From NCBI GenBank assembly GCA_965204235.1, contig OZ241979.1:2744907-2808906 (forward strand): a DNA stretch of 64,000 bases, read 5' to 3'. The notes beneath the pieces are model-generated. The model had not been told where the DNA came from, made no database searches, and saw only the letters and a list, made by a program, of their open reading frames with translations. How positions within the stretch are numbered: the stretch's first letter is position 1; every line of letters starts with the position of its first letter. This stretch comes from an uncultured Candidatus Binatia bacterium. Its GTDB lineage: Bacteria; Desulfobacterota; Binatia; UBA9968; JAJDTQ01. The translations under genes were made by a program, and so were the position numbers. Positions 1 through 64,000 of the stretch are shown here, one piece after another.

Positions 1-642
1 TCGGCGCCGCTCCAGGACGTGGACCTGGCCGCGGCGGAGCTCCAACGGGTCAAGTCGCTGGGGCTCCACGGCGTCGAGTTGCTCAGCAACGTCAACGGCA
101 AGAGCCTGGGGGAGCCCGAGTTTCTGGGCTTCTTCAAGGCGGCCGAGGAGTTGGACGTGCCCCTGTTCGTGCACGCCCAGCACGCCACCTTCATGGACCG
201 CGTGGTGGGGCCGGGGTTCATCGAGAACATCGTGGCTTTCCCCCTCGAAGGCGCGTTGGGCATCGCCGGCATGGTCACCGGCGGACTCATGGAAGCCTGC
301 CCCCGGCTGCGGCTCTGCTTCAGCCACGGCGGCGGCACGTTCACGCAGCTCCTGCCGCGCATGGAGAACGCCTGGCGCAAGAACCCCGGGTTCCGCGGGC
401 TGATGCCCAGGAAGCCTTCCGAGTACGCCCGCATGTTCTTCTACGACGACGTATTCTTCGACAACCGCACCGTGCGCTACCTCATCGACACCGTGGGCGC
501 CTCGCAGGTGGTCATCGGCTCGGACTATCCCTTCAATTTCCGGGACCAGTCGCCGGAGGACGAGTTCGACGACCTGGGGCTCACCGCGGAAGAGCGGGAG
601 TGGGTGAGCTCACGGAACTGCTTGCGGTTCCTGGGCCTGTAA
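1..642 (+). CDS. Amidohydrolase-2 family protein (ACMSD-like decarboxylase/hydrolase), 5-prime partial
   Basis: ORF open from base 1 in frame 1. C-terminal part resembles metal-dependent amidohydrolase_2 proteins (HAQH, SHGGG, GSDYPF motifs). Confidence 0.7.
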   Translation, partial: SAPLQDVDLAAAELQRVKSLGLHGVELLSNVNGKSLGEPEFLGFFKAAEELDVPLFVHAQHATFMDRVVGPGFIENIVAFPLEGALGIAGMVTGGLMEACPRLRLCFSHGGGTFTQLLPRMENAWRKNPGFRGLMPRKPSEYARMFFYDDVFFDNRTVRYLIDTVGASQVVIGSDYPFNFRDQSPEDEFDDLGLTAEEREWVSSRNCLRFLGL

Positions 643-821
643 CGCCGTCCCCGGGGATTCGAAGCGAACGAAGGGGCATCACCGCGGCCAGCCTCCGGTT
701 CAGGGGGGTGAACTTCGACCTCGCCCACGGCACGCTGCCGGAGCGTCAGGCCGAGGCCGCGGCGTCGAACGAAACGGGCCGACGGTCCATTGCGCGGCGC
801 GTCGGCCGGGATGCTCGAACC

Positions 822-1013
822 ATGAGACTGATGACCGCCCACAAGATCCTCATCGGCACGTCCGTCGTCTTCTTCGTGTTCTTCAGCGGGTGGGAGTTGA
901 CGAACTACCTGGAAGCCGGCGGGGTCGGGGCGCTGGCCCGCAGCGCGCTCTACCTCTGCGTGGCCGTGGGTTTCGCGGTCTATTTCAGGTCCCTGAAGAA
1001 CAAGGTGCTGTAA
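822..1013 (+). CDS. Small hydrophobic (membrane) protein, hypothetical
   Basis: ATG at 822 inside ORF 600..1013. 63 aa with two hydrophobic stretches (ILIGTSVVFFVFF, LYLCVAVGFAVYF). Confidence 0.4.
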   Translation: MRLMTAHKILIGTSVVFFVFFSGWELTNYLEAGGVGALARSALYLCVAVGFAVYFRSLKNKVL

Positions 1014-1014
1014 C

Positions 1015-1281
1015 GTGGCCCCGGACTCCTTCATCGTTCCCGTTACCGAGGAGGAGATCCGCCGGGAGCGCTCGAAGGCGCGGGAACTGCGGAACAGCCA
1101 GTGGTGGAAGAACCGGAAGAGCCGGGGACTGTGCGCTCATTGCGGCGGCCGGTTCTCCCCCGGGGACCTGACCATGGACCACCTGGTCCCCATCGTCCGC
1201 GGCGGCAAGAGCACCAGGGGCAACGTCGTTCCCAGTTGCCGGGAGTGCAACAGCGCCAAGCGGCACAGCCTGCCTTTCTGA
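1015..1281 (+). CDS. HNH endonuclease (small, stand-alone)
   Basis: 88 aa with CAHCGG...DHLVPIVRGG...N..PSCRECN, a classic HNH/Cys-box pattern. Confidence 0.8.
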   Translation: MAPDSFIVPVTEEEIRRERSKARELRNSQWWKNRKSRGLCAHCGGRFSPGDLTMDHLVPIVRGGKSTRGNVVPSCRECNSAKRHSLPF

Positions 1282-1287
1282 TCCCTG

Positions 1288-1590
1288 TCAACCCGCAGGT
1301 TTCCTCGATTCGTGCCTCTTCCAGTCGGGCACGTAGGCCGCCATCAATGCCTTGTAGAGCCTGCCGTGGTTGGGCACGCGCAGGTGCAGCAGCTCGTGGA
1401 CGATGACGAAGTCCTGGAAGCCCTCGTCCTGATCCTCCAGGTCCGCGGCCAGGGTCACGGTTCCCGACGTGGAGCAGGAGCCCCACTTCCGCGTCATCGG
1501 TTGCACCCGAACCCGCTGCGGGCGGACGTTCAACCGCCACTTCCAGTACTCGACGCGGCCGCGAAGGGCCTCGCGCCGGTGGTCACTCAT
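1288..1590 (-). CDS. M48/DUF45 (YgjP-like) zinc metallopeptidase, short form, coupled to hsdR
   Basis: WGSCS...VIVHELLHL motif. Start overlaps the hsdR stop by 8 nt. Confidence 0.75.
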
Positions 1591-4528
1591 CCGCGTCCGT
1601 TCCCAGGAGGATCGCCAGGATTCGCTCCACGACGCGGCTCCGTTGGTCCTTGTCCAGGTTTACCAGCGGGCTGTAGAGGGCGGCCCGCAGCCTTCTTTGC
1701 TCGTCGGCGTTGGAGCTTGCGTTGGGAAAGCGGGCCAGGAGCGTCTCCGACTGTCGCGCCAAGTCCAGGGCAACGATGCCCGCGGCCTTGAGTTCCGCAT
1801 GGTCCTTCAGCGCCCAATGGACCCCGAACGCACGCGGCGAAAGCCCGCTGTTCCTTGCGGCTTCCATGGCCGCATCCCTCTCGCCGGCGAGGGCGGCCAG
1901 CCGGTCCATTGCCGCGAGCCCGGTGGTCTTGCGCTCCTCCAGGTCCTTCAGGATGCTCTCGGCGCGCTCCTTCAGGGGCCGCAGCACGGCCTCCAGGTTC
2001 GGCCGGTTCTCGACCTCCTGCCGGAGGCCGCGCACGAGATCGAACACCTTGGCCTCGGTCGAACCCGACTCGCCGCGCAGCGTTTCGAGGGTGTTCAGGT
2101 CGAAGGTGACGGTCTTCGCCACGTAGCCGAGGCCTTGCTGGACCGCTTGGTCCTGCACCAGGAAGCGCGTCTTGTTGGCCAGGTCCACCGCATAGTCCAC
2201 GCGGTTCGCATAGGCGTTGCGCACGGCAGAGTAGAGGCCGGTGAGCCGCCGGAAGGTCTCGATATGGTCGCGCAGTTCGGGCGCGGGAGACAGGATCTCC
2301 CAGAGCGCTTCGATTTCCTTGTAGGCCTCGAAGAACGCCTTGCGCGGTTCCGGGTCGAGGAAACGGCCATAGACGGTCTCTTCGAGGCGTTCGTCCGCGC
2401 TGCCGCTCCTCGCGGCCCCGAGGTAATCCGCGTTCGCCCGTTCGACCCTCTCCAGGAAGTCTTCCATCAGGACGTCGAGTTCCTCGATCACGCCGCTCAC
2501 GTCGGAGGAGTCGAAGCGCAGCGCCTTGCGCAGTTCGCGCAGCACGCCTACGAAGTCCACCACGAGGCCGATGCGCTTGCGCGCGCCGTTGGCGTCCGCG
2601 TACGGGCGGTTCACGCGCGCGATGGCCTGGAGGAGCACATGGTCGCGCATGGGCTTGTCGAGGTACAGGCAATAGAGGACCGGCGCGTCGTAGCCCGTCA
2701 GCAGCTTGTCCGTCACGATGAGGATCTTCGGGTCTTCGCCCGCCTTCTTGAAGAGGAGGCGGGCGTCCGCCTCGCGCTCGGGCGAGAGCTGGAGCTCTGC
2801 GACCAGCGGGCGGTCCACCGCGTCTGCGGCGTTCTCGGTATAGACCGCCGCGGACCACGCGGGGGGCAGCCGCCGGTCGAGAGCGCGCTTGTACTTGGCG
2901 CAGGCCTCCCGGTTCACGCCCACGAGGAACGCCTTGTAGCCCAGCGGCGCCACGTTGTGTCGGAAATGGTCGGCGACGAACCCGGCTACCTTTTCGATGC
3001 GGTCGTCCGCGGTCAGGAAGGTCCGCAGGCTTACGGCGCGGTCGAGGACCTTGTTGAGTTCTTCCACGTCGGTGACCCCCTCGGCCTCCGCCAGGGCAAA
3101 GAACTCCCGGTCCAGCCGTTCCGCCGGCACCGTCATTTCGCTGGGCGCCATGTTGTAGCGGATGGGCAGCGTGGTCTCGTCTTCGATGGACTCGGCGATG
3201 GTGTATTTGTCGAGGTAGCCCCGATGGTCCTCGGCGCCGAATATCTTGAAGGTGCCTTCCCCGTGCGCCGTCCGGTCGATGGGCGTGCCGGTGAAGCCGA
3301 TGACGGTGGCGTTGGGCAGGGCCGCCATCAGATAGACGCCCAGCTCCTTTGCCACCGATCGGTGCGCCTCGTCGATGAACACATAGACGTTGCTGCGGGT
3401 GTTGGCGTCCTTCTCCATGCCTTCGAACTTGTGGATCATGGAGAGGATCAGGCCGCGCCTGTCGGCCTTGAGCATGTCCCGAAGTTCGGCCCTGGAGTCC
3501 GCGCGCCACACCGGGATGTCCTGCTGCTGCATCTCGCCCAGCAGCCGTTCGACCCAGCCCTTGAGTTGTCCTTCCAGGTCCGTCCGGTCCACGACCACCA
3601 GCACCGTGGGCGTGTGGAACCCCTCCGCGTGTTCCAGGAGTCGGCGCGCCGCGGTGAGCAGCGTAAAGGTCTTGCCGGAGCCTTGCGTATGCCAGATGAG
3701 CCCGCGGCGTTTGGCCGGCTCGGCGCAGCGTTCCACGATGTGGTCCACCGCCCGGCGCTGGTGCTGGCGCAGCACCGACTTCCGCGTCTCCCCGTCCTCG
3801 ACGTAGAACAGGATCCAGTCCCGCAGCGTGCGCAGGAAACCGGCGGGCTCGAAGAAGGACTGGACGGCGAAGCGGTAGCTCTCGTCCGGACGCTCCTTCC
3901 ATCGCGCCATGAAGCGGCGCGAGGCGTTCCAGGTGACGCCGTACCAGTAGTCGAGGAGGTGCGTGACGTTGAAGAGCTGCGCCGACCCCATCAGCTCGGG
4001 CGTCTCCAACTCGTAGCGCCGCAACTGCGCGACGCCCCGCTCGACGGCGTCGGCGTCCCTCGGGTTCTTGTGCTCGACGATGGCCACAGGCACGCCGTTG
4101 ACCACGAACATCAGGTCCGCGCGGTTGCCCTTGCGGGCCGGGGGCTTGACCTTCCACTCCCAGGTGACGTGGAGGACGTTGGCGCCGGGCGTCCGGAAGT
4201 CGATGAGTCGGACGGGGCGGTGACGCTCCTCGGCCTCGTCGTACCATTGCCGCTCGCCGCGCAGCCAGGCGAGCATCTCGCGGTTGCCCTCGATGGTCGG
4301 CGGCAGCGCCTCGATCCGCTCGACCGCGGCGCGCGCGGCATCGCCGCCCAGCCACGGGTTGAACCGACGCAGCGCCGTTTCCACCTCGCCGCGGAACAGC
4401 ATCCCGGCCTCGCCCCCGCGCTTGCGCAGCGCGGCCCCCGGCGAAAGCGGCTTCCATCCCACCTCCGAGGCGTGGCGGATCATGGGGAACTGGACGGTTC
4501 CGCCCTCGCTGATTTCGAGTTCCGTCAT
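1583..4528 (-). CDS. hsdR: Type I restriction enzyme R subunit (HsdR)
   Basis: ~980 aa with SF2 helicase motifs ([17 protein letters not shown]) and an N-terminal Type I nuclease region. Start taken at MTELEIS (ATG 4528). Confidence 0.92.
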
Positions 4529-4606
4529 GGCCCGATCAGGGCGTCGAGGATGTTGCCAGCATCCGGGCAAGGCCGGTTCGATACGAATGAGTCGGCGCGC
4601 TTGCTG

Positions 4607-4641
4607 ATAGCGCCCCCCATAGCGCCCCCATGGCGCCCCCC
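4607..4641. repeat. Three tandem 11-12 bp units ATRGCGCCCCC(C) (iteron-like), distal set
   Basis: atagcgcccccc / atagcgccccc / atggcgcccccc read directly, 79-113 nt upstream of the hsdR ATG. Confidence 0.8.
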
Positions 4642-4706
4642 GAGCGCCTTTGTTGCGTCCCTATAACCACTTGAAATGTCATGTGATTTTCTTCCTCGCA
4701 CATCTC

Positions 4707-4739
4707 ATGGCGCCCCCTATAGCGCCCCATAGCGCCCCC
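4707..4739. repeat. Three tandem units ATRGCGCCCC(C), second set, same orientation
   Basis: atggcgccccc t atagcgcccc atagcgccccc. Separated from the first set by a 65-bp AT-richer spacer. Confidence 0.8.
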
Positions 4740-4775
4740 ATGTGGGTCTCGTGCCTCCGAGCGTGACAACCCATA

Positions 4776-4843
4776 GGAGACCTCTGAACGATTGCCTCCG
4801 TTCGTCCTGAGCGTAGCGAAGCGAAGTCGAAGGACGCGCTTTG
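4776..4843 (+). repeat. MITE-like repeat copy 1 (left half only)
   Basis: ggagacctctgaacgattgcctccgttcgtcctgagcgtagcgaagcgaagtcgaaggacgcgcttt matches the family consensus. Right half missing. Confidence 0.8.
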
Positions 4844-5588
4844 GCACAGGGCGTTGGCCAGCGCTTCCCGCGGCGCGGCACAACGCGCCATCGCGCAACA
4901 GTCCGAGTCCGCGCAGGAGTTCCTGGGGGTCCATGCTTCCCGGCTCTGCCAGTCTGCCGCGCCGGATCGCCTCGGCAACCGTGCGGCGAATCTCGTCCGC
5001 GTCGAGGTCTTCGACCCGCCAGCCGGCTGCTGTCCGGTTCTCCCAGCGCCGTTCGCTGTGCATGCGCTCGAACAGCATCCGTCCGTACTCGTCGGACGAC
5101 AGGGCCACTGTGGCATTCCCGATCCGGCGGTAGGCGGCGCCGCGGTAGGTGTAGGGCTGCGTCGGCCCCCGGCTCACGATGATCGCGACGACCTCGCGGT
5201 CGCCCTTCACGCGCACCCGCTCGACCGCGGGAAACGCCGGCGGTTCGATCCTCCGGATCTCGGCGCTGACCTCTTCGATGGTTCTTTCCCCCACCTGCTG
5301 GCCTGTCACGTTCCCGTCCGGCGTCACGCCGAACAGCACGTGCCCGCCCCGCTGGTTGAGCATGGCGCAGACCGTTTGAGCCGCCTCGCGGCGCATGCCT
5401 GTGGTGGCCTTGAACTCCAGACTTTCGGACTCGCCGGAGGCGGCCAAGGTGGTGATCTGGTCAGAGGTCATGGAGTGCATCCGTAATCGGACTTGCCTCG
5501 TGCCGTTGGCTTGTTCCGCACGTCGGTTGTCCGTTCAAAACGCTTGACACAGGCTTCCGTCAGGGGATAAGGTAAACCACTTTCAAGT

Positions 5589-5647
5589 CCCTCCCTGACG
5601 ACAAGGGCCCAAGGGGCCCTCTCCGGCGACGGAGTAGTCAGGGAGGG
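5589..5647. other. Nested inverted repeat (11-bp outer stem, inner GGGCC/GGCCC hairpin)
   Basis: ccctccctgac (5589-5599) is the perfect reverse complement of gtcagggaggg (5637-5647). Lies between the SLOG-like stop and the AlbA_2 remnant start. Confidence 0.6.
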
Positions 5648-5738
5648 CATCCTCTCCTGCCTCTCTGCGAAGATTCTCACTTGCCAATCAGGAATTGGCC
5701 CGTCTCATCGGCCGGCTCAAGTCGTCTATGCATTGTTT

Positions 5739-6575
5739 CTATCCTTTCCGAACTGAGCTGCCGCGAGTTCCAGAATTGCGCAGCCGGCGAAGCCCTTGCA
5801 TGACCAAGGTGACGGCTTGATCGAGATGCGGGGTGCAGGCGAGTACCTGGTTCTCTTCCGTGGAAAGCCCATTGTTCAAATCGTTTTGCGTATAGCGTTT
5901 GAACTGCTTACGACCCGGCCAAGGTGGACGAGAGCCTGCCCAGGTATCCACAAGTCCAACGGTTTCTGCGATGTCACGGGTACAGCCGCCGAAGCCGCCG
6001 ATCAGAAAGAGCGGCTGACCGACCTCAAGCGACAGCAGGGCTTCTTCTGCGATGCCCGGCATATTCCCTTTATAGCCTTCTACCCGTCCGCCGAGCACGA
6101 TGCGGGCATCCGTCTCTCCCCGCATGGTCCTCCGCATCGCCGTCAGTCCCGGTCCCCATTCGTGCTCGTCTGGTTCATGTGACGGCAAGGTGTGGCGATC
6201 TTCCATTGACATCCACCGGCCGTCCTGTCCGATGAGGGCAAGTTGAGCGAATCCTTGGAGTTCAGCGGCGAGCGTGTCCAGGTCGGTAGCCTTCATACGG
6301 ACATGGACCGGCCATGCCAGGTAGTCAATCACCCTCGCGTCAGTATCCTCCTGCCGTCGATAGCGCATGACCAACTCGAACAGCAGTTCCGTAAAACCAC
6401 CGAGCCGCAGATCGCCGCCGTAGGCCAAGTTCGACCCCGAGGCGAGAAGATAGATCGCAAACTCCGCCACAGCCTCCCGCAAATGGCCTTCACTGAATCC
6501 GAGCACGGCCATATCAGGACTGTCGGACATGGAAATGGCGATGATTTTTGGCGGTTGGGCGTCGATTGCGCTCAT
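5739..6575 (-). CDS. SLOG/LOG-like Rossmann-fold protein (putative nucleotide-signal sensor), stand-alone
   Basis: 278 aa with glycine-rich motifs AYGGDLRLGG and LIGGFGGCTRDIAE reminiscent of the LOG/SLOG PGGxGTxxE. Its ATG is 4 nt from the stop of the TIR gene. Confidence 0.5.
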   Translation of the reverse strand: MSAIDAQPPKIIAISMSDSPDMAVLGFSEGHLREAVAEFAIYLLASGSNLAYGGDLRLGGFTELLFELVMRYRRQEDTDARVIDYLAWPVHVRMKATDLDTLAAELQGFAQLALIGQDGRWMSMEDRHTLPSHEPDEHEWGPGLTAMRRTMRGETDARIVLGGRVEGYKGNMPGIAEEALLSLEVGQPLFLIGGFGGCTRDIAETVGLVDTWAGSRPPWPGRKQFKRYTQNDLNNGLSTEENQVLACTPHLDQAVTLVMQGLRRLRNSGTRGSSVRKG

Positions 6576-6832
6576 TGCTCAATCCTCCATCAGCCAATCG
6601 GCCAAGGTGTACAGACGCACGCCGGGAACGATGTCGGCAAAGAGCCGTATCTCTTCCAAGCCCAATGGGGGACCGGGATAAACGAGAGTACGTTCGGCGG
6701 CGCCGGCATTATCCATCAAGTTCGAGAGCAAAATCAACTCCGGCGGTCGTGCCGTGAACATGACCTGCGGATGTGAGCCACGGAACCCTTCAATCCGCTG
6801 CCGCCAAAGGAAATCCTTGAACAATTCGTCAA

Positions 6833-8062
6833 GGAACCTCTGAACAATTCAGGAATTGAGATGGAGGCATTCCAGATGCAGTTGATGGGAACGTCATGAG
6901 TATCATTTGGCGTCGGAGGGCGGTGTAGAAACGAGGATCCGGGTGTCGATCGAGGGTTTGAGCACCCCTGGAAGCATGTTCCAGGGGTGCTTTCCCTGCA
7001 TTCTACGCAGTCGCACGCAATAATTCCCTCTTCGCCATCAGCATGTTGACCAAAGCACAAGTGATGAGCAAGTAATGCTCATTCTTCCACAGCCCCTTGT
7101 ACCTGAGCCGGGTGAACCCGAATCGCCTCTTCATCACCCCGAACACATGCTCCACCTTCGCTCGCACACGCGACTTGCTCCGGTTCCGCCTCCGATCCTC
7201 TTCCGTCAAAGGTCGATTCCTCTGTCCCTTCCGGTGGGTAAAGTCCTGAGCCCTCGGCGCCCGCTCCCGGATCACCTTGCCCTGTCCCCCATACGCCGAG
7301 TCTCCCCACACCCGCGTCTCCCGCCCGTGCAACAACTCCCCCAGCTTCTGCGAATCATGCACGTTCGCCGCCGTCGCCACCACCGAATGGATCTGCTTCG
7401 TCCGACTGTCCACCCCCACGTGCGCCTTCATCCCGAAATACCACTGATTCCCCTTCCGCGTCGAATGCATCTCCGGATCCCGCTGCCTCCCCTTGTTCTT
7501 CGTCGAGGCCGCCGCCTGCAGGATCGTCGCATCCACAATCGTTCCCGTCGATACCTTCAGCCCCTTCTCTTCCAGATGCCCATTCACCTTGCGAAACACT
7601 TCCTTCCCCAACTCATGGCGCTCCAACAAGTGCCGAAACTTGCAGATGGTCGTCTCATCCGGCACACGCTCCTCTCCCAAATCCACCCCCACGAACTCCC
7701 GCATGGCTCGCGAATCATACAGCGCTTCCTCCACCCCGGGGTCCGACAGGCTGAACCAGTGCTGCAAAAAATGAATCCGCAACATCCGCTCGATCCCCAC
7801 CGGGCGCCGTCCCGCTCCCGGAGGCTGCGGATAGTACGGCTCCACCGCCTCCACCAACTCCTCCCACGGGATCACCCCGTTCATCTCCTCCAGGAACTTC
7901 GCCTTCCGCGTCTGCCTGCCGTACTTCTCGAAATTCACCGCCCCGAACGTCCGCTGCTGCATTCCGATAGCCTCCCTCTCCCTGATATCCTCCGATTCTA
8001 CTCCTTGCCTTTTCTTTTCGCTACCATTATCCTCCCGCGGAGGGGAATAAATCAGAGGTTCC
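6833..8062 (-). mobile_element. IS5-family insertion sequence (1230 bp) with 4-bp target duplication TCAA
   Basis: Ends GGAACCTCTGA (6833-6843) and TCAGAGGTTCC (8052-8062) are inverted repeats. TCAA at 6829-6832 and 8063-8066. One DDE transposase ORF inside. Confidence 0.88.
7003..7962 (-). CDS. IS5-family DDE transposase
   Basis: 319 aa from MQQRTFGAVNFEKYG. Has the typical IS5/IS4 N-terminal region (RMLRIHFLQHWFSLSD) and DDE_Tnp_1 region (IVDATI...WGDSAY...VEHVFGVMK). Confidence 0.9.
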   Translation of the reverse strand: MQQRTFGAVNFEKYGRQTRKAKFLEEMNGVIPWEELVEAVEPYYPQPPGAGRRPVGIERMLRIHFLQHWFSLSDPGVEEALYDSRAMREFVGVDLGEERVPDETTICKFRHLLERHELGKEVFRKVNGHLEEKGLKVSTGTIVDATILQAAASTKNKGRQRDPEMHSTRKGNQWYFGMKAHVGVDSRTKQIHSVVATAANVHDSQKLGELLHGRETRVWGDSAYGGQGKVIRERAPRAQDFTHRKGQRNRPLTEEDRRRNRSKSRVRAKVEHVFGVMKRRFGFTRLRYKGLWKNEHYLLITCALVNMLMAKRELLRATA

Positions 8063-8978
8063 TCAAGAAGGAGTGAGGCGACCTGATCCATCCGGTCTCT
8101 GTTGTCGGGGTTCATGCGGATGCTCGGTACATTTCCGAGGTATGGGAAAGCCCGCTCGTCAACCGTTTGCAGGCAGTTGACTACCACCATCGGAACATTT
8201 CTGCGTTTCGCCTCTATCACTTCATGGCGGCACCACTCCCGAGAGGAGTAAGAGTCGGTATAGACGGTCACCATGGCGCCATCCTGAATGGAGTCGTCTA
8301 TGACGGAGGAGAAGGACAGCCCTGGCGGTATATCATGGACATCGAGAAAGCTCGATAACGCGCTGTTGTTGTGAAGCCAGTCACGGACGGCTCTGGCGAC
8401 TACATCTCCATGATCGTCGTGCTTGGAGTGGCTGAGGAAGACCTGGATGTTCTGCCGGTAGCGCTGAAGGTCGCCTCTATCGTCGGTATGTTGTCCCAGG
8501 CGATGTCTGAGCATCCGACTGAACTCATAAGTGAGGTCTCGGCAAAGCCGTTGTTCTCGTTCGAGATGGCTTCCCTTCCAGCGGTCCCAGCGTAGCGCCT
8601 GTATGTCAAGACCGATGTCGAGGCTTCCCGCTTCCAGCGCGACGGGAAACACGCGAGCGCCAAAGCCTTTCTCCTCGGCCTCTCTTGTGAGTTCTCTGAC
8701 GTACTGCGTCCACTCGGGGTCGTTCGCAAGCGCGTTGTCCAGCAGCACTACTGCAGCCGTGGTTTCGGCTTCGCTCCAGTCAACGGGCAGAGGGGTAGTG
8801 GAACCCGGGGCGTTGATGTTGCGAAAAAGGACCGTAACACCGGCTCCGCCAACAACGTTGCGATAGCGGTCGGTGCCGAAGTGGTGGCGAAGATAGGCGG
8901 CGATTCTCTCTCCATCAGCGTATCCGGGGTGCCAGACGACGTAGAGCGTGAAGGGAGGTCGGCTCATGATTTCCACGA

Positions 8979-9644
8979 TCAAGACCCTCTTGTACCGAAA
9001 CCGCCGGCTCCACCGAGCACCGACAAGTCAAGTTGACTCACCCGAGTCTCTCCTGTTATCAGCTTGTGCAGCAATGCCTTGGATAGTTCGTCCAGCAGCC
9101 CCCGTTTTTGATCGGTTATTTTCAGAGCCTCGCGTACCCTTCCCAATACCGTAACCATGGCCTTCTGCTCATCAATGACTGGGTGTGGCACTTCGAGCGC
9201 CGCCAGCCGGCTGCGCGACAGGTTCGGGATCGTGGTCTTGTTGCCCGCACCCTCGAAGATGCCAAGTTGCGTGAAGGCCGACTGCAGGAAGTACACGTAG
9301 AAGCGTGGCTCGACGTCTTTGGCGATGGGCCGCAGCCGATGCAGGTGGTTCTGGAACGCCATCGGTTCGATCTCCCCGTTCCAGATCGCCGCGCGCCCGA
9401 TCTCGCCGCCTTCACAGACGAGCAAGTCCCCCGATCGGAGTAACTTGGCGGGCAATTCATGCTCGGGAATCCACATTTCGTCCACGGACGACAGGTCGAT
9501 CTTGTCCCAGAGGACGTTCGACGTGCGCAGGAACGGGATTTTGTGAGCACCGCCGCGGGCGGCGGCGGACATGGTTTTGCCCGCGCCGATCTCGAACAAC
9601 TCCCCGAGTGGTCGCCATGTCCAGGAGGGATTCATGGCGTTCAT
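8979..9644 (-). CDS. hsdS: Type I R-M specificity subunit, half-size (single TRD)
   Basis: 221 aa with one target-recognition domain plus a conserved C-terminal helix ([17 protein letters not shown]). Overlaps the hsdM stop by 4 nt. Confidence 0.85.
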
Positions 9645-11494
9645 TGCAGGGGCTCCAGCATTTTTGTCAGCGCTTTGTCGATCTTCCGGGCTTCAGCGTC
9701 GAGGCGTTGCATTTCGGCAAGAATGTCCTTGATGGGCCGCAATGTCCCGGCCCCCGTCTGTCCCACCCACCGACTCGGACTCAGGTTGTAGTCGCCGTCC
9801 TCCGCCTGCTCCCGCGTGATGACGGCCACCTCGCCTTCGACCGGCTCCCCCTTCACGAAGGCCTCCGCCAGCGGACGGATGTCCTCTTCCGGGATGAAGT
9901 TCTTGGGTCGGCCCTTGCGCACGCGCCGGCTGGCGTTCAGCAGCACGATCCGGTCCTTTCGCGCTGCGGGCTTGCGCTTGGACAGCACCACGACCACGCC
10001 TGCGGCGCTGGTGTTGTAGAAGAGGTTGTCGGGCAGCAGGATCACGCCGTCGATCAGGTCGTGGTCCACGAACCACTTGCGGATGTTGCGTTCGCGGTCC
10101 TCGTGCTTGCTGCCCGAACCGCGCGTCACCGCGCCGGTGTCGAGCACCACCGCGGCCCGGCCGCGTTCGTTCAGGCAGGCGAGGGTGTGTTGGAGCCATG
10201 CCCAATCGCCCTTGCCGCTGGTGACGCCGCCGCGGGGGCGGAAGCGGTCGAACGGGTCGTTGGCGAACAGGTCGGGGCTGAACGGCTGGTTCCACATGGG
10301 GTTGGCGACCACCACGTCGTGCGCGGCGATGCGGCCCGCGGGGGTCTTGAACTTCGGGTTGATCATGGTGTCGCCGCGCTCGATTTCCACTTCCATGTCG
10401 TGGATGATGGCGTTCATGTGGGCGACCGCGTAGCTCTCGGCCTGCAACTCCTGGCCGTGCAGCTTGAGCGGCACGCGGCTGGTGGGGTCCATCTCCCGGG
10501 CCACGAGTTGGAGCTTGACCAGCAGCCCGGCCGAGCCGCAGGCGTAGTCGTGGCATTGCTCGCCGGGCCTCGGGCGCATGAGGTGCGCCATCAGGAAGCC
10601 GACCTCGGTGGGGGTGAAGAACTCCCCGGCGCTCTGGCCGGAACCTTCCGCGAACTTGCGCAGCAGGTATTCGTACGCGCGGCCCAGGAAGTCGGGCTGC
10701 ACGTCGGCAAGGCCGAGCCGGTAACGCGGGTCGGAGAAGGTCTCGACCACCGCGGCGAGCTTCGCCGGGTTGACGTCCCGCTCGCCGTTGCGCTCCGCGG
10801 CAAAGTCCACCAAGTCGATGACGCCCGCAAGCGAGGGGTTGTGCCGCGCCACCGCGCGGGTTGCCTTGGTCAGGTGTTCCCCGATGTCCCTTGGTCGGGT
10901 GCTGCGTCCTTGGCCGTCCAGAGGCCATTCATGGTCTGCACGACCGCTGATTACTCCCCATCGCGCTTCCGGGGGCAGGTAGAAACGCAGCACCTCATGG
11001 TCGCTCTCGGCGATCTCCTGCGCCACGTCCGGGTCGCCGTATTCTTCGGCCAGCCGCTTGATCTCGTCGTCGAAGACGTCCGACAAGCGCTTGAGGAAGA
11101 GGAGCGGCAACAGGTAGTCTTTGAATTTGGCCGCGTCCTTCTCCCCGCGGATGGAGCAGGCCGCGTCCCAGAGCATCTGCTCCATGGGCTTGGTGGAAGG
11201 ATCGGTCATCCGCCGCCGGCGAGACCGCCTCCGCGTCACCTGGGCCACGGCTTCGGCGGGAGCAGCCGTCGCCTCCACCCCGTCCACGGCCGCTTCCGCG
11301 GCGAGGGCGACGATGGCCTCTTGGGACGCCTTCTGCGGCGTGGCTGCTCCCCCCTCCCAGCGGTTTACGCTGGCGAAGGAGACTCCGAGCCTTTCCGCAA
11401 GCTGCTCCTGTGTGAGGTCGAGTTTGGCGCGGATGGCGCGCAAGGTGCTTGAAACGGCGCTTACTTCTGGCATATCTGTCATGTTTGCATACAT
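9641..11494 (-). CDS. hsdM: Type I R-M N6-adenine DNA methyltransferase with N-terminal XRE-type HTH
   Basis: HsdM_N and N6_Mtase regions ([18 protein letters not shown]). First ~60 aa are [23 protein letters not shown], an HTH_3-like motif. Confidence 0.9.
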
Positions 11495-11585
11495 AACATC
11501 TGTTCAGATGGTTTTCCAGCCCCTCCGAACGGCTCGGACTTCAGGGTAGGTGCCTACGGTAGTGGGATTATGGTATCTTGCCGGT

Positions 11586-12878
11586 ATGCAAAGACGCCGG
11601 TTGCCAACGGAGAGCGTGATGGATGACGCGGACCTGAGACGCCGCATCCGGCTCGGTGAGGACTCGATCCTGGAGTTCAAGGCTGTCGTCGTCTCCGGCG
11701 GTAGTGTCGCTGCGCCCGACCGGAATGCAATCGCGGATGAACTGGCTGCCCTGGCCAACAGCCGGGGAGGGACGTTGGTCCTCGGCGTGGGCGACAAGAC
11801 TCCCCGGATCCAAGGTATTCCACTTGACGGTCTCGACGCGGTAGAAGGCTGGGTCCGCGAGATCTGCAACGACTCGGTGAAGCCTCCGTTGGATGCCGAT
11901 ATCCTCAAGATCGAGTTGGAGAATGCGGAGGGTCAACTCGTCCCCTTATTGCGGGTGGACGTTGGGCGCGGCTTGTTCGTTCACCGGAGCCCGGGCGGGT
12001 ACTTTCGCAGGGTCGGCAGTTCCAAGCGCGAGATGACCCCGGAGGTCCTTGCCCGGCTGTTCCAGGAACGCAGCCAGACCCGGCTCATCCGTTTCGACGA
12101 GTCCGCGGTGCCCGGCGCGGCGCCATCCGATCTGCACTACTCGCTGACGCAACGTTTCCTGCAGGGAGACGCCGTCGATGCTCCTTCCACGTCGTCGCAC
12201 GACGACGCCCTCGAAGCGTCCGAAGACATGTTGCGCAAGCTCCGCATCGTCACCGAGGATCTGGACGGAAACGCTCGCTTGACGCTCGCCGGTGTCCTCC
12301 TCTGCACGCCGGAACCGCAACGGTGGCTCCCTCATGCCTACATACAGGCCGTCAGCTACGCCGGCGAGCGCACCGACGCCGACTACCAGAGCGATGCGCG
12401 CGACATCGGGGGGCCGCTCGACGAACAGGTTGCGGAAGCGCTGCACTTCGTGCGGCGGAACATGCTGGTGCGAGCAACCAAGGCCCCCGCCCGGTCGGAC
12501 CGCCCTCAGTTCAGCGAGCGGGCCGTGTTCGAGGCCATCGTGAACGCAGTGGCTCACCGCGACTATTCCATGGCCGGCGCCCGCGTGCGCCTGCACCTGT
12601 TCGGCGACAGGCTGGAACTCTACGTACCCGGCGCGCTGGTCAACACGCTGACCCCGGACAGCCTGCACCTGCGGCAGGCGAACCGGAACGAGCTCATCGT
12701 ATCCCTGTTGTCGCGTTGCAAGGCGCCAACGGGCGTCGGGCGCACACGGCTGATGGACCGGCGCGGGGATGGAGTGCCGATCATTCGTCGGGAATGCCGA
12801 GAGTTGTCGGGACGGCTGCCCGATTACGGCCTCATCGACGACAGCGAACTGCGCCTGGTGATGTGGACCGCGGCGTAG
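11586..12878 (+). CDS. AlbA_2 + HATPase_c_4-type putative transcriptional regulator (RecG-like DNA-binding protein)
   Basis: LEFK...GGTLVLGV AlbA_2 N-terminus and AIVNAVAHRDY ATPase-like C-terminal module. Start ambiguous (11550/11586/11619). Confidence 0.75.
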   Translation: MQRRRLPTESVMDDADLRRRIRLGEDSILEFKAVVVSGGSVAAPDRNAIADELAALANSRGGTLVLGVGDKTPRIQGIPLDGLDAVEGWVREICNDSVKPPLDADILKIELENAEGQLVPLLRVDVGRGLFVHRSPGGYFRRVGSSKREMTPEVLARLFQERSQTRLIRFDESAVPGAAPSDLHYSLTQRFLQGDAVDAPSTSSHDDALEASEDMLRKLRIVTEDLDGNARLTLAGVLLCTPEPQRWLPHAYIQAVSYAGERTDADYQSDARDIGGPLDEQVAEALHFVRRNMLVRATKAPARSDRPQFSERAVFEAIVNAVAHRDYSMAGARVRLHLFGDRLELYVPGALVNTLTPDSLHLRQANRNELIVSLLSRCKAPTGVGRTRLMDRRGDGVPIIRRECRELSGRLPDYGLIDDSELRLVMWTAA

Positions 12879-12887
12879 GGAGCGGAC

Positions 12888-13670
12888 TTGAGCGATACAA
12901 AGCAGATCGTCTGCCTTGCGAACTCCCGGAAGCTATCGGGCCGGTACATCGCGGGCCGAGAATGGAGCGAAGAACGTGGAGCAGGGAACTGGATTCGGCC
13001 GGTGAGCGACAGGGAAGGCGGGGAAGTGTCCGAGTACGAGCGCCAGTACGAGGACGGCAGCGACCCCCAGGTGCTCGACATCATCAGCATCCCGGTTATC
13101 GAGCCGCAGCCCAAGGACTGGCAAACGGAGAACTGGTTGCTGGACCCCGAGTTCTACTGGCGAAAGGAGGGAAGGTACTCGTGGTTCGACCTTGCCGATC
13201 TCCTGGATCCCGTTGCGCCGCTTTGGATCGACGGGTACAACACCTCCAATGGGCGGCATGACAAGATACCGTTGGATTTTGTGGATACGCTCCTTCAGCG
13301 ACCTGAAGACGGCTTGGTTCGCGGACGGCACGACAAGGTACCGCTGGATTCGTTGGAGTCGGTTTCCGGTTCGCTGCGCCTCATCCGTGTCGAGCGGCTC
13401 GAATTCTCCGTGTTCAAGCCCGGCGAGGCATTCGGCAACGCCAAGCGGCGCGTGCAGGGGCGGTTCTCCTACGCCGGCAAGGACTATGCGCTCTGGGTGA
13501 CCGATCCCTTGTACGAACGGCAGTACTTGGCGAAGCTGGACGGCGTTTACGAGATCGGCGAATGCTACTTGACCGTCAGTCTCGGAGAACCGTACCGAGA
13601 CGCCTGCTATAAGCTCATTGCCGCGATCATCGAGTGCGACCCGCGGCAGCGGCGCGAGCGACGCAGATGA
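12888..13670 (+). CDS. Hypothetical protein (conserved-looking N-terminus IVCLANSRKLSGRYIAG)
   Basis: 260-aa ORF with a TTG start preceded by GGGAG. Coding-like composition and an internal GRHDK(I/V)PLD duplication. No family recognised. Confidence 0.55.
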   Translation: MSDTKQIVCLANSRKLSGRYIAGREWSEERGAGNWIRPVSDREGGEVSEYERQYEDGSDPQVLDIISIPVIEPQPKDWQTENWLLDPEFYWRKEGRYSWFDLADLLDPVAPLWIDGYNTSNGRHDKIPLDFVDTLLQRPEDGLVRGRHDKVPLDSLESVSGSLRLIRVERLEFSVFKPGEAFGNAKRRVQGRFSYAGKDYALWVTDPLYERQYLAKLDGVYEIGECYLTVSLGEPYRDACYKLIAAIIECDPRQRRERRR

Positions 13671-13759
13671 CGGACCAGCCGATCTTCACGGTCGGCCACT
13701 CCAACCACTCGTGCATCGCCTTCGTGCGCGAGAGTCCTGGCGCGGGGCCGGAACGGTAG
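13667..13759 (+). pseudogene. DUF488-like N-terminal fragment (30 aa)
   Basis: MTDQPIFTVGHSNHSCIAFV resembles the DUF488 N-terminus (IYTIGHSN). Its ATG overlaps the upstream stop (ATGA), and a stop follows after 30 codons. Confidence 0.45.
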
Positions 13760-13770
13760 ATCCCGTGAGG

Positions 13771-13878
13771 ATGTGGACCATCGGCTTCACCCGGAAGCCC
13801 GCTCGCCGATTCTTCGAGTTGCTGCGTCAGCCGGCCGCCCTTCCCGCTCCCCGTCACTCTCCGAACGTGGCGCGGTAG
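13771..13878 (+). pseudogene. Second DUF488-like N-terminal fragment
   Basis: MWTIGFTRKPARRFFELLRQ resembles the DUF488 start (TIGF..K.AE.FFELL). It runs into the 3-prime end of the convergent gene. Confidence 0.4.
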
Positions 13879-14558
13879 TCCTCCCATGCCTTCGGGCCTG
13901 CCCGGTCGAAGACCTTCTCGCGTACTCCGCCGGCGTATTGCGCGGGAATGAAGTTGATCTTCTCGGTGAACGAGGGCTTCAGGCGAACGCCCTTGGCGCG
14001 CAACTCGTCCGCCATGACGAGGTTGTCCAGGACCGTGCGGATCTCCTCGTGGTCGGTCCACATGGCCTTGTACGCCACCCGTCCGTCCTTGCCGACGATA
14101 TAGACCATGTTGGGGAGGACGCCGTAGAGCCGATGCACGGCGCCTTCGATGTCGTCCACCAGCAACGGGTTCTCGATGCCGTCCTGCTCCCGGCACTGGC
14201 GCGCGTATTCGAGCTTTTGCTCGAAGTCCGCGTGTGGACCGTAGTGCTCCCCGGGATGGGGCTCGCGCACGTAGATGGTGAGGAACTCGAAGCCTCGGTC
14301 TCGGTAGTTCCGGTACAGTTCGTTGAGGGGCGAGACCTCGCCCACGAAGGGCGGTCAGGTGATGCTGCCGAACTCCAGCAGTACGTGCTTCCGATCCCGG
14401 AACCCGGAGAGCCGAACCGTGTCCCCTTCGAGGGTCCGGAGGCTGAAGTCGGGCGCCTCCTCGCCCGCCCGCAGGCGCCCGGCGAAGTCTCCAGCCTTGT
14501 TCGAACTCTCCGACCGGTTGAAGGTATGGTAGTTGTAAGCGGCCACCGACGGGTCCAT
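13854..14558 (-). CDS. Iodothyronine-deiodinase-like thioredoxin-fold selenoprotein (in-frame TGA = Sec at 14355-14357)
   Basis: ORFs 14355..14630 and 13854..14345 share a frame and are joined by one TGA. The junction reads LLEFGSIT-U-PPFVGE, then FLTIYVREPHPGE. AGGAGG/AAGGAG lies upstream of ATG 14558. Confidence 0.8.
14329..14342 (-). promoter_or_regulatory. SECIS-like hairpin 12 nt downstream of the UGA
   Basis: The mRNA reads UGA-N12-GGCGA GGUC UCGCC: a 5-6 bp GC stem with a GGUC apical loop, as in bacterial SECIS elements. Confidence 0.6.
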
Positions 14559-14676
14559 CCGTTGCTCCTTTCCTCCTGGGGCTGACTTGCAGCCCGTCCG
14601 ACATGCGGGAACCTGCTCCGAAGAATCCACTCCGAAACTACTACGAAACCGGCGGACGGTTCCACCACCGGACTTC

Positions 14677-14770
14677 GGAACCCCTGAACGATCGGGACAA
14701 GGGGTATGAGCGCGTCCTTCGACTCCGCTTCGCTGCGCTCGGGACGAACGGGGACAGGGGGGTCAGGACC
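14677..14770 (-). repeat. MITE-like repeat copy 2 (degenerate)
   Basis: ggaacccctgaacgat...gcgcgtccttcgactccgcttcgctgcgctcgggacgaacgg. Its degenerate end overlaps the rluD stop codon. Confidence 0.7.
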
Positions 14771-15731
14771 GGGAGTCCTCTTCCAGGGCCGCCATGAGTC
14801 CACGCATGTCGTCCGGCGCGGGCGCGGTCCATTCGAGGGACTCGCCGGTCTCCGGGTGGCGCAGTCCCAGCCTTTCGGCGTGCAGAGCCTGCCGCGGGAA
14901 GCCGCGCAACGCCTCGGTGAGCTTCGGTCCCGCACCCTTGTCGTTGCGACTGCGGCCCCCGTACACAGGGTCGCCGAGGACGGGGTGTCCGATGTGCGCC
15001 ATGTGCACCCGGATCTGGTGCGTGCGCCCGGATTCCAGCCGGACTTGCAGGAGCGTGTGGCTCCGGTACGCCGCTTTCACCCGGTAGTGGCTCGTCGCCT
15101 CCTTCCCGCGGGCGCGCACCGACATGCGGGTCCGGTGGACCGGGTGCCGCCCGATGGGCGCCGCGACCGAGCCCCCGGCGCGGACGACGCCCCGGACGAG
15201 AGCCAGGTATTCCCGCTTGACCTTTCGCGCCTGGAGCTGCCGGACCAGGCGCAGCCGCACGGACTCGCTCCGGGCCACCGCCAGCAGCCCCGAGGTATCC
15301 TTGTCCAGCCGGTGAACGATGCCGGCCCGCGAGACGGCCTCGAGCTCGGGGGCGTGGTGCATCACCGCGTTGAGCAGGGTCCCTTCCGGGTTGCCCGCTC
15401 CGGGGTGCACCACCATTCCGGGAGGCTTGTTGACCACCAGCAGCGCGGCGTCCTCGTGGACGACCTCCAGGGGTATGGCCTGCGCCTTCCAGGAGACGCC
15501 GACGGACTCCGGCGGGTCCATCTCGATGACCGCGCCGACCGAGACCTTGTCCGAGCACTCGGGGACGCGGCCGTCCAGCCGGACGTGTCCCTCGCGGACC
15601 CATCGCTGGAGCCGCGAACGCGAGTAATCCGGCAACAGCGCCGCCAACGCCGCGTCCAGCCGCTTGCCGTGGAGCGTCTGCGGCGCCTCGACGCGTATCC
15701 CGAACCCTCGCTCGTGGACGTTCGTGCTCAT
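14763..15731 (-). CDS. rluD: 23S rRNA pseudouridine synthase RluD (RluA family, S4 domain)
   Basis: S4 domain (RLDAALAALL...SRSRLQRWVREG) and the HRLDKDTSGLL catalytic motif. Confidence 0.9.
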   Translation of the reverse strand: MSTNVHERGFGIRVEAPQTLHGKRLDAALAALLPDYSRSRLQRWVREGHVRLDGRVPECSDKVSVGAVIEMDPPESVGVSWKAQAIPLEVVHEDAALLVVNKPPGMVVHPGAGNPEGTLLNAVMHHAPELEAVSRAGIVHRLDKDTSGLLAVARSESVRLRLVRQLQARKVKREYLALVRGVVRAGGSVAAPIGRHPVHRTRMSVRARGKEATSHYRVKAAYRSHTLLQVRLESGRTHQIRVHMAHIGHPVLGDPVYGGRSRNDKGAGPKLTEALRGFPRQALHAERLGLRHPETGESLEWTAPAPDDMRGLMAALEEDSRS

Positions 15732-15864
15732 GGGAAAGAAGGCCGCCGGTCAGATGGCCGCCGGTTTCCGCGGGGACCGACATCGCAGCTTGTTCCTTTC
15801 GCCAGTGGATTGCAACGGAACCGCGCCGTTGCGGTCCTTCCGCCCGGTTCACTTACCCGATTAT

Positions 15865-15973
15865 GGAACGTCTGGTCCATTCCGGCTTGAGTTCCCTCCC
15901 CCCTATGGGAAAGCGCGTCCTTCGACTTTGCTTCGCTACGCTCAGGACGAACGGGGCAATCGTCAGAGTTTCC
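15865..15973 (-). repeat. MITE-like repeat copy 3 (complete, 109 bp)
   Basis: Both terminal repeats are present (ggaacgtctggtccattcc ... caatcgtcagagtttcc) around the conserved core. Confidence 0.85.
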
Positions 15974-16032
15974 CGGCTCTTCAGGCTTTCGTGTAGGTTG
16001 TGACGCTTCCTCCCACGCGAAGAACTCCGATC

Positions 16033-16055
16033 CCCTCCCCCCTTGAGGGGGAGGG
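16033..16055. repeat. C-run/G-run hairpin (ccctccccc ...5 nt... gggggaggg) followed by a second G-run
   Basis: Perfect 9-bp inverted repeat read directly, in the rluD/ubiD-like divergent intergenic region. Confidence 0.6.
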
Positions 16056-16083
16056 TTAGGGAGGGGGGGCCCGCACCGACGGA

Positions 16084-16118
16084 CTCAGGACGAACGGGGG
16101 TCGTTGTTCAGCGCTTCC
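16084..16118 (-). repeat. MITE-like repeat copy 4 (terminal fragment)
   Basis: ctcaggacgaacgggggtcgttgttcagcgcttcc equals the 3-prime end of the family consensus. Confidence 0.65.
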
Positions 16119-16159
16119 TTGCGATTGACGGGCGCGGTCCCGCGCCTTAGACTTGGCCG

Positions 16160-17530
16160 ATGGACCTGAGAACGTACCTCGAGTCCGTAAGGCGCGCGGC
16201 GCCCGACCGTCTGCTGGAGGTCACCGACAAGCACGACATCCGTCTGGAGGTCTGCGCCATGATCGCCGACCTGGAGAAGCGCAAGCGGGAGCCGCTGGTG
16301 CTCTTCTCGAACATCGACAACCTGAGCGGCGAGCCCTCGGAGTTCCCGCTGTTGATGAACGTGTTCGCGTCTCGCGCCGCCTGCTCGGTGGCCCTTGGCC
16401 TTGCGCCCGAGCAGGCCGGACGGGAGCTGATGATCGAGTTCCAGGCCCGGGAGGCGCGGCGGGAAACGCCCGTGGTGGTGGGCGCCGGCGACGCTCCGGT
16501 GAAACAGGTCAAGATGGACCCCAACCTCCACTTCCTGCCGGTGTTGACACATCACGTCGCGGACCGCGGTCCGTACCTCACCATGACGTGGTCCGCCAGG
16601 GACCCGGACACGGGCGTTTACAATTCCTCTTTCCACCGCTGCTACGTGCGCGACCCGAACCACGTGGTGATGTTCTTCGAGCGCCGCCACCTCTGGGACT
16701 ACTACGTGCGCGCGGAACGGCGCAACGAGGCGCTGCCGGTGGCCTGCGTCGTCGGACACCACCCGGCCTACTACCTCGGCAACTGCATCCTCAACGGCAT
16801 TGCCGACGACGAATACGAGAGCATCGGGGGGCTCATGGGAGAGCCGCTGCGGCTGGTGGCGTCCGAGACCTTCGGCGAGGAGTTGCTGGTGCCCGCGGAC
16901 GCCGAGATGGTCATTGAAGGCCGCGTGCTGCCGCACCGGCGGGACAGGGAGGGACCGTTCGGCGACTTCACCGGCCTGTACGGCGCCGCGGGCGAAGCTC
17001 CCCTGGTGGAGGTCACCGCCATCACCCATCGTCGGGGCGCCTACTGCATGGACATCCTGGCGGGCCACCGGGACCATCGCCTGCTGGGCGCCGTGCCCAA
17101 GGAGGGCAGCATCTACCGCAAGGTGCAAGCGGTGGTGCCCACGGTGAGGTCGGTGTGTCTGCCCATGAGCGGCGCCGGCCGGTTCCACTGCTACCTCAGC
17201 ATCGACAAGCGCTGCGAGGGCGAGGCCAAGCTGGCCGCCATGGCCGCGTTCACCGGCTCGGAGCTGCTCAAGCACGTGGTCGTGGTGGACGCGGACATCG
17301 ACGTGTACGACGAGGAACAGGTGCTCTGGGCGGTGGCCACCCGGGTGGACGCGGCCACCGACGTCTCGATCATCGACCGGGTCAAGGGCAGCCGCCTGGA
17401 TCCCGTGCATCCGGGTCAGGACTGGGGCTCGAAGCTCATCATCGACGCCTGCCGGAACGAGGACATCGACTTCCCCGAGCGCATCGCTACGGCCGAGTAC
17501 GGGAAGCGGGCAGGGGAATCCCGCGGGTGA
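16160..17530 (+). CDS. UbiD-family (prFMN-dependent) decarboxylase
   Basis: 456 aa. UbiD-like N-terminus (DLRTYLESV...PLVLFSNI) and overall length and architecture. Confidence 0.8.
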   Translation: MDLRTYLESVRRAAPDRLLEVTDKHDIRLEVCAMIADLEKRKREPLVLFSNIDNLSGEPSEFPLLMNVFASRAACSVALGLAPEQAGRELMIEFQAREARRETPVVVGAGDAPVKQVKMDPNLHFLPVLTHHVADRGPYLTMTWSARDPDTGVYNSSFHRCYVRDPNHVVMFFERRHLWDYYVRAERRNEALPVACVVGHHPAYYLGNCILNGIADDEYESIGGLMGEPLRLVASETFGEELLVPADAEMVIEGRVLPHRRDREGPFGDFTGLYGAAGEAPLVEVTAITHRRGAYCMDILAGHRDHRLLGAVPKEGSIYRKVQAVVPTVRSVCLPMSGAGRFHCYLSIDKRCEGEAKLAAMAAFTGSELLKHVVVVDADIDVYDEEQVLWAVATRVDAATDVSIIDRVKGSRLDPVHPGQDWGSKLIIDACRNEDIDFPERIATAEYGKRAGESRG

Positions 17531-17587
17531 AGCGGCATGGCGTCCGCGAACGGACCGCAAGGGTCCGCGGGATTCGGGAGTAGGGAT

Positions 17588-18052
17588 ATGCCTTGGTGGG
17601 GCTGGGTGAGCGTCGGCATCGTCTTGATGGGGTTGGAGTTGACGACCGTGGATGCCGCCTTCTACCTCGTTTTCGTCGGAGCCGCCGCGGTCTGCGTGGG
17701 GGTGCTGGGGCTTGCAGGAGCGGCCATGCCCGTCTGGGGTCAACTGCTCGCCTTCGCGGTGCTTGCCGTCGTCTCCATGGTGTGGTTTCGGCGCAAGCTC
17801 TACGACAAGGTCCGGGGCGGACTGCCGGGCTTCGAGTACACGGTGGTCGGCACGGTGGTGTCCGTCCACGAAGAGGTTCCCCGCGGGGGACAGACACGGG
17901 TCCGCATGCAAGGGACCCAGTGGGCCGCGGTGAACGTCGGGCCGTCGTCCATCCCCGCGGGCGCCCGTGCGCGCGTGGTCGGAAGAGACGGCGTGGGCTT
18001 GTCCATCGAGGGGCTTGCGGACGAAGCATGGAAACCATCCGAGGAGGAATAA
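17588..18052 (+). CDS. NfeD-family membrane protein
   Basis: Three N-terminal TM helices plus a C-terminal OB-like domain (G.V.V.....G...V...G..W.A). Sits upstream of an SPFH gene, the classic pairing. Confidence 0.8.
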   Translation: MPWWGWVSVGIVLMGLELTTVDAAFYLVFVGAAAVCVGVLGLAGAAMPVWGQLLAFAVLAVVSMVWFRRKLYDKVRGGLPGFEYTVVGTVVSVHEEVPRGGQTRVRMQGTQWAAVNVGPSSIPAGARARVVGRDGVGLSIEGLADEAWKPSEEE

Positions 18053-19020
18053 TGGAATCGAACCTGGGGAATATCGGTCTTCTGATCACCGCGGTCGTCA
18101 TCGCCATAGTCGTGCTGGTGGTGCTGGTCAAGACCGCGGTGGTGGTGCCTCAACAGAACGCCTACGTGGTGGAGAACTTGGGCAAGTACTCGCGCACGCT
18201 CAGGCCCGGGTTCAACATCCTGGTGCCGTTCCTGGAGCGGGTCGCATACCGGCACAGCCTCAAGGAACACGCCCTGGACATCGAAGAGCAGGTCTGCATC
18301 ACCGCGGACAACGTCCAGGTAGGCGTGGACGGCGTCCTCTACCTCCAGGTAATGGACCCGCAAAGAGCGTCCTACGGCATCGGCAATTACGTGTTCGCCA
18401 TCTCGCAGCTCGCACAGACTACCCTGCGCAGCGAGATCGGGAAGATCGAGCTGGACAAGACGTTCGAGGAGCGGGGCCACATCAACCAGTCCGTGGTCGA
18501 GGAGCTCGACCAGGCGTCCGACCCCTGGGGAGTCAAGGTGCTTCGGTACGAGATCAAGAATATCAACCCGCCTGCGGACGTGCTTTCCGCCATGGAGAAG
18601 CAGATGCGCGCGGAGCGGGAGAAGCGCGCCACCATCCTGCAGTCGGAGGGCGATCGGGACGCCAGGATCAACGAGGCCGAAGCCGACAAGCAGCGGGTCA
18701 TCAAGGCTTCGGAGGCGGCCAAGCAGCAGCAGATCAACGAGGCGGAAGGCGAGGCCGCGGCCATCCTGGCGGTGGCCGGGGCCACTGCCGAAGGTCTGAA
18801 GAAGGTAGCGGAGGCGCTGGATTCGGACGGCGGCGACAAGGCCATGCAACTCCGGGTGGCGGAGAACTACCTGGAGCGCTTCGGCAACTTGGCCAAGCAG
18901 GGCAACACGCTCATCGTCCCCGCGAACCTGAGCGACGTGTCGTCGATGATCAGCGCCGCCACCACCGTCCTGCGAAGCACCATGGGAAGAAGTGACCGGG
19001 ATCCCGGTCCGACCGGGTAG
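18052..19020 (+). CDS. SPFH/band-7 (stomatin/prohibitin-like) protein
   Basis: N-terminal TM helix, SPFH domain (VPQQNAYVVENLGKY...) and a coiled-coil tail. Its start overlaps the nfeD stop (TAATG). Confidence 0.9.
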   Translation: MESNLGNIGLLITAVVIAIVVLVVLVKTAVVVPQQNAYVVENLGKYSRTLRPGFNILVPFLERVAYRHSLKEHALDIEEQVCITADNVQVGVDGVLYLQVMDPQRASYGIGNYVFAISQLAQTTLRSEIGKIELDKTFEERGHINQSVVEELDQASDPWGVKVLRYEIKNINPPADVLSAMEKQMRAEREKRATILQSEGDRDARINEAEADKQRVIKASEAAKQQQINEAEGEAAAILAVAGATAEGLKKVAEALDSDGGDKAMQLRVAENYLERFGNLAKQGNTLIVPANLSDVSSMISAATTVLRSTMGRSDRDPGPTG

Positions 19021-19088
19021 CGGCGCGCGCAGGGAACCGCAAGGGCAGGCGGTCAGCCCTTGCACCCTCCGCCCAACGGCGCCCGCGC

Positions 19089-19394
19089 ATGGGAGCTTTG
19101 GCGACGGATCCGAAAACGGTAACGTTGCTCGCAGGATTGGTGCGCGCCTTCCGGGCGGGCGACGTCGAGATGCGCTTCGACGAGACGGACCGGGCAATCC
19201 TGGACACGCTGTCCGCGGAAGGACTGGTGGACCTCTCCAACGACGGCTTCCGGCTGACCGGGACCGCTGGGTCGTATGCGGTGCGGTCCCTCGTCCCGCC
19301 GGTCACCCCCAAAGGCATCCTGTACCTGGAGCGCCTCCCCATCGACGAGTTCGCGGACCGACCGGGACTGTTCCGATTCCTCGGCTGGCTGTAG
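19089..19394 (+). CDS. Hypothetical small protein
   Basis: 101-aa ORF ending 30 nt upstream of the MTase gene. No motif recognised. Confidence 0.4.
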   Translation: MGALATDPKTVTLLAGLVRAFRAGDVEMRFDETDRAILDTLSAEGLVDLSNDGFRLTGTAGSYAVRSLVPPVTPKGILYLERLPIDEFADRPGLFRFLGWL

Positions 19395-19424
19395 TCCGTA
19401 ATACGGCAGGGACGCCATGAAACC

Positions 19425-21155
19425 ATGAAAGAGAGGCGCGCGACCAACGAGACTCCGTTCCCGCCTGTTGCAATGCCTGCGCCGCAGGACGGAGACCGGC
19501 CTGCGGTCCATGCCGACCGTATCGGTGAGTGGTACGTCGCGGGGAAGTCCGATGAATACAGGAAGGGTCACGGTCTCTACCTGACGCCCGTCTGCGTAGC
19601 CGACTTCATGGCTGAGAAGATTCGAGTGACCGGAGCGAGGCTCCGCATTCTCGACCCTGCCGCCGGTGCGGGTATCCTGTGTTGTGCCGCAGTGGAGGCG
19701 CTGGTCTCCCGGGATCCCAGGCCGGAGGCCATCGAGTTGGTTGCCCATGAGGTGGATGAGGGCCTGATCCCCCTGTTGCGCGAAGTTCTGGGTCATCTTG
19801 CCGACTGGTGCCGCCGCCAACATGGGGTGACGGTGGCCGTCCGTGTCGAACCCGGTGATTTCGTCATGGCGCATGCCGAGGCGTTGCGGCTGTTCGGGGG
19901 GTTCCTGCCCTATCGGTTCGAGGAGCAGGGCTTCGACGTGGTAGTCTCCAACCCGCCCTATTTCAAGATCGGCAAGGGTGACCCGCGGGCGGCTGCGGCA
20001 TCCACCGTGGTTCACGGTCAGCCGAACATCTACGCTCTTTTCATGGCGGTCGGCGCCGCGCTTCTGCGCAGGCAGGGGCGTTTCGTCTTCATCACGCCCC
20101 GCAGCTTCGCATCCGGCCCTTATTTCCGACAGTTCCGGGCCACTTTCTTCGACATGATCCGGCCGGTGGAGGTCCACGTGTTCGGGTCCCGGCGGGACAC
20201 CTTCAGCCGGGACGAGGTGTTGCAGGAGAACGTGATTCTCTCAGGCATCCGTCAGGACCCCCATGACCGGGACGGCGCCGACGGGCGGCTGATCCTCTCG
20301 TCGAGCCGGGGGATCCGCGACATCAGCGAGCCCGACCGACGTGAGGTTCCGCTGGGTGTAGTCCTGGACTTCGCTTCCGCGGACAGGGTGCTCCGGTTGC
20401 CGCTCTGTGACGAAGATGAAGAAGCACTGGCGTTGGTGGACTCGTGGCCGAGCAGCCTTCGCGGCCTGGGGCTGAACGTGTCCACCGGCCCGGTGGTGCC
20501 GTTTCGTGCAACGGAGTTCGTCTGTGCGGAGGGCAGGGCGCCGACGAGCCACGTGCCGCTCCTGTGGATGAATCATGTGCGCGCCATGCAGGTCACGTGG
20601 CCGCTCAAGGGGCACAAGCCGGAGTACATCAGGCGGTCTGGCGCCAAGGCGCTGCTAACGCCCAACAGGAACTACGTTCTCCTGCGCCGCTTCAGCGCCA
20701 AGGAAGAGGCGCGTCGGCTGACCGCAGCTCCATACATCGCGGCGGGTTTCGGGGTTTCGGCCGTGGGGTTTGAGAACCATCTCAACTATGTCCACCGACC
20801 GGGCGGCACACTCTCCGAAGACGAAGCCTGGGGTTTGGCGGCGCTCTACAACAGCCGCCTTCTGGACATCTGGTTCCGCACGGTCAACGGCAACACCCAA
20901 GTCAGCGCCACCGAGTTGCGCGCGATGCCGCTTCCGGCTCACGAGACGATCATCGCGCTCGGCCGACGGTTGAGGCAGCTTGCCAACTCCATGAAGGACC
21001 TGGATGCGCTCGTCACGAGCATGGCGGTCCGTTCCGACTTGGAAGGGGAAGCGGTCGAAGGTGATCGCATGGGAGCGCGCGTCACTTGGCGTCGTCCGCT
21101 CCGTCTTCGTCGGGTTCCGGGACCCAGCCTTCGCCGAACTCGTCGGACTCCCTGA
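19425..21155 (+). CDS. Eco57I/TaqI-like N6-adenine DNA methyltransferase (no nuclease domain, apparently orphan)
   Basis: LYLTP..VADFM, ILDPAAGAGIL (motif I) and VVSNPPYF (motif IV), followed by a TRD-like C-terminal half. Confidence 0.85.
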   Translation: MKERRATNETPFPPVAMPAPQDGDRPAVHADRIGEWYVAGKSDEYRKGHGLYLTPVCVADFMAEKIRVTGARLRILDPAAGAGILCCAAVEALVSRDPRPEAIELVAHEVDEGLIPLLREVLGHLADWCRRQHGVTVAVRVEPGDFVMAHAEALRLFGGFLPYRFEEQGFDVVVSNPPYFKIGKGDPRAAAASTVVHGQPNIYALFMAVGAALLRRQGRFVFITPRSFASGPYFRQFRATFFDMIRPVEVHVFGSRRDTFSRDEVLQENVILSGIRQDPHDRDGADGRLILSSSRGIRDISEPDRREVPLGVVLDFASADRVLRLPLCDEDEEALALVDSWPSSLRGLGLNVSTGPVVPFRATEFVCAEGRAPTSHVPLLWMNHVRAMQVTWPLKGHKPEYIRRSGAKALLTPNRNYVLLRRFSAKEEARRLTAAPYIAAGFGVSAVGFENHLNYVHRPGGTLSEDEAWGLAALYNSRLLDIWFRTVNGNTQVSATELRAMPLPAHETIIALGRRLRQLANSMKDLDALVTSMAVRSDLEGEAVEGDRMGARVTWRRPLRLRRVPGPSLRRTRRTP

Positions 21156-22089
21156 AGCCTTCCGTGCGCCACTCGTCGATGAGTTGCCGGACGGGTATCT
21201 TGCGCCGCATGAGGCCCTTCATCAGGTCCTTGTACAGGGGCGCCACGTGGGTCTGGGCGTTGATCGGGCAAACCGTCAGGCAGACCTTGCAGCCTTCGTA
21301 CTCCTCGAAGAAAGGCCGGCACGTGGGCGTGTCCACGTGCCAGCGCACCGTGCCGAACACCTCCTGCTTCCTGGGCACGATGGAGTCTCCGGGGCAGAAG
21401 TTCGTGCACACGTTGCAGCGCAGGCAAAAGTCGTCGAAGCCGTAGTTGGCCGGCTGCGCCTCCGCCACCAGGGGCATCTCGGTGGTGACCGCGCCGAGAC
21501 GCACGCTCGGGCCGAACTTCCGGGTGATGAGGGAGCCGTGGCGGCCGAGCTCGCCGAGGCCGGCCTTCCAGGCCACGGGAATGAAGAGCAGGTCGCCCTC
21601 GTTGGGATACCCCACCGCGTGGTAGCCGTAAGCGCGGATGTATTGGGCCAGGCGCACGGAAACGTCGGACAACAGGTAATAGACCTTGTGCACCTCCATC
21701 TGCGCCAACGGGCCCAGCCGCTTCATCTCATGGAAGTCCATGTGGATGGCGAAGACCATGGCCGCCTTGTGCCCCTCGGGCGCCCCGGTCCCGCGCACGA
21801 AGTCGAACTCGTCGATGGGGGCGACGCCCACGAGGTCGGCTCCCATGTCCAGGGCCACCTGCTTGAAGGTGCGGGTGACGCCCGCCCAGTCGCTGGTCTC
21901 CAGGCGGTCGGGGTTCACCGGGCCGTCGTGAAGCTTGCGGCGGTCGTGGTCCTCCCGCATGAACATGAACCGCCGCGTCTGCGGATGGCGCTTGGCCTTG
22001 GTGACCGCGCCCTTCTTCTTGTCGGGGAACGGCCATTGCTTGACGGCCTGCTCTCGACGCTCCGTGAACAGGATGCCGCTGGGTTCCAT
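21082..22089 (-). CDS. Reductive-dehalogenase-like / QueG-like 2x[4Fe-4S] protein (cytoplasmic, no TAT signal)
   Basis: CLRCNVCTNFCP and CKVCLTVCP ferredoxin motifs in the C-terminal third. The N-terminal part resembles RdhA/QueG. Confidence 0.6.
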   Translation of the reverse strand: MEPSGILFTERREQAVKQWPFPDKKKGAVTKAKRHPQTRRFMFMREDHDRRKLHDGPVNPDRLETSDWAGVTRTFKQVALDMGADLVGVAPIDEFDFVRGTGAPEGHKAAMVFAIHMDFHEMKRLGPLAQMEVHKVYYLLSDVSVRLAQYIRAYGYHAVGYPNEGDLLFIPVAWKAGLGELGRHGSLITRKFGPSVRLGAVTTEMPLVAEAQPANYGFDDFCLRCNVCTNFCPGDSIVPRKQEVFGTVRWHVDTPTCRPFFEEYEGCKVCLTVCPINAQTHVAPLYKDLMKGLMRRKIPVRQLIDEWRTEGFRESDEFGEGWVPEPDEDGADDAK

Positions 22090-22262
22090 ATTCTTCCCCC
22101 CATGCGCTGGCGCAACCGGACCGGCTTCAGACTCACACTCGCGACGGCACGGATCTTACCAGACGAACCCCGCGGATTCCACGGGATCACGGTCCGCCAA
22201 GTCTCCCGTCTTTGCCCTTGTGTTGTCCGGCCGTCTTCACTACGGTGTGGAACGACAGCGAC

Positions 22263-22405
22263 GGAAACCCGGAACGATTGCTCCCCGTTCGTCCTGAGCG
22301 TAGCGAAGCGAGTCCTCCGTTCATCCTGAGCGTAGCGAAGCGAAGTCGAAGGACGCGCTTTCCCATGTGGAGAGGCGCCTCGAGCCGGGATCGACCGGAG
22401 GTTCC
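22263..22405 (+). repeat. MITE-like repeat copy 5 (complete, internal module x2)
   Basis: ggaaacccggaacgattg ... two copies of ccgttcRtcctgagcgtagcgaagcga ... cgaccggaggttcc. Confidence 0.85.
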
Positions 22406-22452
22406 CCACGTCGGTCCGTGCGCGGCCGCAAGCGGCCGGGAGGAGTACTGCC

Positions 22453-23137
22453 ATGCAAACGACCGCGGGACATGCGGTGGCCGAAGTCTTGGCGCAGCTC
22501 GGCGTCCGCAAGGTGACCGGTGTCGTGGGGTCCTGCATGCTCGAAATCCTCGACGGCATGTACGGCCGGGACGACATCGGCTTCCTGTCCACCCGCCACG
22601 AACAGGCCGCGGCCCTGATGGCGGACGGCTACGCCAGGGTCGCCGGCCGGCCGGGCGTGTGCATCGCCACCAACGGTCCGGGTGCCACCAACCTGTTGAC
22701 CGGCGTGGCCAACGCCTTCCATGCGCAGAGTCCGGTGCTGGTCATCACCGGCGCGCCCATGATGAAGGACATGTTCCGCGATTCGAGCCAGGAGATCGAC
22801 CAGCAGGCCCTGTTCCGGCCCGTGGTCAAATGGTCGGTGCAGGTGCGCAAGCCCGAGCTGGCCGCGGCCATGACGCGGGAAGCCTACGAGCGGACCACCG
22901 CGGGAATCCCCGGACCGGTGCACCTGGACCTTCCGCGGGACGTCCTGAAACGCGCGGGTCTTCGGGGCCGCTGGCCTCAAGGTGGCCGATCCCGGGGAGC
23001 TCGAAGACGCCTTCGCCGAAGCCATCCGGCTGGGCCGGACGCAGCCTGTGCTGGTGGACGTCCTGTGCACTCCCGACGTCTTCCCCGAACCCCGGCGCAA
23101 GGAGACCGTGAAGGCGGAACGGTTGCGGCAAGCGTGA
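22453..23137 (+). pseudogene. Thiamine-diphosphate enzyme (acetolactate-synthase-like) remnant: N-terminal TPP domain plus the last ~50 codons in another frame
   Basis: Frame 1 encodes TPP_enzyme_N up to PVHLDLPRDV. Frame 2 (22976-23137) encodes an ALS-like C-terminal tail, LKVADPGELEDAFAEAIRLGRTQPVLVDV. The middle and PP-binding domains are absent. Confidence 0.7.
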
Positions 23138-23168
23138 GCCTGAGCCGCCGCGCCCACGGACCACATCA

Positions 23169-23226
23169 GGAACCTCTGATCGCTACGCTACGCTCAGGAC
23201 GAACGGGGTAATCGTTCAGGGTTTCC
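23169..23226 (-). repeat. MITE-like repeat copy 6 (58 bp, internally deleted, both ends present)
   Basis: ggaacctctgatcgctacgctacgctcaggacgaacggggtaatcgttcagggtttcc. Confidence 0.8.
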
Positions 23227-23231
23227 ATTGG

Positions 23232-24050
23232 TCAGTCGGTGACCTCGAAGCGCAGCAGCGTGGCCGGCGTCTTGTAGTAGGCTTCGCGGCAGTCGGCTTC
23301 CGATGCGTACCGGCCGGGTTGCATCCGGCGGGCGCGGAGCGTGACCTGGAGAGGCGACACGTCGAAGGGGTAGGGCGCCATCTTCACGGAACCGTCGGGG
23401 TTGGGCGTGATGCGCAACTCGACGCCGTCGTCGGGAGCGTAGGCCGCGGGGACGGGCGCCAAGCGCTCTTCCTCGAAGCCGCGGTCGCCGTAACCGTCGC
23501 AGCAGAAGTAGAGCGACAGCAGGTCGAAGGCCTGGAGCAGACGGTAGTTGACCCACAACTCCTCCTCGAAACGCGGGTCCGCGGCGGCGAGGGAGGTCTT
23601 GTCACCGCGCTGCTGCTCCTCCAGCTCTTCGAGCACGGCCTTGACCCCGGCGCTGAGGTCTCGCGCCCGCGGCCGGGGGCTCGTCAGCACTTGGTAGCGG
23701 CCGCGCCACAAGCCGGTCCGGTGCATGGACACCAGGAGGCCGGCGTAGATGTCGTGGCCGCGTACCCAGTCCACGTTGCGCCGGTAGGCTTGCAGTTCCA
23801 CGGCCTCGAACGAGGGGATGGTCTCGCGGTGCCCGTAGGGACGGCCTTTCTCGACGTTCATGGGCGGCATCCCCTCCCACTCCCGGTAGCCGCTGTCATG
23901 GTACGTGGTGGCGAAGACCAGGGTGTCATAGGGCCGGAGCCGTGCGAACCGGTGGTTGCCCCAGTGGGCCGCGAACTGCGCCGACAGCTCGGCGTGCTCC
24001 TCCTGGGTGCTCACGAAGGTGGATCCGTCTTCCACTTCACGTATGACCAT
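23232..24050 (-). CDS. DUF3891-like hypothetical protein
   Basis: 272 aa from MVIREVEDG. HAELSAQFAAHWGN...TYHDSGY pattern. The family assignment is from memory only. Confidence 0.5.
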   Translation of the reverse strand: MVIREVEDGSTFVSTQEEHAELSAQFAAHWGNHRFARLRPYDTLVFATTYHDSGYREWEGMPPMNVEKGRPYGHRETIPSFEAVELQAYRRNVDWVRGHDIYAGLLVSMHRTGLWRGRYQVLTSPRPRARDLSAGVKAVLEELEEQQRGDKTSLAAADPRFEEELWVNYRLLQAFDLLSLYFCCDGYGDRGFEEERLAPVPAAYAPDDGVELRITPNPDGSVKMAPYPFDVSPLQVTLRARRMQPGRYASEADCREAYYKTPATLLRFEVTD

Positions 24051-24102
24051 GGCGGGCCTCCCCTGCCTGCGGACTCCCTGTCCCCATCCCGGACCTGCTG
24101 AC

Positions 24103-24501
24103 TCAGAAAATCCCCTTTGCGCGCTGGAGCGCACGGACGTAGGCGGTGATCTTCTCCACGTCCTCCGCGGAGACCCCCGGGACCGGGGGCATGTTGCCGA
24201 AACGCCAGTGGTGTTGCCGCACGCCGTTCCGCGCCGCGGCCTGGAACGCCCGATCCGGGTGATGGTTGGGTTCGTAGTAGATGTGGACGAGCGGGGGGCC
24301 GATGCCGCTGCCCGTTGCTTCCCTGCCGTGGCAGGTCTCGCAGTGGACGGCGAAGAGGCGGGCGCCGGCCTTCGCCGACGCCGTCATCGGGACGTCGACG
24401 CCCGGTCCCTCTCCGCCCCCGGGGGTCCGAACCCCCCACCACACCCCGGCGCCCAGCGCCGCCGCAAGGAGCATGGCCGAAACCCACACCGGTCGCTTCA
24501 T
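24103..24501 (-). CDS. Class I c-type cytochrome (secreted)
   Basis: Signal peptide MKRPVWVSAMLLAAALGAG, heme motif CETCH, and a distal Met region (GNMPP). Confidence 0.85.
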   Translation of the reverse strand: MKRPVWVSAMLLAAALGAGVWWGVRTPGGGEGPGVDVPMTASAKAGARLFAVHCETCHGREATGSGIGPPLVHIYYEPNHHPDRAFQAAARNGVRQHHWRFGNMPPVPGVSAEDVEKITAYVRALQRAKGIF

Positions 24502-24595
24502 CTGGTCTCCACCGCACCCTTCCGCTCGACCCGGGGCCTCGACATGGACAACCGAGCCTCTGTCGCCTGTTTATCCATACGGAAACTATCCACAC

Positions 24596-24721
24596 GGAAA
24601 CTCGGAACAACGACCCCCGTCCGTCCTGAGCGTAATGAAGCGGGTCCTCCGTTCGTCCTGAGCGTAGCGAAGTCGAAGGACGCGCCTTCACAGGGGAGGG
24701 CCGGCAAGGATCAGAGGTTCC
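24596..24721 (+). repeat. MITE-like repeat copy 7 (complete, internal module x2)
   Basis: ggaaactcggaacaacg...cgtcctgagcgtaatgaagcgggtcctccgttcgtcctgagcgtagcgaagtcgaaggacgcgc...gatcagaggttcc. Confidence 0.85.
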
Positions 24722-24937
24722 CTGCGTATTTACCACAAGCGTCGCCGCGGGTCAGCCACCCGGGCGCCAGGAGTCCGGCGGCGGACGGATGGTTGGCGAC
24801 GCCGGGCAAGGCCTTCGAGGGCTTGACAGACGCCATGCTCATGGAGCAGACGGAGTGGTTGCAGCGGCAGTCGGACACCATGGACGGGCTGCGCGCCGTC
24901 TGCGGGGCGGCGAACGCCGTGGGGGACTTGGACCGAA

Positions 24938-25046
24938 GGAACCTCTGGTCAATTCCGGTTCGAGGCGCATCTCCCTATGGGAAAGCGCGTCCTTCGACTT
25001 CGCTACGCTACGCTCAGGATGAACGGGGCAATTGTTCAGAGTTTCC
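24938..25046 (-). repeat. MITE-like repeat copy 8 (complete, 109 bp)
   Basis: ggaacctctggtcaattccgg ... ctcaggatgaacggggcaattgttcagagtttcc. Confidence 0.88.
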
Positions 25047-25060
25047 GGAAAGGGGTTTCC

Positions 25061-26206
25061 GTGAGCGAGCTATCGAACACGAGGACGGACGTGGTGGGCA
25101 GCCTGCTGCGTCCGGAGAGGCTCAAGCGCGCCCGGCGCCGTTTCGACGCCGGCGAGACCGGCGCGGGGGAGTTGCGCGCGGCGGAGGACGAGTGCATCCG
25201 GGAAGCGGTCGGGATGCAGGAGGCCGCGGGTCTCGGGGTGGTCACCGACGGGGAGTTCCGCCGGTTGAACTTCCAGGACAGTTTCGGCGCCTGCGTCGAG
25301 GGTTTCCGTTCCGTGGCGCCGCGCATGGAGATCCTGGAGGACCAGGCCCGGCACGGCAAGGCGCTGCAACGCTGGGACGTCCACCGGGACGCCGCGGCCG
25401 GCGTGCCCGTGTGGCACCGGCTGCCCGCGGCGGAGCGGCTGCGTCTCGTCCGCAACCTCCCCCTCGACGAGTACCGCTACGTCAACACCGTGGCCCACGC
25501 TCCCGCCAAGGTCACGCTCATCGGCCCCGACCGCATCAGCCAGCGGTTCGACCACGAAGGCTCGCGGGACGTCTATGCCACCCCGGAGGAGTTCCTCGAC
25601 CACGTGGTGGCCATCGAGCAGGCCATGGTGGCGAGCCTGGTGGAGGCGGGCTGCGCCTACGTCCAGATCGACGCGCCCGGGTACACGGCCTACGTGGACG
25701 AGCCGTCCCTGGAAGCCATGAGGCAGCGGGGCGAAGACCCGGACGCGAACCTGGAACGGTCCATCGCAGCCGACAACCGGCTCCTCGAAGCCTTTGGCGG
25801 CGCGGTGTCCGGCATCCACCTCTGCCGGGGCAACCAGCGCAGCATGTGGCACCGGGAGGGATCCTACGACGCGGTGGCGGAGCGGCTGTTCTCCGGGCTG
25901 AAGCACCGCCGGTTGCTGCTGGAGTACGACTCGGAACGCGCGGGCGGGTTCGAACCGCTGCGGTTCGTTCCCAAGGGGACGGTGGTGGTGCTGGGACTGG
26001 TCAGCACCAAGACGCCGGAACCGGAGAGCGTCGATCATCTCAAGCGGCGCATCGACGACGCGGCCCGGTTCCTGCCGCTGGAGCAGTTGGCGGTCAGCCC
26101 CCAGTGCGGGTTCTCTTCCGACGTGGTGGGCAACCTGTTGACCGAGGACGACCAGAAGCGGAAGCTCGACAGGGTGGTGGAGACGGCGAGGCAGGTGTGG
26201 GGTTAG
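25061..26206 (+). CDS. Cobalamin-independent methionine synthase (MetE C-terminal/COG0620-like) family protein
   Basis: VGSLLRP..L......G...ELRAAEDE.I...V..QE.AGL.VVTDGEFRR and a C-terminal SPQCGF motif. The start was moved to GTG 25061 because the upstream codons are MITE-derived. Confidence 0.8.
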   Translation: MSELSNTRTDVVGSLLRPERLKRARRRFDAGETGAGELRAAEDECIREAVGMQEAAGLGVVTDGEFRRLNFQDSFGACVEGFRSVAPRMEILEDQARHGKALQRWDVHRDAAAGVPVWHRLPAAERLRLVRNLPLDEYRYVNTVAHAPAKVTLIGPDRISQRFDHEGSRDVYATPEEFLDHVVAIEQAMVASLVEAGCAYVQIDAPGYTAYVDEPSLEAMRQRGEDPDANLERSIAADNRLLEAFGGAVSGIHLCRGNQRSMWHREGSYDAVAERLFSGLKHRRLLLEYDSERAGGFEPLRFVPKGTVVVLGLVSTKTPEPESVDHLKRRIDDAARFLPLEQLAVSPQCGFSSDVVGNLLTEDDQKRKLDRVVETARQVWG

Positions 26207-26228
26207 CCCGCAGGCGGGGGTGGAGACC

Positions 26229-26813
26229 ATGAGCGATCCGACGACCTTTCCGAGCTTCGTGGACGGCCGGGTGACCCTCAAGGTCGGAGACATCACGCAA
26301 GAGGCGGTGGACGCGGTGGTCAACGCGGCCAACGGCACGCTCATGGGCGGGGGCGGCGTGGACGGCGCCATCCACCGGGCGGGCGGCCCGGCCATCCTCG
26401 AGGAATGCAGGGCCGTCCGGGCCGAGAGGTATCCGGACGGCCTTCCCACCGGCGAGGCGGTCCTGACCACCGCGGGGAACATGCCTGCGCGCCGCGTGAT
26501 CCATACGGTGGGGCCGGTGTACGGCCGCGGCGGCCCGGCCAAGGCCGAGCAGCTCGCCCGGTGCTACCGCAACGCCCTGGCCCTGGCCGCGGCCCACGGA
26601 CTGGCCACGGTGGCCTTTCCGGCCATATCCACAGGCGTCTATGGCTATCCCCCGGACGAGGCGGCCGCGGTATCGTCCGGGGCCATCCTGCAGGCGCTCC
26701 GTTCCAGCCCTGCCATCACGGAAGTCCGGCTGGTGTTCTTTGCGGCCGGCGACGCGGAAGCGTTCCTGCGCCACCAGGTCTTCGATGCGGGGCGCGGGGA
26801 GCCGTCCGGGTAG
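26229..26813 (+). CDS. Macro-domain O-acetyl-ADP-ribose deacetylase (YmdB-like)
   Basis: GDITQEAVDAVVNAAN..L.GGGGVDGAIHRAGG and FPAISTGVYGYP motifs. Confidence 0.9.
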   Translation: MSDPTTFPSFVDGRVTLKVGDITQEAVDAVVNAANGTLMGGGGVDGAIHRAGGPAILEECRAVRAERYPDGLPTGEAVLTTAGNMPARRVIHTVGPVYGRGGPAKAEQLARCYRNALALAAAHGLATVAFPAISTGVYGYPPDEAAAVSSGAILQALRSSPAITEVRLVFFAAGDAEAFLRHQVFDAGRGEPSG

Positions 26814-26856
26814 GCGGCCCGCAGCGGGAAGCGGGAAGACTCCGGGAGCGCGTATC

Positions 26857-27031
26857 GGAACCTCGGAACAATTGCCCCGTTCATCCTGAGCGTAGCGAAG
26901 CGAAGTCCTCCGTTCATCCTGAGCGTAGCAAAGCGAAGAACTCCGTTCATCCTGAGCGTAGCGAAGCGGAGTCGAAGGACGCGCTTTCCCGTAGGGAGAT
27001 GCGCCTCGAGCCGGAATTGGTCAGAGGTTCC
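26857..27031 (+). repeat. MITE-like repeat copy 9 (complete, internal ~31-bp module x3, 175 bp)
   Basis: Three tandem ccgttcatcctgagcgtagcRaagcgRag modules between intact ends (ggaacctcggaacaattg / ttggtcagaggttcc). Confidence 0.88.
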
Positions 27032-27090
27032 TACGGTAACGGCGGTGCGCGAGTACGGACGGGACGGAAGGAGTCCGGGAGGAAGGTCCA

Positions 27091-27843
27091 ATGCGGCGGC
27101 TCGAAGGCAAGGTGGCCCTGGTGACGGGCTTCGGATCGGGTCTGGGGCGCGCCATCGCGGTGTGCTTCGCCCGGGAGGGATGTGCGGTGGCGGGGACCTC
27201 CACGACGGCGAGCAGGGGAGATGAGACCCTGGACCTCATCCGCGCCGAGGCGGGCGCCGCCCTGTTCCGGGCCGCGGACGTGAGGCGGTCGGACGAGATG
27301 AAGGAGGTGGTGGCTGCGGCGGTGGAGCGCTACGGCGGCCTCGACATCGTGGTCCACAGCGCCGGCGTCCGCACCAACGGCGCGGTGACGGAGATCTCGG
27401 AGGAGGACTGGGACCGGACCCTCGACACCAACCTGAAGGGGGTCTTCAACGTGTGCCGTCACGCCATCCCCGAGATGGTCCGGCGCGGCGGCGGGGTCGT
27501 CATCAACATCGCCGCCCGGTCGGGGATGATGGGACAGGCGGGCCGGGCCGCCTACTGCGCCTCCAAGGGAGGCATGGTGCGGTTGACCGAGGCCATGGCG
27601 GAAGACCACGCGCGGCAGAACATCCGGGTCAACTGCATCTGCCCCGGTCCCACCCGCACCCCCATGGTGGACGCTTCGACCCCGGAAAAGCTCGCCCGCT
27701 ACGCCGTCCGGGTGCCGCTGGGACGCATCGGGGAGCCGGAGGACGTGGCCCAGGCCGCGTTGTACCTGGCGTCGGATGCGGGTTCCCACGTGACCGCGGC
27801 CATCCTGCCCGTGGACGGCGGCATGCGGCTGGCCGGGGCATGA
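27091..27843 (+). CDS. SDR-family oxidoreductase (FabG-like)
   Basis: TGFGSGLG Rossmann motif, NAAG-like region and YCASK catalytic motif. Confidence 0.88.
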   Translation: MRRLEGKVALVTGFGSGLGRAIAVCFAREGCAVAGTSTTASRGDETLDLIRAEAGAALFRAADVRRSDEMKEVVAAAVERYGGLDIVVHSAGVRTNGAVTEISEEDWDRTLDTNLKGVFNVCRHAIPEMVRRGGGVVINIAARSGMMGQAGRAAYCASKGGMVRLTEAMAEDHARQNIRVNCICPGPTRTPMVDASTPEKLARYAVRVPLGRIGEPEDVAQAALYLASDAGSHVTAAILPVDGGMRLAGA

Positions 27844-27983
27844 ATCCGGGCGCTTCGGCGGCGTTCCGGAAGGCAAATCCGGCCCGAAAAGTCAAGCCTG
27901 GGGAGGGCGATTCATGGGTTGACCCCTCACTTGCGATGTTCTAAAGGTGGCTACTCCAAAACTGACGGGAAGAGGAACGACGT

Positions 27984-29279
27984 ATGACGGCAGAGACTTT
28001 GACCGTGACGGACAACCGGACGGGCGCCACCTACGAGATCCCGATACGGAACGGCGCCATCAACGCTTTCCACCTTCGGCAGATCAGGAAGTCGGAAGGC
28101 GACTTCGGCCTCATGAGCTACGACCCGGGCTTCCTCAACACGGCCTCGTGCCACAGCCGCGTCACCTTCATCGACGGCGACGCGGGCATACTGCGTTACC
28201 GGGGATACCCCATCGAGCAACTGGCGGAGGAGAGCAGCTACCTGGAGACCACCTACCTCATCTTCCACGGGGAGCTGCCGACGGTTCCGGAGCTGGAAGA
28301 GTGGCGGTGGAGCGTGGCCAACCACATGCTGCTCCACGAGAACATCAAGAAGTTCATCGACGGGTTCAAGTACGACGCCCACCCCATGGGCATGCTGGTG
28401 AGCTCCATCGCCGCCCTCTCCACCTTCTACCCCGACGCCAAGAAGATGTTCGACCCGGAGTCCCGGCGCACACAGATATTCCGCCTGATGGGCAAGATCC
28501 CCACGCTGGCGGCCTTCGTCTATCGCCACAGCATGGGACTGCCCTACGCCTACCCGGACAACGAGCTCAGCTACACCGGCAACTTCCTCAACATGCTCTT
28601 CAAGATGACCGAGCTCAAGTATTCGCCGAACCCGGTGCTGGAGAAGGCCCTCGACGTGCTCTTCATCCTGCATGCGGACCACGAGCAGAACTGCAGCACC
28701 AACGCCATGCGCAGCGTGGGCAGCTCCCAGGCCGACCCGTACTCGGCTCTGGCGGGGGCCGCGGCCGCCCTCTACGGCCCGCTCCACGGCGGCGCCAACG
28801 AGATGGTGTTGCGCATGCTGGAGGAGATCGGCTCCAGGGACAGGGTGCCGGCCTTCATCAAGGGGGTAAAGGCCGGCGAGGGGCGCCTCATGGGCTTCGG
28901 CCACCGAGTTTACAAGAACTACGACCCCCGGGCGAAGGTGATCAAGCGGGTGGCGGACCAGGTCTTCGAGGTCACCGGCCGCAACCCGCTGCTGGACATC
29001 GCCCTGGAGCTCGAACGCATCGCGCTGGAGGACGAGTACTTCATCGACCGCAAGCTCTATCCCAACGTGGACTTCTACTCCGGCCTCATCTACCAGTCCA
29101 TGGGGCTGCCCGTGAGCATGTTCCCGGTGCTGTTCGCCATCGCCAGGACCTCGGGCTGGCTCGCCCAGTGGGTGGAGATGCTGGAAGACCCCGAGCAGAA
29201 GCTCGCGCGCCCGCGCCAACTCTACCTGGGCTCGGACGTGCGCGACTACGTCCCCATGGACCGCCGCCGCGCCGCGTAG
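27984..29279 (+). CDS. gltA: Citrate synthase (type II)
   Basis: GILRYRGYPIEQL, HADHEQN and GFGHRVYKNYDPR motifs. Confidence 0.95.
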   Translation: MTAETLTVTDNRTGATYEIPIRNGAINAFHLRQIRKSEGDFGLMSYDPGFLNTASCHSRVTFIDGDAGILRYRGYPIEQLAEESSYLETTYLIFHGELPTVPELEEWRWSVANHMLLHENIKKFIDGFKYDAHPMGMLVSSIAALSTFYPDAKKMFDPESRRTQIFRLMGKIPTLAAFVYRHSMGLPYAYPDNELSYTGNFLNMLFKMTELKYSPNPVLEKALDVLFILHADHEQNCSTNAMRSVGSSQADPYSALAGAAAALYGPLHGGANEMVLRMLEEIGSRDRVPAFIKGVKAGEGRLMGFGHRVYKNYDPRAKVIKRVADQVFEVTGRNPLLDIALELERIALEDEYFIDRKLYPNVDFYSGLIYQSMGLPVSMFPVLFAIARTSGWLAQWVEMLEDPEQKLARPRQLYLGSDVRDYVPMDRRRAA

Positions 29280-29349
29280 GGGACTCCCGGTCCCCGAGGC
29301 GGATGCGGCGCCAGGACCGTGACGGCCCGAGAACCTCGCAAGTTGACCA

Positions 29350-31494
29350 ATGGCGAGACCTGACCCGGAGACGCAAAGAGAACTTGACCAACCCTTCCGC
29401 CCTCGGGCAAGAGTACTGCAACTGCTCGGTGACGAACTGATCGGCAGCTCGCGTCTTGCGGTCTTCGAGCTGGTCAAGAACGCTTATGACGCAGACGCCA
29501 CCGAGGCTGTCGTCCGACTGGATTTCACGTGCGGGGATGAACCCACCATAGCCGTGGCCGACGACGGTGAAGGCATGTCCCTGGACATCATACGGTCCGT
29601 ATGGCTCGTTCCGGGGCACGAGTACCGGAAGAAACAGCGCGACGGCGGTGGGCGTACCCCCGGACACGATCGGCTGCCTCTCGGGGAAAAGGGCCTGGGG
29701 CGCTTCGCAGTTCACAAGCTGGGAAACCACATCCGTCTGGTCACCCGTGCGCGCGACTCCGATGAATGCGTTGTAGAGATCGACTGGAATGATCTGATCG
29801 CCAAACCATACCTGGACGAGGCGCCTGTAAGGATACGTACCCGTCCTGCAGAGATATTCACACAGGAGAGAACGGGAACGCGAATCGAGGTCAGCGAACT
29901 GCGTCCTCCCGTGTGGTCTCGGCGAGAAGTACGGCGTCTTCACAACCAGATCACCTCGATCTGTTCCCCGTTCACGGAACCCGGAGATTTTCGAGCGATT
30001 CTGGAGGTTCCGGGCAGGGAACACTGGATCGAAGATCTTCCCGACTTCGCCGCGATAAAGGATCGGGCGATCTGGAAGTTCACGTTCATGCTGGAGGATG
30101 GCAGGTTTGATTCAGTCTATGAGTTCCGGCGACTCCCCGAATTCAACCTCGATGGCCGCAAAGCCTCGAAGGAAAGCGGCAGACTGCAACTCCCGCCGAG
30201 ATCCGACGGCAACGGGACGGAGAGGAAGGTTGTCGCCGACGAAGCAACCACCCGGGGAATCGGTCCGGTGCTGGGAGAATTTCATGTTTTCGATCGTGAT
30301 CGAGAAGTGCTTCGACGCCTGACGGATACCCGTCTGATGACCGGCTATCTCGACGAAAACGGAGGAGTTCGTGTCTATCGTGACGGCATTCGAGTGTACA
30401 ACTACGGGGAACAGGGCGATGACTGGCTGGGTCTCGATTTGCGGCGTGTGAACATCCCGACTCGCCGCATCAGTCGCAACATCATCCTGGGCGCGATCTA
30501 TCTGTCCCTGGGATCATCCAGTGAACTGGTGGAAAAGACCAACCGCGAAGGCTTCGTCGAGAACGACGCCTGTACCCGACTTCGGCAAATCGTGCTGGGG
30601 GTATTGGGGGCACTGGAGACAGAACGACAGAAGGACAAAGAGCAAATTCGACGGCTCGCGGAGAAACCGGACGACCCTGTGGCCTCCCGGATCAAGAAAC
30701 CCATTCAAGACTTGAGGAAGGCGCTTGCCGAGCAGGAAGTGGCCGAAAAGTTTGAGCCCTACGTAGCGAAGATCGAGCAGTACTACGATAACATGCAGGA
30801 GACACTGCTTGCCGCGGGCCTGTCTGGTCTGAATCTTGCTGTGGTGTTTCACGAAGTGGAGAGGGGCGTCCGTGTCCTGCATCAGGTCATAGTCGAACGC
30901 CGGGACATGGCGGGCGCCGCCAGCCAAGCTCGGGAGCTAATGCATCTTCTCGACGGTTTTGCCACCCTGTTGCGCCGAGACAGCAAGAAACGACACCATG
31001 CAAGTCGCCTCGGTCGGGCGGCGCGGCAGTTCAATGGTCTGCGGCTTCGCCACCACCGGGTCAGGTTTACCTGTCCGCTGCTTGATGGCGAGGGAGATTT
31101 TGAAGCGATCTTTTCGTTCAGACTGATGGTGGGGGCCTTGAACAACCTGATCGACAATTCGCTTTACTGGCTCAGAGTTCGATGGCCGGAAGTCCCGGAA
31201 GAGGATGAAAGCTCTGAACGCCGTATCTTCGTGGGTGCGACCCGGGATTTTGACGATGGACCGGCCATTATCGTTGCAGATAACGGGGAGGGGTTCCAGG
31301 GTGATGACCCGGAGCATCTTGCATATCCGTTTTTTACACGTAAACCAGACGGTATGGGTCTTGGCCTCTACTATGCAAACCTGACCATGGAGTTGCACGG
31401 GGGACGGCTCGTGTTCCCGCAACCGGACGAAGTCGATGTCCCTGACGGGTATGATGGTGCTATTGTTGCCATGATCTTCAAGGAAGAAAAGTGA
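29350..31494 (+). CDS. Soluble double-GHKL protein: N-terminal MORC/HATPase_c_3-like ATPase plus a C-terminal histidine-kinase-like DHp/HATPase_c module
   Basis: N-terminus: ELVKNAYDA, ADDGEGM, GEKGLGRF. C-terminus: candidate H-box VFHEVERG, N-box NNLIDNSLYW, G1 ADNGEGF, G2 GMGLGLY. No TM segments. Confidence 0.75.
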   Translation: MARPDPETQRELDQPFRPRARVLQLLGDELIGSSRLAVFELVKNAYDADATEAVVRLDFTCGDEPTIAVADDGEGMSLDIIRSVWLVPGHEYRKKQRDGGGRTPGHDRLPLGEKGLGRFAVHKLGNHIRLVTRARDSDECVVEIDWNDLIAKPYLDEAPVRIRTRPAEIFTQERTGTRIEVSELRPPVWSRREVRRLHNQITSICSPFTEPGDFRAILEVPGREHWIEDLPDFAAIKDRAIWKFTFMLEDGRFDSVYEFRRLPEFNLDGRKASKESGRLQLPPRSDGNGTERKVVADEATTRGIGPVLGEFHVFDRDREVLRRLTDTRLMTGYLDENGGVRVYRDGIRVYNYGEQGDDWLGLDLRRVNIPTRRISRNIILGAIYLSLGSSSELVEKTNREGFVENDACTRLRQIVLGVLGALETERQKDKEQIRRLAEKPDDPVASRIKKPIQDLRKALAEQEVAEKFEPYVAKIEQYYDNMQETLLAAGLSGLNLAVVFHEVERGVRVLHQVIVERRDMAGAASQARELMHLLDGFATLLRRDSKKRHHASRLGRAARQFNGLRLRHHRVRFTCPLLDGEGDFEAIFSFRLMVGALNNLIDNSLYWLRVRWPEVPEEDESSERRIFVGATRDFDDGPAIIVADNGEGFQGDDPEHLAYPFFTRKPDGMGLGLYYANLTMELHGGRLVFPQPDEVDVPDGYDGAIVAMIFKEEK

Positions 31495-32792
31495 TGCTGC
31501 CCTCCCCAAGGGTCATAGTCGTCGATGACGAGCTCGACCATCTGCGAGGTTTGGCGCGGTGTCTGAACAGCCACGGTGTGGCGTGTCTCGAAATACACTT
31601 CGCAGGGGACTCTTCCGGTCTCAAGCCGTGCCCGGACGTCCGAATCATCTTCGCCGATCTGCACCTTGCCGGTCCTGCATCCAATCCAGATGCGTATTTC
31701 GCTACAATCGGCGGACTTCTCGAGGAGACGATCCAGCCATCCGGTCCTTACTTCATCGTGTTATGGACCGTATATCCAGATCAGGCGTCGGCGCTGTTGA
31801 AGTTCCTCGAGGACCGGCTTCAGCGTGTAACGAAACCCTTTGATATTCTCCCACTGGAAAAAGGCAGATACCTTGACGAGAAGGGTCTGGTCGAGAACGA
31901 AGAAGCACTGATGGCGGAAATCCAGGCTATCACCGAAAGGCTTCCCCAGATCGGCGCCCTTTTCAACTGGGAGCGTCGTGTGCTCGAAGCGACAGGGAAG
32001 ACTCTGGCGTCAGTGCTTGAACTGGCGTCAGCAGAAGAAGTGGACAAACGGGCATCGGAGGTCGGCAGGATTCTCGCGAACCTTGCAAGCGGAGCGGTTG
32101 GCCAGCCTCACGTCGAAGAGGATCGCTTTCGAGCCGTTAACGATGCGCTGTTGCCGGTTCTCGCCGACCGGATTGCCAGTCTGCGCAAAGCCGACAGGGA
32201 CAGGGGCGTCTGGGAGAAGGCTTTCGACCCTGCCGTTGCTTCACAAAACCTTTCCGTCCAAGTGGCTGCAAGGCTCAATCAGTTGGCTCACATCGACGTT
32301 ACGGAACCGGGCCGCGTGAAAGGATCCGATCCTGGCGTCATCGTCCCGTTGCCGGAATCGTTTCGGAAAGACTTCGGGGACATGTTTGGAATCGACGAGA
32401 GGGATGCAGCCAAAACGCAGTTTCGCTGTAAGGCTTTCGATCCGCAAGATGGTCGTTTCCGTTGGGTACTGGTGCAGGCGCAGGCCGCGTGTGACCACGC
32501 CCAGACGCAACCAGGATCGTTACCATACTATCTTGGTCTCGACTTTCCTCATGCCTGCGTCCAGAGGAACCGGACGTCCCCCGAGCCTTTGTGGGAAAGT
32601 CCCGTATTCCAGTTCGATGGCGAGAGTCGTGTTCTGCATGTCAGCGCCCGTTTCCCGATGGGAATGTCTCACGTTCAGGCTCAGGGCGCCATGCCGCTAT
32701 ACCGACTTCGTGAGCAGATCCTCAACCATCTGATCTACCGGCTCCACGGTCACGGTGCTCGCCCCGGCATGATTTCCTTTCGCGGACAGTGA
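31491..32792 (+). CDS. Receiver (REC) domain protein with ~300-aa uncharacterised C-terminal domain
   Basis: VVDDE (acidic pair), IIFADLHL (phospho-acceptor Asp), IVLWT and VTKPF form a full CheY-like residue set. Its start overlaps the upstream stop (GTGATG). Confidence 0.7.
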   Translation: MMLPSPRVIVVDDELDHLRGLARCLNSHGVACLEIHFAGDSSGLKPCPDVRIIFADLHLAGPASNPDAYFATIGGLLEETIQPSGPYFIVLWTVYPDQASALLKFLEDRLQRVTKPFDILPLEKGRYLDEKGLVENEEALMAEIQAITERLPQIGALFNWERRVLEATGKTLASVLELASAEEVDKRASEVGRILANLASGAVGQPHVEEDRFRAVNDALLPVLADRIASLRKADRDRGVWEKAFDPAVASQNLSVQVAARLNQLAHIDVTEPGRVKGSDPGVIVPLPESFRKDFGDMFGIDERDAAKTQFRCKAFDPQDGRFRWVLVQAQAACDHAQTQPGSLPYYLGLDFPHACVQRNRTSPEPLWESPVFQFDGESRVLHVSARFPMGMSHVQAQGAMPLYRLREQILNHLIYRLHGHGARPGMISFRGQ

Positions 32793-32836
32793 GATCCGCT
32801 GGTTGCGGCGACTCCACAGGCCTGTCAAGTACATGG

Positions 32837-33790
32837 TCAGACCTCTGACACCAGTGACCGCACCACCGTTTCCATGACCGGTGGACAGACGCCGTTTCCG
32901 AGAAGCCGTATGCGGTCGCGGCGCGAGCCGAAGGGCAACTTGAAGTCGTCGCGGCACCCCATGGCCCGTTTGAGTTCGGGCACCTGCAGCATCCGCATCC
33001 TCGGCGCGTCACCGTCGTAGTGGACGAGTGCAAACCGGTCCACCGTGGTGATCGTGCGGAGGGGACGATCGAGAGGCTGCCAGCCTCCGCTTCCGTCACT
33101 GCTGTAATAGACGAGCAGGAAACTGGCGTATTCGCCAAGGGCGTCGAATCCCCGTTGTGCCCTTTCGAGGGTGGCGGCAGCGCGGTCCGCCTTGAACAGA
33201 GGGGAGGTTCCCCACGTGCCGGCGGGGTCGAGTATGGACGCCGCTGTCCTGTGGTGTCCAGAATACCTATGCAACGTCGGGTTGGGAGGCTGCTCGCGGT
33301 CGCACACCAGAAACAGCCTTCGCCGCGTCTGCGGGACTCTGAAGTCAGCGGCGTCCAGGGTCCGCTCGTCGAGGTGGTATCCCAGTTTCCGGAGGCTCCG
33401 TTTCAATTCCTCGTACCGTGACCAGGGACGCATGTAGATGACGTTCTCGAGAACGAGCCAACGGGGTCGGAGGGCGCTGGCGTACTCGACCACCAGCATT
33501 GCAGTCGCACGGCTGGACTCGTCTCTCGGCGCCGAACCCTTGGCGCAGGTATGATTGCGGCACTCCGGCGACGCGAGCAGGATGTCGATCCGACCCACCG
33601 TGGCCTTGAAGCGGTTGATGGACAGGTCTTCCAGCCGGCTGGTGACGACGTGGGCTTCGGGGAAGTTCGCCGCGAAGGTAGCGGTCGCGGTCGCGCACAT
33701 GTCGATTCCGGCTACGATCTCGACACCTGCCGCTCTTGCCCCGGCACTGCTTCCCCCCGCCCCGCAGAAGATGTCACATCCCCGTATCAC
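32837..33790 (-). CDS. dcm: DNA cytosine-5 methyltransferase
   Basis: DIFCGAGG (motif I), SPECRNHT (PC motif IV), ENV (motif VI) and a C-terminal GNGVCPP. GTG 33790 was chosen because it overlaps the vsr stop (GTGA). Confidence 0.88.
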   Translation of the reverse strand: MIRGCDIFCGAGGSSAGARAAGVEIVAGIDMCATATATFAANFPEAHVVTSRLEDLSINRFKATVGRIDILLASPECRNHTCAKGSAPRDESSRATAMLVVEYASALRPRWLVLENVIYMRPWSRYEELKRSLRKLGYHLDERTLDAADFRVPQTRRRLFLVCDREQPPNPTLHRYSGHHRTAASILDPAGTWGTSPLFKADRAAATLERAQRGFDALGEYASFLLVYYSSDGSGGWQPLDRPLRTITTVDRFALVHYDGDAPRMRMLQVPELKRAMGCRDDFKLPFGSRRDRIRLLGNGVCPPVMETVVRSLVSEV

Positions 33791-34044
33791 CTGACGGACT
33801 CGCTTGCGTCGCCTCTCTCCGAACCCAGGTAGTTCAAGAGGCGTTCCTGCACCGCCGTTTCGTTGCGGGTCTCGCACTCCCAGAGGACGAGGACCTGCCA
33901 GCCAAGTCGTTTCAAGGCGTCTTCGTTTCGGTGATCTCGGGCGACGTTCTGGCTGAACTTGTCGGTCCAGAACTGAATCAAATAAGAAGTGTTGGCGAGG
34001 GTAGCGCTGGGTGGGCCACAAACCCCACGCTCGCCCGCAGGCAT
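33787..34044 (-). pseudogene. vsr: Very-short-patch repair endonuclease, C-terminal fragment only
   Basis: FWTDKFSQNVARDHRNEDALKRLGWQVLVLWECE matches the Vsr C-terminus. The N-terminal catalytic half is absent, and the first ~20 codons come from a 72-bp repeat element. Confidence 0.65.
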
Positions 34045-34071
34045 GAGAGTCGTGCGAATGCTTCCAGCGCC
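34000..34071 (-). repeat. Structured ~70-nt repeat, family 2, copy 1
   Basis: The reverse complement aligns with 43851-43919: GGCGCTGGAAGCA...ACTCTCATGCCTGCGGGCGAGCGYGGGGTTTGYGKCCCRCCCAGCGCYACC. Confidence 0.7.
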
Positions 34072-34190
34072 ACTACTCCATTCTTAATCCACCCCGTGGT
34101 CATTGTCAATCTGCCGCGGGTCCGCCTCTGCGCCGCGGCCGCATGGGCAGACGGACTCCTGCACCGGCTCGACCGGCGGTGGCATCCGCA

Positions 34191-34637
34191 TCAGACGTCG
34201 CTCCCGGCGTCCTGGACGGAGACCGCTGCGGAGAAGCCGCCGTTTTCGAGGCGCCGCCGCAGCTCCTCGCTGCCGCCCTGGGCCATGAGGTCGAGGATCT
34301 CGCGGCGGACGGCGGGGTAGGTGCTGCCTGGCGGGAGGGGTCCCACGAGGGGGCGCCAGTCCGCGGCCAGGTCGATGGCGGCCTCCTCGATCAGTTCCGC
34401 GTTGCGGCGGGCGGCGGCGGAGGCCAGGGCTGCGTCGGGCGCCCGGCCGGGCGGGAGTGCAGGGGCCGCGGGCGCGGGTTCCCACTCCCCGCCGTAGACG
34501 TCCAGGACGTGCTTCAGGGTCGGTCGCAGGCCGGAGGTGCGGGCGATCTGCTCCTCGCGGGTGGCGCGCCGGTCGAGGTCCTCGGGGGGCTCGGTGTCGT
34601 GGTGGATCCGCGGCGTGGCCGCGCCGGGGAAGTTCAT
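34191..34637 (-). CDS. Hypothetical protein
   Basis: 148 aa from MNFPGAATP, with coding-like composition. No motif recognised and the start is uncertain. Confidence 0.45.
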   Translation of the reverse strand: MNFPGAATPRIHHDTEPPEDLDRRATREEQIARTSGLRPTLKHVLDVYGGEWEPAPAAPALPPGRAPDAALASAAARRNAELIEEAAIDLAADWRPLVGPLPPGSTYPAVRREILDLMAQGGSEELRRRLENGGFSAAVSVQDAGSDV

Positions 34638-34715
34638 GGTCGTCCCGTCGCCGCGGCGCGTGCGCATGGACGCTGGACCGTCCGGGGTCGATCTGCTAGA
34701 CGTACACCCTTTCAA

Positions 34716-34825
34716 GGAACCTCTGAACGATTCCGGCTTGAGGCGCCTCTCCCTATGGGAAAGCGCGTCCTTCGACTTCGCTTCGCTACGCTCAGGACGA
34801 ACGGGGGCAATCGTTCAGGGTTTCC
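34716..34825 (-). repeat. MITE-like repeat copy 10 (complete, 110 bp)
   Basis: ggaacctctgaacgattccggcttgaggcgcctctccctatggg...gggggcaatcgttcagggtttcc. Confidence 0.88.
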
Positions 34826-34867
34826 CTGATATGGCTGCCTGGGGCCCTCCAAGTGATCCATTCCGCA

Positions 34868-35749
34868 ATGGCGCAAGACCGCGTGACCCTGGGATTGATC
34901 CAGTCCCGATCGGCTCCGGATCCCGACCGTAACCTTACCGCGACCGTGCGGCGCATCCGCCTTGCCGCGGAGGGCGGCGCCCGGATCGTCTGCGTCCAGG
35001 AGTTGTTTCGCTCGCGGTACTTTCCCCAGACCGAGGACACGGCCTCGTTCGGCCTGGCGGAGACCATCCCCGGTCCCACCACCGAGCGGTTCTGCCCCCT
35101 GGCCCGGGACCTGGAGGTGGTGATCGTGGCCTCCGTGTTCGAGGCGCGCGCCCCCGGCGTCTATCACAACACCGCGGTGGTCATCGACGCGGACGGACGG
35201 ATCCTGGGCAGGTACCGCAAGATGCACGTACCCGACGACCCGGGCTTCCACGAGAAGTTCTACTTCACCCCCGGGGACCTGGGGTTCCCCGTGTTTCGGA
35301 CCCGCCATGCCCGTGTGGGCGTGTTGATCTGCTGGGACCAGTGGTTTCCGGAAGCGGCGCGCTTGGCGGCCCTCGGCGGCGCCGAGATCCTCTTCTTCCC
35401 CACCGCCATCGGCTGGCGCGCCGACGAGAGCACGGCTGCGCGCCCGGCCCAACTCGACGCCTGGGAGATGGTGCAGCGGTCCCATGCGGTCACCAACGGC
35501 GTGTACGTGGCAGCGGTCAACCGCGTGGGCCGCGAGGGGGGCCTCACCTTCTGGGGCAGTTCGTTTGCCGCGGACCCCTCCGGCCGGGTGCTGGCCCGGG
35601 CCGCCCGGCACAAGGCCGAGACCCTGCTGGTGGACTGCGACCGGGCCGCGGTGGCGAAAGCCCGTCACGACTGGCCGTTCCTGAGGGACCGCCGAGTCGA
35701 TGCCTACCGCGGCCTTTCCAGACGGCTGCTGGACGACGAGCCCGGCTGA
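34868..35749 (+). CDS. aguB: N-carbamoylputrescine amidase (CN-hydrolase)
   Basis: Nitrilase-superfamily motifs (CVQELF, YRKMH, LICWDQWFPE) and pairing with aguA. Confidence 0.88.
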   Translation: MAQDRVTLGLIQSRSAPDPDRNLTATVRRIRLAAEGGARIVCVQELFRSRYFPQTEDTASFGLAETIPGPTTERFCPLARDLEVVIVASVFEARAPGVYHNTAVVIDADGRILGRYRKMHVPDDPGFHEKFYFTPGDLGFPVFRTRHARVGVLICWDQWFPEAARLAALGGAEILFFPTAIGWRADESTAARPAQLDAWEMVQRSHAVTNGVYVAAVNRVGREGGLTFWGSSFAADPSGRVLARAARHKAETLLVDCDRAAVAKARHDWPFLRDRRVDAYRGLSRRLLDDEPG

Positions 35750-35769
35750 GTCGGACCGGTGGGGCGTTG

Positions 35770-36882
35770 GTGGGACAGGCGGTGAGCGACGGTCGGGGAA
35801 GCGCGCGGGACCCCCGGGACGGGGACCGTCCGTCGGCGCCGCTCGCCGACCCGCAAGGCTCGGGTTACCGGATGCCCGCGGAATGGGAGCCTCACGCCTC
35901 GACCTGGTTGGCGTGGCCCCACAACGCGGATACCTGGCCGGACGACCTCCACCGGGTGCGGCAGACCTGGGTCGAGATCATCCGGGTACTGGCCGCGGGC
36001 GATGTGGTGAACCTGCTGGTCAACGACGCCTGCTCCGAGACCGCGGCGGCGGCATGGCTCCGCGGCGGCGGCGTGGACCTGCGCAGGGTGGTCTTCCACC
36101 GCCTCCCTACGGTGGACGTATGGATCCGGGACTACGGCCCGACCTTCGTCACCCGTGACGCCGGCTCCGAGGCGTTGGCGCTGGTCAACTGGCGGTTCAA
36201 TGCCTGGGGGCTCAAGTACCCCGATTACGTGGCCGACGACGCGGTCCCGTCGCGTATCAACGAGTCCCTCGGATTGCCCGCGTTCACTCCGGGGATCGTG
36301 CTGGAGGGAGGCTCCATCGACGTCAACGGCGCCGGGGTCTGCCTCGTCACCGAGGAGTGCCTGCTCAACCCCAACCGCAACCGCGGGTGGACCCGGGAGG
36401 AGATCGAGGTGCGGTTGCGGTCCGCGCTGGGGCTCCGGCGCGTGGTCTGGCTGCCCGCGGGCATGCGCGGCGACGATACCGACGGACACGTGGACAACCT
36501 CGCGCGTTTCGTCAGCGAGACCACCGCAGTGTGCGTGGTGGAGGAAGACCCGCGGGACGAGAACTACTTGGCCCTTCAGGAGAACTACCGGCGCCTGACC
36601 GCTGCCACCGATGCCCGGGGCCGCGGGCTCCACGTGGTCCCGCTGCCGCAGCCCGATCCGGTGACCGCGGGGGGTTCGCGGCTTCCCGCGAGCTACGCCA
36701 ACTTCTACGCGGCCAACGGAGTGGTGCTCGTGCCGCTCTACCGCGGCCCCAAGGACCGGATCGCCCTCGACACGCTGGCGGCCCTCTTCCCGGGCCGCCG
36801 GGTGGCGGGCATCGACGCACGCGCCCTGATCCTCGGTCTCGGGGGCATCCACTGCGTCACCCAGCAGCAGCCGGCGGCTTGA
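35770..36882 (+). CDS. aguA: Agmatine deiminase
   Basis: RMPAEWEPH, WIRDYGP, DGHVDN and GGIHCVTQQ motifs. Start uncertain (GTG 35770; the conservative ATG is 35872). Confidence 0.88.
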   Translation: MGQAVSDGRGSARDPRDGDRPSAPLADPQGSGYRMPAEWEPHASTWLAWPHNADTWPDDLHRVRQTWVEIIRVLAAGDVVNLLVNDACSETAAAAWLRGGGVDLRRVVFHRLPTVDVWIRDYGPTFVTRDAGSEALALVNWRFNAWGLKYPDYVADDAVPSRINESLGLPAFTPGIVLEGGSIDVNGAGVCLVTEECLLNPNRNRGWTREEIEVRLRSALGLRRVVWLPAGMRGDDTDGHVDNLARFVSETTAVCVVEEDPRDENYLALQENYRRLTAATDARGRGLHVVPLPQPDPVTAGGSRLPASYANFYAANGVVLVPLYRGPKDRIALDTLAALFPGRRVAGIDARALILGLGGIHCVTQQQPAA

Positions 36883-36909
36883 CGACGGTGATTTCCCGCG
36901 GCGGCTCGA

Positions 36910-37018
36910 GGAAACCCTGAACAATTGCCCCCGTTCGTCCTGAGCGTAGCGAAGCGAAGTCGAAGGACGCGCTTTCCCACAAGAGAGGCGCTTCAAGCCG
37001 GAATTGTCCAGAGGTTCC
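36910..37018 (+). repeat. MITE-like repeat copy 11 (complete, 109 bp)
   Basis: ggaaaccctgaacaattgcccccgttcgtcctgagcgtagcgaagcgaagtcgaaggacgcgctttccc...gaattgtccagaggttcc. Confidence 0.88.
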
Positions 37019-37075
37019 TTGACACGCCGTGCGGGTGTTTCTAGTGTTGCGTCTGGCAGGCTGGCGGGCGCGGTT

Positions 37076-37324
37076 TCACCATATCATGCGCGCGACCCGG
37101 TAGTGGGCCTGCACGAACTCCTTGGCCTGGGCTTCGGCGGCTTCGGCCGATTCGCCGCTGAAACGAAGCGGCCTGCCCGACCGGGCGAGGACGAGACAGG
37201 CGTCCTCCAGCGCAACGCCTCCGGTCAGGACCAGGTACGCCGACCACGCGCCGCGGTCTTCGGCCGAGCGGATCTCGACCCTGACGACGCCGTCGATGGA
37301 AGGGACGTGGATGTCGAACTTCAT
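37076..37324 (-). CDS. Hypothetical small protein
   Basis: 82-aa ORF with an ATG start. No recognisable motif. Confidence 0.35.
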   Translation of the reverse strand: MKFDIHVPSIDGVVRVEIRSAEDRGAWSAYLVLTGGVALEDACLVLARSGRPLRFSGESAEAAEAQAKEFVQAHYRVARMIW

Positions 37325-37489
37325 GCGGCGTCAGTCTGGCGTCCGGCGGCCGGCAAGTCAAGGCGCCGGAGGTCTCGTGCGCCCGGTCGGAGTCCGGGCG
37401 CGGTGGAGCGGACGTCGAGGAAACGCACGTGGGCCGGGCGGTCAACGCCGCGGTGAGAGTCCCAACGGGCGGGGAGGAGCGGACGTCGA

Positions 37490-37580
37490 GGAAACCCTGG
37501 ACAACGATCCCCGTCCCTGGACAACGATCCCCGTTCGTCCTGAGCGTAGCGTAGCGGAGTCGAAGGACGGGCTTTCCCAG
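37490..37580 (+). repeat. MITE-like repeat copy 12 (right end missing; 21-bp tandem duplication ccctggacaacgatccccgt)
   Basis: ggaaaccctggacaacgatccccgtccctggacaacgatccccgttcgtcctgagcgtagcgtagcggagtcgaaggacgggctttccc. Confidence 0.8.
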
Positions 37581-37603
37581 TCCCCGAACGAAAGGCGGGC
37601 GCC

Positions 37604-37993
37604 GTGCCGACGCAACCCAGCAAGGAAATCGAGACCATTCCCAACCCGCGGCGGGACCGGGACTACGAGGTGACCATGGAATGCCCGGAGTTCACCTGTG
37701 TCTGTCCCCGTACCGGACAACCGGACTTCGCCACCATCCGCGTCCGTTACGTCCCCGGACCCGCGTGCATCGAGCTCTTGTCGCTGAAGCTCTACCTCTG
37801 GTCGTTCCGCGAGGAAGGGGTCTTCCACGAGGACGTGGTCAACCGCATACTCGACGACCTGGCCGCGGCCTGCTCGCCGAAATCCATGAGCGTGGTCGGC
37901 GACTTCCACGTGCGAGGCGGCATCCGCACGGTGGTGAGCGCGGAGTACCGGGCCGCGGGCGATGAGGCCGCGGGAACGGCCAGGGAGGATTGA
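37604..37993 (+). CDS. queF: NADPH-dependent 7-cyano-7-deazaguanine reductase (unimodular QueF)
   Basis: [17 protein letters not shown] and LKLYLWSFR motifs. Confidence 0.92.
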
Positions 37994-37996
37994 CCC

Positions 37997-39370
37997 ATGG
38001 CGGAAGTGACGGAGAACTTTCGCAAGCTCCCGCCCCAGAACCTGGAGGCGGAGGCATCGATCCTCGGCGGCGTGCTGCTGGACAACGAGTCCATCAACAC
38101 CGTGGTCGAGCTGGTGAAGTCCGACGACCTCTACCGGGACTCGCACCGCAAGATCTACCGGGCCATGGTCGAGCTCTGGGAACGCAACGAGCCGGTGGAC
38201 CTCATCACCCTGAGCGACCACATGAAGGCCAGGGGCGACCTGGAATCCGTCGGCGGTTCCGCCTACCTGGCCGAGCTCGCGAGCCAGATCCCCACCGCCG
38301 CCAACATCGCCCACTACGCCCGCATCGTGCGGGACAAGGCCATCCTGCGCCACCTGATCCGGGCCTCCACCGACATCGCCACACGGGGGCTGGAGGAGAG
38401 GGGCGACGTCGATACCTTCCTGGACGACGCGGAACGCGCCATCTTCGACATCTCGGAAAAGCGCATCGGGGCTTCCTTCGTGAAGGTCGGCGACGTCATG
38501 ATGGACGCCATCAGGAAGGTCGAGACGCTCTACAACCGCAAGGAGATGGTGACCGGCGTGGCCACAGGCTACCGCGACCTGGACCTGTTGACCGCGGGGT
38601 TCCAACCGTCCGACCTGTTGATCGTCGCAGGGCGGCCGGCCATGGGGAAGACGGCCTTTGCCCTCAACGTCGCGGCCAACGCCGCTTTGCAGCAGGGTGT
38701 GGGCGTGGCGGTCTTCTCCCTGGAGATGGCCACGGAGCAACTGGTGCTGAGGCTGCTTTGCTCGGAGGCGAGGGTCGATCATGCCAGGCTCCGCACCGGC
38801 CATCTGAAGGAAAGCGAGTTCCCGGAACTGGTGACGGCTGCGGGGAGGCTGAGGGACGCGCCGGTCTATATCGACGACACGCCCGCGTTGTCGGTGCTGG
38901 AGGTCCGCGCCAAGACCCGGCGGCTGTTGCGGGACAAGTCCAGCCAACTGGGCCTGGTGGTCATCGACTACCTGCAGCTCATGCGCGGCCACGGCGATTC
39001 GCCCAACCGCGAGCAGGAGATCTCGGAGATCTCGCGCTCCCTCAAGGCCCTCGCCAAGGAGCTGAACGTCCCGGTGGTGGCCATCTCCCAGCTCAACCGG
39101 CGGGTGGAGGAGCGAAGCGACAAGCGGCCGGTGATGGCCGACCTGCGGGAGTCCGGCGCCATCGAGCAGGACGCCGACGTGATCATGTTCGTGTACCGGG
39201 ACGATGCCTACGACCCGAAGAAGAACCCGGGCTTGGCCGAGGTCATCGTGGCCAAGCAGCGCAACGGCCCGGTGGACACGGTGCGGCTCACCTTCCTCAA
39301 GGAATACACCCGGTTCGAGGATTACTCGGGGCGCGACGACGAAGGTTACTCGGACGCCGGGGAGTATTAG
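37997..39370 (+). CDS. dnaB: Replicative DNA helicase DnaB
   Basis: PPQNLEAEASILGGVLL N-terminus, Walker A GRPAMGKT, and the ISQLNR and DLRESGAIEQDAD motifs. Confidence 0.96.
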   Translation: MAEVTENFRKLPPQNLEAEASILGGVLLDNESINTVVELVKSDDLYRDSHRKIYRAMVELWERNEPVDLITLSDHMKARGDLESVGGSAYLAELASQIPTAANIAHYARIVRDKAILRHLIRASTDIATRGLEERGDVDTFLDDAERAIFDISEKRIGASFVKVGDVMMDAIRKVETLYNRKEMVTGVATGYRDLDLLTAGFQPSDLLIVAGRPAMGKTAFALNVAANAALQQGVGVAVFSLEMATEQLVLRLLCSEARVDHARLRTGHLKESEFPELVTAAGRLRDAPVYIDDTPALSVLEVRAKTRRLLRDKSSQLGLVVIDYLQLMRGHGDSPNREQEISEISRSLKALAKELNVPVVAISQLNRRVEERSDKRPVMADLRESGAIEQDADVIMFVYRDDAYDPKKNPGLAEVIVAKQRNGPVDTVRLTFLKEYTRFEDYSGRDDEGYSDAGEY

Positions 39371-39538
39371 GAGTGGCGCTTCAGGAATTCGTGTGGGCAA
39401 GATAGGAGGGAAAGATGATCGACAGGGGTCGGGACAGCATTCCACCGCTTCCGCGGGGCCTGCCCCGGCAGGCAGTAAGCCGGGGGGCTGGCCCCGCGGA
39501 CGCCCACGCCATCATTCCCGCGAAAGCCCACTCCCGTC

Positions 39539-39558
39539 ATTCCCGCGAAAGCGGGAAT
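39539..39558. repeat. REP-like hairpin attcccgc-gaaa-gcgggaat (with an upstream half copy at 39511-39528)
   Basis: Perfect 8-bp stem with a GAAA loop read directly, in the dnaB downstream spacer. Confidence 0.7.
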
Positions 39559-39832
39559 CCATCCATTCTTGTGAAAACTCCTCGTGCTTTCATCCTTCCG
39601 ACCCAACCCCATGGCGCCCTGCATCACTGGACACCAGTTGGTTGGATACGAGGTTCCTGAATCCGTGGCAAGCGCTATCCAGAGAGAAAAGCGGCCAGGA
39701 AATGGAATCGGGCAAGGAAAATTGAGCGGATCGAAAAGGATAATCCGAGCGGGAGCGCATTACATGGAAGCCAAGCAAAAAAGCAATGCCGAACTGGCCG
39801 AAGTAGGAACTCCAAGACCATGACCGAATATG

Positions 39833-39910
39833 GGAACCTCGGAACGATTGCCCCCCGTTCGTCCTGAGCGTAGCGTAGCGGAGTCGAAGGACGCGCTTTC
39901 CCACAGGGAG
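39833..39910 (+). repeat. MITE-like repeat copy 13 (right end missing)
   Basis: ggaacctcggaacgattgccccccgttcgtcctgagcgtagcgtagcggagtcgaaggacgcgctttccc. Confidence 0.8.
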
Positions 39911-39927
39911 GAAGGAACGAGGGGCTG

Positions 39928-42747
39928 ATGAGGCTTTCCTGGAACGAGGTCCGTGCGCGGGCTGCGGACTTCGCCCGCGAGTGGGCGGACGCGGCTTACG
40001 AGAAGGGCGAGACCCACAGTTTCTACAACGACTTCTTCGAGATCTTCGGCGTCAAGCGGCGCACGGTGGCGCGCTACGAGGAACACGTCCGACGCCTCGA
40101 CGACACCAGCGGCTTCATCGACCTGTTCTGGCCGGGGGTGCTCCTGGTGGAGCAGAAGAGCGCCGGCCGCGGCCTTGCTGCGGCCCGGGAGCAGGCCGGC
40201 GCCTACTTCGACGCGCTCCCCGAGCGCGACCGTCCCCGCTACCAACTCCTCTGCGACTTCCGGACGTTCGAACTCCTCGACCGGGACGAGGGGGAGGAAT
40301 GCCGCTTCGCCCTGGCCGACCTGCCCGGGCACGTGGAGGAGTTCGGGTTCATCCTCGGCGTGCAGCGCCGCACGTTCCGGGACCAGGACCCGGTCAACGT
40401 CCGGGCGTCCGAGTTGGTGGCGCGGCTGCACGACGCGCTCAAGGCCTCGGGCTACGCCGGCCACGACCTGGAACTGTTCCTGGTGCGCACCGTCTTCTGC
40501 CTCTTCGCCGACGACACCGGCATCTTCGAGCCGCGGGACGTCTTCCTCGACTTCCTGGAGGAACGGACGGCTGCGGACGGCAGCGACCTCGGCCCCTGGC
40601 TGGCCCGGCTGTTCCAGGTGCTGCACACGCCGGAGGACCGGCGGCAGGCGAAGCTGGACGAGGACCTGGCCCGCTTCCCGTACGTCAACGGCGACCTCTT
40701 TGCCGAACCGCTCCGCATCCCGGACTTCGACGCTGCCATGCGCCAAGCCCTGCTCGACGCCGGTCGGTTCGACTGGACCGCGATCTCTCCGGCCATATTC
40801 GGGGCGCTGTTCCAGTCGGTGATGGAGCCGGTGGAGCGCCGGGCCGCAGGCGCCCACTACACCACCGAGAAGAACATCCTGAAGGTGATCGAGCCGCTGT
40901 TCCTCGACCACCTGCGGACGGAGTTCGCGCAACTCAAGGCAAGACGCGACAGCCGCAGAGTGCCCGACCTCCACGTCTTCCAGCGGAAGCTCGGGGCGTT
41001 GCGGTTCTTCGACCCCGCGTGCGGCTGCGGCAACTTCCTCATCATCGCCTACCGCGAGTTGCGCGCCCTGGAGATCGAAGTGCTGCGGGAACTGAATCCG
41101 GGCCAGCGCCAGTTCGAGATGCTTGCGGACGTGCTGTCGGTGGTCAACGTGGATCAGTTCCACGGCATCGAGATCGGCGAGTTTCCGGCCCGCATCGCAT
41201 CCACCGCGCTGTGGATGATGGACCACATCATGAACAACCGTCTGAGCCTGGAGTTCGGTCGGACCTACGCGCGGATACCCATCGAGAAGTCGCCCCACAT
41301 CCGCAACGCCGACGCCCTGGAGACGGACTGGGCCGAGGTGCTGCCGCCGGAGGAATGCGACTACGTCTTCGGCAACCCGCCCTTCGGCGGGTCCAAGCAC
41401 CAATCCACGGAGCAACGGGCGCAGGTGCGCCGCATCGCCGCCCTGGGCGGCAGCGGCGGGACCCTCGACTACGTGGCGGCGTGGTTCGTCCGCGCCGGCG
41501 AGTACGTCCGGAGCGCGCCGGGGGAAAAAACGCCCCGCATCGGCTTCGTGGCCACCAACTCGATCACGCAGGGCGAACAGGCGGCGCAACTGTGGCCGGT
41601 CCTGTTCGACCGCCATCGTTTGGAGATCGCCTTCGCGCACCGCACCTTCGCCTGGGGCTCGGACGCCCGGGGCATGGCGCACGTCCACGTGACGATCATC
41701 GGCCTCGACGCCGCGGAACGCGGGTCAACGCCCAAGCGCCTCTTTTCCTACGAGGACGTGAAGGGCGAGCCCCTCGAAAGCCGCCACGCCGTGATCACAC
41801 CCTACCTGTTCGACGGCGGCGGACTGGCGAACCCGCACCTGGTCGTGCGGGAGGAGGGTCGGCCGGTCAACGGGCTGCGCCAACTGATCACAGGCTCCCA
41901 GCCCATTGACGACGGGCTTTACATCTTCAATGCCGAGGAACGACTCGTGTTCCTGGACGCCGAGCCTGACGCCGAACCGTTCTTACGCCCCTTCGTCGGC
42001 GCTCGTGAATACCTTCAGGGCGGCGAGCGCTGGATCCTCGTCTTGCATGACGCCTCGCCCGGCGCGCTGGCCCGGCTGCCGCGCGTCCGGGAACGTATCG
42101 CCGCGGTCCGCGCCTGGCGGCAGACCAGCAAACGCAAGTCCACGTTGAAACTGGCCGACACGCCCACGCTGTGGCAAGTTAACGTACTCCCGACCACACC
42201 GTTTCTCGTTCTTCCGCAGGTAAGTTCGGAACGCCGGGAATATGTCCCAATCGGATGGCTGGAACCGCCAATCATCCCCAGCGACAAGCTCCGGTTGTTG
42301 CCCGATGCGACCCTCGCGGATTTCGCGCTTCTCACTTCGGCCATGCACATGGCCTGGACGCGGGCGGTGACAGGCCGCATGAAGAGCGACTACATGTACT
42401 CCGTCGGCGTCGTCTATAACACGTTTCCGACGCCGCCTGGCTGGACGAACGAGAACGCGGATTCTTCGGCGCCGGCAACGCTGGCGCAAGCGGTGCTCGA
42501 CGCCCGCGCCGCTCACCCGGAAGCGACCCTGGCTCAACTGTACGACCCGGACCTCATGCCGCCGAACCTCCGCAAGGCGCATCAGCAACTCGACCGCGCC
42601 ATCGACCGCCTCTACCGCAGAGCCGCGTTCGCGTCCGAACGGGAGCGAGTCGAGCACCTGTTCACTCTCTACGAGCGCCTCCAAGCCCCCCTCGTCGCAA
42701 AAGCCGCGGAGCGACCCAAGCGCAAACGCCGCCGCACCGGACCATGA
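39928..42747 (+). CDS. MmeI-like Type IIL restriction-modification enzyme (fused nuclease, N6-A methyltransferase and TRD)
   Basis: 939 aa. N-terminal PD-ExK-like FIDLFWPGVLLVEQKS, AdoMet motif FFDPACGCGNFL, catalytic GNPPFGG, and a long TRD tail. Confidence 0.85.
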   Translation: MRLSWNEVRARAADFAREWADAAYEKGETHSFYNDFFEIFGVKRRTVARYEEHVRRLDDTSGFIDLFWPGVLLVEQKSAGRGLAAAREQAGAYFDALPERDRPRYQLLCDFRTFELLDRDEGEECRFALADLPGHVEEFGFILGVQRRTFRDQDPVNVRASELVARLHDALKASGYAGHDLELFLVRTVFCLFADDTGIFEPRDVFLDFLEERTAADGSDLGPWLARLFQVLHTPEDRRQAKLDEDLARFPYVNGDLFAEPLRIPDFDAAMRQALLDAGRFDWTAISPAIFGALFQSVMEPVERRAAGAHYTTEKNILKVIEPLFLDHLRTEFAQLKARRDSRRVPDLHVFQRKLGALRFFDPACGCGNFLIIAYRELRALEIEVLRELNPGQRQFEMLADVLSVVNVDQFHGIEIGEFPARIASTALWMMDHIMNNRLSLEFGRTYARIPIEKSPHIRNADALETDWAEVLPPEECDYVFGNPPFGGSKHQSTEQRAQVRRIAALGGSGGTLDYVAAWFVRAGEYVRSAPGEKTPRIGFVATNSITQGEQAAQLWPVLFDRHRLEIAFAHRTFAWGSDARGMAHVHVTIIGLDAAERGSTPKRLFSYEDVKGEPLESRHAVITPYLFDGGGLANPHLVVREEGRPVNGLRQLITGSQPIDDGLYIFNAEERLVFLDAEPDAEPFLRPFVGAREYLQGGERWILVLHDASPGALARLPRVRERIAAVRAWRQTSKRKSTLKLADTPTLWQVNVLPTTPFLVLPQVSSERREYVPIGWLEPPIIPSDKLRLLPDATLADFALLTSAMHMAWTRAVTGRMKSDYMYSVGVVYNTFPTPPGWTNENADSSAPATLAQAVLDARAAHPEATLAQLYDPDLMPPNLRKAHQQLDRAIDRLYRRAAFASERERVEHLFTLYERLQAPLVAKAAERPKRKRRRTGP

Positions 42748-42795
42748 GACCCGGCAAACGTTCCTCGACGCCTACGGAAGTTCCCTGACGCTTAC

Positions 42796-42870
42796 GGAAC
42801 GCTTGGCCCATTCCGGCTTGAGTTCCCTCTCCCTACGGAAAGCGCGTCCTTCGACTTCGCTTCGCTACGC
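42796..42870 (-). repeat. MITE-like repeat copy 14 (one end missing)
   Basis: ggaacgcttggcccattccggcttgagttccctctccctacggaaagcgcgtccttcgacttcgcttcgctacgc. Confidence 0.8.
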
Positions 42871-43003
42871 GGTCTGTACCGATCGGAGTTCTCCGCCATG
42901 CCGAACCATGCCAAACCGAGGAGGGCATGGTCGGAATGGGAGGGAAGCGGATCTCCTCGCGTGCGTGGAGGGTGTCTCAACCCACACGAATCCGCGGTTC
43001 CGG

Positions 43004-43432
43004 CTACGCTGCCCGGTCCTCGACCACCAAGCCGCGTCCGACAGCTCGGAGGGCCTTCTCCACCTGACCGATGTGGGAGCGATGGTCGGGGTTCAGCAGC
43101 TTGCGTACGGCACCCTCGCTCAGACCCAGGCGAGCGGCGAGAGCGACCTTGGTGACGCCCTGACTGCGCATCGCCGAATAGAGGGCGAGCTTGGCCGCGG
43201 CGACGGGCGGAACGGCGACGAGTTCCTGGCTTGGGGCGGCGGCGCTTGGAGCCGGGATCCCCTCACGGCACTGAACGCAGGCGCCCAGAGCCGCGGCCAA
43301 GGCATCCTCGGCCATGGCCAGCGCCTCGGCGCGATCCTCGCCGCAGGTGATGGCTTCAGGCACGTCCGGGAAAGAGACGGAGAAACCGCCGCCCTCCTCG
43401 GGAGTCAGCACGCAGGGGTAGGCGTAGCGCAT
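43004..43432 (-). CDS. hicB: HicB-family antitoxin (RNase H-like fold plus C-terminal HTH)
   Basis: YPCVLTPEEGGGFSVSFPDVPEAITCGEDRAEAL HicB N-terminus and a C-terminal HTH (TKVALAARLGLSEGAVRKLL). Confidence 0.85.
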   Translation of the reverse strand: MRYAYPCVLTPEEGGGFSVSFPDVPEAITCGEDRAEALAMAEDALAAALGACVQCREGIPAPSAAAPSQELVAVPPVAAAKLALYSAMRSQGVTKVALAARLGLSEGAVRKLLNPDHRSHIGQVEKALRAVGRGLVVEDRAA

Positions 43433-43638
43433 CAGAAGTCCTCCTTGGGGATATGCAGTTGCTTCAGCATGCCTTGAAAGACGCCAGTCTTGAGTTCGCC
43501 ATGCTTGACGACCGTGCGACGGTCACCGAGGTGGAGCACGCCGTGGCTACCCTTCCCGTGGCGTGGGTCGAAACGGAACGGCTTCCCGACTCTCCTCGCG
43601 TAGCGTCTGGCTCGCCTGACGAATTCGATTCCGTTCAC
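43432..43638 (-). CDS. hicA: HicA-family mRNA interferase toxin
   Basis: GKGSHGVLH...HGELKTGVFQGMLKQLHI motif. Its stop overlaps the hicB start. Start uncertain (GTG 43638, within an ORF open to 43791). Confidence 0.75.
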   Translation of the reverse strand: MNGIEFVRRARRYARRVGKPFRFDPRHGKGSHGVLHLGDRRTVVKHGELKTGVFQGMLKQLHIPKEDF

Positions 43639-43850
43639 GGTCCGAATTTCGTACCTTTCGGTAAAAAAAGCAACCGGGTCCGTGAGGTTTCGGTCACCGC
43701 GGTTCCTCCGCACGTACGGAGATAGACCCCCAGCCTTCAGCGCGGCCCTGTCTGCCCAGGTCGAGGATGACCGGATGTATGTCCGGGCCACATGACCAAG
43801 ACCCTGCTCCCTGATCGACAGTGGCGGCGGCCTGTGCTAGGTTCCGGGCT

Positions 43851-43919
43851 GGCGCTGGAAGCAGCAATACTCTCATGCCTGCGGGCGAGCGCGGGGTTTG
43901 CGTCCCGCCCAGCGCCACC
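43851..43919 (+). repeat. Structured ~70-nt repeat, family 2, copy 2
   Basis: 8-bp outer stem GGCGCTGG/CCAGCGCC enclosing a 5-bp hairpin GCGGG/CCCGC. Copy 1 has GTGGG/CCCAC at the same place, a compensatory change. Confidence 0.7.
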
Positions 43920-43946
43920 TTTCTCGGTTTCCTGCTATCCTCTTGA

Positions 43947-44056
43947 GGAACCTCCGATCAATTCCGGCTTGAGGCGCCTCTCCCTACGGGAAAGCGCGTC
44001 CTTCGACTTCGCTTCGCTACGTTCAGGACGAACGGGGGCAATTGTTCAGGGTTTCC
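43947..44056 (-). repeat. MITE-like repeat copy 15 (complete, 110 bp)
   Basis: ggaacctccgatcaattccggcttgaggcgcctctccctacggg...gggggcaattgttcagggtttcc. Confidence 0.88.
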
Positions 44057-44093
44057 GCAGGGCTGTACACCGGCCTCCGAGGCGCGGCCGCGG

Positions 44094-44714
44094 CTACGGC
44101 GCCAAGTCGAGGACGCGGCGGACCCGGGCGGACACGTCGGCGCCGCGGGTCAGGTAACCGATCATGGCTGCGGCGTCGGCGCCGCGGCTCCACGTCTGCG
44201 GGGCGTTGTCCGCGGTGAGGCCGCCGATGGCGACGATGGGGATGCGCACTTGGCTCCTTACGGATTCGAGCATGGAGAGGCCGCGGGAGGAATAGCCCGT
44301 CTGCTTGGTGCGGGTGTCGAACACGGGGCCGAACCCGATGTAGTCGGCGCCGCCCTGCTCCGCCTGCTCCGCCTGGGAGAGGCTGTGGGTGGAGACGCCG
44401 ATGAGCTTGTCGCCCATCAGGGGCCGGGCCGCTTCCAGGGGCAGGTCCTCCTGCCCCAGATGCACTCCGTCGGCGTCCGCGGCCAGGGCGATGTCCAGCC
44501 GGTCGTTGACGATGAAGAGGCAACCGGCCCGGGCGGTCCGTTCCCGCACCGCCAGGGCCGTGCGCAGGAACTCGCCGGCCGGTCGATCCTTTACCCGCAA
44601 CTGGAGCACCGAGACGCCGCCCGCGAGCATGGCTTCCACCACCCGGTCCAGCGGGCGGCCCCCGGTCTGGTCCGCGTCCGCGATGGCGTAGAGCCGCGAC
44701 GGCAGGCGGTTCAT
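44094..44714 (-). CDS. thiE: Thiamine-phosphate synthase
   Basis: LYAIAD, LQLRVKD, VNDRLDIALA..ADGVHLGQ.D and GFGPVF.T.TK motifs. Confidence 0.92.
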   Translation of the reverse strand: MNRLPSRLYAIADADQTGGRPLDRVVEAMLAGGVSVLQLRVKDRPAGEFLRTALAVRERTARAGCLFIVNDRLDIALAADADGVHLGQEDLPLEAARPLMGDKLIGVSTHSLSQAEQAEQGGADYIGFGPVFDTRTKQTGYSSRGLSMLESVRSQVRIPIVAIGGLTADNAPQTWSRGADAAAMIGYLTRGADVSARVRRVLDLAP

Positions 44715-46153
44715 GGTTCCCGCCTTACCGTGATGCCCAGGTCCGTGATCTTCTTTCGCAGCGTGTTGCGGTTGATGCCGAGCAGTTGCGCCGCGCGGAC
44801 CTGGTTGCCCCGGGTGGCCTGGAGGGTCAGCTCGATGAGGGGCCGCTCCGCCCGTTCCATGACCACGGAGTAGAGGTTCTCCACCGGCGCCCCGCGGGCG
44901 CGCCGGAAGTAGTCTTCGAGCTTGCTCCGGATGATCTCTTCCAGCGACAGGCTGTCCAGGTTGTTCGACGGGGGTTCTTCCAGGCTCGACAGCGTGAAGT
45001 CCCTTGCCGACAGGATGGGTCCCGGGGAGAGCACGGCCGCGCGGATGAGCGCGTTCTCCAGTTCCCGCACGTTCCCGGGCCAGTCGTACTGCTGGAGTTC
45101 CTTCAAGGCGTCCGGCGACACCCCCGATATCTGCGTCCCCATGTCGCCGTTGACCTTGGCGACGAAGAAGTCGATCAGAGCCGGCATGTCGGTGCGCCGC
45201 TCCCTCAGGGGCGGGATGGTGAGCGGTATGACCTTGAGGCGGAAGTAGAGGTCGTTGCGGAAACGGTTCTCGTGGACCGCCTTCTCCAGGTCCTGGTTGG
45301 TGGCCGCCAGGAGCCGGGCGTCCGACCGGAGCGTCTCGTTCCCGCCGACCCGCCGGTAGGAACCGTCCTGGAGCACGCGCAGCAGCTTCGTTTGCAGCTC
45401 CGGCGGAAGCTCCGCGACCTCGTCGAGGAACAACGTTCCTTCATGGGCCAGCTCGAAGGCGCCGATGCGCCGTTCGAGGGCGCCGGTGAACGCGCCCTTT
45501 TCGTGTCCGAACAGTTCGGACTCGATCAGGTCCCTGGGAATCGCCGCGCAGTTCAACGGCACGAGGGGTTTGTTCCAGCGGGCGGAGTTGTAGTGGATCG
45601 TCTTGGCCACCAGCTCCTTGCCGGTGCCGCTCTCCCCCTGGATCAGGATGGTGGTGTCGGTCCCGGCGACCTGCCCGATGGTCTTGAACACCTGCTGCAT
45701 GGCCGCGCTGGCGCCGATCATGTTCACGCCCGGCTCGTACTTCTTCTTGACCTCCTCCTTCAGGTCGCTGAGTTCGCGGCTCAGGCGGCGCCGGTCCAGG
45801 GCCCGTTCCACCACCACCTGCAGCACGTCCAGGTCGAAGGGCTTGGTGAGGTAGTCGAAAGCGCCCGCCTTCATGGCGTCGATGGCGTTGCGCATGGTGT
45901 TCTGCGCGGTCATGACGATGAAGGGGGCCTGGAGGCCGGAGTCCCTCGCAAGGTCGAGGAGCGCCAGACCCTCCATGTCGGGTAGCTGGATGTCCAGCAT
46001 GACCGCGTCGAAGGCGGATTCCTCCAGGAGTCGGCGCGCCTCCCCTCCGGTTGCGCTGGCGGTGACCCAGTACCCCTGCCGCTCCAGCGCCTTCCGGAGC
46101 ACGCGGCTCAGGGATTCGTCGTCCTCCACCAGCAAGATACGGCCCTGCTCCAT
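44711..46153 (-). CDS. Sigma54-dependent response regulator (NtrC family: REC, AAA+, Fis HTH)
   Basis: ILLVEDDE...[17 protein letters not shown], the GAFTGA loop (here GAFTGALE) and a C-terminal HTH ([19 protein letters not shown]). Confidence 0.92.
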
Positions 46154-46164
46154 GGCGGCTCGGT

Positions 46165-47280
46165 CTATGGGACGGGCAGCGAGACCCGGAACACCGACCC
46201 TTCGCCCAACCGGCTCTCCACTCCCAGCCGGCCTCCGTGCTCCTCGACGGTGCGGTCGCAGACGGCGAGCCCGAGCCCGGTCCCGCGCCGCTTCCTGGTG
46301 AAGAACGGCGAGAAGACGTGGGGCAGGTCGGCTTCGTCGATACCCGCGCCATCGTCACGGATCTCCACCCGCACGAACCGGGTGTGGCGGGAAGGATCGG
46401 TGCGCAGCGAGAAGTCGGTCTCCATGCAGGTGGTGACGGTCATGCACGCCGGCGCCGCCTGCAGCGCGTTCTCGACCAGGTTGAGGAAGACCTGGATCAG
46501 CCGGCCCCGGTCCCCGAGGATCAACGGCAGGCTGGGGTCGAAGGAGCGCCGGATGCGCACCGCCGCGGCGCCCGTGGTGTGCGCCTCCAGCCTCAGGACG
46601 TGCTCCAGGACCTCGTGGACGTTCAGCGGCTCCGGGTGGAGATCCACCGGACGCGCGAGGTCGAGGAGCTGGTCCAGCAATTGATCGACCCGGTCCACCT
46701 CGCGGATCATGATGTCGGTGTTCTCCACCAGCGACGGGTCGTGGGCGGCCTCCGAGCGGATCAACTGGGCCGCTCCCTTGATCCCGCCCAGCGGGTTCTT
46801 GATCTCGTGGGCGAGGGCCGCGGCCAGCTTGCCCAGGAGGGCCAGGCGGTCGGACCGCCTCAGGTCTTCCTCCATGGCCTGTCTCAGGGTCCGGTCCCGT
46901 AACAGCAGGACGCTTCCCGCCACCGCGCCGTCGTGGTCCCGGAGGGGCGAGACCAGGGCGCTGACGGGCGTCCTCTTCCCGCGCGGCCGGAAGAAGTCGT
47001 TCTCGGCGCGGCTCGTGCTCTCGGCCGGTCCGAGGCTCTTCTCGATCATGTCGAGCAGCCACCCGTTGGCGCGAAAGAGGTCGTCGGAGGCCCGCCGCAG
47101 CATGGTTCGCGCGGACAGCCCGGCAAGGGTCTCGGCGGCCTGGTTCGCGAACGACACGGCGCGCGAGCGGTCCACCACCAGGACGGCGTCCTCCAGGCTG
47201 GTGAGCACGTCCTGCCAGGAGACCGCCGCGGGGACGTCGCGGGAATGTTGCGGGATGGGCATGGACTGTGGCGCGGCCAT
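46165..47280 (-). CDS. PAS-domain sensor histidine kinase (NtrB-like)
   Basis: PAS region, H-box LAHEIKNPLGGI, N-box NLVENALQA, G-boxes DDGAGI and GTGLGL. Start chosen at ATG 47280. Confidence 0.88.
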   Translation of the reverse strand: MAAPQSMPIPQHSRDVPAAVSWQDVLTSLEDAVLVVDRSRAVSFANQAAETLAGLSARTMLRRASDDLFRANGWLLDMIEKSLGPAESTSRAENDFFRPRGKRTPVSALVSPLRDHDGAVAGSVLLLRDRTLRQAMEEDLRRSDRLALLGKLAAALAHEIKNPLGGIKGAAQLIRSEAAHDPSLVENTDIMIREVDRVDQLLDQLLDLARPVDLHPEPLNVHEVLEHVLRLEAHTTGAAAVRIRRSFDPSLPLILGDRGRLIQVFLNLVENALQAAPACMTVTTCMETDFSLRTDPSRHTRFVRVEIRDDGAGIDEADLPHVFSPFFTRKRRGTGLGLAVCDRTVEEHGGRLGVESRLGEGSVFRVSLPVP

Positions 47281-47428
47281 GGGGTCGTTTCCGACGGCGG
47301 ATGATAGCGAGTTCCCCTCTGCGGGGCAACCGACGGCAGCTTGCATTCGGCCGTGCCAGTGTGTAAAACGACAGTCATTAGTGGGCAGCTTGCCCGCTTT
47401 TTTATTTGAGGCGTTGTTCGAGGCGCCG

Positions 47429-47959
47429 ATGCCGACCAAGGAGACACTGGACCGCCTCTGGGAGATGGTGGAGCCGTTGGCCGCGGGCCAGGGCCTGGAG
47501 GTGGTGGACATCGAGCTCCGGCACGAAGGAAGTTCGGGCCGCGTCCTGCGCGTGTATCTGGACAGGGTCGGGGAGCCGGACGAGGCTCCGGGGGTGGATG
47601 ACCTCGGCCGGGTCAGCCGGGAACTCGGCGACCTCCTGGACGTTTACGACGTGGTCGCGGGTTCCTACACGCTGGAGGTCTCCTCCCCGGGCGTCAACCG
47701 CCCCCTCAGGAAGCCGGAGCATTTCGCCCGGTTCGTCGGACGGAGGGTCCGGGTTCATGCCGGCGAGTTGATCGGCGGCCGGAGGAATTTCCGGGGACCG
47801 CTTCACCACGTCGGGGGAGAGGGCGTCACGGTGTTGCAGGATGGGCGCGAAGTCTTCATCCCGTTCGGCCTGATCGTCAAGGCCAACGTCGAGTACGAGT
47901 GGGCGTCGCAGGACGCGGGGCCGGGTCTCGTCAGGGGGAAGAGATGCAGCAGGATCTGA
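47429..47959 (+). CDS. rimP: Ribosome maturation factor RimP
   Basis: LEVSSPGVNRPL motif and its position upstream of nusA. Confidence 0.9.
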   Translation: MPTKETLDRLWEMVEPLAAGQGLEVVDIELRHEGSSGRVLRVYLDRVGEPDEAPGVDDLGRVSRELGDLLDVYDVVAGSYTLEVSSPGVNRPLRKPEHFARFVGRRVRVHAGELIGGRRNFRGPLHHVGGEGVTVLQDGREVFIPFGLIVKANVEYEWASQDAGPGLVRGKRCSRI

Positions 47960-49422
47960 ACCGGACCATCGAGCAGGTCACCAAGGAAAAGGGCATCGAC
48001 CGGGAGGTCATCGTGGAGGCCCTCGAGTCCGCCATGGTGTCCGCGGCCAAGAAGACCTTCGGGGTGGAGCGGAGCTTCGAGGCGCAGTACAACCCCGACA
48101 TCGGCGAGATCGAGCTGTTCGAGGCCAAGCTCGTGGTGGAGGACGTGGAGGAGCCCGATACCCAGATCATGCTGAGCGAGGCCCGTGAGACGCTGGACCC
48201 GGACGTGGAGTTGGGCGACGAGCTGCTCACGAAGATCGACTCCGCGGTGTTCGGCCGCATCGCGGCCCAGGCGGCCAAGCAGAACATCGTCCAGCGGGTG
48301 CGGGACGTGGAGCGCGAGATCGTCTTCAACCAGTTCAAGGATCGCCAGGGAGAACTGGTCCACGGCATCGTCCAACGCTTCGAGAAGAACAACCTCATCG
48401 TCAACCTGGGACGGACCAACGCCATCCTGCCCGAGAAGGAACAGGTCCCGCGGGAACGGTACCGGCAGGGCGACCGCATCCGGGCCTATATCGTCAGCGT
48501 CGAGATGACCACCCGAGGCCCCCAGATCGTCCTCTCGCGCACCCACCCGGGCATGCTCATCAAGCTGTTCGAGCAGGAAGTCCCCGAGATCTACGAAGGG
48601 ATCGTCGAGGTCAAGGGGGCGGCGCGCGAGCCGGGGGGCCGGGCGAAGATCGCGGTGACCTCCAACGACTCGGACGTGGATCCGGTGGGCGCGTGCGTGG
48701 GCATGAAGGGGACGCGGGTCCAGTCGGTGGTGCAGGAGTTGCGCGGGGAGAAGATCGACATCGTCCACTGGACGCCCGAGCAGGCGGAGTACGTGTGCCG
48801 GGCACTGGCTCCCGCCAAGGTCAACAAGATCCTGCTGGACGACGACGCCCACAGCATGGAGGTCATCGTGCCGGACGAGCAGCTCTCGCTGGCCATCGGA
48901 CGCAAGGGGCAGAACGTTCGACTGGCCTCCCGTCTCACCGGCTGGGGCATCGACGCGCGCAGCGAGTCGGAGGCCGAGGAGGAGAGCCGGGCGGCCCGGC
49001 AGTCGCTGTCCGCGGTCCCCGGCGTGAGCGAAGTCATGGCGGAGCTGCTCTACCAGTCGGGCTTCAAATCGGCCGAAGACCTGACCGAGGCCGAGCCGTC
49101 CACCGTCAACGAGGTCACCGGCGTCGAGTTGGAGAAGGCCGCGGCCATACTGGAGGCGGCCGCCAGGCACGTGGAGGAAGAGCGTGAGCGGGCGGCGCGG
49201 GAGGAGGAACAGGCGGCGGCCGAGGCGGAGCGGGCCGCGGCCGAAGCAGCGGCGGCGGCGGATGAGCCGGAGCAGACAGCGGCGGATGAGCCAGTGCAGG
49301 CGGCGGCCGAGCTGGAGCAGGCGGCAGCGGCCGAGCCGGAACGGGCGGCGGAGGGCGCCGGGGAGCCGGCTTCGGCCGATGGCGAGGACGCCGCGGGACC
49401 GAGCCCGCAGCAAGGCGCATGA
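47944..49422 (+). CDS. nusA: Transcription termination/antitermination factor NusA (acidic Ala/Glu-rich C-terminal tail)
   Basis: NusA N-terminal, S1 and two KH domains (GACVGMKGTRVQ, LAIGRKGQNVRLA). Confidence 0.96.
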   Translation: MQQDLNRTIEQVTKEKGIDREVIVEALESAMVSAAKKTFGVERSFEAQYNPDIGEIELFEAKLVVEDVEEPDTQIMLSEARETLDPDVELGDELLTKIDSAVFGRIAAQAAKQNIVQRVRDVEREIVFNQFKDRQGELVHGIVQRFEKNNLIVNLGRTNAILPEKEQVPRERYRQGDRIRAYIVSVEMTTRGPQIVLSRTHPGMLIKLFEQEVPEIYEGIVEVKGAAREPGGRAKIAVTSNDSDVDPVGACVGMKGTRVQSVVQELRGEKIDIVHWTPEQAEYVCRALAPAKVNKILLDDDAHSMEVIVPDEQLSLAIGRKGQNVRLASRLTGWGIDARSESEAEEESRAARQSLSAVPGVSEVMAELLYQSGFKSAEDLTEAEPSTVNEVTGVELEKAAAILEAAARHVEEERERAAREEEQAAAEAERAAAEAAAAADEPEQTAADEPVQAAAELEQAAAAEPERAAEGAGEPASADGEDAAGPSPQQGA

Positions 49423-49694
49423 AGCATGGGGTGAGCGCCCGTTCGCCCGTACGAACCTGTCTGGGTTGCGGCCGTCGTGACGAGAAGACCGCCCTGCTCC
49501 GGGTTGCGGTCACGGAGGACGGCCTTGCGCCCGAAGCGTCCAGGGGACGAGGAGGATACCTGCATCACAGCGAGGACTGTTGGCGAGCCTTCCTGAAGCG
49601 GAAGAGTCTCTACCGGGCGTTTCGCTGCGCGCTGTCCCGCGGGGACAGGGAGGCGCTGGTGGGAAGGCTTCGCGCTCAATGGGGTGGGAAATGA
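49419..49694 (+). CDS. ylxR: YlxR/RnpM (DUF448) RNA-binding protein
   Basis: [13 protein letters not shown] and GRG.YLH motifs. Overlaps the nusA stop (ATGA). Confidence 0.88.
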
Positions 49695-52498
49695 GCAAAG
49701 TGAGAGTGCATCAACTGGCCAAGGACCTCAAGATCGAGCCCAGCGATCTCATCGCCCAACTCGAGAAGATCCGGGTGCGCGGCAAGAAACCGCAGAGCTC
49801 CCTCGACGAGTCGGAAGTCGAGGCCGTCAAGGCGGCCGTCGCCGCGATGGAGAAGCCGAAGGTTTCGGTGGGCGAAGAGAAGGTCGTGGTGGACCGCACC
49901 ATCACCGCGGAGGACCAGGACATGGGCGAGGTCCAGGCCCATGAGAAGATCGTCGAACGCCGGGTTCGGGCCAACGTCATCCGGCGCCGCACGAGCCGGG
50001 TCGAGTTGGTCACTCGCAAACCCATCCAGCCGGTCGTGCCTCCGCCCCAGGAGGAAGCGGAAGAGCCCGCGGTCGAGGCCGCGGCGGTCGAGACGCCTGC
50101 GAGCCCCGAGGCAGGGTCCCGGGAAACCGCGCCTTCGGCGGTTCCGGCGGCGGCCCAGGCCACCGAGGCCGAGCAGGTCGAGGCGCCGGAGCGGCCCCCG
50201 GATGCGGCGCAGCCGACCCCGGCGGCGCCGCCCGAGGCTGCTCGGCCCGAAGCCGCGGGCGCTCGGGAAGAAGCGCAGACCGCGCAACCCCCGGAGGCGC
50301 CGGCGCCCGTGGGCGAAGGCGCCGAGGGCAGGGCCGCGGCGGGCGACGCCAACGGCGCCGCGGCGCCGGCGCAGCCCGGGTCGGCGACGGGTCCCCGGAT
50401 CCTCGGTCGCATCGACCTGAACAGGAGGCCTGCGCCCGCGCCCGCGAAACCTGCCGCGGCCCCCGGAGAGCGGGCCGCCCGCGGTCCCGGCGCACAGCCG
50501 CCCGCGGAACCGGAAGGACCGGAGAAGACCGGCAAGGGCGGCAAGGCCAGGAAACGGGTCATCCGGAAACAGGAGGTCATCGAGCTCAAGGAACGCGAGT
50601 TCCGTTCGCCCCGGGGCCGCATGCTCCGGAAGAAGCGCGCCTTGCCGGGGAAGGAGCAGAAGAAGACCGAGATCACGGTGCCGAAGGCCAGCAAGCGGGT
50701 GGTCCGCGTGGCGGAAGTGGTCACCGTGGGCGACATGGCCAGGGCCATGGGCGTCAAGGCGGGCGAGGTCATCAAGAAGCTCATGGGTCTCGGCATGATG
50801 ACCACCATCAACCAGGTGCTCGATTTCGATACGGCGACGCTGGTGGCCAACGAGTTCGATTACCAGGTGGAGAACGTCGCGTTCGACGTGGAGACGGCGC
50901 TCCAGGACCAGCACGAGGTCGCGGACCCGGCGGAGGCGTTGGAGCCGAGACCGCCGGTGGTCACCATCATGGGACACGTGGACCACGGCAAGACGTCGTT
51001 GCTCGACGCCATCCGCAGCACCAACGTGACCGGCGGCGAGGCAGGGGGCATTACCCAGCACATCGGCGCCTACCACGTGCCGTTGGGCGACAGGGGGGTG
51101 ACCTTCCTCGATACTCCCGGACACGAGGCGTTCACCGCCATGCGCGCAAGGGGGGCCAAGGCCACCGACATCGTGGTGCTGGTGGTGGCGGCTGACGACG
51201 GCGTCATGCCGCAGACCATCGAGGCGGTGGACCACGCCCGGGCGGCCGAAGTGCCGATCATCGTGGCGGTGAACAAGATCGACCGCCCGGACGCGGACCC
51301 GGAGCGGGTCCAGCGCGGCTTGGCCGACCACGGTCTGGCGCCCGAGGCGTGGGGCGGCGACACGATCTTCGTTCCGGTCTCGGCCGTGACCCGCGAAGGG
51401 TTGCCCGGCCTGCTGGAGATGCTGCTGCTGCAGGCGGACCTGCTGGACCTCAAGGCCAACCCCGACAAGCTGGCCCGGGGCTTGGTGGTGGAAGCCAAGC
51501 TGGAGCGGGGCCGCGGCCCGGTTTCCACCGTGCTGGTCCAGGAAGGAAGGCTGAAGGTGGGCGATCCCATCTTCGCCGGCCCCCATCACGGGCGCGTACG
51601 GGCCATGATCGACGACCAGGGCCGCAAGGTCGAGGCCGCGACCCCCTCCATTCCGGTGGAGATCCTGGGGCTTCAGGGAGTGCCGCAGGCCGGTGAGGCG
51701 TTCTCGGCGCTCACGGACGAGGCCAAGGCGAGGCAGATCGCCGAGTACCGCGGGACGCAGCAACGCGAGGCCGAGTTGGCGAAGACCAGCAAGGTGTCCC
51801 TGGAGGAGTTCTACGACCAGGTCCGGGCAAGCGACGTCAAGGAGCTGCGCGTGGTGGTGAAGGGCGACGTCCACGGCTCGGTGGAGGCCCTCAACGAAGC
51901 GGTGGCGCGGCTGTCCACGGATGAAGTCAAGCTCCGGGTCATCCACGGCTCGGTGGGCGGCGTCAGCGAGAGCGACGTCCTGCTGGCCAGCGCGTCCAAC
52001 GCCATCGTCATCGGCTTCAACGTGCGTCCCGAGCCCAAGGCCACGAGCCTCGCGTCGCAGCAGGGCGTGGACGTGCGGCTCTACACCATCATCTACGACG
52101 TCATCGACGATATCCGCTCGGCCATGGAAGGGCTGCTGGAGCCGGTCTTCCGCGAGGAGTTCCACGCCCGGATACAGGTGCGGGAAGTCTTCCACATCCG
52201 CGGGGTGGGCGCCATCGCCGGCTGTGCGGTCACCGACGGCAAGATCCAGCGTTCCAGCATGATACGCCTCGTGCGGGACCAGGTGGTGGTGCACGAAGGC
52301 AGGCTGGCCAGCCTGAAGCGGTTCAAGGACGACGTGCGCGAAGTGGGCACGGGTTACGAGTGCGGCATCGCCATCGACGGCTACCAGGACGTGAAGGTGG
52401 GCGACGTCATCGAGGGCTTCGAGAAGGTCCCCGTGGCCCGGGGACAGGCGCGCCCGGACGGCGGAGGCGCGGCGCAGCTCTCGGCCGCGGACCGGTAG
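49691..52498 (+). CDS. infB: Translation initiation factor IF-2
   Basis: [14 protein letters not shown]-terminus, a Pro/Ala/Glu-rich linker and a GTPase domain ([21 protein letters not shown]). Confidence 0.97.
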
Positions 52499-52591
52499 CA
52501 GGGCGCCTGCTTCGATGCCCCGCTCGTCCGGGCGCACCGCCGGCCCTCCGGGTCCGTGACGGCTTGCGGCGCGGTTCGATTCGAGCAGCGC

Positions 52592-52879
52592 ATGGTGATC
52601 GGCGTTCTCAAGGTGGTCCTGATCCTGCCGGAGAACCATTCCCTGAAGGGGAAGAGGTCGGTGCTGCGCAAGGTCCGGTCCCGGGTCTCCCATCGGTTCA
52701 ACGTCTCGGTAACGGAGTGCGGCGACCAGGACCTCTGGCAGCGGGCGCTGCTGGGTTTCGGGTTGGTGGGCAGCGACGCCAGGGTGGTGGAAGCGACCTT
52801 GCGGCAGGTGGTGGAGTTCGTGGACGGTTTGGGGCTGGCCGAGCTGGGGGAGTCGGACATCGACGTATTCAGGCATTAG
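52592..52879 (+). CDS. DUF503 (YlxP-like) protein
   Basis: VIGVLKVVLILPENHSLKGKRSV pattern and its position between infB and rbfA. Confidence 0.8.
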   Translation: MVIGVLKVVLILPENHSLKGKRSVLRKVRSRVSHRFNVSVTECGDQDLWQRALLGFGLVGSDARVVEATLRQVVEFVDGLGLAELGESDIDVFRH

Positions 52880-52936
52880 GCGGCAGGCGTCGCGGCCCCG
52901 GGACCGCGCGCCGACCCACGCTGCCGGGCGGGAACC

Positions 52937-53302
52937 GTGAAGAACCGTCGAGAGACCGGCGTCTCGCGCGCGCAACGGGTGGGAGACCTGTTGATGGAGT
53001 TCGTCTCCCGGCTGCTCGCCCGTTCCCTGGACGACCCGCGGCTCCGTTCCGTGACGTTGACGGGCGCGGAGGTGAGACCCGACCTCAAGCACGCCCGCAT
53101 CTACTTCACGGTGCGGGACGGAGCGCCCCGGAAGGACGAAGCGGCGGCGGGACTGCGGGCGGCCACGGGCTTCATCCGCGGTCGGATCGCCTCGGACCTG
53201 GAGTTGCGCTTCGTCCCCGCCATCGAGTTCGTCCACGACGAGTCCCCGGATCGGGCCCGGCGCGTCGAGGACCTCCTCAGGCAAGTCCGACCGAAAGCGT
53301 GA
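52937..53302 (+). CDS. rbfA: Ribosome-binding factor A
   Basis: R..RV......E....L......DPRL..VT.T.V....DL..A.IY pattern. Confidence 0.92.
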   Translation: MKNRRETGVSRAQRVGDLLMEFVSRLLARSLDDPRLRSVTLTGAEVRPDLKHARIYFTVRDGAPRKDEAAAGLRAATGFIRGRIASDLELRFVPAIEFVHDESPDRARRVEDLLRQVRPKA

Positions 53303-53313
53303 GACGGGACGCC

Positions 53314-54234
53314 ATGCAACTGGTCCGGAGCGGCATCCTGCTGGTGGACAAGCCGGAGGGTCCGTCCTCCGCCCGGGTGGTGGCCGCGGCGAAGCGGATC
53401 ACCGGCGCGCGGAAGGTCGGCCACCTGGGGACCCTGGACCCGTTCGCTTCCGGCCTGTTGCCGCTGGCGGTCAACGAGGGGACCAAGGTCGCGCAGCACT
53501 TCCTGGACGCGGACAAGGGGTACGCCGGCGTCATCGAGCTGGGGGCGGAAACCGATACCCAGGACCGCACCGGCAAGCTGCTGCGCCGGGGGGAAGCGCC
53601 GGTCCTGGGGCCGCGGGACATGGAGTCCCTGCGCCGGCAGTTCAGCGGCCTCCTGCGCCAGGTGCCGCCCATGTACTCCGCCCTCAAGAAGGAGGGGACC
53701 CGGCTCTACGAATATGCCCGCAAGGGGCAGGAGGTGAGCCGGGAGGCCCGGGACGTCCGGGTCGAGTTGACCCGTCTGGAGCAGGCGGGCGGCGGGCAGT
53801 TGGAGTTCGAGTTGACCTGTTCCAAGGGCACGTACGTGCGCACCCTGGCCGCGGACATGGGCCGGTCCCTGGGGTGCGGCGCCTACCTGAGCCGTCTTCG
53901 CAGGGTGGCCTCCGGCCCCTTCCGGGTCGCCGACGCGGTGACCCTGGACGACCTCGGTGCGCTTCCGAACCCCGACTCGGTCCCGCTGGTGCCGTTGAAC
54001 GACGCCCTGGGCCACCTGCGGTGCGCCGTGCTGGGCCCGGACGCCGCGGACCGCCTCAGACAGGGCCTCCAGGGCGCCCTCGCGGACGTGGACGCGCCCG
54101 CGGCCGGGGAGACGACCCGCAGGGTGGTGGACCGGCAAGGCGATCTGGTGGCGCTGATCGGCTGGGAAGAGGCCGCGGAAGCGTGGCGGACCCTTCGGGT
54201 GTTCCACCGTCCCCGGATGGGATCACATGTCTAA
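53314..54234 (+). CDS. truB: tRNA pseudouridine-55 synthase
   Basis: GILLVDKP.G.SS and VGH.GTLDP.ASGLLP motifs. Confidence 0.95.
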   Translation: MQLVRSGILLVDKPEGPSSARVVAAAKRITGARKVGHLGTLDPFASGLLPLAVNEGTKVAQHFLDADKGYAGVIELGAETDTQDRTGKLLRRGEAPVLGPRDMESLRRQFSGLLRQVPPMYSALKKEGTRLYEYARKGQEVSREARDVRVELTRLEQAGGGQLEFELTCSKGTYVRTLAADMGRSLGCGAYLSRLRRVASGPFRVADAVTLDDLGALPNPDSVPLVPLNDALGHLRCAVLGPDAADRLRQGLQGALADVDAPAAGETTRRVVDRQGDLVALIGWEEAAEAWRTLRVFHRPRMGSHV

Positions 54235-56063
54235 CACCGGGGTTCGTTTGCTGCGGCCGCCATGAAACGCGGAGTTCGTGATCGGTCTCCCAGAATCAAC
54301 GCCTGGATTTCGTCAAGGTCTTCTCCGAACGCTTTCGCGGGCGCCTCGTAGTAGCGCCAGCAACTGAACGTCGAAACCCGCTCGACGTCTGACGCTTCGC
54401 GCGCTTGGCGGAGGAAGTCGAGCGCCGCCCGCATATCGCCGGTCGCCCAGTGGGCGACCGCCATGCACTGAAGATAGTTCGCGTCGTCACGTTCCCGATG
54501 CGACCGGTCCAGTTCGACGACTCGCGCAAACGGCTCTGCAACGACTTCCCCGGTCGCTCCCCATGTGGCCATCCCGAAGTTGAAAGCGTCGCCGATGTCC
54601 ATGTCCTCGACGTCACGCCCCCCGCGGCCAAGCAGTTCGGCCGCGTCGGAGGATTTGCCGGCTCCAAGGTAACGCAACGCGAGCACGCTTCTCGTCGATG
54701 CACGTCTTTCCGGCGACAGTCCCTGGTCTTCGACCATCGGCTCCAGAACGGAGGCAGCGACTTCGACTTCCCTCGGGGATCCTTGAAGTTCATGTGCAAG
54801 CCAGATGCGCTCTGCGGCGTCCAGCGACGTGACCGCCATCGACTGCGCGACGTCCCCGGTTTCACCAGACAGCGCCAACCGCACCGCCTCCCTGACCAGC
54901 GGCGGAGGCAGGCTGTCTGCCTGCAGGACCTGCCATGCGTCGTCGCAGGCGGCGGTCTCATCATGGTCATCGGCGCGCAGACGGGCCCGTTCCAGATACA
55001 CTTCCGGCTCGTCGCACCCGGCCTCGATCGCCCGGTCGAACAGCGACGCAGCACGATCCAGCCGTCGGTCGTGTTCGTAGAACATCCCCAGGTTGAACAG
55101 CACCTCTCCATCGTCCGGATGCGCGTCCTCGATTTTCTGGAGCTTGTTGACCATTTCTTCCGGAGATTCATGTATCCGCGGCCGGCGCCATTGGTGGCTC
55201 GCCTGCCGGATGTAGTCCAGCGCTCCGTCGCGATCCTCAAGGTTGCGTGCGACGATTTCGCGAACGACATCGTGGTATTCCTTGGCGAGGCGGCTTTTCG
55301 GACGATCCTTCGTGAACACCACCTGGTTCAGCAGCGACAGGCTGTCGTACCGGTGCACGACCGCCGGCTCCCGCGTGAAGCCAAGCCGCTGCCGGAAAGC
55401 GTCGATCTTGTCTCCGAGGATCCTGTCCTCGTCGTCCAGATCCGGTACGTTGGACATCACGAAATGAAGCTCGATCTCCTTCTTGCGCGGTCCGCCGGTT
55501 TCGGATCGAATGTCCTGAACGACCTTGTGGAGCCCCTGCAGGTTCTGTTCGTTGGGAAAGAACAGGATCGCTACCGCATCGGGAAGCTGCCGGGTACAGA
55601 TGCCGCCGGTGTCGGTGTATCCGGTACGTGAATCGATCAAAACGTAGTCCGGCTCGAGGACGCGTTTCCATTGCTCCCTGATGTCCTCGAACAACAGATA
55701 GCCATCGTGCCGGTCGTACAGTTCGCCCCAGTCGATCCGACCGAGGTTCGTCGCGTACATCGACTGCCGCGCGCCGGACGGCATGACCCACAGCCTGCCG
55801 TCGCCGACGCCGGGCGCTTCGCCGATGAATTCCTCGATCGCCGGGGCGCGCCTGGAGTCGAGGTACTCGAGGACGAACTCGATGATTCCCGGAATCTTCT
55901 TTCGGGGACGCAGGACGTCGAAGGTATCCAGTCCGGGCGCCTCCAGATCGAAATCGACCGCGAGGACGCGGCGGCCTCTGGTCGCGAGATCTACCGCCGC
56001 GTTCACCAGCGCCATCGTCCGCCCGACGCCACCCTTGAACGAGTAGAAGGTAGTGACGTACAT
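54231..56063 (-). CDS. ParA/MinD-like ATPase with KGGVGRT deviant Walker A fused to a ~330-aa TPR-like helical repeat domain
   Basis: FYSFKGGVGRTMALVN...VLAVDFDLEAPGL...VLIDSRTG. The C-terminal half is helical repeats (LFNLGMFYEHDRRLDRAASLFDRAIEAG...). Confidence 0.8.
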   Translation of the reverse strand: MYVTTFYSFKGGVGRTMALVNAAVDLATRGRRVLAVDFDLEAPGLDTFDVLRPRKKIPGIIEFVLEYLDSRRAPAIEEFIGEAPGVGDGRLWVMPSGARQSMYATNLGRIDWGELYDRHDGYLLFEDIREQWKRVLEPDYVLIDSRTGYTDTGGICTRQLPDAVAILFFPNEQNLQGLHKVVQDIRSETGGPRKKEIELHFVMSNVPDLDDEDRILGDKIDAFRQRLGFTREPAVVHRYDSLSLLNQVVFTKDRPKSRLAKEYHDVVREIVARNLEDRDGALDYIRQASHQWRRPRIHESPEEMVNKLQKIEDAHPDDGEVLFNLGMFYEHDRRLDRAASLFDRAIEAGCDEPEVYLERARLRADDHDETAACDDAWQVLQADSLPPPLVREAVRLALSGETGDVAQSMAVTSLDAAERIWLAHELQGSPREVEVAASVLEPMVEDQGLSPERRASTRSVLALRYLGAGKSSDAAELLGRGGRDVEDMDIGDAFNFGMATWGATGEVVAEPFARVVELDRSHRERDDANYLQCMAVAHWATGDMRAALDFLRQAREASDVERVSTFSCWRYYEAPAKAFGEDLDEIQALILGDRSRTPRFMAAAANEPRC

Positions 56064-56067
56064 CCCG

Positions 56068-56628
56068 TCAACCGGCCAACCGCAAGTCGAAGCGCTCCTG
56101 TGCCCGCCGTATCTCGTCCGACACCTCCAGCACCCGGAATCGACCCTCGCCGATACCCGGGGCCGCCGGCGTCCGCCGTTTGGCCGCCACGAAACTCAGG
56201 AGCCTTTGCATGTTCTCCGGCCGCGCCAGCAGTCGAAGGTACCGATCGTTTGCGTGCGTCTGGACGGTGAGACCGTTTTCCCAACGGTTCAGCGACGCCT
56301 CGCCGATGCCCGTGACGTGGGCGAACCTCGCACGGGTCATCCGATGGCCGATTCTGACGCGCCGGATTTCGTCAGGGGACAGGACGCCTAGGTGCCTGCA
56401 GATCGCCTGGTGTTCCAGGCTCTCGCCGACGTGGTCGAGGTACTCGAATTCGCAGGCGCCGCAACGCCGCACCGGCAGGTCCACCGTCAACTCGACGGCG
56501 TCCTCTCCTGCGCCGTAGTTGAATGAATGACGGTGCGAGAGTGTCGTGATTCCGTCCCCGCCGCACTGCGGACACGTGAGTCTGCTGCCGGTCACGGGCT
56601 GCAACCGGGGTGAGCGTCGTGATTTCAT
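56068..56628 (-). CDS. mqsA: MqsA-family antitoxin-like protein (Zn ribbon plus XRE HTH)
   Basis: CPQCGG...CGACEFEY zinc ribbon followed by SPDEIRRVR...TRARFAHVTGIGEASLNRWENG. GGGAG SD lies upstream of ATG 56628. Confidence 0.75.
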   Translation of the reverse strand: MKSRRSPRLQPVTGSRLTCPQCGGDGITTLSHRHSFNYGAGEDAVELTVDLPVRRCGACEFEYLDHVGESLEHQAICRHLGVLSPDEIRRVRIGHRMTRARFAHVTGIGEASLNRWENGLTVQTHANDRYLRLLARPENMQRLLSFVAAKRRTPAAPGIGEGRFRVLEVSDEIRRAQERFDLRLAG

Positions 56629-56642
56629 GCGTGGGCTCCCTG

Positions 56643-56999
56643 CTAGTCTTCCGGCCTGGAGTAGTGAAAGCTGCGTCCGATGATCCGTCCAGACCCGAGT
56701 TGCAGCTTGATGTAGATCGGCGGCTGCCCATCCTCGACGTCTATCTCCATGACGTAACCGGTGGCGCCAGGCGGTTGGCGCAATGTGATGACCTCTACCG
56801 GGTGTCCGCTTTCCAGATGCGACGCGATGAACTCCCAAGCCGTTGTCTTCGTGAAGTAAAGATCGAGCGTTCCCGCCGGATTGCGAACCTCTTGAGGCCG
56901 CCAGTCGGTCGGCCGGTTCGGGCTGAACTCGTCGCTGCGGGCGCGGCTTCGGCGTGCGAGAACAACCAGTTGACGCCTGATCGACTCGTCGATGCTCAC
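56643..56999 (-). CDS. MqsR-like toxin candidate (toxin-first gene order)
   Basis: 118 aa. The C-terminal IYIKLQLGSGRIIGRSFH resembles the MqsR YLKITV....LIVSFK end. It sits 14 nt upstream of the MqsA-like gene. Confidence 0.5.
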   Translation of the reverse strand: MSIDESIRRQLVVLARRSRARSDEFSPNRPTDWRPQEVRNPAGTLDLYFTKTTAWEFIASHLESGHPVEVITLRQPPGATGYVMEIDVEDGQPPIYIKLQLGSGRIIGRSFHYSRPED

Positions 57000-57044
57000 G
57001 GAATTTGCCGATCCCTGCGCGCCAGCAAACCCTTATAGTAATAG

Positions 57045-57054
57045 ATCATATGAT
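57045..57054. promoter_or_regulatory. Perfect palindrome ATCATATGAT in an AT-rich tract ~45 nt upstream of the toxin start (candidate operator)
   Basis: Read directly. Only a positional argument supports it. Confidence 0.3.
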
Positions 57055-57330
57055 TCAATAGCCTCCGTGTCAAGACCGGAAATAAACCATCTGGTCTTTT
57101 GATCGACTGCTCCCTTCACTCCGTTGCCCTGGTTTGCCGCAATGGGCCTCGCGTATAGGGGCTAGCCAACTGCTCATCCTGAATCTACCACATTAGGTCT
57201 TCGTCTCCTCCCTGCCTTCCTCTCTGGTCGATGGTGGATTTGGGACCTGTCCACCGCTTTACACGGACGGGGCCGGTGTGCTAGAACCGGGTGAGAAACC
57301 AGAGGAAAAGGGAGAAAGCAAAGGGTACAG

Positions 57331-57600
57331 ATGGAATCAGCTCGGGAGCAGACCAGCGAGACGATCAGGAATTTCAGACTCCACGACACCGACACCGGTT
57401 CGCCTGAGGTGCAGGTCGCCATCCACAGCCGCCGCATCGCTTACCTGACAGAGCATCTGAGGACTCACAGGAAGGACCATCACACGCGGATGGGCCTGCT
57501 CAAGCTCGTCGGAAAGAGGCGCCGGCTTCTCGATTATCTCAAGAAGAGGGACGTTCAGAGGTACCAGACTCTGATCCAGCGGCTGGGCATCCGCAGATAG
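57331..57600 (+). CDS. rpsO: 30S ribosomal protein S15
   Basis: [31 protein letters not shown]. Confidence 0.97.
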
Positions 57601-57669
57601 CGGCCCTGCCTCCGGCTCCCCCTTCCCGCGCTCTTCTCTTCAGCCCCCACTGCCCTCGAGGGTACAACC

Positions 57670-59772
57670 ATGCACACGAAGATCGAGTTGGATTATTGCG
57701 GCCGCCCCCTGTGCGTCGATCTGGGCAAGGTCGCCAAGCAGGCCGACGGCGCCGCCCTGGTCCGTTTCGGCGAGACCGTCGTCCTCGCAACCGCGGTGGC
57801 CTCGAAAGAGGTCCGGGAAGAGATCGACTTCTTCCCGCTGACCGTCGATTACCAGGAAAAGACGTTCGCCGCAGGCCGGATCCCGGGCGGGTTCTTCAAA
57901 CGGGAGGGACGGCCGTCGGAGAAGGAAATCCTGACGTGCCGCCTGATCGACCGCTCCATTCGCCCGCTGTTCGCGGGCGGGCTCAAGGCCGAGACCCAGG
58001 TCATCGTCACCGTGCTCTCCGCGGACGGGGAGAACGACACGGACGTGGTGGCCATGCTCGCGGCGTCGTTGGCGCTGGAAGTGTCCGACATTCCTTTCCA
58101 AGGCCCTCTGGCGGGCGTCCGGGTGGGCAGGATCGACGGCGCGTGGGTCATGAACCCGCTTCTGGCCGAGGTTCCCCGGAGCGACGTCAACATCTTCCTC
58201 TCGGGCACCCGGGACGGCCTCGTGATGGTGGAGGGCGGCGCCGCGGTGGTGCCGGAGGAGGGGGTGCTGGACGCGCTGTTCCAAGGGCACCAGGCGATCC
58301 AGCCGCTCATCGACCTGCAGGAGAACCTCAAGTCGCAGCTTGGCAAGCCCAAGCGGGCCGCGCCCCAGGAGGAGAAGGACGAGGCGCTGAGGGCGCGGGT
58401 CCGGGAACTCGCCGAGGAGAAGCTCGGGGAGGCGGTGCGCATCGCGGACAAGAAGCAGCGCAACGCCCGCATTGACGAGGTCGGGGTCGAGGCGCTCACC
58501 GCGGGCGCGGAGGAGTTCCCCGGGCGCGAACGGGAGGTCAAGGGGGCTTTCAGGGAGATCGAGAAGTTGCAGCTTCGGGACCTGGTGCTGCGTCAGCGCA
58601 AGCGCATCGACGGACGCGGGCTCAAGGACGTGCGTCCCATCACCTGCGAGGTCAACCTGCTGCCCCGGGCCCACGGCTCGGCCCTGTTCACTCGCGGCGA
58701 GACCCAGGCCCTGGTGGTTTCCACCCTCGGCACCGCCGCAGACGTGCAGCGCATCGACGCGCTCAACGGCGAGCAGCACAAGAAGTTCATGCTGCACTAC
58801 AACTTCCCGCCCTTCAGCACCGGAGAGGTCAAGTTCCTCCGGGGTCCGGGCCGCCGGGAGATCGGCCACGGCGCCCTGGCCGAGCGGGCGCTGACGCCGG
58901 TGCTGCCCGACGCGGATGCGTTCCCCTACACCCTGCGCGTGGTCTCCGAGATCCTGGAGTCCAACGGCTCCAGCTCCATGGCCAGCGTGTGCGGCGGCTC
59001 CCTGTCCCTCATGGACGCGGGCGTGCCCACCAGGGCGCCGGTGGCGGGCATCGCCATGGGCCTCATCAAGGACGGCGACGAGGTGCGGGTGCTCACGGAC
59101 ATACTCGGGGACGAGGACCACCTGGGCGACATGGACTTCAAGGTGGCCGGCACCCGTGAAGGGATCACCGCGCTGCAGATGGACATCAAGATCAGCGGCG
59201 TGGACCGCGAGATCATGCAGGAAGCCCTCTACCAGGCCCGTGAGGGGCGGCTGCACATCCTCGACGTCATGGACCGGACCCTGTCGGAGACGCGCAAGGA
59301 GGTCTCCCGCCACGCGCCCCGGATCACTACCCTGAAGGTGCGGCCGGACAAGATCCGCGACATCATCGGACCCGGAGGCAAGGTAATCCGGGGCATCGTC
59401 GATGCCACCGGCACGAAGATCGACGTGCAGGACGACGGCACCGTGACGGTGGCGTCCACCGACGAGGCGGGCAGCAGGAAGGCCATCGACATGATCCAGG
59501 GGATCGTGGCGGAAGTGGAGGTCGGCCGGATCTACAAGGGGACGGTGCGGCGCGTGATGGACTTCGGCGCGTTCGTGGAGATCCTTCCCGGCACCGACGG
59601 ACTGGTCCATATCTCGCAGATCGCCGACGACCACGTGCGCCAGGTGAGGGACGTGCTGAACGAGGGCGACGAGTTGATGGTGAAGGTCCTGGACGTGGAC
59701 CGGCAGGGCAAGATCCGGCTCAGCCGCAAGGAGGCCCTGAAGGAGCAGCAGCAGTCCTCCAGGCAGGCATAG
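57670..59772 (+). CDS. pnp: Polyribonucleotide nucleotidyltransferase (PNPase)
   Basis: Two RNase PH domains plus KH and S1 domains (GDMDFKVAGT, YKGTVRRVMDFGAFVEILPG). Confidence 0.97.
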   Translation: MHTKIELDYCGRPLCVDLGKVAKQADGAALVRFGETVVLATAVASKEVREEIDFFPLTVDYQEKTFAAGRIPGGFFKREGRPSEKEILTCRLIDRSIRPLFAGGLKAETQVIVTVLSADGENDTDVVAMLAASLALEVSDIPFQGPLAGVRVGRIDGAWVMNPLLAEVPRSDVNIFLSGTRDGLVMVEGGAAVVPEEGVLDALFQGHQAIQPLIDLQENLKSQLGKPKRAAPQEEKDEALRARVRELAEEKLGEAVRIADKKQRNARIDEVGVEALTAGAEEFPGREREVKGAFREIEKLQLRDLVLRQRKRIDGRGLKDVRPITCEVNLLPRAHGSALFTRGETQALVVSTLGTAADVQRIDALNGEQHKKFMLHYNFPPFSTGEVKFLRGPGRREIGHGALAERALTPVLPDADAFPYTLRVVSEILESNGSSSMASVCGGSLSLMDAGVPTRAPVAGIAMGLIKDGDEVRVLTDILGDEDHLGDMDFKVAGTREGITALQMDIKISGVDREIMQEALYQAREGRLHILDVMDRTLSETRKEVSRHAPRITTLKVRPDKIRDIIGPGGKVIRGIVDATGTKIDVQDDGTVTVASTDEAGSRKAIDMIQGIVAEVEVGRIYKGTVRRVMDFGAFVEILPGTDGLVHISQIADDHVRQVRDVLNEGDELMVKVLDVDRQGKIRLSRKEALKEQQQSSRQA

Positions 59773-59781
59773 CGGCCCGCG

Positions 59782-61074
59782 ATGTTCGAGAAGACCCTTC
59801 TGGACAACGGCGTCCGGATCCTGACGGAGCAGCGGTCCGGCACCCGGGCCGTGAGCCTCGGCATCTGGGTGGAGAACGGCTCCCGTCACGAGCGCCGCCC
59901 GCAGGGGGGACTCTCGCACTTCGTCGAGCACCTGCTCTTCAAGGGAACGAAGAGGCGCAGCGCGCAACGGATCGCCCAGGAGATGGACTCGGTGGGCGGC
60001 GTCCTCAACGCCTTTACCGGCAAGGAATCCACCTGCTACTACGCGAAGGTGCTGGACGAGCACCTGCCGCTGGCCATCGACCTGCTCACGGACATCTTCC
60101 TCCACTCCGAGTTCGACCGCGACGAGATCGAGCGCGAGCGCACGGTGGTCCTCCAGGAGATCGCGTCCGCGGACGAGAACCCCGAGGACTACGTACACGA
60201 CCTGTTCAGCCTCGACTATTTCGGAGATCATCCCCTGGGCCGGCCGGTTTGCGGCGAGGCGGACACGGTCACCGGGTTCACCCGGGACGCCCTGGTCCGG
60301 TTCGTGGCCGAGCGCTACCTCCCGGGCCGGGTCATCATCGCCGGAGCGGGCAACCTGTCCCATGCGGAACTCGTGGACGCGGTGGCCGGCGAGTTCGGCG
60401 CCATGCCCCCGGGTCCGTTGGAGGACGCCGACGCGGCCCCGGAGAGCCTCCCGGGCCTGTCCCTCCACCCGAGGAAGCTGGGACAGGTGCACGTCTGTAT
60501 GGGGGCGCCGGGACTGCCCCACGCGGACCGCCGGCAATACGCGGCGCACGTGCTGAACACGCTCCTGGGCGGGGGCATGAGCTCGCGCCTCTTCCAGGAG
60601 GTGCGCGAGCGGCGCGGCAAGGCGTACTCGGTCTATTCCTTCCTGTCGTCCTACCGGGACGCGGGCTATCTCGGCGTTTACGTGGGCACCAGGGCGGAAT
60701 GGACGCGGGAGGTCATGGAGGTCGCGGTCGCGGAGATGTTCAAGGTGGCCGAAGGCGGGGTGACCGAGGAAGAGCTTGCCCGCGCCCGGGACCAGCTCGT
60801 GGGGAACACCCTGCTGGGCCTGGAGTCCGCGGATTCCTGGATGAGCCACGTGGCCCGGAGCGAGATGCACCACGGCAGGCAGGTGACGCTGGACGAGATC
60901 GTCCGGGGAGTGCGCGAGGTGTCCCTCGACTCCCTCACCGCCCTGGCCGGTGAGATGGTCCGGGCCGACGCCTTCACCGCCACCCTGCTGGGCGACCTGG
61001 AAGGACACGAGGTGGAGGGGTTGCGGTTCCGCGGGGCCGCGGCGCAGGGTGCGGCTGCCGGGTCCAGCCCCTGA
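59782..61074 (+). CDS. M16-family (pitrilysin-like) zinc peptidase
   Basis: [11 protein letters not shown] inverted zincin motif (HxxEH). Confidence 0.9.
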
Positions 61075-61123
61075 CGACGCCCCTCGCTTCGGGAGAGCTG
61101 GCGGAAACTCCGGCGAGGACCTC

Positions 61124-61609
61124 ATGGCGGAGGTCAAGGTCCAGATCAGGCGGGTGCGGCGCGGCAAGGACGCGGTCCCGTTGCCTCGCTACATGACCGA
61201 GGGTTCGGCGGGCCTGGACTTGGCCGCGGCGGTGGAGGACGACGTGGTGCTCGCGCCGCTGGAGCGGACGCTGATCCCCACGGGGTTCGCCCTGGCCCTG
61301 CCCGCGGGGTTCGAAGCCCAGGTGCGTCCCCGGAGCGGCTTGGCCCTGCGCCGCGGCGTGACCCTGGCCAACAGCCCCGGCACCATCGATTCGGATTACC
61401 GGGGGGAGGTCCAAGTGATGCTCGTCAACCTGGGCCGGGAGCCGGTGACCATCCGCCGCGGCGACCGGATCGCCCAGATGGTGGTGCAGCGGGTGGCCCG
61501 GGTGCGCTGGCAGGAGGTGCACGAGCTGGACGGGACCGCGCGCGAGGCGGGAGGCTTCGGCCACACGGACGCCGGAGAGGTCCCGGGCCCCGAAGACGGG
61601 TCGTCCTGA
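61124..61609 (+). CDS. dut: dUTP diphosphatase
   Basis: [21 protein letters not shown] and GGFGHT motifs. Confidence 0.95.
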
Positions 61610-61627
61610 CCCGGGGATGCGCCAGCA

Positions 61628-62926
61628 ATGATCGACCGCTACACCCGCCCGGAGATGGCGAGGATATGGTCCGACGAGGTCCGCTTCGGGAAGTGGCTGG
61701 AGATCGAGTTGCTGGCCGCCGAAGCCCTCGCCGGCATGGGCAGGGTCCCCCGGGACGCGCCCGCGCGCATCCGGCGCAACGCCCGGATCGACGTGTCCCG
61801 GATCCGCGAGATCGAAGGCGAGGTCCACCACGAGGTCATCGCGTTCCTGCGCTGCCTGGCCGAGTCCATCGGCGACGACGCCCGTTTCGTGCACGTGGGA
61901 ATGACGTCCTCGGACGTCATGGACACGGGGTTGTCGCTGCAGCTCAAGGACGCCGGCGAGCTCCTGCTGGAGGACGTGCGCGAGCTCCTGGGGGTGCTGC
62001 GGCGGCAGGCCATGCGGTACAAGGACACGCCGATGATGGGGCGCACCCACGGGGTGCACGCGGAGCCCATCACCTTCGGCCTGAAGCTGGCCCTGTGGCA
62101 CGAGGAGATGCGCCGGAACCTGGCGCGGCTGGAGCGGGCCGCGGACGAGGTCCGTTGCGGCATCGTCTCCGGCGCGGTGGGCACGTTCGCGCAGGTTCCC
62201 CCGGAAGTCGAGGCGTACGTGTGCAAGGCCGCGGGGCTCACCCCCGACCCGGTGTCCAACCAGGTCATCCAGCGCGACCGGCACGCCTTCTTCTTCAGCG
62301 TCCTGGCCGTGCTGGCGAGCTCCATCGAGAAGTTCGCGGTGGAGATCCGCCACCTCCAGCGCACCGAGGTCCTCGAAGCCGAGGAGCCCTTCACCGAGAA
62401 GCAGATGGGGTCCTCGGCCATGCCGCACAAACGCAACCCGGTCCTGTCCGAGAACGTGTGCGGACTGGCCCGACTGGTGCGCTCCTACGCGGTCTCGGCC
62501 CTGGAGGACATCCCCCTGTGGCACGAAAGGGACATCAGCCACTCGTCGGTGGAACGGGTCATCGGCCCGGACGCCACCATCCTGGTGGACTTCATGCTGC
62601 ACCGGATCACCCACGTGATCGGGAACCTGTGCGTCTATCCCGGGAACATGGAGCGCAACCTCGCCTCGAGCGGCGGCGCGGTGTTCTCCCAGGGAGTCCT
62701 CCTTCGCCTGGTGGAAAAGGGATTGCCCCGGGACGACGCCTACGAGACCGTCCAGCGGCACGGCCTCGCGGCCGCCAGGGAGGGGGTGGACCTCAAGCGG
62801 CGGCTGCTCGAAGACCCGACGGTCATGGAGCATCTGAGCGCGGGCGAGATCGACGAGATCTGGGAACTCAAGGACTGTTTCAGGCACGTGGACGCCATTT
62901 TCGACCGGGTGTTCGCCGGGACATGA
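61628..62926 (+). CDS. purB: Adenylosuccinate lyase
   Basis: MIDRYTRPEM start, the SSAMPHKRNP signature and a fumarate-lyase fold. Confidence 0.96.
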   Translation: MIDRYTRPEMARIWSDEVRFGKWLEIELLAAEALAGMGRVPRDAPARIRRNARIDVSRIREIEGEVHHEVIAFLRCLAESIGDDARFVHVGMTSSDVMDTGLSLQLKDAGELLLEDVRELLGVLRRQAMRYKDTPMMGRTHGVHAEPITFGLKLALWHEEMRRNLARLERAADEVRCGIVSGAVGTFAQVPPEVEAYVCKAAGLTPDPVSNQVIQRDRHAFFFSVLAVLASSIEKFAVEIRHLQRTEVLEAEEPFTEKQMGSSAMPHKRNPVLSENVCGLARLVRSYAVSALEDIPLWHERDISHSSVERVIGPDATILVDFMLHRITHVIGNLCVYPGNMERNLASSGGAVFSQGVLLRLVEKGLPRDDAYETVQRHGLAAAREGVDLKRRLLEDPTVMEHLSAGEIDEIWELKDCFRHVDAIFDRVFAGT

Positions 62927-62973
62927 CCCGGCGTTCGCGCCGGACCCGACGCGCGCGTGCGCGAGGAGAAGGT

Positions 62974-63681
62974 ATGGAAAAGCTCGAACGCATCTACGAG
63001 GGCAAGGCCAAGATCCTCTACTCCACCGAGGATCCCGGCAAGATGGTCCAGTATTTCAAGGACGACGCCAGCGCCTTCAACGCCAAGAAGCTCGGCACGG
63101 TGGCGTCCAAGGGCGTGGTCAACAACGCCATCTCGGAGGTGCTGTTCCAGCACCTGGAAGCCAACGGCGTGCCGACGCATTTCCTGGAGCGCCTCGACGA
63201 GCGGGAGATGCTGGTCCACCGTCTGGACATGCTCCCCATCGAGGTCATCATAAGGAACGTCGTGGCCGGGAGCATGGCCAAGCGCCTGGGCCTGGAGGAG
63301 GGCCGGTCGCTTTCCATGCCGGTCCTGGAGTTCTGCTACAAGTGCGACCCGCTGGACGACCCCATGATCAACGACTACCACATCCTGGCCCTGGGGTACG
63401 CGTCGGAGACGGAGTTGGAGCAGGTGAAGCGTCTCACGTTCCGCATCAACGAGTTGATGACCGCGTTCTTCGACGAGCGGGACCTGATCCTGGTGGACTT
63501 CAAGCTGGAGTTCGGGCGGCGCGGCGACGAGGTGGTCCTGGCCGACGAGATCTGTCCGGACACCTGCCGTTTCTGGCAGAAGGGGTCCCTGGAGAAGATG
63601 GACAAGGACCGGTTCCGCCGGGACCTGGGCGGGGTCGAGGAGGCCTACCGGGAAGTCTGCCGCCGGGTCACCGGCGCCTAG
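62974..63681 (+). CDS. purC: SAICAR synthetase
   Basis: YEGKAKILY and LVDFKLEFG motifs. Confidence 0.95.
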   Translation: MEKLERIYEGKAKILYSTEDPGKMVQYFKDDASAFNAKKLGTVASKGVVNNAISEVLFQHLEANGVPTHFLERLDEREMLVHRLDMLPIEVIIRNVVAGSMAKRLGLEEGRSLSMPVLEFCYKCDPLDDPMINDYHILALGYASETELEQVKRLTFRINELMTAFFDERDLILVDFKLEFGRRGDEVVLADEICPDTCRFWQKGSLEKMDKDRFRRDLGGVEEAYREVCRRVTGA

Positions 63682-63731
63682 CGGGAGCCGCGCCGCGGTC
63701 GGGCGCAGCACGCCTCGCCGGAACCGGACCC

Positions 63732-63974
63732 ATGCGCGTCAGAGTCTTCGTGACCCTCAAGGAGGGAGTCCTGGACCCCCAGGGCAAGGCGGTGGAGAAC
63801 TCGCTGCACAGCCTCGGCTTCGCCTCGGTGAGCGAGGTGCGCATGGGGAAGTACCTGGAGTTGCAGGTGGACGCCGCCGGGGCGGAGGACGCCGAGCGGC
63901 AGACGCGCCGCATGTGCGAGAAGCTCTTGGCCAACCCCGTCATCGAAGACTACCGCTTCGAGGTCGCGGAATGA
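63732..63974 (+). CDS. purS: FGAM synthase subunit PurS
   Basis: V.V.LK.GVLDPQG.AV...L..LGF pattern. Confidence 0.92.
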   Translation: MRVRVFVTLKEGVLDPQGKAVENSLHSLGFASVSEVRMGKYLELQVDAAGAEDAERQTRRMCEKLLANPVIEDYRFEVAE

Positions 63975-63978
63975 CGCC

Positions 63979-64000
63979 ATGCGTTGGGGCGTAGCCGTAT
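63979..64000 (+). CDS. purQ: Probable start of purQ (FGAM synthase glutaminase subunit), 3-prime truncated by the window end
   Basis: ATG 63979 (MRWGVAV) lies 4 nt after the purS stop. The call rests on gene order only. Confidence 0.4.

Follow-up and report, generated by a model that had tools for sequence, protein, structure and literature searches.

Two or more MITE families with IS5-type ends in a sponge-associated Candidatus Binatia chromosome, most likely mobilised in trans by a resident IS5-group clade

The 64,000-nucleotide stretch of Candidatus Binatia DNA analysed here (the window) carries a dense set of short repeats that are true MITEs of at least two families, most likely mobilised in trans by a clade of IS5-group insertion sequences with a member resident in the same window; we give this reading a probability of roughly 0.78. 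The repeats are short and non-coding, have inverted ends, are flanked by 4-bp target duplications, are present in many copies, are missing from the corresponding sites of relatives and in one case are nested within each other, and their ends are held in common with the autonomous element at 6833-8062. The latter combines a DDE transposase, a length of about 1.2 kb, inverted repeats and a 4-bp duplication, as befits the IS5 group. The mobilisation in trans that we infer is well supported by the common ends, the 4-bp duplication, the mobility of the IS and the retention of these ends in its relatives. Relationships of this type between an IS and MITEs are ordinary, and the present case adds nothing conceptually new to them.

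The original prediction had been that a single repeat family occupies 15 loci in this region. The repeat itself is real: matches to the terminal 18-mer at no more than 3 mismatches number 14 in the window against 0.03 expected from shuffles, and a family 1 profile, built on five complete copies and then run over the window with nhmmer, recovered every one of the 15 loci with E-values from 8e-38 to 4e-4 (Table 1). The proposed size classes (109-110 bp, expanded copies of 143, 126 and 175 bp and a 58-bp deleted form) and the occurrence of both orientations were likewise borne out. Three points required revision. At least two families with common ends and a common core are present instead of one; the copy at 14677-14770, which had been called degenerate, is a truncated member of the second of these; and, while all six truncated copies are genuine, the one beginning at 4776 extends to about 4855 and not to 4843.

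Table 1. MITE copies and the IS5-group element in the 64-kb window
Feature	Position	Strand	Evidence	Remarks
Family 1 MITE, truncated	4776..4855	+	nhmmer model 5-79, E = 6e-21	A end + core, B half missing; at 3' end of Schlafen/AlbA_2 gene (Pfam)
IS5-group insertion sequence, 1230 bp	6833..8062	-	19-nt inverted repeat at 84%	Ends GGAACCTCTGAACAATTC at 6833 and GGAACCTCTGATTTATTC at 8062 (reverse complement)
Transposase gene, 319 aa, IS5 family	7003..7962	-	DDE_Tnp_1 + DUF772	
Family 2 MITE, truncated	14677..14770	-	family 2 profile 49-141, E = 8e-25	Core + right arm + terminal repeat; contains rluD stop codon, 14763-14765 (flank comparison; RluD Pfam match)
Family 1 MITE, complete, 109 bp	15865..15973	-	nhmmer 1-110, E = 4e-32	Between rluD and ubiD
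Family 1 fragment, 35 bp	16084..16118	-	nhmmer 1-35, E = 4e-4	A end
Family 1 MITE, two-module subfamily, 143 bp	22263..22405	+	nhmmer	
Family 1 MITE, internal deletion, 58 bp	23169..23226	-	nhmmer	Both ends retained
Family 1 MITE, two modules, 126 bp	24596..24721	+	nhmmer	B arm partly deleted
Family 1 MITE, complete	24938..25046	-	nhmmer, E = 8e-36	
Family 1 MITE, three modules, 175 bp	26857..27031	+	nhmmer	
Family 1 MITE, complete	34716..34825	-	nhmmer, E = 8e-38	Right edge of strain-specific island
Family 1 MITE, complete	36910..37018	+	family 1 profile	Flanks TCGA / TTGA
Family 1 MITE, truncated	37490..37580	+	family 1 profile	A end + core; 20-nt internal tandem duplication
Family 1 MITE, truncated (1-77)	39833..39910	+	nhmmer, E = 5e-21	Just upstream of MmeI-like gene (Pfam)
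Family 1 MITE, truncated (35-110)	42796..42870	-	nhmmer, E = 2e-17	Just downstream of MmeI-like gene
Family 1 MITE, complete	43947..44056	-	nhmmer, E = 3e-37	Between hicA and thiE; last in window

The copies occupy intergenic DNA or gene ends and decay by truncation; we infer that this location reflects both a preference for A+T-rich targets and selection. The placement of the rluD stop codon within a copy, as first proposed, was upheld. They have no coding capacity, and the open reading frames that cross them are mechanical read-throughs, among which the peptides FVLSVAKRSRRTRF and KRVLRLRFATLRTNG are found as claimed. The claim that the block from 44 to 64 kb, occupied by housekeeping genes (nusA, infB, rbfA, pnp, purB), is free of copies also holds: the family 1 profile yields no convincing match in the window beyond 44056, and the family 2 profile agrees. 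The density in the window is one copy per 4.3 kb (15 in 64 kb). A comparable figure, one element per 4.1 kb with the ascertained copy discounted, was obtained from the Binatia chromosome OZ251459.1, where 171 elements were counted in the 464 kb sampled; extrapolation from this sample gives perhaps about 1,000 elements per 4-Mb genome, and at about one element per 4 kb they make up approximately 2-4% of the DNA. Logan contigs break at every MITE copy, where word depth ranges from hundreds-fold to about 2,000-fold that of unique sequence. Copy lengths range from 58 to 175 bp in the window and from 91 to 224 bp elsewhere.

Both ends of the elements conform to the pattern GGAAmCyCTGAwCrATT over 18-20 nt, as inverted repeats, with the majority A end of family 1 being GGAAACCCTGAACRATTG and its B end GGAACCTCTGATCAATTC. 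Complete members of family 1 are about 110 bp long and those of family 2 about 131-141 bp, with an inverted repeat of about 22 nt in the latter; the two families have in common their ends and a 48-nt core but differ in their arms. The interior contains a module of 32-34 nt (about 33 nt) that is present in one to three tandem units. The two-module form, recognisable by the diagnostic CCTCCGTTCATCC in its second module, also occurs at unrelated loci of the Binatia genome and is amplified in its own right. Nesting is seen at L013:1482-1705, where one copy is inserted inside another.

The transposase of the resident IS matches PF01609 and PF05598 (E = 4e-33 and 8e-22) and the NCBIfam model for IS5 family transposases, NF033581, at 352 bits against a cutoff of 140. 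An exact look-up of this transposase gave no match, and its relatives came from a protein search, which recovered from metagenome assemblies homologues that are 97%, 90% and 87-88% identical to it. The element is flanked on both sides by a 4-bp TCAA duplication and is hosted by a TIR-domain gene. Its end at 6833 agrees with the MITE B end at 19/21 positions and its end at 8062 at 17/19. The match of 17/18 between the 6833 end and the MITE terminal repeat that had been claimed earlier is correct for the B end, but the majority A end agrees at only 15/18 (15/17 over the shorter comparison). In family 2 the first 16 nt are identical to the IS end. The similarity is limited to the terminal 20-28 nt or so, which implies that the MITE is not a simple deletion derivative of the resident IS; the elements accord with bacterial MITEs of type II, in which the ends are IS-like and the interior is unrelated. 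Three IS relatives have transposases that are 87-97% identical: both ends are conserved in L002 and L071, and in L001 the one end that its contig reaches. The MITE-type termini on which the proposed link between IS and MITE depends are carried by other copies and relatives of the IS as well, which favours that link.

Target duplications were evaluated in family 1 on 36 complete copies whose flanks are known on either side, drawn from the window and 58 loci of OZ251459.1. A perfect 4-bp direct repeat flanks 11 of these as against 0.9% in a permutation control, and in a further class the 4-bp flanks match at 3 of 4 positions (9/36, with 8% in the control); the signal is absent from the same copies for duplication lengths of 2, 3, 5 or 6 bp. 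In family 2, 15 of 33 profile hits show the perfect 4-bp repeat, with a few elements counted on both strands. No clear duplication is visible at the nine complete window copies, and the signal emerged in the larger sample only. That only about a third of the family 1 duplications are still perfect speaks against the preferred reading. In this genome of 67% G+C the flank profile of the MITEs is Y-W-A-R set between C and G. IS5 itself targets YTAR, and the duplications of IS relatives (TTAA, CTAA, CTAG) are of this form, a likeness to the MITE profile that lends circumstantial support to mobilisation by the IS; unlike these, the few copies of the close IS clade in the high-G+C host (TCAA in the window, CTTT/CTTA in L002) fit it loosely, as do the perfect MITE duplications (CTCC, CTGC, GAAG, GGCT and others), a point against the preferred reading. 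A TYRA-like target, suggested by loose-end consensus strings, was dropped in favour of the flank profile because the strings represent majority letters of diverse flanks and in part the element's own end.

Comparison with related strains provides empty sites of the kind expected of mobile elements. At the site of the 36910 copy, the relative L064 (93-94% nucleotide identity) reads GGCGGC TTGA CACGCC where the window has TCGA-MITE-TTGA, and L066 is also empty, with a single TTGA. The 24938 copy is missing from L064, with CGGAAGG in place of CGAA-MITE-GGAA, and one X18 contig skips both the 34716 copy, through a joint of 34712 with 34866, and the 36910 copy. L064 lacks 29313-34844 altogether, has only a fragment at the 24596 site and retains, at the 37490 site, the half of the element that is missing from the window. 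Insertions polymorphic between strains, which the original prediction had proposed to look for, are seen as absences at occupied window sites in L064, L066 and the X18 contig; occupancy of orthologous positions varies, which favours mobility. The closer strain L004, 2% diverged, has the 36910 copy, and the MITE insertions examined are common to strains at this distance, with contigs broken in X4, X5, X9 and X11. The IS itself is mobile in the population: public sponge data are polymorphic for its insertion, with the empty-site joint from 6828 to 8063 (1234 bases skipped) at full depth in X9 and partial in X1. The examined MITE insertions are older than this IS insertion, which also tells against the preferred reading. 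Depth suggests about 2-25 IS copies per genome, and IS and MITEs co-occur in every sponge run examined.

Taken as a mechanism, the preferred reading would have these units spreading along the chromosome of the sponge-associated bacterium through cut-and-paste or copy-in by a DDE transposase, each insertion duplicating 4 bp of target, with the enzyme most likely supplied in trans by the IS5-group IS of which one copy lies at 6833-8062. However, a broad clade of the IS5 group has conserved terminal sequences, and another member could accordingly be the real partner; the elements would then be true MITEs amplified by some other IS5-group element, now lost or located elsewhere in the genome, with the resident IS only a cousin and the copies mostly immobile fossils. 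We regard this as unlikely. Ends of the type GGAAnnTCTGATyWATTC are common to many of the more distant relatives, with 60-70% identical transposases, and L080, a 66%-identical relative, has an end exactly equal to the MITE B end; the sampled 464 kb of OZ251459.1, where MITEs abound, yielded no homologue of the transposase; the MITE insertions predate the polymorphic IS insertion, and two in three target duplications are decayed. On the other hand, the resident clade has the closest ends seen, with the first 11-16 nt identical, and possesses the GGAACCTCTGA prefix that is absent from most distant relatives; moreover, the resident IS accompanies the MITEs in all sponge runs examined, at its 2-25 copies, and makes the same 4-bp duplication.

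Conservation within the elements raises a different possibility. At core positions 19-68 conservation reaches about 92%, compared with about 83% in the terminal repeats and about 70% in the linker. A single core recurs in two families with different arms and is amplified in tandem within copies; in it CGAAG occurs three times as a direct repeat, and a CGTCCT/AGGACG stem is present. The core might have a function of its own, for example as a binding site for a protein, as an RNA hairpin or as a regulatory signal on which the host or the element depends; it would be under selection and spread by the MITEs, which would be partly domesticated. If so, the swarm of about 1,000 elements would place a signal, regulatory or structural, throughout the chromosome of an obligate sponge symbiont and would not be purely selfish DNA. 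This appears quite improbable. The excess of core conservation extends to copies that were not chosen via the search word, but profile detection favours copies with intact cores. Where the terminal positions vary, they alternate between two states, as would be expected of subfamily markers and not of decay. In RNA and DNA folding of the copies only the ends pair, with z-scores of -1.4 to -2.1 that are no better than those of shuffles; Rfam at gathering thresholds gives no match in the window, and promoter and terminator scans place no site within any copy. A third reading takes the elements for structural palindromes of the REP/BIME type, independent of any IS and either conserved in place or dispersed by a Y1 (RAYT) transposase. 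It would account for their being intergenic, abundant, partly palindromic and mosaic, but is scarcely credible, being contradicted by the exact 4-bp target duplication and by empty orthologous sites with a single duplicated tetranucleotide, and it also sits poorly with the 18-20-nt inverted ends matching a DDE-type IS and with the nested insertion.

Among known systems, the MITEs are most readily set beside BrickBuilt of Porphyromonas gingivalis, whose terminal repeats match resident IS5-family elements and whose interior is a tandem unit (minisatellite) of variable number without any transposase remnant (Klein et al. 2015, PMC4596501). The Binatia elements resemble it in having IS5-type ends and a variable tandem interior. 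They differ in that their module measures 33 nt and is present in one to three units, whereas the repeats of BrickBuilt measure 23 nt; in their number per genome, about 1,000 as against 19; in their ends, of the GGAACCTCTGA type as against the GAGACCTTTGCA type; and in their 4-bp duplication, which is consistent, whereas the duplications of BrickBuilt are inconsistent (PMC4596501). There is no sequence similarity between the two. Like the ATR (ISNme1) and Correia elements of Neisseria, they are high-copy intergenic elements of a host-associated bacterium, with ends that point to an IS parent and some copies that overlap gene ends (in part PMC4596501); unlike them, they have unrelated ends and duplications (TA in Correia) and reside in a different phylum, and a site scan detected no IHF-site or promoter features in the Binatia copies. 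With the REP/BIME elements of enterobacteria and pseudomonads they have in common abundance, intergenic location and a mosaic build that combines common modules, but REP elements lack the IS-type terminal inverted repeats and target duplications that the Binatia MITEs possess. The IS at 6833-8062 is similar to IS5 and its relatives in its size of about 1.2 kb and its 4-bp duplication and in encoding one transposase, of about 320 aa and with DDE_Tnp_1 and DUF772 domains; its ends begin with GGAACCTCTGA, unlike the GGAAGGT-type ends of most IS5-group relatives seen. No earlier description of MITEs in Binatia or sponge symbionts was found in the literature searched.

The MITE load is high for a bacterium. 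The copies break short-read assemblies, create spurious open reading frames and alter annotated gene ends, and they mark variable, defence-rich parts of the chromosome. An active IS together with a dated series of MITE insertions in strains diverged by 2-10% constitutes a system in which the birth of MITEs, the turnover of their subfamilies and minisatellite change might be followed in an uncultured symbiont.

Three minor observations concern comparisons with other loci. Downstream of dnaB, L003 and L004 give the impression that a MITE-flanked island was cleanly excised; this reading was rejected, the island content simply being different and the event not MITE-mediated. The lone match outside Binatia, in a Sulfuricella MAG (L051), is a chance match of 20-24 nt within coding DNA. 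A copy in L039 with a different number of modules may be orthologous to the 15865 copy, its flanks being shifted by about 5 nt relative to those in the window.

All 15 loci that the original prediction had listed as copies of a miniature inverted-repeat element (MITE) were detected (15/15, E = 8e-38 to 4e-4) by a profile of family 1, the ~110-bp repeat with an A end, a core and a B end, built from five complete window copies. The terminal 18-mer reported with them occurs with <=3 mismatches at 14 sites in the window, as against 0.03 expected from dinucleotide-preserving shuffles, and a repeat finder recovered the identical loci as overlapping families. The density is 1 per 4.3 kb; past position 44056 the family 1 profile found no credible copy in the rest of the 64-kb window, and the housekeeping block at 44-64 kb (nusA, infB, rbfA, pnp, purB) is free of copies, as predicted. 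The size classes likewise stood. Five copies measure 109-110 bp, a 32-34-nt internal module repeated in tandem lengthens three others, one has been reduced to 58 bp by an internal deletion, and six are truncated. The peptides quoted as translated copies are present in mechanical ORFs. The copy at 4776 is present, its end lying at ~4855 rather than 4843. The locus at 14677-14770, which does contain the rluD stop codon, had been taken for a degenerate copy of a single family and is a truncated member of a second one.

Family 2 was exposed by the flanks of the many family 1 profile matches that spanned model positions 17-64 only. Its members (131-141 bp) begin with GGAACCTCTGAACAATCGAGACATCCGGGATGGATTCCC..., continue through the 48-nt core shared with family 1 and then read CATGCCCCCTGTCCCGATTGTTCAGAGGTTCC; a window search with their own profile agrees with the family 1 picture. 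The first 16 nt of their ends are identical to the end at 6833 of the resident insertion sequence (IS), and perfect 4-bp duplications occur in 15/33 profile hits, a few elements being counted on both strands. In the 143-bp form of family 1 the second module starts with the diagnostic CCTCCGTTCATCC at many unrelated loci, and therefore the two-module form arose once and was then amplified; the 175-bp copy has a third module added. Conservation is ~92% in the core, ~83% in the ends and ~70% in the linker, which holds for copies outside the search-word selection. Detection bias probably accounts for most of the excess in the core, together with subfamily markers at end positions that have two states; a function for the core is the minority reading.

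To define the target duplication, 36 complete copies from the window and 58 Binatia stretches were oriented alike. The 4 flanking bases are identical at both ends in 11/36 copies, with 3/4 positions matching in 9 more, whereas left flanks paired with the right flanks of other copies gave 0.9% perfect and 8% at 3/4. Among the 36 copies none of the other flanking repeat lengths (2, 3, 5 or 6 bases) is in excess, and the MITE duplication is therefore exactly 4 bp, like that of the IS. As expected of mobile elements, the repeats are not fixed at orthologous sites. The related-strain contig L064 (93-94% identical to the window) has the pre-insertion sequence at two sites: GGCGGC-TTGA-CACGCC against GGCGGC-TCGA-[MITE]-TTGA-CACGCC in the window at 36910, and CGGAAGG against CGAA-[MITE]-GGAA at 24938. 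The 36910 site is also empty in L066, a more distant complete genome, and one contig of the public sequencing run X18 (~9% diverged) is without the element at both 34716 and 36910. In the closer strain L004 (97.8%) copies are present at 36910 and 37490, and thus the insertions date between ~6% and 2% divergence. At 37490 the window retains the A half and L064 the B half of one former full element, complementary remains that show decay by deletion. The truncated window copy there contains a 20-nt tandem duplication (CCCTGGACAACGATCCCCGT x2, 37505-37544) lacking in the L004 version. In the compared stretch L013 (1482-1705) a complete family 1 MITE is nested in the core of another, among GCGAAG repeats. 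Membership of the REP/BIME class was rejected on the target duplication and the ends.

The IS belongs to the IS5 group in every tested respect. Its transposase combines DDE_Tnp_1 and DUF772 domains and scores 352 bits against the NCBIfam IS5 model NF033581 (cutoff 140), and TCAA flanks the element on either side. A full-depth contig of run X9 joins 6828 to 8063, omitting 1234 bases (1230 + 4), and the same joint is found at ~1/3 depth in X1, the sample best matching the window; it follows that this insertion arose recently and is polymorphic, and that the IS is active. Judged by depth ratios, a genome may contain ~2 to 25 IS copies, depending on the sample. In keeping with the predicted MITE-IS link, the termini are kept in relatives with 87-97% identical transposases, all of them found in metagenome assemblies from one sample series (both ends in contigs L002 and L071, and in L001 the only end reached by its contig). 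Four copies of a 70%-identical relative lie in a single contig, with TTAA or CTAA as their duplications, and 62 more distant relatives have GGAAnnTCTGATyWATTC ends adjoining CTAG, CTAA, TTAG or TTAA.

The 17/18 match claimed between IS and MITE end applies to the B end and not to the majority A end, GGAAACCCTGAACRATTG. The B end consensus agrees with the 6833 end of the IS at 19/21 positions and with its other end at 17/19, and the A end with the IS end at 15/17. This similarity ceases beyond ~20-28 nt, which means that the interior of the MITE did not originate from this IS. The MITE flank profile, C|Y-W-A-R|G, is A+T-rich in a genome of 67% G+C and is similar to the YTAR tetranucleotides that relatives of the IS duplicate. 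Given the duplication length, the target profile, the matching ends, the co-occurrence in all runs examined and the activity of the IS, we infer that mobilisation in trans by this IS clade is the best explanation for the MITEs, which supports the original proposal of non-autonomous elements served by an IS5-family transposase. Against this, the MITE insertions studied predate the IS insertion, and a search of 464 kb from OZ251459.1, a Binatia chromosome of 4.15 Mb, revealed no homologue of the transposase. Moreover, the end type is common to a broad clade, the end of the distant relative L080 being exactly the MITE B end.

Among described elements the nearest is the BrickBuilt MITE of Porphyromonas gingivalis, whose ends are IS5-family-like and whose interior holds a minisatellite (PMC4596501, where the Neisseria ATR elements with ISNme1 are cited as well). 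In architecture, though not in sequence, the elements described here agree with BrickBuilt; they duplicate their target more regularly and reach a far higher copy number. Literature searches turned up no account of MITEs from Binatia or sponge symbionts. The elements are a well-documented addition to a known kind, whose architecture was already described.

The public runs in which window DNA occurs stem from sponge metagenomes or sponge genome projects. The element word GTCGAAGGACGCGCTTTCCC matched at least 58 eight-kb stretches of OZ251459.1; the sole non-Binatia match among those listed was a chance one, within a coding region of a MAG that is unrelated. Of the OZ251459.1 stretches, L039 is syntenic with 9761-17349 of the window (87-94% identity), which places the window in a related Binatia symbiont. 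With one word-selected copy per stretch discounted, OZ251459.1 has 1 element per 4.1 kb, or ~4% of the sampled DNA, which extrapolates to ~1,000 elements per genome. Logan contigs stop at every copy, and their loose ends begin exactly at element boundaries and have unrelated continuations. The summed word depth at the copies ranges from hundreds of times to ~2,000 times the unique depth, a figure that may include other community members.

Features of the window (window coordinates)
Feature	Position	Remarks
hsdR	1583-4570	type I R-M operon
Schlafen/AlbA_2 ORF	4536-5480 (-)
SLOG-cluster-2 gene	5739-6575
TIR-domain gene	8063-8982 + 6579-6832	split by IS
IS	6833-8062 (-)	1230 bp, 19-nt inverted ends, one gene for 319-aa transposase
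hsdS	8979-9644	type I R-M operon
hsdM	9641-11494	type I R-M operon
DuOB-domain gene	12888-13670
rluD	14763-15731 (-)
Eco57I-like methylase	19425-21155
Short-chain dehydrogenase gene	27091-27843
Island	29313-34844	lower G+C, 0.57-0.63
Strain-specific segment	39375-44093	between dnaB and thiE
GTCATTCCCGCGAAAGCGGGAATCC repeat	39505-39565
MmeI-like type IIL R-M gene	39928-42747	truncated MITE either side

The window is unusually rich in defence-type genes (type I restriction-modification (R-M), the Eco57I-like methylase, a Macro-domain gene, MmeI and HicAB). The interrupted TIR-domain gene adjoins the SLOG-cluster-2 gene inside the type I R-M operon; its intact form is at full depth in X9 and a minority in X1, and hence only a fraction of the population has this candidate defence gene turned off. 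The DuOB-domain gene, adjoining a Schlafen/AlbA_2-HATPase_c_4 gene, is absent in OZ251459.1, where a MITE fills the gap (window 11550-13670 against 3015-4099 of L039). The lower-G+C island, with a MITE at its right edge, codes for a 714-aa GHKL-ATPase protein, a 433-aa protein without Pfam match and a Dcm-type cytosine methylase; in L064 and L066, which lack it, citrate synthase runs straight into the CN-hydrolase gene. In L066 dnaB abuts thiE. In the window the MmeI-like gene between them is followed by hicB/hicA; at this position the compared stretch L003 has hicB and then another gene, whose product, we presume, may resemble the Cas3 HD domain. The MITE at 26857-27031 and the dehydrogenase gene are absent in L064 (window 26847-27807), which retains only the last ~40 bases of the gene, indicating a deletion in L064 and not an insertion in the window.

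MITE sequence enters two real genes: the Schlafen/AlbA_2 ORF passes right through copy 4776-4855, and RluD ends in the family 2 copy, which supplies its final codons and stop codon. Scans found no promoter-like or terminator-like sites within copies and no Rfam family in the window, and apart from end pairing the copies fold no better than shuffles. The 36910 MITE landed in the TTGA of a TTGACA hexamer, with TAGTGT 17 nt further (37015-37047), and the target duplication regenerated TTGACA to the right of the element; the promoter scan made no call here, and an effect of the insertion on expression is speculative. The separate repeat GTCATTCCCGCGAAAGCGGGAATCC, whose other strand reads as the peptide MDSRFRGND, may represent a third inverted-repeat element family. 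At L039:6300-6700 two inverted, longer copies of this type lie on either side of a family 2 MITE, whose insertion between them duplicated TTCG, and tandem GGAATGACGG...GTAGGCGTCTG units come after the interrupted pair.

Follow-up and report, generated by a model that had tools for sequence, protein, structure and literature searches.

A two-gene Thoeris-type module of TIR and SLOG proteins, interrupted by an insertion sequence, in a Type I restriction-modification operon

The stretch of DNA analyzed here (64 kb, referred to as the window) contains a Type I restriction-modification (R-M) operon with additional genes between hsdS and hsdR. The order is hsdM, hsdS, a TIR gene, a gene for a 278-aa protein, an AlbA_2 remnant, hsdR, and a YgjP-like peptidase gene, all on the minus strand. 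The methyltransferase gene hsdM (9641..11494) encodes 617 aa with an N-terminal HTH (Pfam N6_Mtase 7e-73, HsdM_N 2e-23, HTH_3), and it is 97% identical to its counterpart in L001, an orthologous locus. The specificity subunit encoded by hsdS (8979..9644; Pfam Methylase_S 1.6e-15) is half-size, 221 aa with one target-recognition domain; this form also occurs in L001, while the HsdS of another related locus, L004, has 432 aa. The restriction subunit gene hsdR (1583..4528, or to 4570) shows HSDR_N, ResIII, SWI2_SNF2, and T1R_D3-like domains in Pfam. Beyond it lies a short YgjP-like (formerly DUF45) metallopeptidase gene (1288..1590; Pfam YgjP-like 3e-24, C-terminal half of the profile only), which travels with the R-M cassette, as it is found 3' of hsdR in related cassettes too. 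These coordinates and Pfam domains agree with the gene order and strand given in an earlier note on this DNA. The genes are tightly packed: the ATG of the TIR gene (8967) is 11 nt past the hsdS stop codon (8979-8981), and the ATG of the 278-aa gene (6575) follows 3 nt after the TIR stop codon (6579-6581).

A further cargo gene and a short insert lie between the 278-aa gene and hsdR. Like the TIR gene of the broken pair beside it, the AlbA_2 (Schlafen-like) gene (4536..5480, minus strand; Pfam SLFN_AlbA_2 6.6e-20) is a pseudogene; compared with the 345-aa gene of L001, it carries a 245-bp frameshifting deletion whose junction, near 4868-4876, shows an overlap of 9 bp. Next to it is a window-specific insert of 214 bp (5496..5709), which is missing in L001 and matches no Rfam family. 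Pieces of 60-110 bp from this insert match intergenic spots of the related R-M loci L005, L014, L016, L047, and L051.

Embedding in a Type I R-M operon, as the earlier note described for the pair, is real: it is borne out by the domains of the hsd genes and by related loci, and it recurs across phyla. In 16 of 80 genome loci, the gene for the 278-aa protein, a SLOG protein (see below), lies inside or adjoining a homologous hsdM/hsdS/hsdR/YgjP cassette (the whole pair in 12 of them, SLOG alone in 4), and the hsdM genes of these cassettes are 69-86% identical across several phyla. The R-M cassette is horizontally mobile. It is tempting to take this recurrence, together with the TIR gene starting so close behind hsdS, as a sign that the pair cooperates with the surrounding R-M system, either by sensing failed or ongoing restriction or by regulating HsdR. 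However, R-M genes are found near few pair loci (3 of 80 TIR-anchored metagenome loci; 14 of 138 overall), and the cargo slot is variable, with AIPR in L004 and AlbA_2 or ThsB elsewhere. The G+C content of the cargo (0.55-0.61) is also below that of hsdM and hsdR (0.64-0.72). We consider a working partnership with the R-M system very unlikely.

The TIR gene is in two parts, a 5' part of 301 codons plus 2 nt (8063..8967, minus strand) and a 3' part that begins with the remainder of codon 302 and ends at the stop (6579..6832, minus strand). Between them is a 1,230-bp IS5-family insertion sequence (6833..8062, minus strand) with inverted ends (GGAACCTCTG.../...CAGAGGTTCC) and a 4-bp target duplication, TTGA, at 8063-8066 and 6829-6832. 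Its transposase ORF (7003-7962, minus strand) has DUF772 and DDE_Tnp_1 domains and belongs to NCBIfam transpos_IS5_4 (352 bits versus a cut-off of 140). The 64-kb window holds no second copy of the element, and L001 is free of it. Excising the element along with one copy of the duplication brings the 3' part in frame with the 5' part and yields a 384-aa ORF. The frame matches that of the 99%-identical intact ortholog in L001, and the restored junction, ASLLLDELFKDFLW, is identical to it. The insertion falls in codon 302, within helix alphaE, so that the C-terminal domain is lost; the earlier note was right to call the module inactivated by an insertion sequence.

What would the intact protein have looked like? 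The 5' part encodes an N-terminal alpha/beta domain (about residues 5-170) and a TIR domain (residues 176-295; Pfam TIR_2 3e-13), and the 3' part encodes the end of helix alphaE and a small C-terminal alpha/beta domain, according to AlphaFold2 (AF2) secondary structure. The motifs that had been picked out earlier for the TIR and SLOG proteins are all present, here FTLYVVWHPGYADG at residue 6, VFLSHSKHDD at 176, and YSSREWCRHEV at 240, and there is indeed one canonical TIR core. The predicted catalytic residue is Glu249 (codon 8221-8223); this Glu of the WCxxE motif is invariant in 73 homologs and aligns with that of the plant Roq1 TIR. Judged from these features, the TIR domain of the 384-aa protein is predicted to be catalytically competent. 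The N-terminal 170 residues form a real, conserved alpha/beta domain in the AF2 model, but the proposal that they are a second TIR module, making the protein a tandem TIR, is unproven. In a profile-profile comparison, this domain and the TIR domain match at a probability of 0.4%; the test is not a powerful one, since even the genuine TIR domain reaches only 4.7% against ThsB-type TIRs. A weak TIR_2 match (E 0.012) appears in only 1 of 16 N-terminal domains.

The downstream gene (5739..6575, minus strand) is intact and encodes a 278-aa stand-alone SLOG protein, with a strong match to Pfam LD_cluster2 (E 2e-73, 247.5 bits versus a cut-off of 25.3), the motifs AYGGDLRLGG and LIGGFGGCTRDIAE, and a dN/dS of 0.23 relative to L001. 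Its AF2 model (pLDDT 86.5) has as its top Foldseek match in the PDB the SLOG domain of BcThsA with 3'cADPR (7uxs), and ThsA SLOG structures 7uxs, 8btp, and 6lhx are matched with E values of 6e-5 to 2e-4. Domain searches detected no SIR2, Macro, or nuclease domain in the protein, and the model has no long hydrophobic helix. The partner is thus a stand-alone SLOG protein with no effector domain detected, as first supposed, and its predicted structure is closer to the ThsA SLOG than to LOG enzymes.

LOG phosphoribohydrolases nonetheless come second among the structural matches (E about 1e-3), and the cytokinin-riboside-5'-monophosphate phosphoribohydrolases among LOG enzymes have the fold of the SLOG superfamily and glycine-rich loops like those of the 278-aa protein. 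The 278-aa protein retains LOG-like glycine and Glu motifs (YGGDLR, PGIAEE, and GGFGGC), so an enzymatic role is conceivable: it may be a LOG-type N-glycosidase acting on nucleotides, either as a toxic effector that depletes them or by converting what the TIR makes into its active or inactive form. Its invariant Gly-rich loops and PGxxEE segment resemble the LOG motifs GGGxxG and PGGxGTxxE. However, the PGxxEE motif cannot separate a sensor from an enzyme, because ThsA keeps the conserved Glu of this motif as a ligand contact. An enzyme would also agree with the prediction by Aravind's group that some SLOG families process ADPR derivatives rather than merely sensing them (PMC9503650). On the other hand, the protein matches no LOG-type enzyme family in Pfam and no solved LOG structure by sequence, the ligand-binding SLOG of ThsA is the better structural match, and the gene context is defensive. 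In all, we regard catalysis by the SLOG protein as improbable.

The two genes are an obligate, translationally coupled pair that co-occurs almost without exception. Among SLOG-anchored genome loci, a full-length TIR homolog is directly upstream in 61 of 80 and a damaged one in 12 more, while the SLOG gene is directly downstream in all 76 of the TIR-anchored metagenome loci that extend far enough on that side to be tested; the earlier note had made its proposal depend on such co-occurrence. TIR stop and SLOG start codons usually overlap (estimated median stop-to-start distance, −4 nt). Across 131 loci, pairwise identities among the TIR proteins correlate with those among the SLOG proteins (r = 0.75), and the means are similar (53% for the TIR protein, 54% for SLOG), all three domains of the TIR protein being as conserved as SLOG. 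Bacillota, cyanobacteria, and Aureispira have single TIR-SLOG polypeptides of ∼690 aa. In proteins of Priestia (686 aa) and Gloeothece (689 aa), a stretch that aligns with the 384-aa protein (E about 6e-53) is followed colinearly by one that aligns with SLOG (E 1e-42 to 9e-50), and Pfam finds TIR_2 and LD_cluster2 in the fused proteins; fused forms of 656-720 aa are also found among relatives of the N-terminal domain. In fused relatives, the SLOG domain is at the C terminus, behind the TIR part. Altogether, we read the TIR protein and its SLOG partner as the halves of a single functional unit. This two-gene Thoeris-type module is widespread, each of the proteins forming about 1,500 clusters at 90% identity.

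Small ThsB-type TIR genes are frequent neighbors of the pair. ThsB_TIR (PF08937) is matched by 32 of 147 downstream and 29 of 145 upstream neighbor ORFs, and an extra small TIR gene is within 2.5 kb in 63 of 86 non-R-M loci (about 73%) and in 10 of 13 R-M-embedded loci. The Klebsiella pneumoniae plasmid pKpnB199, for example, carries ThsB_TIR, TIR397, and SLOG270. The pair is Thoeris-like, as had been suggested. Other neighbors are R-M systems, AIPR, MazG_C/Nmad2 genes, and IS elements. Metabolic LOG enzymes do belong to the SLOG superfamily, and a housekeeping role in NAD or cytokinin-like nucleotide metabolism might be imagined on that ground. Such neighbors argue against it, as do a patchy spread over bacterial phyla and archaea, carriage on plasmids, and repeated decay among relatives, and we give a non-defense role next to no weight.

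Given the single-polypeptide relatives and the flanking ThsB-family TIRs, the pair looks like the effector half of a Thoeris-type system. We therefore favor, at a probability of roughly 55%, a split effector made of a TIR NADase and a SLOG sensor, set off by separate ThsB-type TIRs. By analogy with the SIR2-SLOG protein ThsA and the type IX "TIR and SLOG" effector, small ThsB-type TIRs would sense infection and produce an ADP-ribose-derived signal, which would be bound by the SLOG subunit. Ligand-bound SLOG would then activate the NAD+-cleaving TIR of its 384-aa partner, probably via oligomerization, and NAD+ cleavage would abort the infection.

The earlier note had cast the pair as a TIR-signaling module in which the TIR protein makes the signal. 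In that arrangement, the 384-aa protein would be a ThsB-like sensor and signal generator, SLOG an effector-less receptor (buffer or sponge, threshold-setter, or regulator of a target whose gene lies elsewhere), and the two genes complete in themselves. The pair is the sole invariant part, and 23 of 86 well-flanked non-R-M loci (∼27%) lack a further small TIR gene within 2.5 kb, as do L001 and the window, whose full 64 kb contain no ThsB-type gene. In these cases, either the 384-aa protein also generates signal or ThsB acts in trans. The additional domains at both ends of the TIR protein could be sensors, PADLOC gives a weak match to ThsB, and in type III Thoeris, too, a small SLOG protein stands alone. 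However, the phage-sensing parts of defense proteins are usually more variable, and here the TIR protein is as conserved as SLOG. A generator fused to its own receptor would be odd for a diffusible signal and fits the sensor-effector layout of ThsA. This arrangement also leaves the frequent ThsB_TIR neighbors unexplained and supplies no killing or arresting activity. We hold it to be possible but doubtful. The Thoeris-like TIR/SLOG pair of the earlier note stands, and the roles within it are probably the reverse of those assigned, in light of the fusions and the ThsB neighbors. The copy in the window cannot work, since the insertion sequence removes the TIR C-terminal domain and no ThsB-type gene is at hand in the 64 kb.

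How does the pair compare with known systems? In its location it resembles PrrC, an anticodon nuclease encoded within the EcoprrI hsd locus as defense cargo in a Type I R-M operon. In both, unrelated genes of the abortive-infection type sit between hsd genes and move with the cassette, but here the cargo is a predicted TIR/SLOG nucleotide-signaling module. In type I Thoeris, the SLOG domain of ThsA, which the 278-aa protein matches best in structure, binds the signal and activates the SIR2 domain. Unlike ThsA, the pair has no SIR2, its enzymatic partner being a TIR on a separate protein, and the window SLOG matches LD_cluster2 rather than STALD, a Pfam SLOG family whose name refers to association with Sir2 and TIR; a weak STALD match appears only in a fused relative. 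PADLOC gives no ThsA match.

The closest validated systems are type III and type IX Thoeris. Type III (van den Berg et al. 2024, as cited in bioRxiv 10.64898/2025.12.03.692087) consists of ThcA and ThcB1-4 from Pseudomonas aeruginosa L0872 and, like the family studied here, combines several TIR proteins with a SLOG protein. The ThcA model has just 184 positions, which implies a small SLOG protein without an extra effector domain; the LD_cluster2 protein here has 278 aa. The ThcB4 model (375 positions) is close in length to the 384-aa protein, and its match covers the TIR domain at a comparable chain position. Members of the family match these models weakly but consistently (ThcB4, 36-43 bits; ThcA, 14-23 bits), far under the NCBIfam equivalog cut-offs of 220 and 110 bits; for the SLOG protein of the window itself, there is no ThcA match. 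Small ThsB_TIR-type genes beside the pair in most relatives add to the likeness, though the window has no ThcB1-3-like genes. Type IX consists of ThsB and ThsJ from Bacillus cereus VD021, and its "TIR and SLOG" effector was shown to defend (bioRxiv 10.64898/2025.12.03.692087). Its ThsB makes 3'cADPR, yet 3'cADPR did not trigger toxicity (same source). In the window, by contrast, TIR and SLOG are separate, translationally coupled genes and ThsB is absent. As ThsJ is described, the likeness lies in a TIR and SLOG effector partnered with separate ThsB TIRs, and the ∼690-aa fused relatives of the window pair are likewise flanked by ThsB_TIR/TIR_2 genes. The architecture, which the earlier note considered atypical, thus has precedents in the stand-alone SLOG of type III and the TIR-SLOG effector of type IX, and the pair belongs to a large family.

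The gene pair carried inside the Type I restriction-modification (R-M) operon of the window is real and correctly located. On the minus strand lie hsdM (9641-11494, with HTH, HsdM_N, and N6_Mtase domains), hsdS (8979-9644, encoding 221 aa and one target-recognition domain), the TIR gene (ATG at 8967, 11 nt past the hsdS stop; stop at 6579-6581), the gene for a 278-aa SLOG protein (5739-6575, with its ATG 3 nt after the TIR stop), an AlbA_2 pseudogene (4536-5480), hsdR (1583-4528), and a short peptidase gene of the YgjP-like family, formerly DUF45 (1288-1590). The signature domains of Type I HsdM, HsdS, and HsdR were all found. An earlier note, written from the sequence alone, had named this same set of minus-strand genes; all lie at the positions it assigned or no more than a few bases away, and every peptide motif it quoted was found. 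Altogether, the module represents a known kind of system in split form, with the R-M operon as its carrier. The copy in the window is inactive, with an insertion sequence (IS) in its TIR gene, no ThsB gene (the small signal-making TIR of Thoeris), and a pseudogene beside it, so its practical meaning for this window is small.

The interruption of the TIR gene can be reconstructed precisely. An IS5-family element occupies 6833-8062 on the minus strand (1230 bp), with inverted ends GGAACCTCTG.../...CAGAGGTTCC and a perfect 4-bp TTGA duplication. Its terminal inverted repeats have 19-nt arms that are 84% complementary, with the outermost 10 nt perfect, and its transposase scores 352 bits against NCBIfam transpos_IS5_4 (cut-off 140) and matches Pfam DUF772 and DDE_Tnp_1; this transposase, the repeats, and the duplication place the element in the IS5 family. 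When the IS and one copy of the duplication are removed, a 384-aa open reading frame results, the product of which we call TIR384. The orthologous locus L001, on a metagenomic scaffold, has an IS-free version of this operon whose proteins are 96-99% identical, and the junction peptide ...ASLLLDELFKDFLW... is identical in L001 and in the IS-free reconstruction. The IS inactivation proposed in the earlier note is therefore upheld by the element boundaries, the duplication, and a frame that is restored both by removal and in L001. The insertion point is codon 302, within helix alphaE of the model and just past the Pfam TIR envelope, so that a small C-terminal domain of the protein is severed. Since the gene is otherwise undamaged (it differs from L001 at 6 of 1155 nt) and the IS is present once in the window, the insertion looks recent. 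It also creates a 659-aa ORF (7003-8982, minus strand) in which TIR codons 1-301, a linker, and the IS5 transposase follow one another with no stop between them. This chimera is probably fortuitous, and it could let translation of the host gene run into the transposase.

Beyond this damaged copy, the two proteins belong together. A scan of species-representative genomes gave 80 SLOG-anchored loci, hosted by Binatia, Acidobacteriota, Chloroflexota, Gemmatimonadota, Latescibacterota, Proteobacteria (including Pseudomonas, Burkholderia, and Rhizobium isolates), and archaea of the Nitrosopumilaceae. Directly upstream of the SLOG gene, a TIR384 homolog is full-length at 61 loci, truncated, frameshifted, or split by an insertion at 12, and absent at 7. 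Conversely, among TIR-anchored metagenome loci with at least 300 nt of downstream sequence, the SLOG gene is next in 76 of 76, so the pair, which the earlier note could see once and in broken form, occurs intact in many other genomes. The distance from TIR stop to SLOG start has an estimated median of -4 nt, and the pairwise identities of the two proteins correlate (r = 0.75). In some lineages the two are fused, as single proteins of ~690 aa encoded on plasmids of Priestia megaterium, Gloeothece PCC 7424, and Aureispira. In the Priestia and Gloeothece proteins, a colinear alignment to TIR384 (E ~6e-53) precedes one to the SLOG protein (E 1e-42 to 9e-50), and Pfam finds in them TIR_2 followed by LD_cluster2 over its full length. 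TIR384 and the SLOG protein are thus an obligate, translationally coupled pair, and each belongs to a family of ~1,500 clusters at 90% identity. GenBank phages contain no homolog, a single viral contig in 2.9 million carries the pair, and Foldseek against BFVD returns weak, generic SLOG-fold matches only; the module is thus not typically phage-borne.

The SLOG protein matches Pfam PF18163 (LD_cluster2) at 247.5 bits, with a cut-off of 25.3 and E = 2.2e-73. The SLOG clusters were reportedly defined by Burroughs et al. in 2015 in NAR. The AlphaFold2 model of the 278-aa protein (pLDDT 86.5) has one SLOG fold plus C-terminal helices, and in a Foldseek search of the PDB the best match is the 3'cADPR-bound SLOG domain of ThsA, the SIR2-SLOG effector of Thoeris, from B. 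cereus (E 6e-5 to 2e-4). The SLOG assignment made from sequence motifs is thus confirmed by both profile and model, and the modeled fold is nearest to that of a cADPR-isomer receptor. Homologs share invariant positions in YGGDLR, GG-R...MPG-AEE, and GGFGGC. Pfam, PADLOC, and NCBIfam show no second domain, and a profile of the protein has no match among PDB sequences. Could the SLOG protein instead be a LOG-like enzyme? LOG enzymes are runners-up to ThsA in the Foldseek search, together with TRPM N-terminal domains, and the PGGxGTxxE motif of LOG phosphoribohydrolases is partly kept as MPGIAEE; however, the protein lacks the LOG-type Pfam match, and we consider an enzyme of this kind quite unlikely.

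A single TIR domain stands out in TIR384 and covers residues 176-295 (TIR_2, 50.7 bits with a cut-off of 28, E = 3e-13). The Glu of its WCxxE motif (E249) aligns with the TIR of plant Roq1 and is invariant in 73 homologs. In the model, the last ~60 residues form a small alpha/beta domain, and the N-terminal 170 residues form a conserved alpha/beta domain (N-domain). The earlier note described a tandem TIR protein; one TIR domain is clear, and the second is unproven. An hhalign comparison of the N-domain with the TIR domain gave a probability of 0.4% in an underpowered test, as a control of true TIR against ThsB TIRs reached only 4.7%; with the same low power, neither the N-domain nor the C-domain gave a signal against the TIR domain and ThsB-type TIRs. 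A TIR_2 match appears in 1 of 16 N-domains and is weak (E = 0.012). The N-domain profile has no match among PDB sequences, and Foldseek of the whole TIR384 model against the PDB returns only generic two-domain alpha/beta proteins (SIS domains, TM ~0.2), which are uninformative on the N-domain. A profile search of 1.84 billion representatives recovered 668 relatives of the N-domain, and in all 10 Pfam-scanned relatives of atypical length it lies directly N-terminal of a TIR_2 domain. Rarely, a further domain precedes the N-domain-TIR unit, as in the relatives P0380 (L171, 1459-5199), P0325 (L170, 360-2036), and P0359; these additions are an nSTAND1 NTPase, a cNMP-binding domain, or a calcineurin-like phosphoesterase (metallophosphatase). 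We rejected the cNMP-binding domain of P0325 as a substitute for SLOG because a separate SLOG gene lies 4 nt downstream.

The genes around the pair bear on how it might work. Neighbors were taken from a greedy ORF set and Pfam scans, as all-against-all BLAST clustering was confounded by spurious overlapping ORFs at high G+C. With two ORFs scanned on either side of the pair at 74 non-R-M loci, PF08937 (ThsB_TIR) is the commonest neighbor family downstream (32 of 147 ORFs) as well as upstream (29 of 145), and TIR_2 is second. At least one extra small TIR gene (~160-220 aa) lies within 2.5 kb of the pair in 63 of 86 well-flanked non-R-M loci and in 10 of 13 R-M-embedded loci; at 51 of the 86 non-R-M loci it directly adjoins the pair on the same strand. 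On the conjugative Klebsiella pneumoniae plasmid pKpnB199, IS elements bracket all three genes, which encode ThsB_TIR (204 aa), TIR397, and SLOG270. Neither L001 nor the whole 64-kb window contains a small TIR ORF. At ~9 loci (L020, L047, L048, L053, L058, L061, L063, L066, and L078), a small TIR recurs near the pair in a trio with Nmad2-like and MazG_C proteins, which is probably a separate nucleotide-modification or defense system in a shared island.

By analogy to Thoeris, we favor a reading in which the flanking ThsB-type TIRs would sense infection and make a signal, the SLOG protein would sense that signal, and the TIR domain of TIR384 would act as the NAD+-consuming effector (probability roughly 0.55). 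In ThsA, a C-terminal SLOG domain binds the signal and activates SIR2, and the fused relatives of our pair likewise end in SLOG. With the enzyme domain first and SLOG last, the fused form resembles ThsA and matches the type IX effector described as "TIR and SLOG", which makes a sensor/effector division of labor the most likely one. The earlier note proposed the opposite, with the TIR protein as signal generator and SLOG as an effector-less receptor. The fused layout and the ThsB neighbors argue for an effector pair, so those roles are probably reversed; because a quarter of the loci, including the window, have no other TIR gene nearby, the generator model retains some weight, and we rate it as unlikely. 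A rather improbable alternative is that TIR384 and SLOG form an autonomous Thoeris-type system without ThsB. Here, the N-domain (possibly degenerate and TIR-like) and the TIR would both start and execute the response, SLOG would close a self-amplifying loop, and the recurrent placement between hsdS and hsdR of a phylum-crossing cassette would reflect a functional back-up layer for Type I restriction.

The earlier note set the pair inside a Type I R-M operon, and this embedding is real and recurrent: a homologous hsdM-hsdS-...-hsdR-YgjP cassette contains or adjoins the SLOG gene in 16 of the 80 genome loci (12 with the pair, 4 with the SLOG gene only). HsdM of this cassette is 69-86% identical across several phyla, so cassette and cargo move horizontally, and the G+C of the cargo stretch (~5500-9500; 0.55-0.61 versus 0.64-0.72 in the flanking hsdM and hsdR) fits a foreign origin of the cargo. 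The contents of the slot vary: L010 has ThsB and AlbA_2 there, L004 an AIPR protein and no TIR gene, and L001 just AlbA_2. Elsewhere, the majority of pairs are not beside R-M genes, so the embedding is not required. Four loci (L004 at 8691-12602, L051, L060, and L081) have R-M cassettes close to that of the window and keep the SLOG gene with no TIR384; L004 has a full-size 432-aa HsdS with SLOG immediately after it and then the AIPR protein, and L060 has two tandem SLOG genes.

The AlbA_2 gene carries a 245-bp frameshifting deletion (L001 11495-11739) compared to the 345-aa L001 gene; at the junction (4868-4876) two alignment blocks overlap by 9 bp, suggesting that short direct repeats mediated the loss. 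A 214-bp insert (5496-5709) separating the SLOG gene from AlbA_2 is missing from the otherwise colinear L001. Pieces of it, 60-110 bp long, recur intergenically in L005, L014, L016, L047, and L051, some just upstream of hsdM or hsdR; it has no match in Rfam and could be a small mobile or regulatory repeat. Upstream of hsdR, a repeat of ~46-62 nt (4782-4842) has 93-100% identical copies in L001 (6174-6235 and 4038-4083), where it lies inverted, ahead of hsdM and at a third intergenic position. Rfam and promoter/terminator scans gave nothing exceeding background. Compared to L001, the segment of hsdS and TIR (8063-9644) has a dS of 0.011-0.025 and hsdM, SLOG, and hsdR a dS of 0.07-0.09, which hints at a recent recombination patch over both hsdS and TIR. 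Divergent from hsdM on the plus strand are two further defense-type genes, one for an intact 442-aa protein with AlbA_2 and HATPase_c_4 (11550-12878) and one with a strong match to the PADLOC candidate PDC-M45A (12888-13670; E = 3e-91), so the R-M operon is part of a small defense island. Immediately beyond the YgjP-like gene lies an oppositely oriented 88-aa HNH-type ORF (1015-1281, plus strand); its positional counterpart in L001, likewise of 88 aa, matches Pfam HNH and HNH_5.

Damage to the module has occurred independently at L024, L026, L030, L034, L046, L049, L059, L075, L077, L078, and L079. In the TIR gene the lesions are truncations, frameshifts, or ~2 kb insertions that split it; the SLOG gene is frameshifted in one case (L079), and L059 has transposase-like ORFs immediately upstream of SLOG. 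Decay that recurs in this way would fit a costly system, possibly of the abortive-infection type.

If the favored reading is correct, a large family represents a Thoeris-type effector split into TIR and SLOG subunits, spanning many bacterial phyla, Nitrosopumilaceae archaea, and plasmids, including a conjugative one of K. pneumoniae. Its natural fused and split forms would offer a ready system for learning how a SLOG sensor turns on a TIR NADase, and its R-M setting would document a Type I cassette with interchangeable defense cargo across phyla.

How does the module compare to known Thoeris systems? The Thoeris-like reading of the earlier note holds, with a TIR protein that has an invariant catalytic Glu and a SLOG fold nearest to that of ThsA. 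In Thoeris the signal-binding domain (SLOG or Macro) is joined to a toxic effector domain. Here the SLOG sensor stands alone, and the toxic role has a sole candidate in the TIR domain encoded by the adjoining gene, a domain that other phyla fuse to SLOG. The window operon has no separate ThsB-type TIR gene. PADLOC 2.0 and NCBIfam r20 do not recognize the TIR384-SLOG family; in the window, PADLOC gives no ThsA match, the TIR protein has only a weak ThsB match, and the SLOG protein has none of any kind. Type I ThsA combines SIR2 and a STALD-type SLOG in one protein, whereas the window proteins have no SIR2 and no STALD match. Yirmiya et al. describe 29 putative Thoeris types; the part of their Table S1 that was covered shows neither motifs of our family nor a stand-alone SLOG category, an absence that carries no weight for the table as a whole. 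Type IX is experimentally validated, with an effector annotated "TIR and SLOG" (bioRxiv 10.64898/2025.12.03.692087). This effector, ThsJ (IMG 2538300522), holds TIR and SLOG in one polypeptide, whereas the window has two genes 3 nt apart with fused homologs elsewhere. NCBIfam r20 yields no type IX match for the family, and a plasmid search with the type IX ThsB sequence found Macro and SIR2 proteins as neighbors, with no TIR-SLOG.

The only curated Thoeris-type NCBIfam families matched by members of our family are the type III models, at scores far below the cut-offs for both partners. For ThcB4 (NF058526), the family scores 36-43 bits and the window TIR protein 40.2, with a cut-off of 220; for ThcA (NF058525), relatives score 14.5-23.2 bits, with a cut-off of 110, and the window SLOG protein has no match. 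Type III Thoeris has several TIR proteins and a SLOG protein, and its ThcA model covers only 184 positions. The effector-less SLOG partner of the earlier note thus stands in that no other domain was found, but it is less atypical than proposed, as type III provides a validated precedent. By analogy, ThcB4 and ThcA may be an effector pair corresponding to TIR384 and SLOG. If so, our pair suggests a reading of type III Thoeris in which ThcB4 and ThcA would form the effector and ThcB1-3 would be the sensors.

Follow-up and report, generated by a model that had tools for sequence, protein, structure and literature searches.

In the 64-kb window, that is, the whole stretch of DNA that was analysed, three minus-strand genes (A, B and C) lie between truB and rpsO of a 4-Mb chromosome. 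We regard it as roughly an even chance (probability about 0.5) that they form a conflict module of the toxin-antitoxin-plus-regulator type, complete in its three genes and horizontally mobile. The trio has the look of a three-part toxin-antitoxin or defence module not described before; in agreement with the first-pass annotation, which knew of no function for it, the literature searched contained no account of such a trio. The features are as follows.

54208–57252, minus strand: inserted cassette, ~3.05 kb, in the truB-rpsO spacer
54231–54234, both strands: convergent overlap of the truB and C stops, TAA 54232–54234 (plus) over TAG 54233–54231 (minus), read from the sequence
54231–56063, minus strand: gene C, 610 aa, ATG 4 nt past the TGA of B, begins MYVTTFYSFKGGVGRTMALVN
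55224–56063, minus strand: N-terminal KGGVGR-variant ParA/MinD-type NTPase domain of C, aa 1–280, Walker A variant KGGVGRT at 56036–56016
54231–55223, minus strand: C-terminal TPR/helical-repeat region of C and stop codon, aa 281–610, the variable part
56068–56628, minus strand: gene B, 186 aa, ATG 14 nt past the TAG of A and preceded by GGGAG, putative antitoxin and autorepressor
56452–56574, minus strand: zinc ribbon of B, C19-x2-C22 ... C56-x2-C59
56209–56367, minus strand: XRE-type HTH of B, ~aa 88–140, PF01381 HTH_3
56071–56187, minus strand: C-terminal extension of B, ~aa 148–186, FRxLxV ... Q-x3-F180-D-L-R183 (56091–56080), proposed docking tail for C
56643–56999, minus strand: gene A, 118 aa, GTG start, TAG stop, ends ...IYIKLQLGSGRIIGRSFHYSRPED, putative toxin
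57045–57073, minus strand: sigma-70-like promoter, TTGACA 57073–57068, 17-nt spacer, TATGAT 57050–57045
57045–57054, no strand: predicted proximal operator, perfect palindrome ATCATATGAT, overlapping the -10 hexamer
57094–57103, no strand: distal operator ATCAAAAGAC, degenerate, one mismatch in the 8-nt core, a weak call

The truB-rpsO distance is 80 nt in two relatives without the cassette (L150 and L151), therefore the ~3.05 kb found here represents an insertion, as had been supposed from the window. In blastn comparisons with these empty sites, homology is lost from ~54207 to ~57253, and in the window the cassette provides truB with its final ~9 codons and its stop. The G+C content of the insert (0.59–0.66) is below that of its flanks (~0.68–0.72). 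Terminal repeats were looked for at the cassette ends and none were found, and a promoter and terminator scan revealed no terminator-like site at the truB/C junction, where the convergent stop overlap reported earlier was confirmed. Direct reading of the window likewise bears out the three minus-strand genes and their tight junctions (14 nt between A and B, 4 nt between B and C), which are suggestive of translational coupling.

A single promoter serves all three genes, in the order A, B, C. It matches TTGACA-17-TATGAT at 11 of 12 positions, it is the sole sigma-70-like site in 53800–57700, and its -10 hexamer falls within ATCATATGAT, the perfect palindrome that had been placed ~45 nt upstream of the first gene and does lie 45 nt upstream of the A start, at 57054–57045. 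ATCATATGAT is present in a single copy in the 64-kb window with one mismatch allowed. At least one palindrome match was obtained in 19 of 100 shuffles, thus ATCATATGAT alone is not improbable; the palindrome is not a chance occurrence because it is conserved across loci. In 67 of 80 genome loci its TCATATGA core occurs in the 180 nt ahead of A. The density there is 5.3 per kb, versus 0.005 per kb elsewhere in these loci (~1.1 Mb of flanks), which is a ~1000-fold enrichment over the remaining parts of the 80 loci. In related loci TCATATGA takes two preferred positions, -60 to -20 and, as TCA[AT]ATGA sites, -120 to -80. The palindrome upstream of A is conserved across phyla and usually occurs in two copies, ~40–60 bp apart on either side of the -35 box; a TTGA-type -35 box recurs between the two palindromes in related loci, and the family consensus of the distal operator is ATCA(A/T)ATGAT.

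The MqsA architecture attributed to the middle gene is upheld, as B contains CPQC...CGAC, which forms the zinc ribbon, together with the XRE HTH, and its scores in the window are just under the curated MqsA family cutoffs (TIGR03830, 1.5e-14, 53.9 bits, cutoff 61.8; PF15731, 4.8e-5). Across 80 B sequences, each of the four zinc-ribbon cysteines is conserved to 95% or more, and the ribbon has a weak match to the TIGR03831 YgiT finger. PF01381 HTH_3 covers aa 158–206 of the long ORF, corresponding to ~aa 88–136 of B, and the closest solved structure to this HTH by alignment is HigA-2. In RefSeq, plasmid orthologues of B go under the name 'type II TA system antitoxin MqsA family protein'. B dimers would bind the palindromes and thereby autorepress the operon, and the N-terminal zinc-ribbon domain would neutralise A, as MqsA does MqsR.

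Gene A had been called MqsR-like by its C-terminal end, and none of the tests run supports this identification. Sequence searches of Pfam, NCBIfam, PADLOC and PDB gave no match for A, 59 diverse A relatives had no match in Pfam either, and hhalign of A against E. coli MqsR gave a probability of 0.2%. The AF2 model (pLDDT 94.9; two helices and four strands) has no significant structural neighbours, MqsR being absent from the top 50, and the C-terminal resemblance to MqsR corresponds to no homology detectable by the tools used. A is a member of an unclassified protein family with at least 179 close homologues and 483 clusters at 50% identity, the signature of which is W33, Y96-x-K98 and G108-R-S-F-H112. 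Its role as a toxin is inferred entirely from context; A would be a growth-arresting toxin, possibly a metal-independent RNase because of the invariant Y-x-K ... G-R-S-F-H residues.

The third gene encodes a KGGVGR ParA/MinD-type ATPase with a TPR tail, as was first proposed. C matches NF047398 at 7.7e-49 (166.6 bits, cutoff 90), PF01656 and PF13614 above their cutoffs, PADLOC PDC-M28B at 9e-34 and TPR_14 at 24.6 bits (cutoff 23.5), with several more TPR models just under their cutoffs and an nSTAND match at E 0.17. Within the cassette, conservation is highest in the N-domain (59–75% identity across phyla); the TPR region is 32–56% identical across loci, and is replaced or absent in ~9 of them. 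FleN is the best PDB sequence match to the N-terminus of C, with similarity over the first ~60 residues. Some KGGVGR ATPase paralogues are fused to TIR, and paralogues are also the partners of HEPN and an ORC/Cdc6-like AAA protein in the PADLOC candidate PDC-M28. The family alignment has invariant motifs, and every member has Arg in place of the Walker A Lys. Conflict systems containing MinD/ParA-like domains have been described, and Kaur et al. predicted these domains to be inactive (PMC7159879); taken together with the Lys to Arg change, this suggests that C may bind nucleotide without hydrolysing it.

A survey of linkage, which the first-pass annotation had proposed, found the trio to be recurrent and tightly linked. 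Of 80 genome loci, representing six or more phylum-level groups, 78 have A-B-C collinear and in this order, as do 40 of 48 informative metagenome loci from soil, peat and freshwater with A proteins that are 36–65% identical. The number of genomes and metagenome contigs with the trio is well over a hundred; four plasmids of cultured Rhizobium and Massilia and four IMG/VR contigs also carry it, and GenBank phage records contain no match for A or the ATPase domain of C. No fourth conserved gene was found near A-B-C, and in PADLOC the trio matches only one component of a candidate system. A and B occur without C in eight metagenome loci, and are thus a separable pair; of four such loci inspected, one adjoins a Type ISP restriction enzyme and three adjoin AbiEi/AbiEii. 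The few C-linked copies inspected are flanked by housekeeping or metabolic genes. TruB identity drops to ~55% within Binatia, as compared to the 59–75% of the C N-domain across phyla, and this excess conservation, along with the empty sites in relatives, suggests that the cassette is horizontally mobile.

An alternative that we consider unlikely is a regulatory switch by which nothing is killed, with A as a small sensor or anti-repressor, B as a repressor and C as a nucleotide-dependent modulator of B in the manner of the MinD/ParA-family ATPase FleN, which modulates the transcription factor FleQ; the trio would control just its own expression or a small regulon. Such a switch would accord with the lack of toxin or nuclease homology in A, with the presence of FleN (in the PDB, a transcriptional anti-activator) among the closest solved relatives of the C N-terminus, and with the DNA binding of B, predicted from its HTH, at a conserved operator. 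However, the operator is essentially confined to the cassette's own promoter, with no regulon visible in the ~1.1 Mb of flanks, and an output-less self-regulating cassette is not expected to spread across phyla intact. Furthermore, A-B pairs that lack C have AbiE and Type ISP restriction genes as neighbours, and a small-protein-first order with an MqsA-type partner is typical of toxin-antitoxin pairs, several toxin families being known to partner MqsA-type antitoxins (PMC11980606).

A feature that may tie B to C is an extension of roughly 25 aa with F-x-L-R near its end, which is restricted to B genes preceding C; the conserved peptide, ...FRxLxV...Q-x3-F-x-L-R-x2-A-COOH, is present on B only where C is encoded downstream. 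Where C comes next, the tail past the HTH has a median length of 39 aa, and 116 of 117 such tails reach 31 aa or more, compared to 12–18 aa in all nine B genes without C. F-x-L-R occurs in 83 of 111 unique B tails, in 63 of these exactly 7 aa from the C-terminus, and its background rate is 0.007 per 30 aa. In Polymorphobacter, a C orthologue (49% identity) comes after an unrelated pair, PDC-M06A/B, and the second protein of this pair continues for ~61 residues past the profile match and ends ...HRQGFDLRRP..., which is the single non-MqsA example of the tail motif.

The restriction of the extension and of F-x-L-R to B genes alongside C, and the recurrence of the motif on the unrelated upstream protein of Polymorphobacter, argue against two unrelated functions travelling together, namely an ordinary type II TA pair A-B and an independent ParA-like/TPR protein C, such as a positioning or scaffolding ATPase. 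The nine loci with A-B and no C would fit this quite improbable alternative, as would the C orthologue behind another upstream pair in Polymorphobacter, but more than 115 loci share one order and spacing (the B-C gap being 4 nt in the window), and the C N-domain is the part of the cassette that is most conserved. In type Ib par systems, a small DNA-binding partner stimulates the ATPase with its flexible tail, and although this parallel, the ParA/MinD family membership of C, the RefSeq name 'ParA family protein' of plasmid copies and the very presence of some copies on plasmids could evoke a mobile-element cassette for partition or stabilisation (C the ParA motor, B a centromere-binding adaptor on the palindromes, A an accessory or addiction factor), we find this scarcely credible, given that most copies are chromosomal in unrelated contexts, including the one here between truB and rpsO, that the 23-kb Massilia plasmid already has its own small ParA and partitioning determinant, that there are just two operator copies and no repeat array, and that C combines the Walker A Lys to Arg change with a 330-aa TPR tail.

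By analogy, the best reading of the conflict module would be a toxin-antitoxin-chaperone-like system with an ATPase-TPR protein in place of SecB. C would dock on the tail of B via its TPR array and/or as a nucleotide-bound dimer, and the stability or activity of B would thereby depend on C, a relation formally comparable to the one between the chaperone SecB and the ChAD extension in MqsRAC and other toxin-antitoxin-chaperone (TAC) systems. An invader protein that the variable TPR array catches might serve as trigger, or else a change of nucleotide state; either would divert or switch C, leading to loss of B and release of A. Both a mainly stabilising (chaperone-like) and a sensor role of C are considered. 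Points that weigh against the module reading are the lack of similarity of A to any known toxin or nuclease by sequence or structure, the MqsA scores of B under the cutoffs, the Lys to Arg change in C, the single non-MqsA example of the tail motif, the housekeeping or metabolic flanks of the few C-linked copies inspected, and the lack of GenBank phage matches along with the single PADLOC component.

TAC systems, including MqsRAC, have an antitoxin with a C-terminal extension and a third gene, and function in phage defence; the extension, ChAD, is unstructured and makes the antitoxin aggregation-prone (PMC9519451). The present cassette shares with the TAC systems MqsRAC, HigBA-SecB of M. tuberculosis and CmdTAC (PMC9519451; Bordes et al. 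2016, as cited in that paper) the order of toxin (putative for A), antitoxin and third factor, an antitoxin of canonical type (MqsA-like in MqsRAC), and an antitoxin extension that exists only with the third gene. It differs in that the third gene encodes a KGGVGR ParA/MinD-type NTPase with TPRs instead of a SecB-like chaperone, the putative toxin is of an unclassified family and not MqsR, HigB or CmdT, and the B extension ends in a short conserved F-x-L-R near the C-terminus.

The N-domain of C belongs over its full length to NF047398, 'KGGVGR-motif variant AAA ATPase', and matches PDC-M28B. In PDC-M28 a KGGVGR-type ATPase pairs with a small upstream HEPN protein, therefore a small putative RNase beside such an ATPase would be a shared theme, whereas the cassette lacks PDC-M28A (HEPN) and PDC-M28C (ORC/Cdc6-like AAA), PADLOC gives no match for A or B, and C has TPR repeats instead.

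The E. coli mqsRA promoter has two palindromic operators, and the MqsA operator is of the ACCT-N-AGGT type. Palindromic operators within the promoter, a small first gene ahead of the antitoxin gene, and an antitoxin that starts with a zinc ribbon and has its XRE HTH on the C-terminal side are common to both systems, while the cassette has a TCATATGA operator in place of ACCT-N-AGGT, an A protein without similarity to MqsR, a B protein under the family cutoff with an HTH nearer to HigA-2, and a third gene.

As in FleN-FleQ, ParF-ParG and MinD-MinE, a ParA/MinD-family ATPase would engage a DNA-binding or partner protein via a short terminal peptide; in contrast to these, similarity is confined to the first ~60 residues of C, the Walker A Lys is Arg, and the setting is a mobile three-gene cassette. 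Finally, the NTPase of C is of the SIMIBI ParA/MinD class and not STAND, and no effector domain is fused to it, the presumed effector being encoded in trans, but C resembles STAND/Avs-type NTPase-TPR sensors in having an NTPase switch ahead of a variable TPR array and in diversifying mostly in the repeats.

The cassette between truB and rpsO consists of three minus-strand genes, here called A (a small first gene, the putative toxin), B (a zinc-ribbon and XRE-HTH protein of the MqsA type, the putative antitoxin) and C (a KGGVGR ParA/MinD-type ATPase with a TPR region), and together referred to as the trio. When the sequence was read again, the layout described in the first-pass annotation, including the genes, their junctions, the stop overlap and the palindrome, proved accurate in every detail.

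Features of the cassette and its promoter region (window coordinates)
57103-57094: degenerate distal operator, window copy
57073-57045, minus strand: sigma-70-like promoter, TTGACA-17-TATGAT, matching at 11/12 positions and the sole such site in 53800-57700
57054-57045: perfect palindrome ATCATATGAT, which encloses the -10 hexamer and occurs as a single copy in the 64-kb window
56999-56643, minus strand: gene A, GTG start, 118 aa
56628-56068, minus strand: gene B, 186 aa, with its ATG 14 nt past the A stop and GGGAG ahead of the ATG
56063-54231, minus strand: gene C, 610 aa, with its ATG 4 nt past the B stop
54231-54234: convergent overlap of the C stop (TAG) and the truB stop (TAA), read from the sequence

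The G+C content falls from ~0.70 in the flanks to 0.59-0.66 over the three genes, and neither a terminator-like site between truB and C nor an Rfam family in 53500-58000 was found. Elsewhere in the array, infB and rbfA are separated by a DUF503-type ORF (window 52556-52879), as they are in relatives, and the Pro/Ala-rich N-terminal region of IF2 (window 50000-50500) reaches a G+C of up to 0.80.

The nearest named relatives of the window's TruB are 'Deltaproteobacteria' and Candidatus Binatia MAGs. Relatives whose TruB is 78-81% identical (L149-L151; L-numbers denote loci compared with the window) have a gap of 80 nt between truB and rpsO, and in blastn comparisons these empty sites lose homology with the window from ~54207 to ~57253; therefore ~3.05 kb has been inserted, including a new truB 3' end, which bears out the earlier proposal of an insertion into this spacer. 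The native truB 3' end has been replaced (window 54208-54234), and TruB is 306 aa long and ends in ...RVFHRPRMGSHV, compared to 301 aa and ...VFDDRP in the nearest relative. The same insertion is present in the close relatives L085 and L086, where C is 93% identical. Neither transposon-like terminal inverted or direct repeats nor a target-site duplication were found at the boundaries, and the 7-nt TCCACCG spotted by eye near both junctions is taken as chance or microhomology. A different, 4.4-kb cassette occupies the same spacer of another Binatia MAG (L152:5906-10309, ERZ25070786 ctg150451l; TruB 75% identical), where it lies on the opposite strand and encodes a sulfotransferase and two glycosyltransferases. 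In the window's clade, insertions thus appear to recur in the truB-rpsO spacer.

The first-pass annotation had called for a neighbourhood survey, and this upheld the linkage of the three genes. A pattern scan with the A profile over one genome per GTDB species gave 122 confirmed loci, and among the best 80 of these A, B and C share strand and order in 78, one of them partly degraded, the two exceptions being one locus cut by a contig end and one degraded. Clustering of the flanking ORFs of the 80 loci yielded no fourth conserved gene, and the flanks vary between genomes. Decayed copies also occur: L081:7358-9736 has lost the B tail (the C-terminal extension of B) and ~168 residues at the start of C, and L074:7001-7803 retains A and a truncated B with no C. 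A second scan, based on a seven-sequence alignment, covered distant A members (36-65% identity to the query) in soil, peat and freshwater metagenomes of JGI. It recovered 40 A-B-C loci and, among loci long enough for the absence of C to be seen, 8 with A-B alone. Four of the A-B-only loci were viewed, of which one adjoins a Type ISP restriction enzyme and three adjoin AbiEi/AbiEii, a defence or toxin-antitoxin island context; the A-B-only loci with a short B that lie directly beside these genes are L114:2093-3873, L115, L116 and L098:1665-2612.

The carriers are MAGs of Binatia, Acidobacteriota, Gamma- and Alphaproteobacteria, Spirochaetia, Latescibacterota and Entotheonella. For nearly all MAGs with the closest cassettes (genome loci L005-L084) the name or study code points to sponges, and these names, together with the labels PANK22 and ROBB21 that the window's relatives bear from their studies, suggest that the carriers are sponge symbionts. 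The ATPase domain of C (N-domain), better conserved than any other part of the cassette, is 59-75% identical across phyla, compared to ~55% for TruB within Binatia, and the greater likeness of the cassette proteins across phyla than of TruB within one lineage suggests recent inter-phylum transfer within one habitat. In addition, cultured Rhizobium and Massilia carry the trio on plasmids, and four IMG/VR contigs contain it. None was found in GenBank phage records, and no phage hallmark genes flank it on two of the IMG/VR contigs. On one of the IMG/VR contigs, UViG_3300038657_000109 (L157:1430-5857), a 507-aa ORF with an N-terminus that is relaxase-like by eye lies just upstream of the trio, and the record may come from a plasmid or a mobilisable element, not a virus.

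Judged by its sequence relatives, A is a real, conserved protein, with at least 179 close homologues, 483 clusters at 50% identity and a signature of W33, Y96-x-K98 and G108-R-S-F-H112. The first-pass annotation had taken it to be MqsR-like, a reading that the comparisons fail to sustain. The window protein has no match in Pfam (E<=1), NCBIfam or PADLOC, 59 diverse relatives have none in Pfam at the same E-value, and two A profiles have none among PDB sequences, and aligning the A profile to E. coli MqsR with hhalign gives a probability of 0.2%. A deeper alignment produced a confident AlphaFold model (pLDDT 94.9, pTM 0.87) of two helices and a four-stranded antiparallel sheet, for which the best Foldseek matches in the PDB are designed NTF2-like proteins (E 0.038, TM 0.33); the RelE/ParE-type proteins ParE2, RelK and HP0894 appear at E 0.3-0.6 only, and MqsR is not among the top 50 PDB matches. 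Foldseek searches of the PDB with two models and of BFVD gave nothing significant. Nor did A fall into another known toxin family in NCBIfam, PADLOC, Pfam (60 members), PDB profile searches and Foldseek of PDB and BFVD, all of which were without a significant match. One family member has a PBECR3 match at E 0.057, which is regarded as noise. The toxin-first order that is typical of MqsR/MqsA is found, with the putative toxin gene A upstream of B in more than 115 loci.

The A family is probably under-annotated and the cassette under-counted, because gene callers miss A. The gene is intact and uncalled in the metagenome records L085:9065-9418 and L086:1714-2067, it is missing from the plasmid gene tables, incomplete by design, at L146:4986-5348 and L147:4989-5348, and it starts with GTG in the window and its close relatives.

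B combines an N-terminal CxxC...CxxC zinc ribbon, with conserved C19/C22 and C56/C59, and an XRE HTH at about aa 88-140, which by sequence is closest to HigA-2. The earlier assignment of B as MqsA-like stands on this architecture, on significant E-values and on the RefSeq name of its plasmid orthologues ('type II TA system antitoxin MqsA family protein'), but the scores fall below the curated cutoffs of both TIGR03830 (E 1.5e-14, 53.9 bits against 61.8) and PF15731 (E 4.8e-5, 23.9 bits against 30); thus B is best described from its sequence as a near-threshold, divergent MqsA relative. MqsA-type antitoxins are also found paired with DUF4258 toxins (PMC11980606), so the toxin beside such a protein need not be MqsR.

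The promoter region of A is conserved as well. The operator TCATATGA occurs within 180 nt upstream of A in 67/80 loci, at a density of 5.3 per kb vs 0.005 per kb elsewhere, and its positions relative to A cluster at -60..-20 and -120..-80, usually flanking a TTGA-type -35 box. The window carries a proximal site and a degenerate distal one. Conserved palindromes in this paired arrangement would fit autoregulatory operator binding by B.

The length of B varies with its neighbourhood. Where C lies downstream, the median number of residues past the HTH is 39 and at least 31 are present in 116/117 proteins, whereas in all nine proteins without C there are 12-18. The extension follows the consensus ...FRxLxV(T/S)...Q-x3-F-x-L-R-x2-A, and the F-x-L-R motif is present in 83 of the 111 unique B tails (background 0.007 per 30 aa); in 63 of these tails its distance to the C-terminus is exactly 7 residues.

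The identity of C as a KGGVGR ParA-like ATPase-TPR protein is supported by matches above the cutoffs of NF047398, PF01656/PF13614 and TPR_14. Its N-domain matches NF047398 ('KGGVGR-motif variant AAA ATPase') at 7.7e-49 and 166.6 bits (cutoff 90) over profile positions 3-189 of 190, CbiA (PF01656) and AAA_31 (PF13614) exceed their Pfam cutoffs, and TPR_14 scores 24.6 bits (cutoff 23.5), with TPR_16, TPR_2, TPR_7 and TPR_12 slightly under theirs and TPR matches at aa 302-375 and 520-560. Within the cassette the TPR region varies most (32-56% identity), and it is replaced or absent in ~9 loci. Near-invariant motifs of 79 N-domain sequences are TFYSFKGGVGRT, VDFDLEAPG and DYVLIDSRTGxTD, and KGGVGRT is invariant in these and in a 10-member diverse set. 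Also invariant are the signature lysine K10, D37-F-D39 and the Walker B residue D144, and Arg15 takes the place of the canonical Walker A Lys in all members; given this Lys-to-Arg change in the P-loop, C may bind nucleotide without hydrolysing it. Kaur et al. predict inactivity for the MinD/ParA-like domains of the conflict systems that they describe (PMC7159879). The closest solved structures, FleN, MinD and ParA, match the first ~60 residues only.

Five orthologues of the C N-domain (at least 46% identity) are present in the plasmid collection, four of them in trios, and the next-best matches (at most 36%) have other architectures. On a Sinorhizobium plasmid (L154:3667-6193) a distant KGGVGR-type ATPase is fused to TIR, with a small unknown gene upstream, and on a Nostoc plasmid (L155:3183-6295) a small HEPN protein precedes a KGGVGR-type ATPase fused to an ORC/Cdc6-like AAA, which corresponds to PDC-M28A/B/C, a PADLOC candidate defence system, and adjoins a type I hsdR. 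C itself matches PDC-M28B at 9e-34. PDC-M28, as judged for its components A and C from the Nostoc example, comprises HEPN (A), the KGGVGR-like ATPase (B) and the ORC/Cdc6-like AAA (C), and the cassette matches the B component only.

The fifth plasmid context is different. On plasmid p29362-2 of Polymorphobacter megasporae (L153:3091-5842) a C orthologue with a 49% identical ATPase domain follows not A-B but PDC-M06A (76 aa) and PDC-M06B (221 aa), proteins of another PADLOC candidate system. The PDC-M06B protein extends ~61 residues past its profile match and ends in ...HRQGFDLRRPLLAQLTVQ, the same F-D-L-R tail motif. This one example suggests that the B tail may be a portable docking tag for C. 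The 76-aa PDC-M06A protein is HicA-like by eye and has no Pfam match, and HipA-type toxin genes and integrases lie nearby.

By analogy with known systems, the trio may be a three-part toxin-antitoxin or candidate defence module whose third component is new and whose first belongs to no classified family. The size, order and coupling of the genes, the MqsA-type partner of A and the stand-alone occurrence of A-B beside AbiE and Type ISP genes provide a context that would suit a type II pair. The reading of the trio as a non-toxic regulatory switch is less well supported. In the proposed mechanism B would repress the promoter via the palindromes and neutralise A via its zinc-ribbon domain, and C would hold or control B via the F-x-L-R tail, until a trigger acting on C, which could be something bound by the variable TPR repeats or a switch in nucleotide state, would free A. 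A toxin-antitoxin pair in fortuitous association with an unrelated ATPase is likewise less well supported. The partition-cassette reading, which is weakened by the Massilia plasmid having its own ParA system, was rejected. The most far-reaching version of the tripartite reading, to which we assign roughly one chance in three (about 0.35), is that a short portable tag (...Q-x3-F-x-L-R...) makes unrelated antitoxins, the MqsA-like one and the second PDC-M06 protein, depend on a KGGVGR ATPase-TPR protein, and thereby defines a new, 'ATPase-addicted' class of toxin-antitoxin immunity, in which the ATPase-TPR protein would be the invader sensor and A a toxin with an unseen fold, while in the window's clade the module would have spread by recent inter-phylum transfer among apparent sponge symbionts.

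Searches of the literature for KGGVGR, for PDC-M28 and for an MqsA and ParA-like trio found no description. If the proposal is true, it would provide a first function for the KGGVGR branch of ParA/MinD ATPases, which is in NCBIfam and absent from the literature searched, and a widespread small-protein family (483 clusters, no Pfam model, no structural neighbour) would join the toxin repertoire. Furthermore, near-identical cassettes in at least six phylum-level groups of apparent sponge symbionts mark gene flow in that habitat. Cultured carriers exist, namely the Massilia forsythiae and Rhizobium phaseoli plasmids, therefore the predictions can be tested directly.

Among known systems, the closest functional analogue of the trio, by its architecture, is the class of toxin-antitoxin-chaperone (TAC) systems. 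In TAC systems, including MqsRAC, a canonical antitoxin bears a C-terminal 'chaperone addiction' extension and needs a third gene, and the class acts in phage defence (PMC9519451). The difference lies in the third gene, as C is a KGGVGR ParA/MinD NTPase with TPRs and not SecB, of which there is no match in C by Pfam or NCBIfam. The trio would represent a third way to place a toxin-antitoxin pair under an extra protein, beside SecB-type chaperones and retron-type control, and this protein would combine nucleotide switching with a sensor made of variable repeats. The likeness to TAC systems is in the antitoxin, where the C-terminal extension of B co-occurs with the third gene (median 39 aa with C vs 12-18 without).
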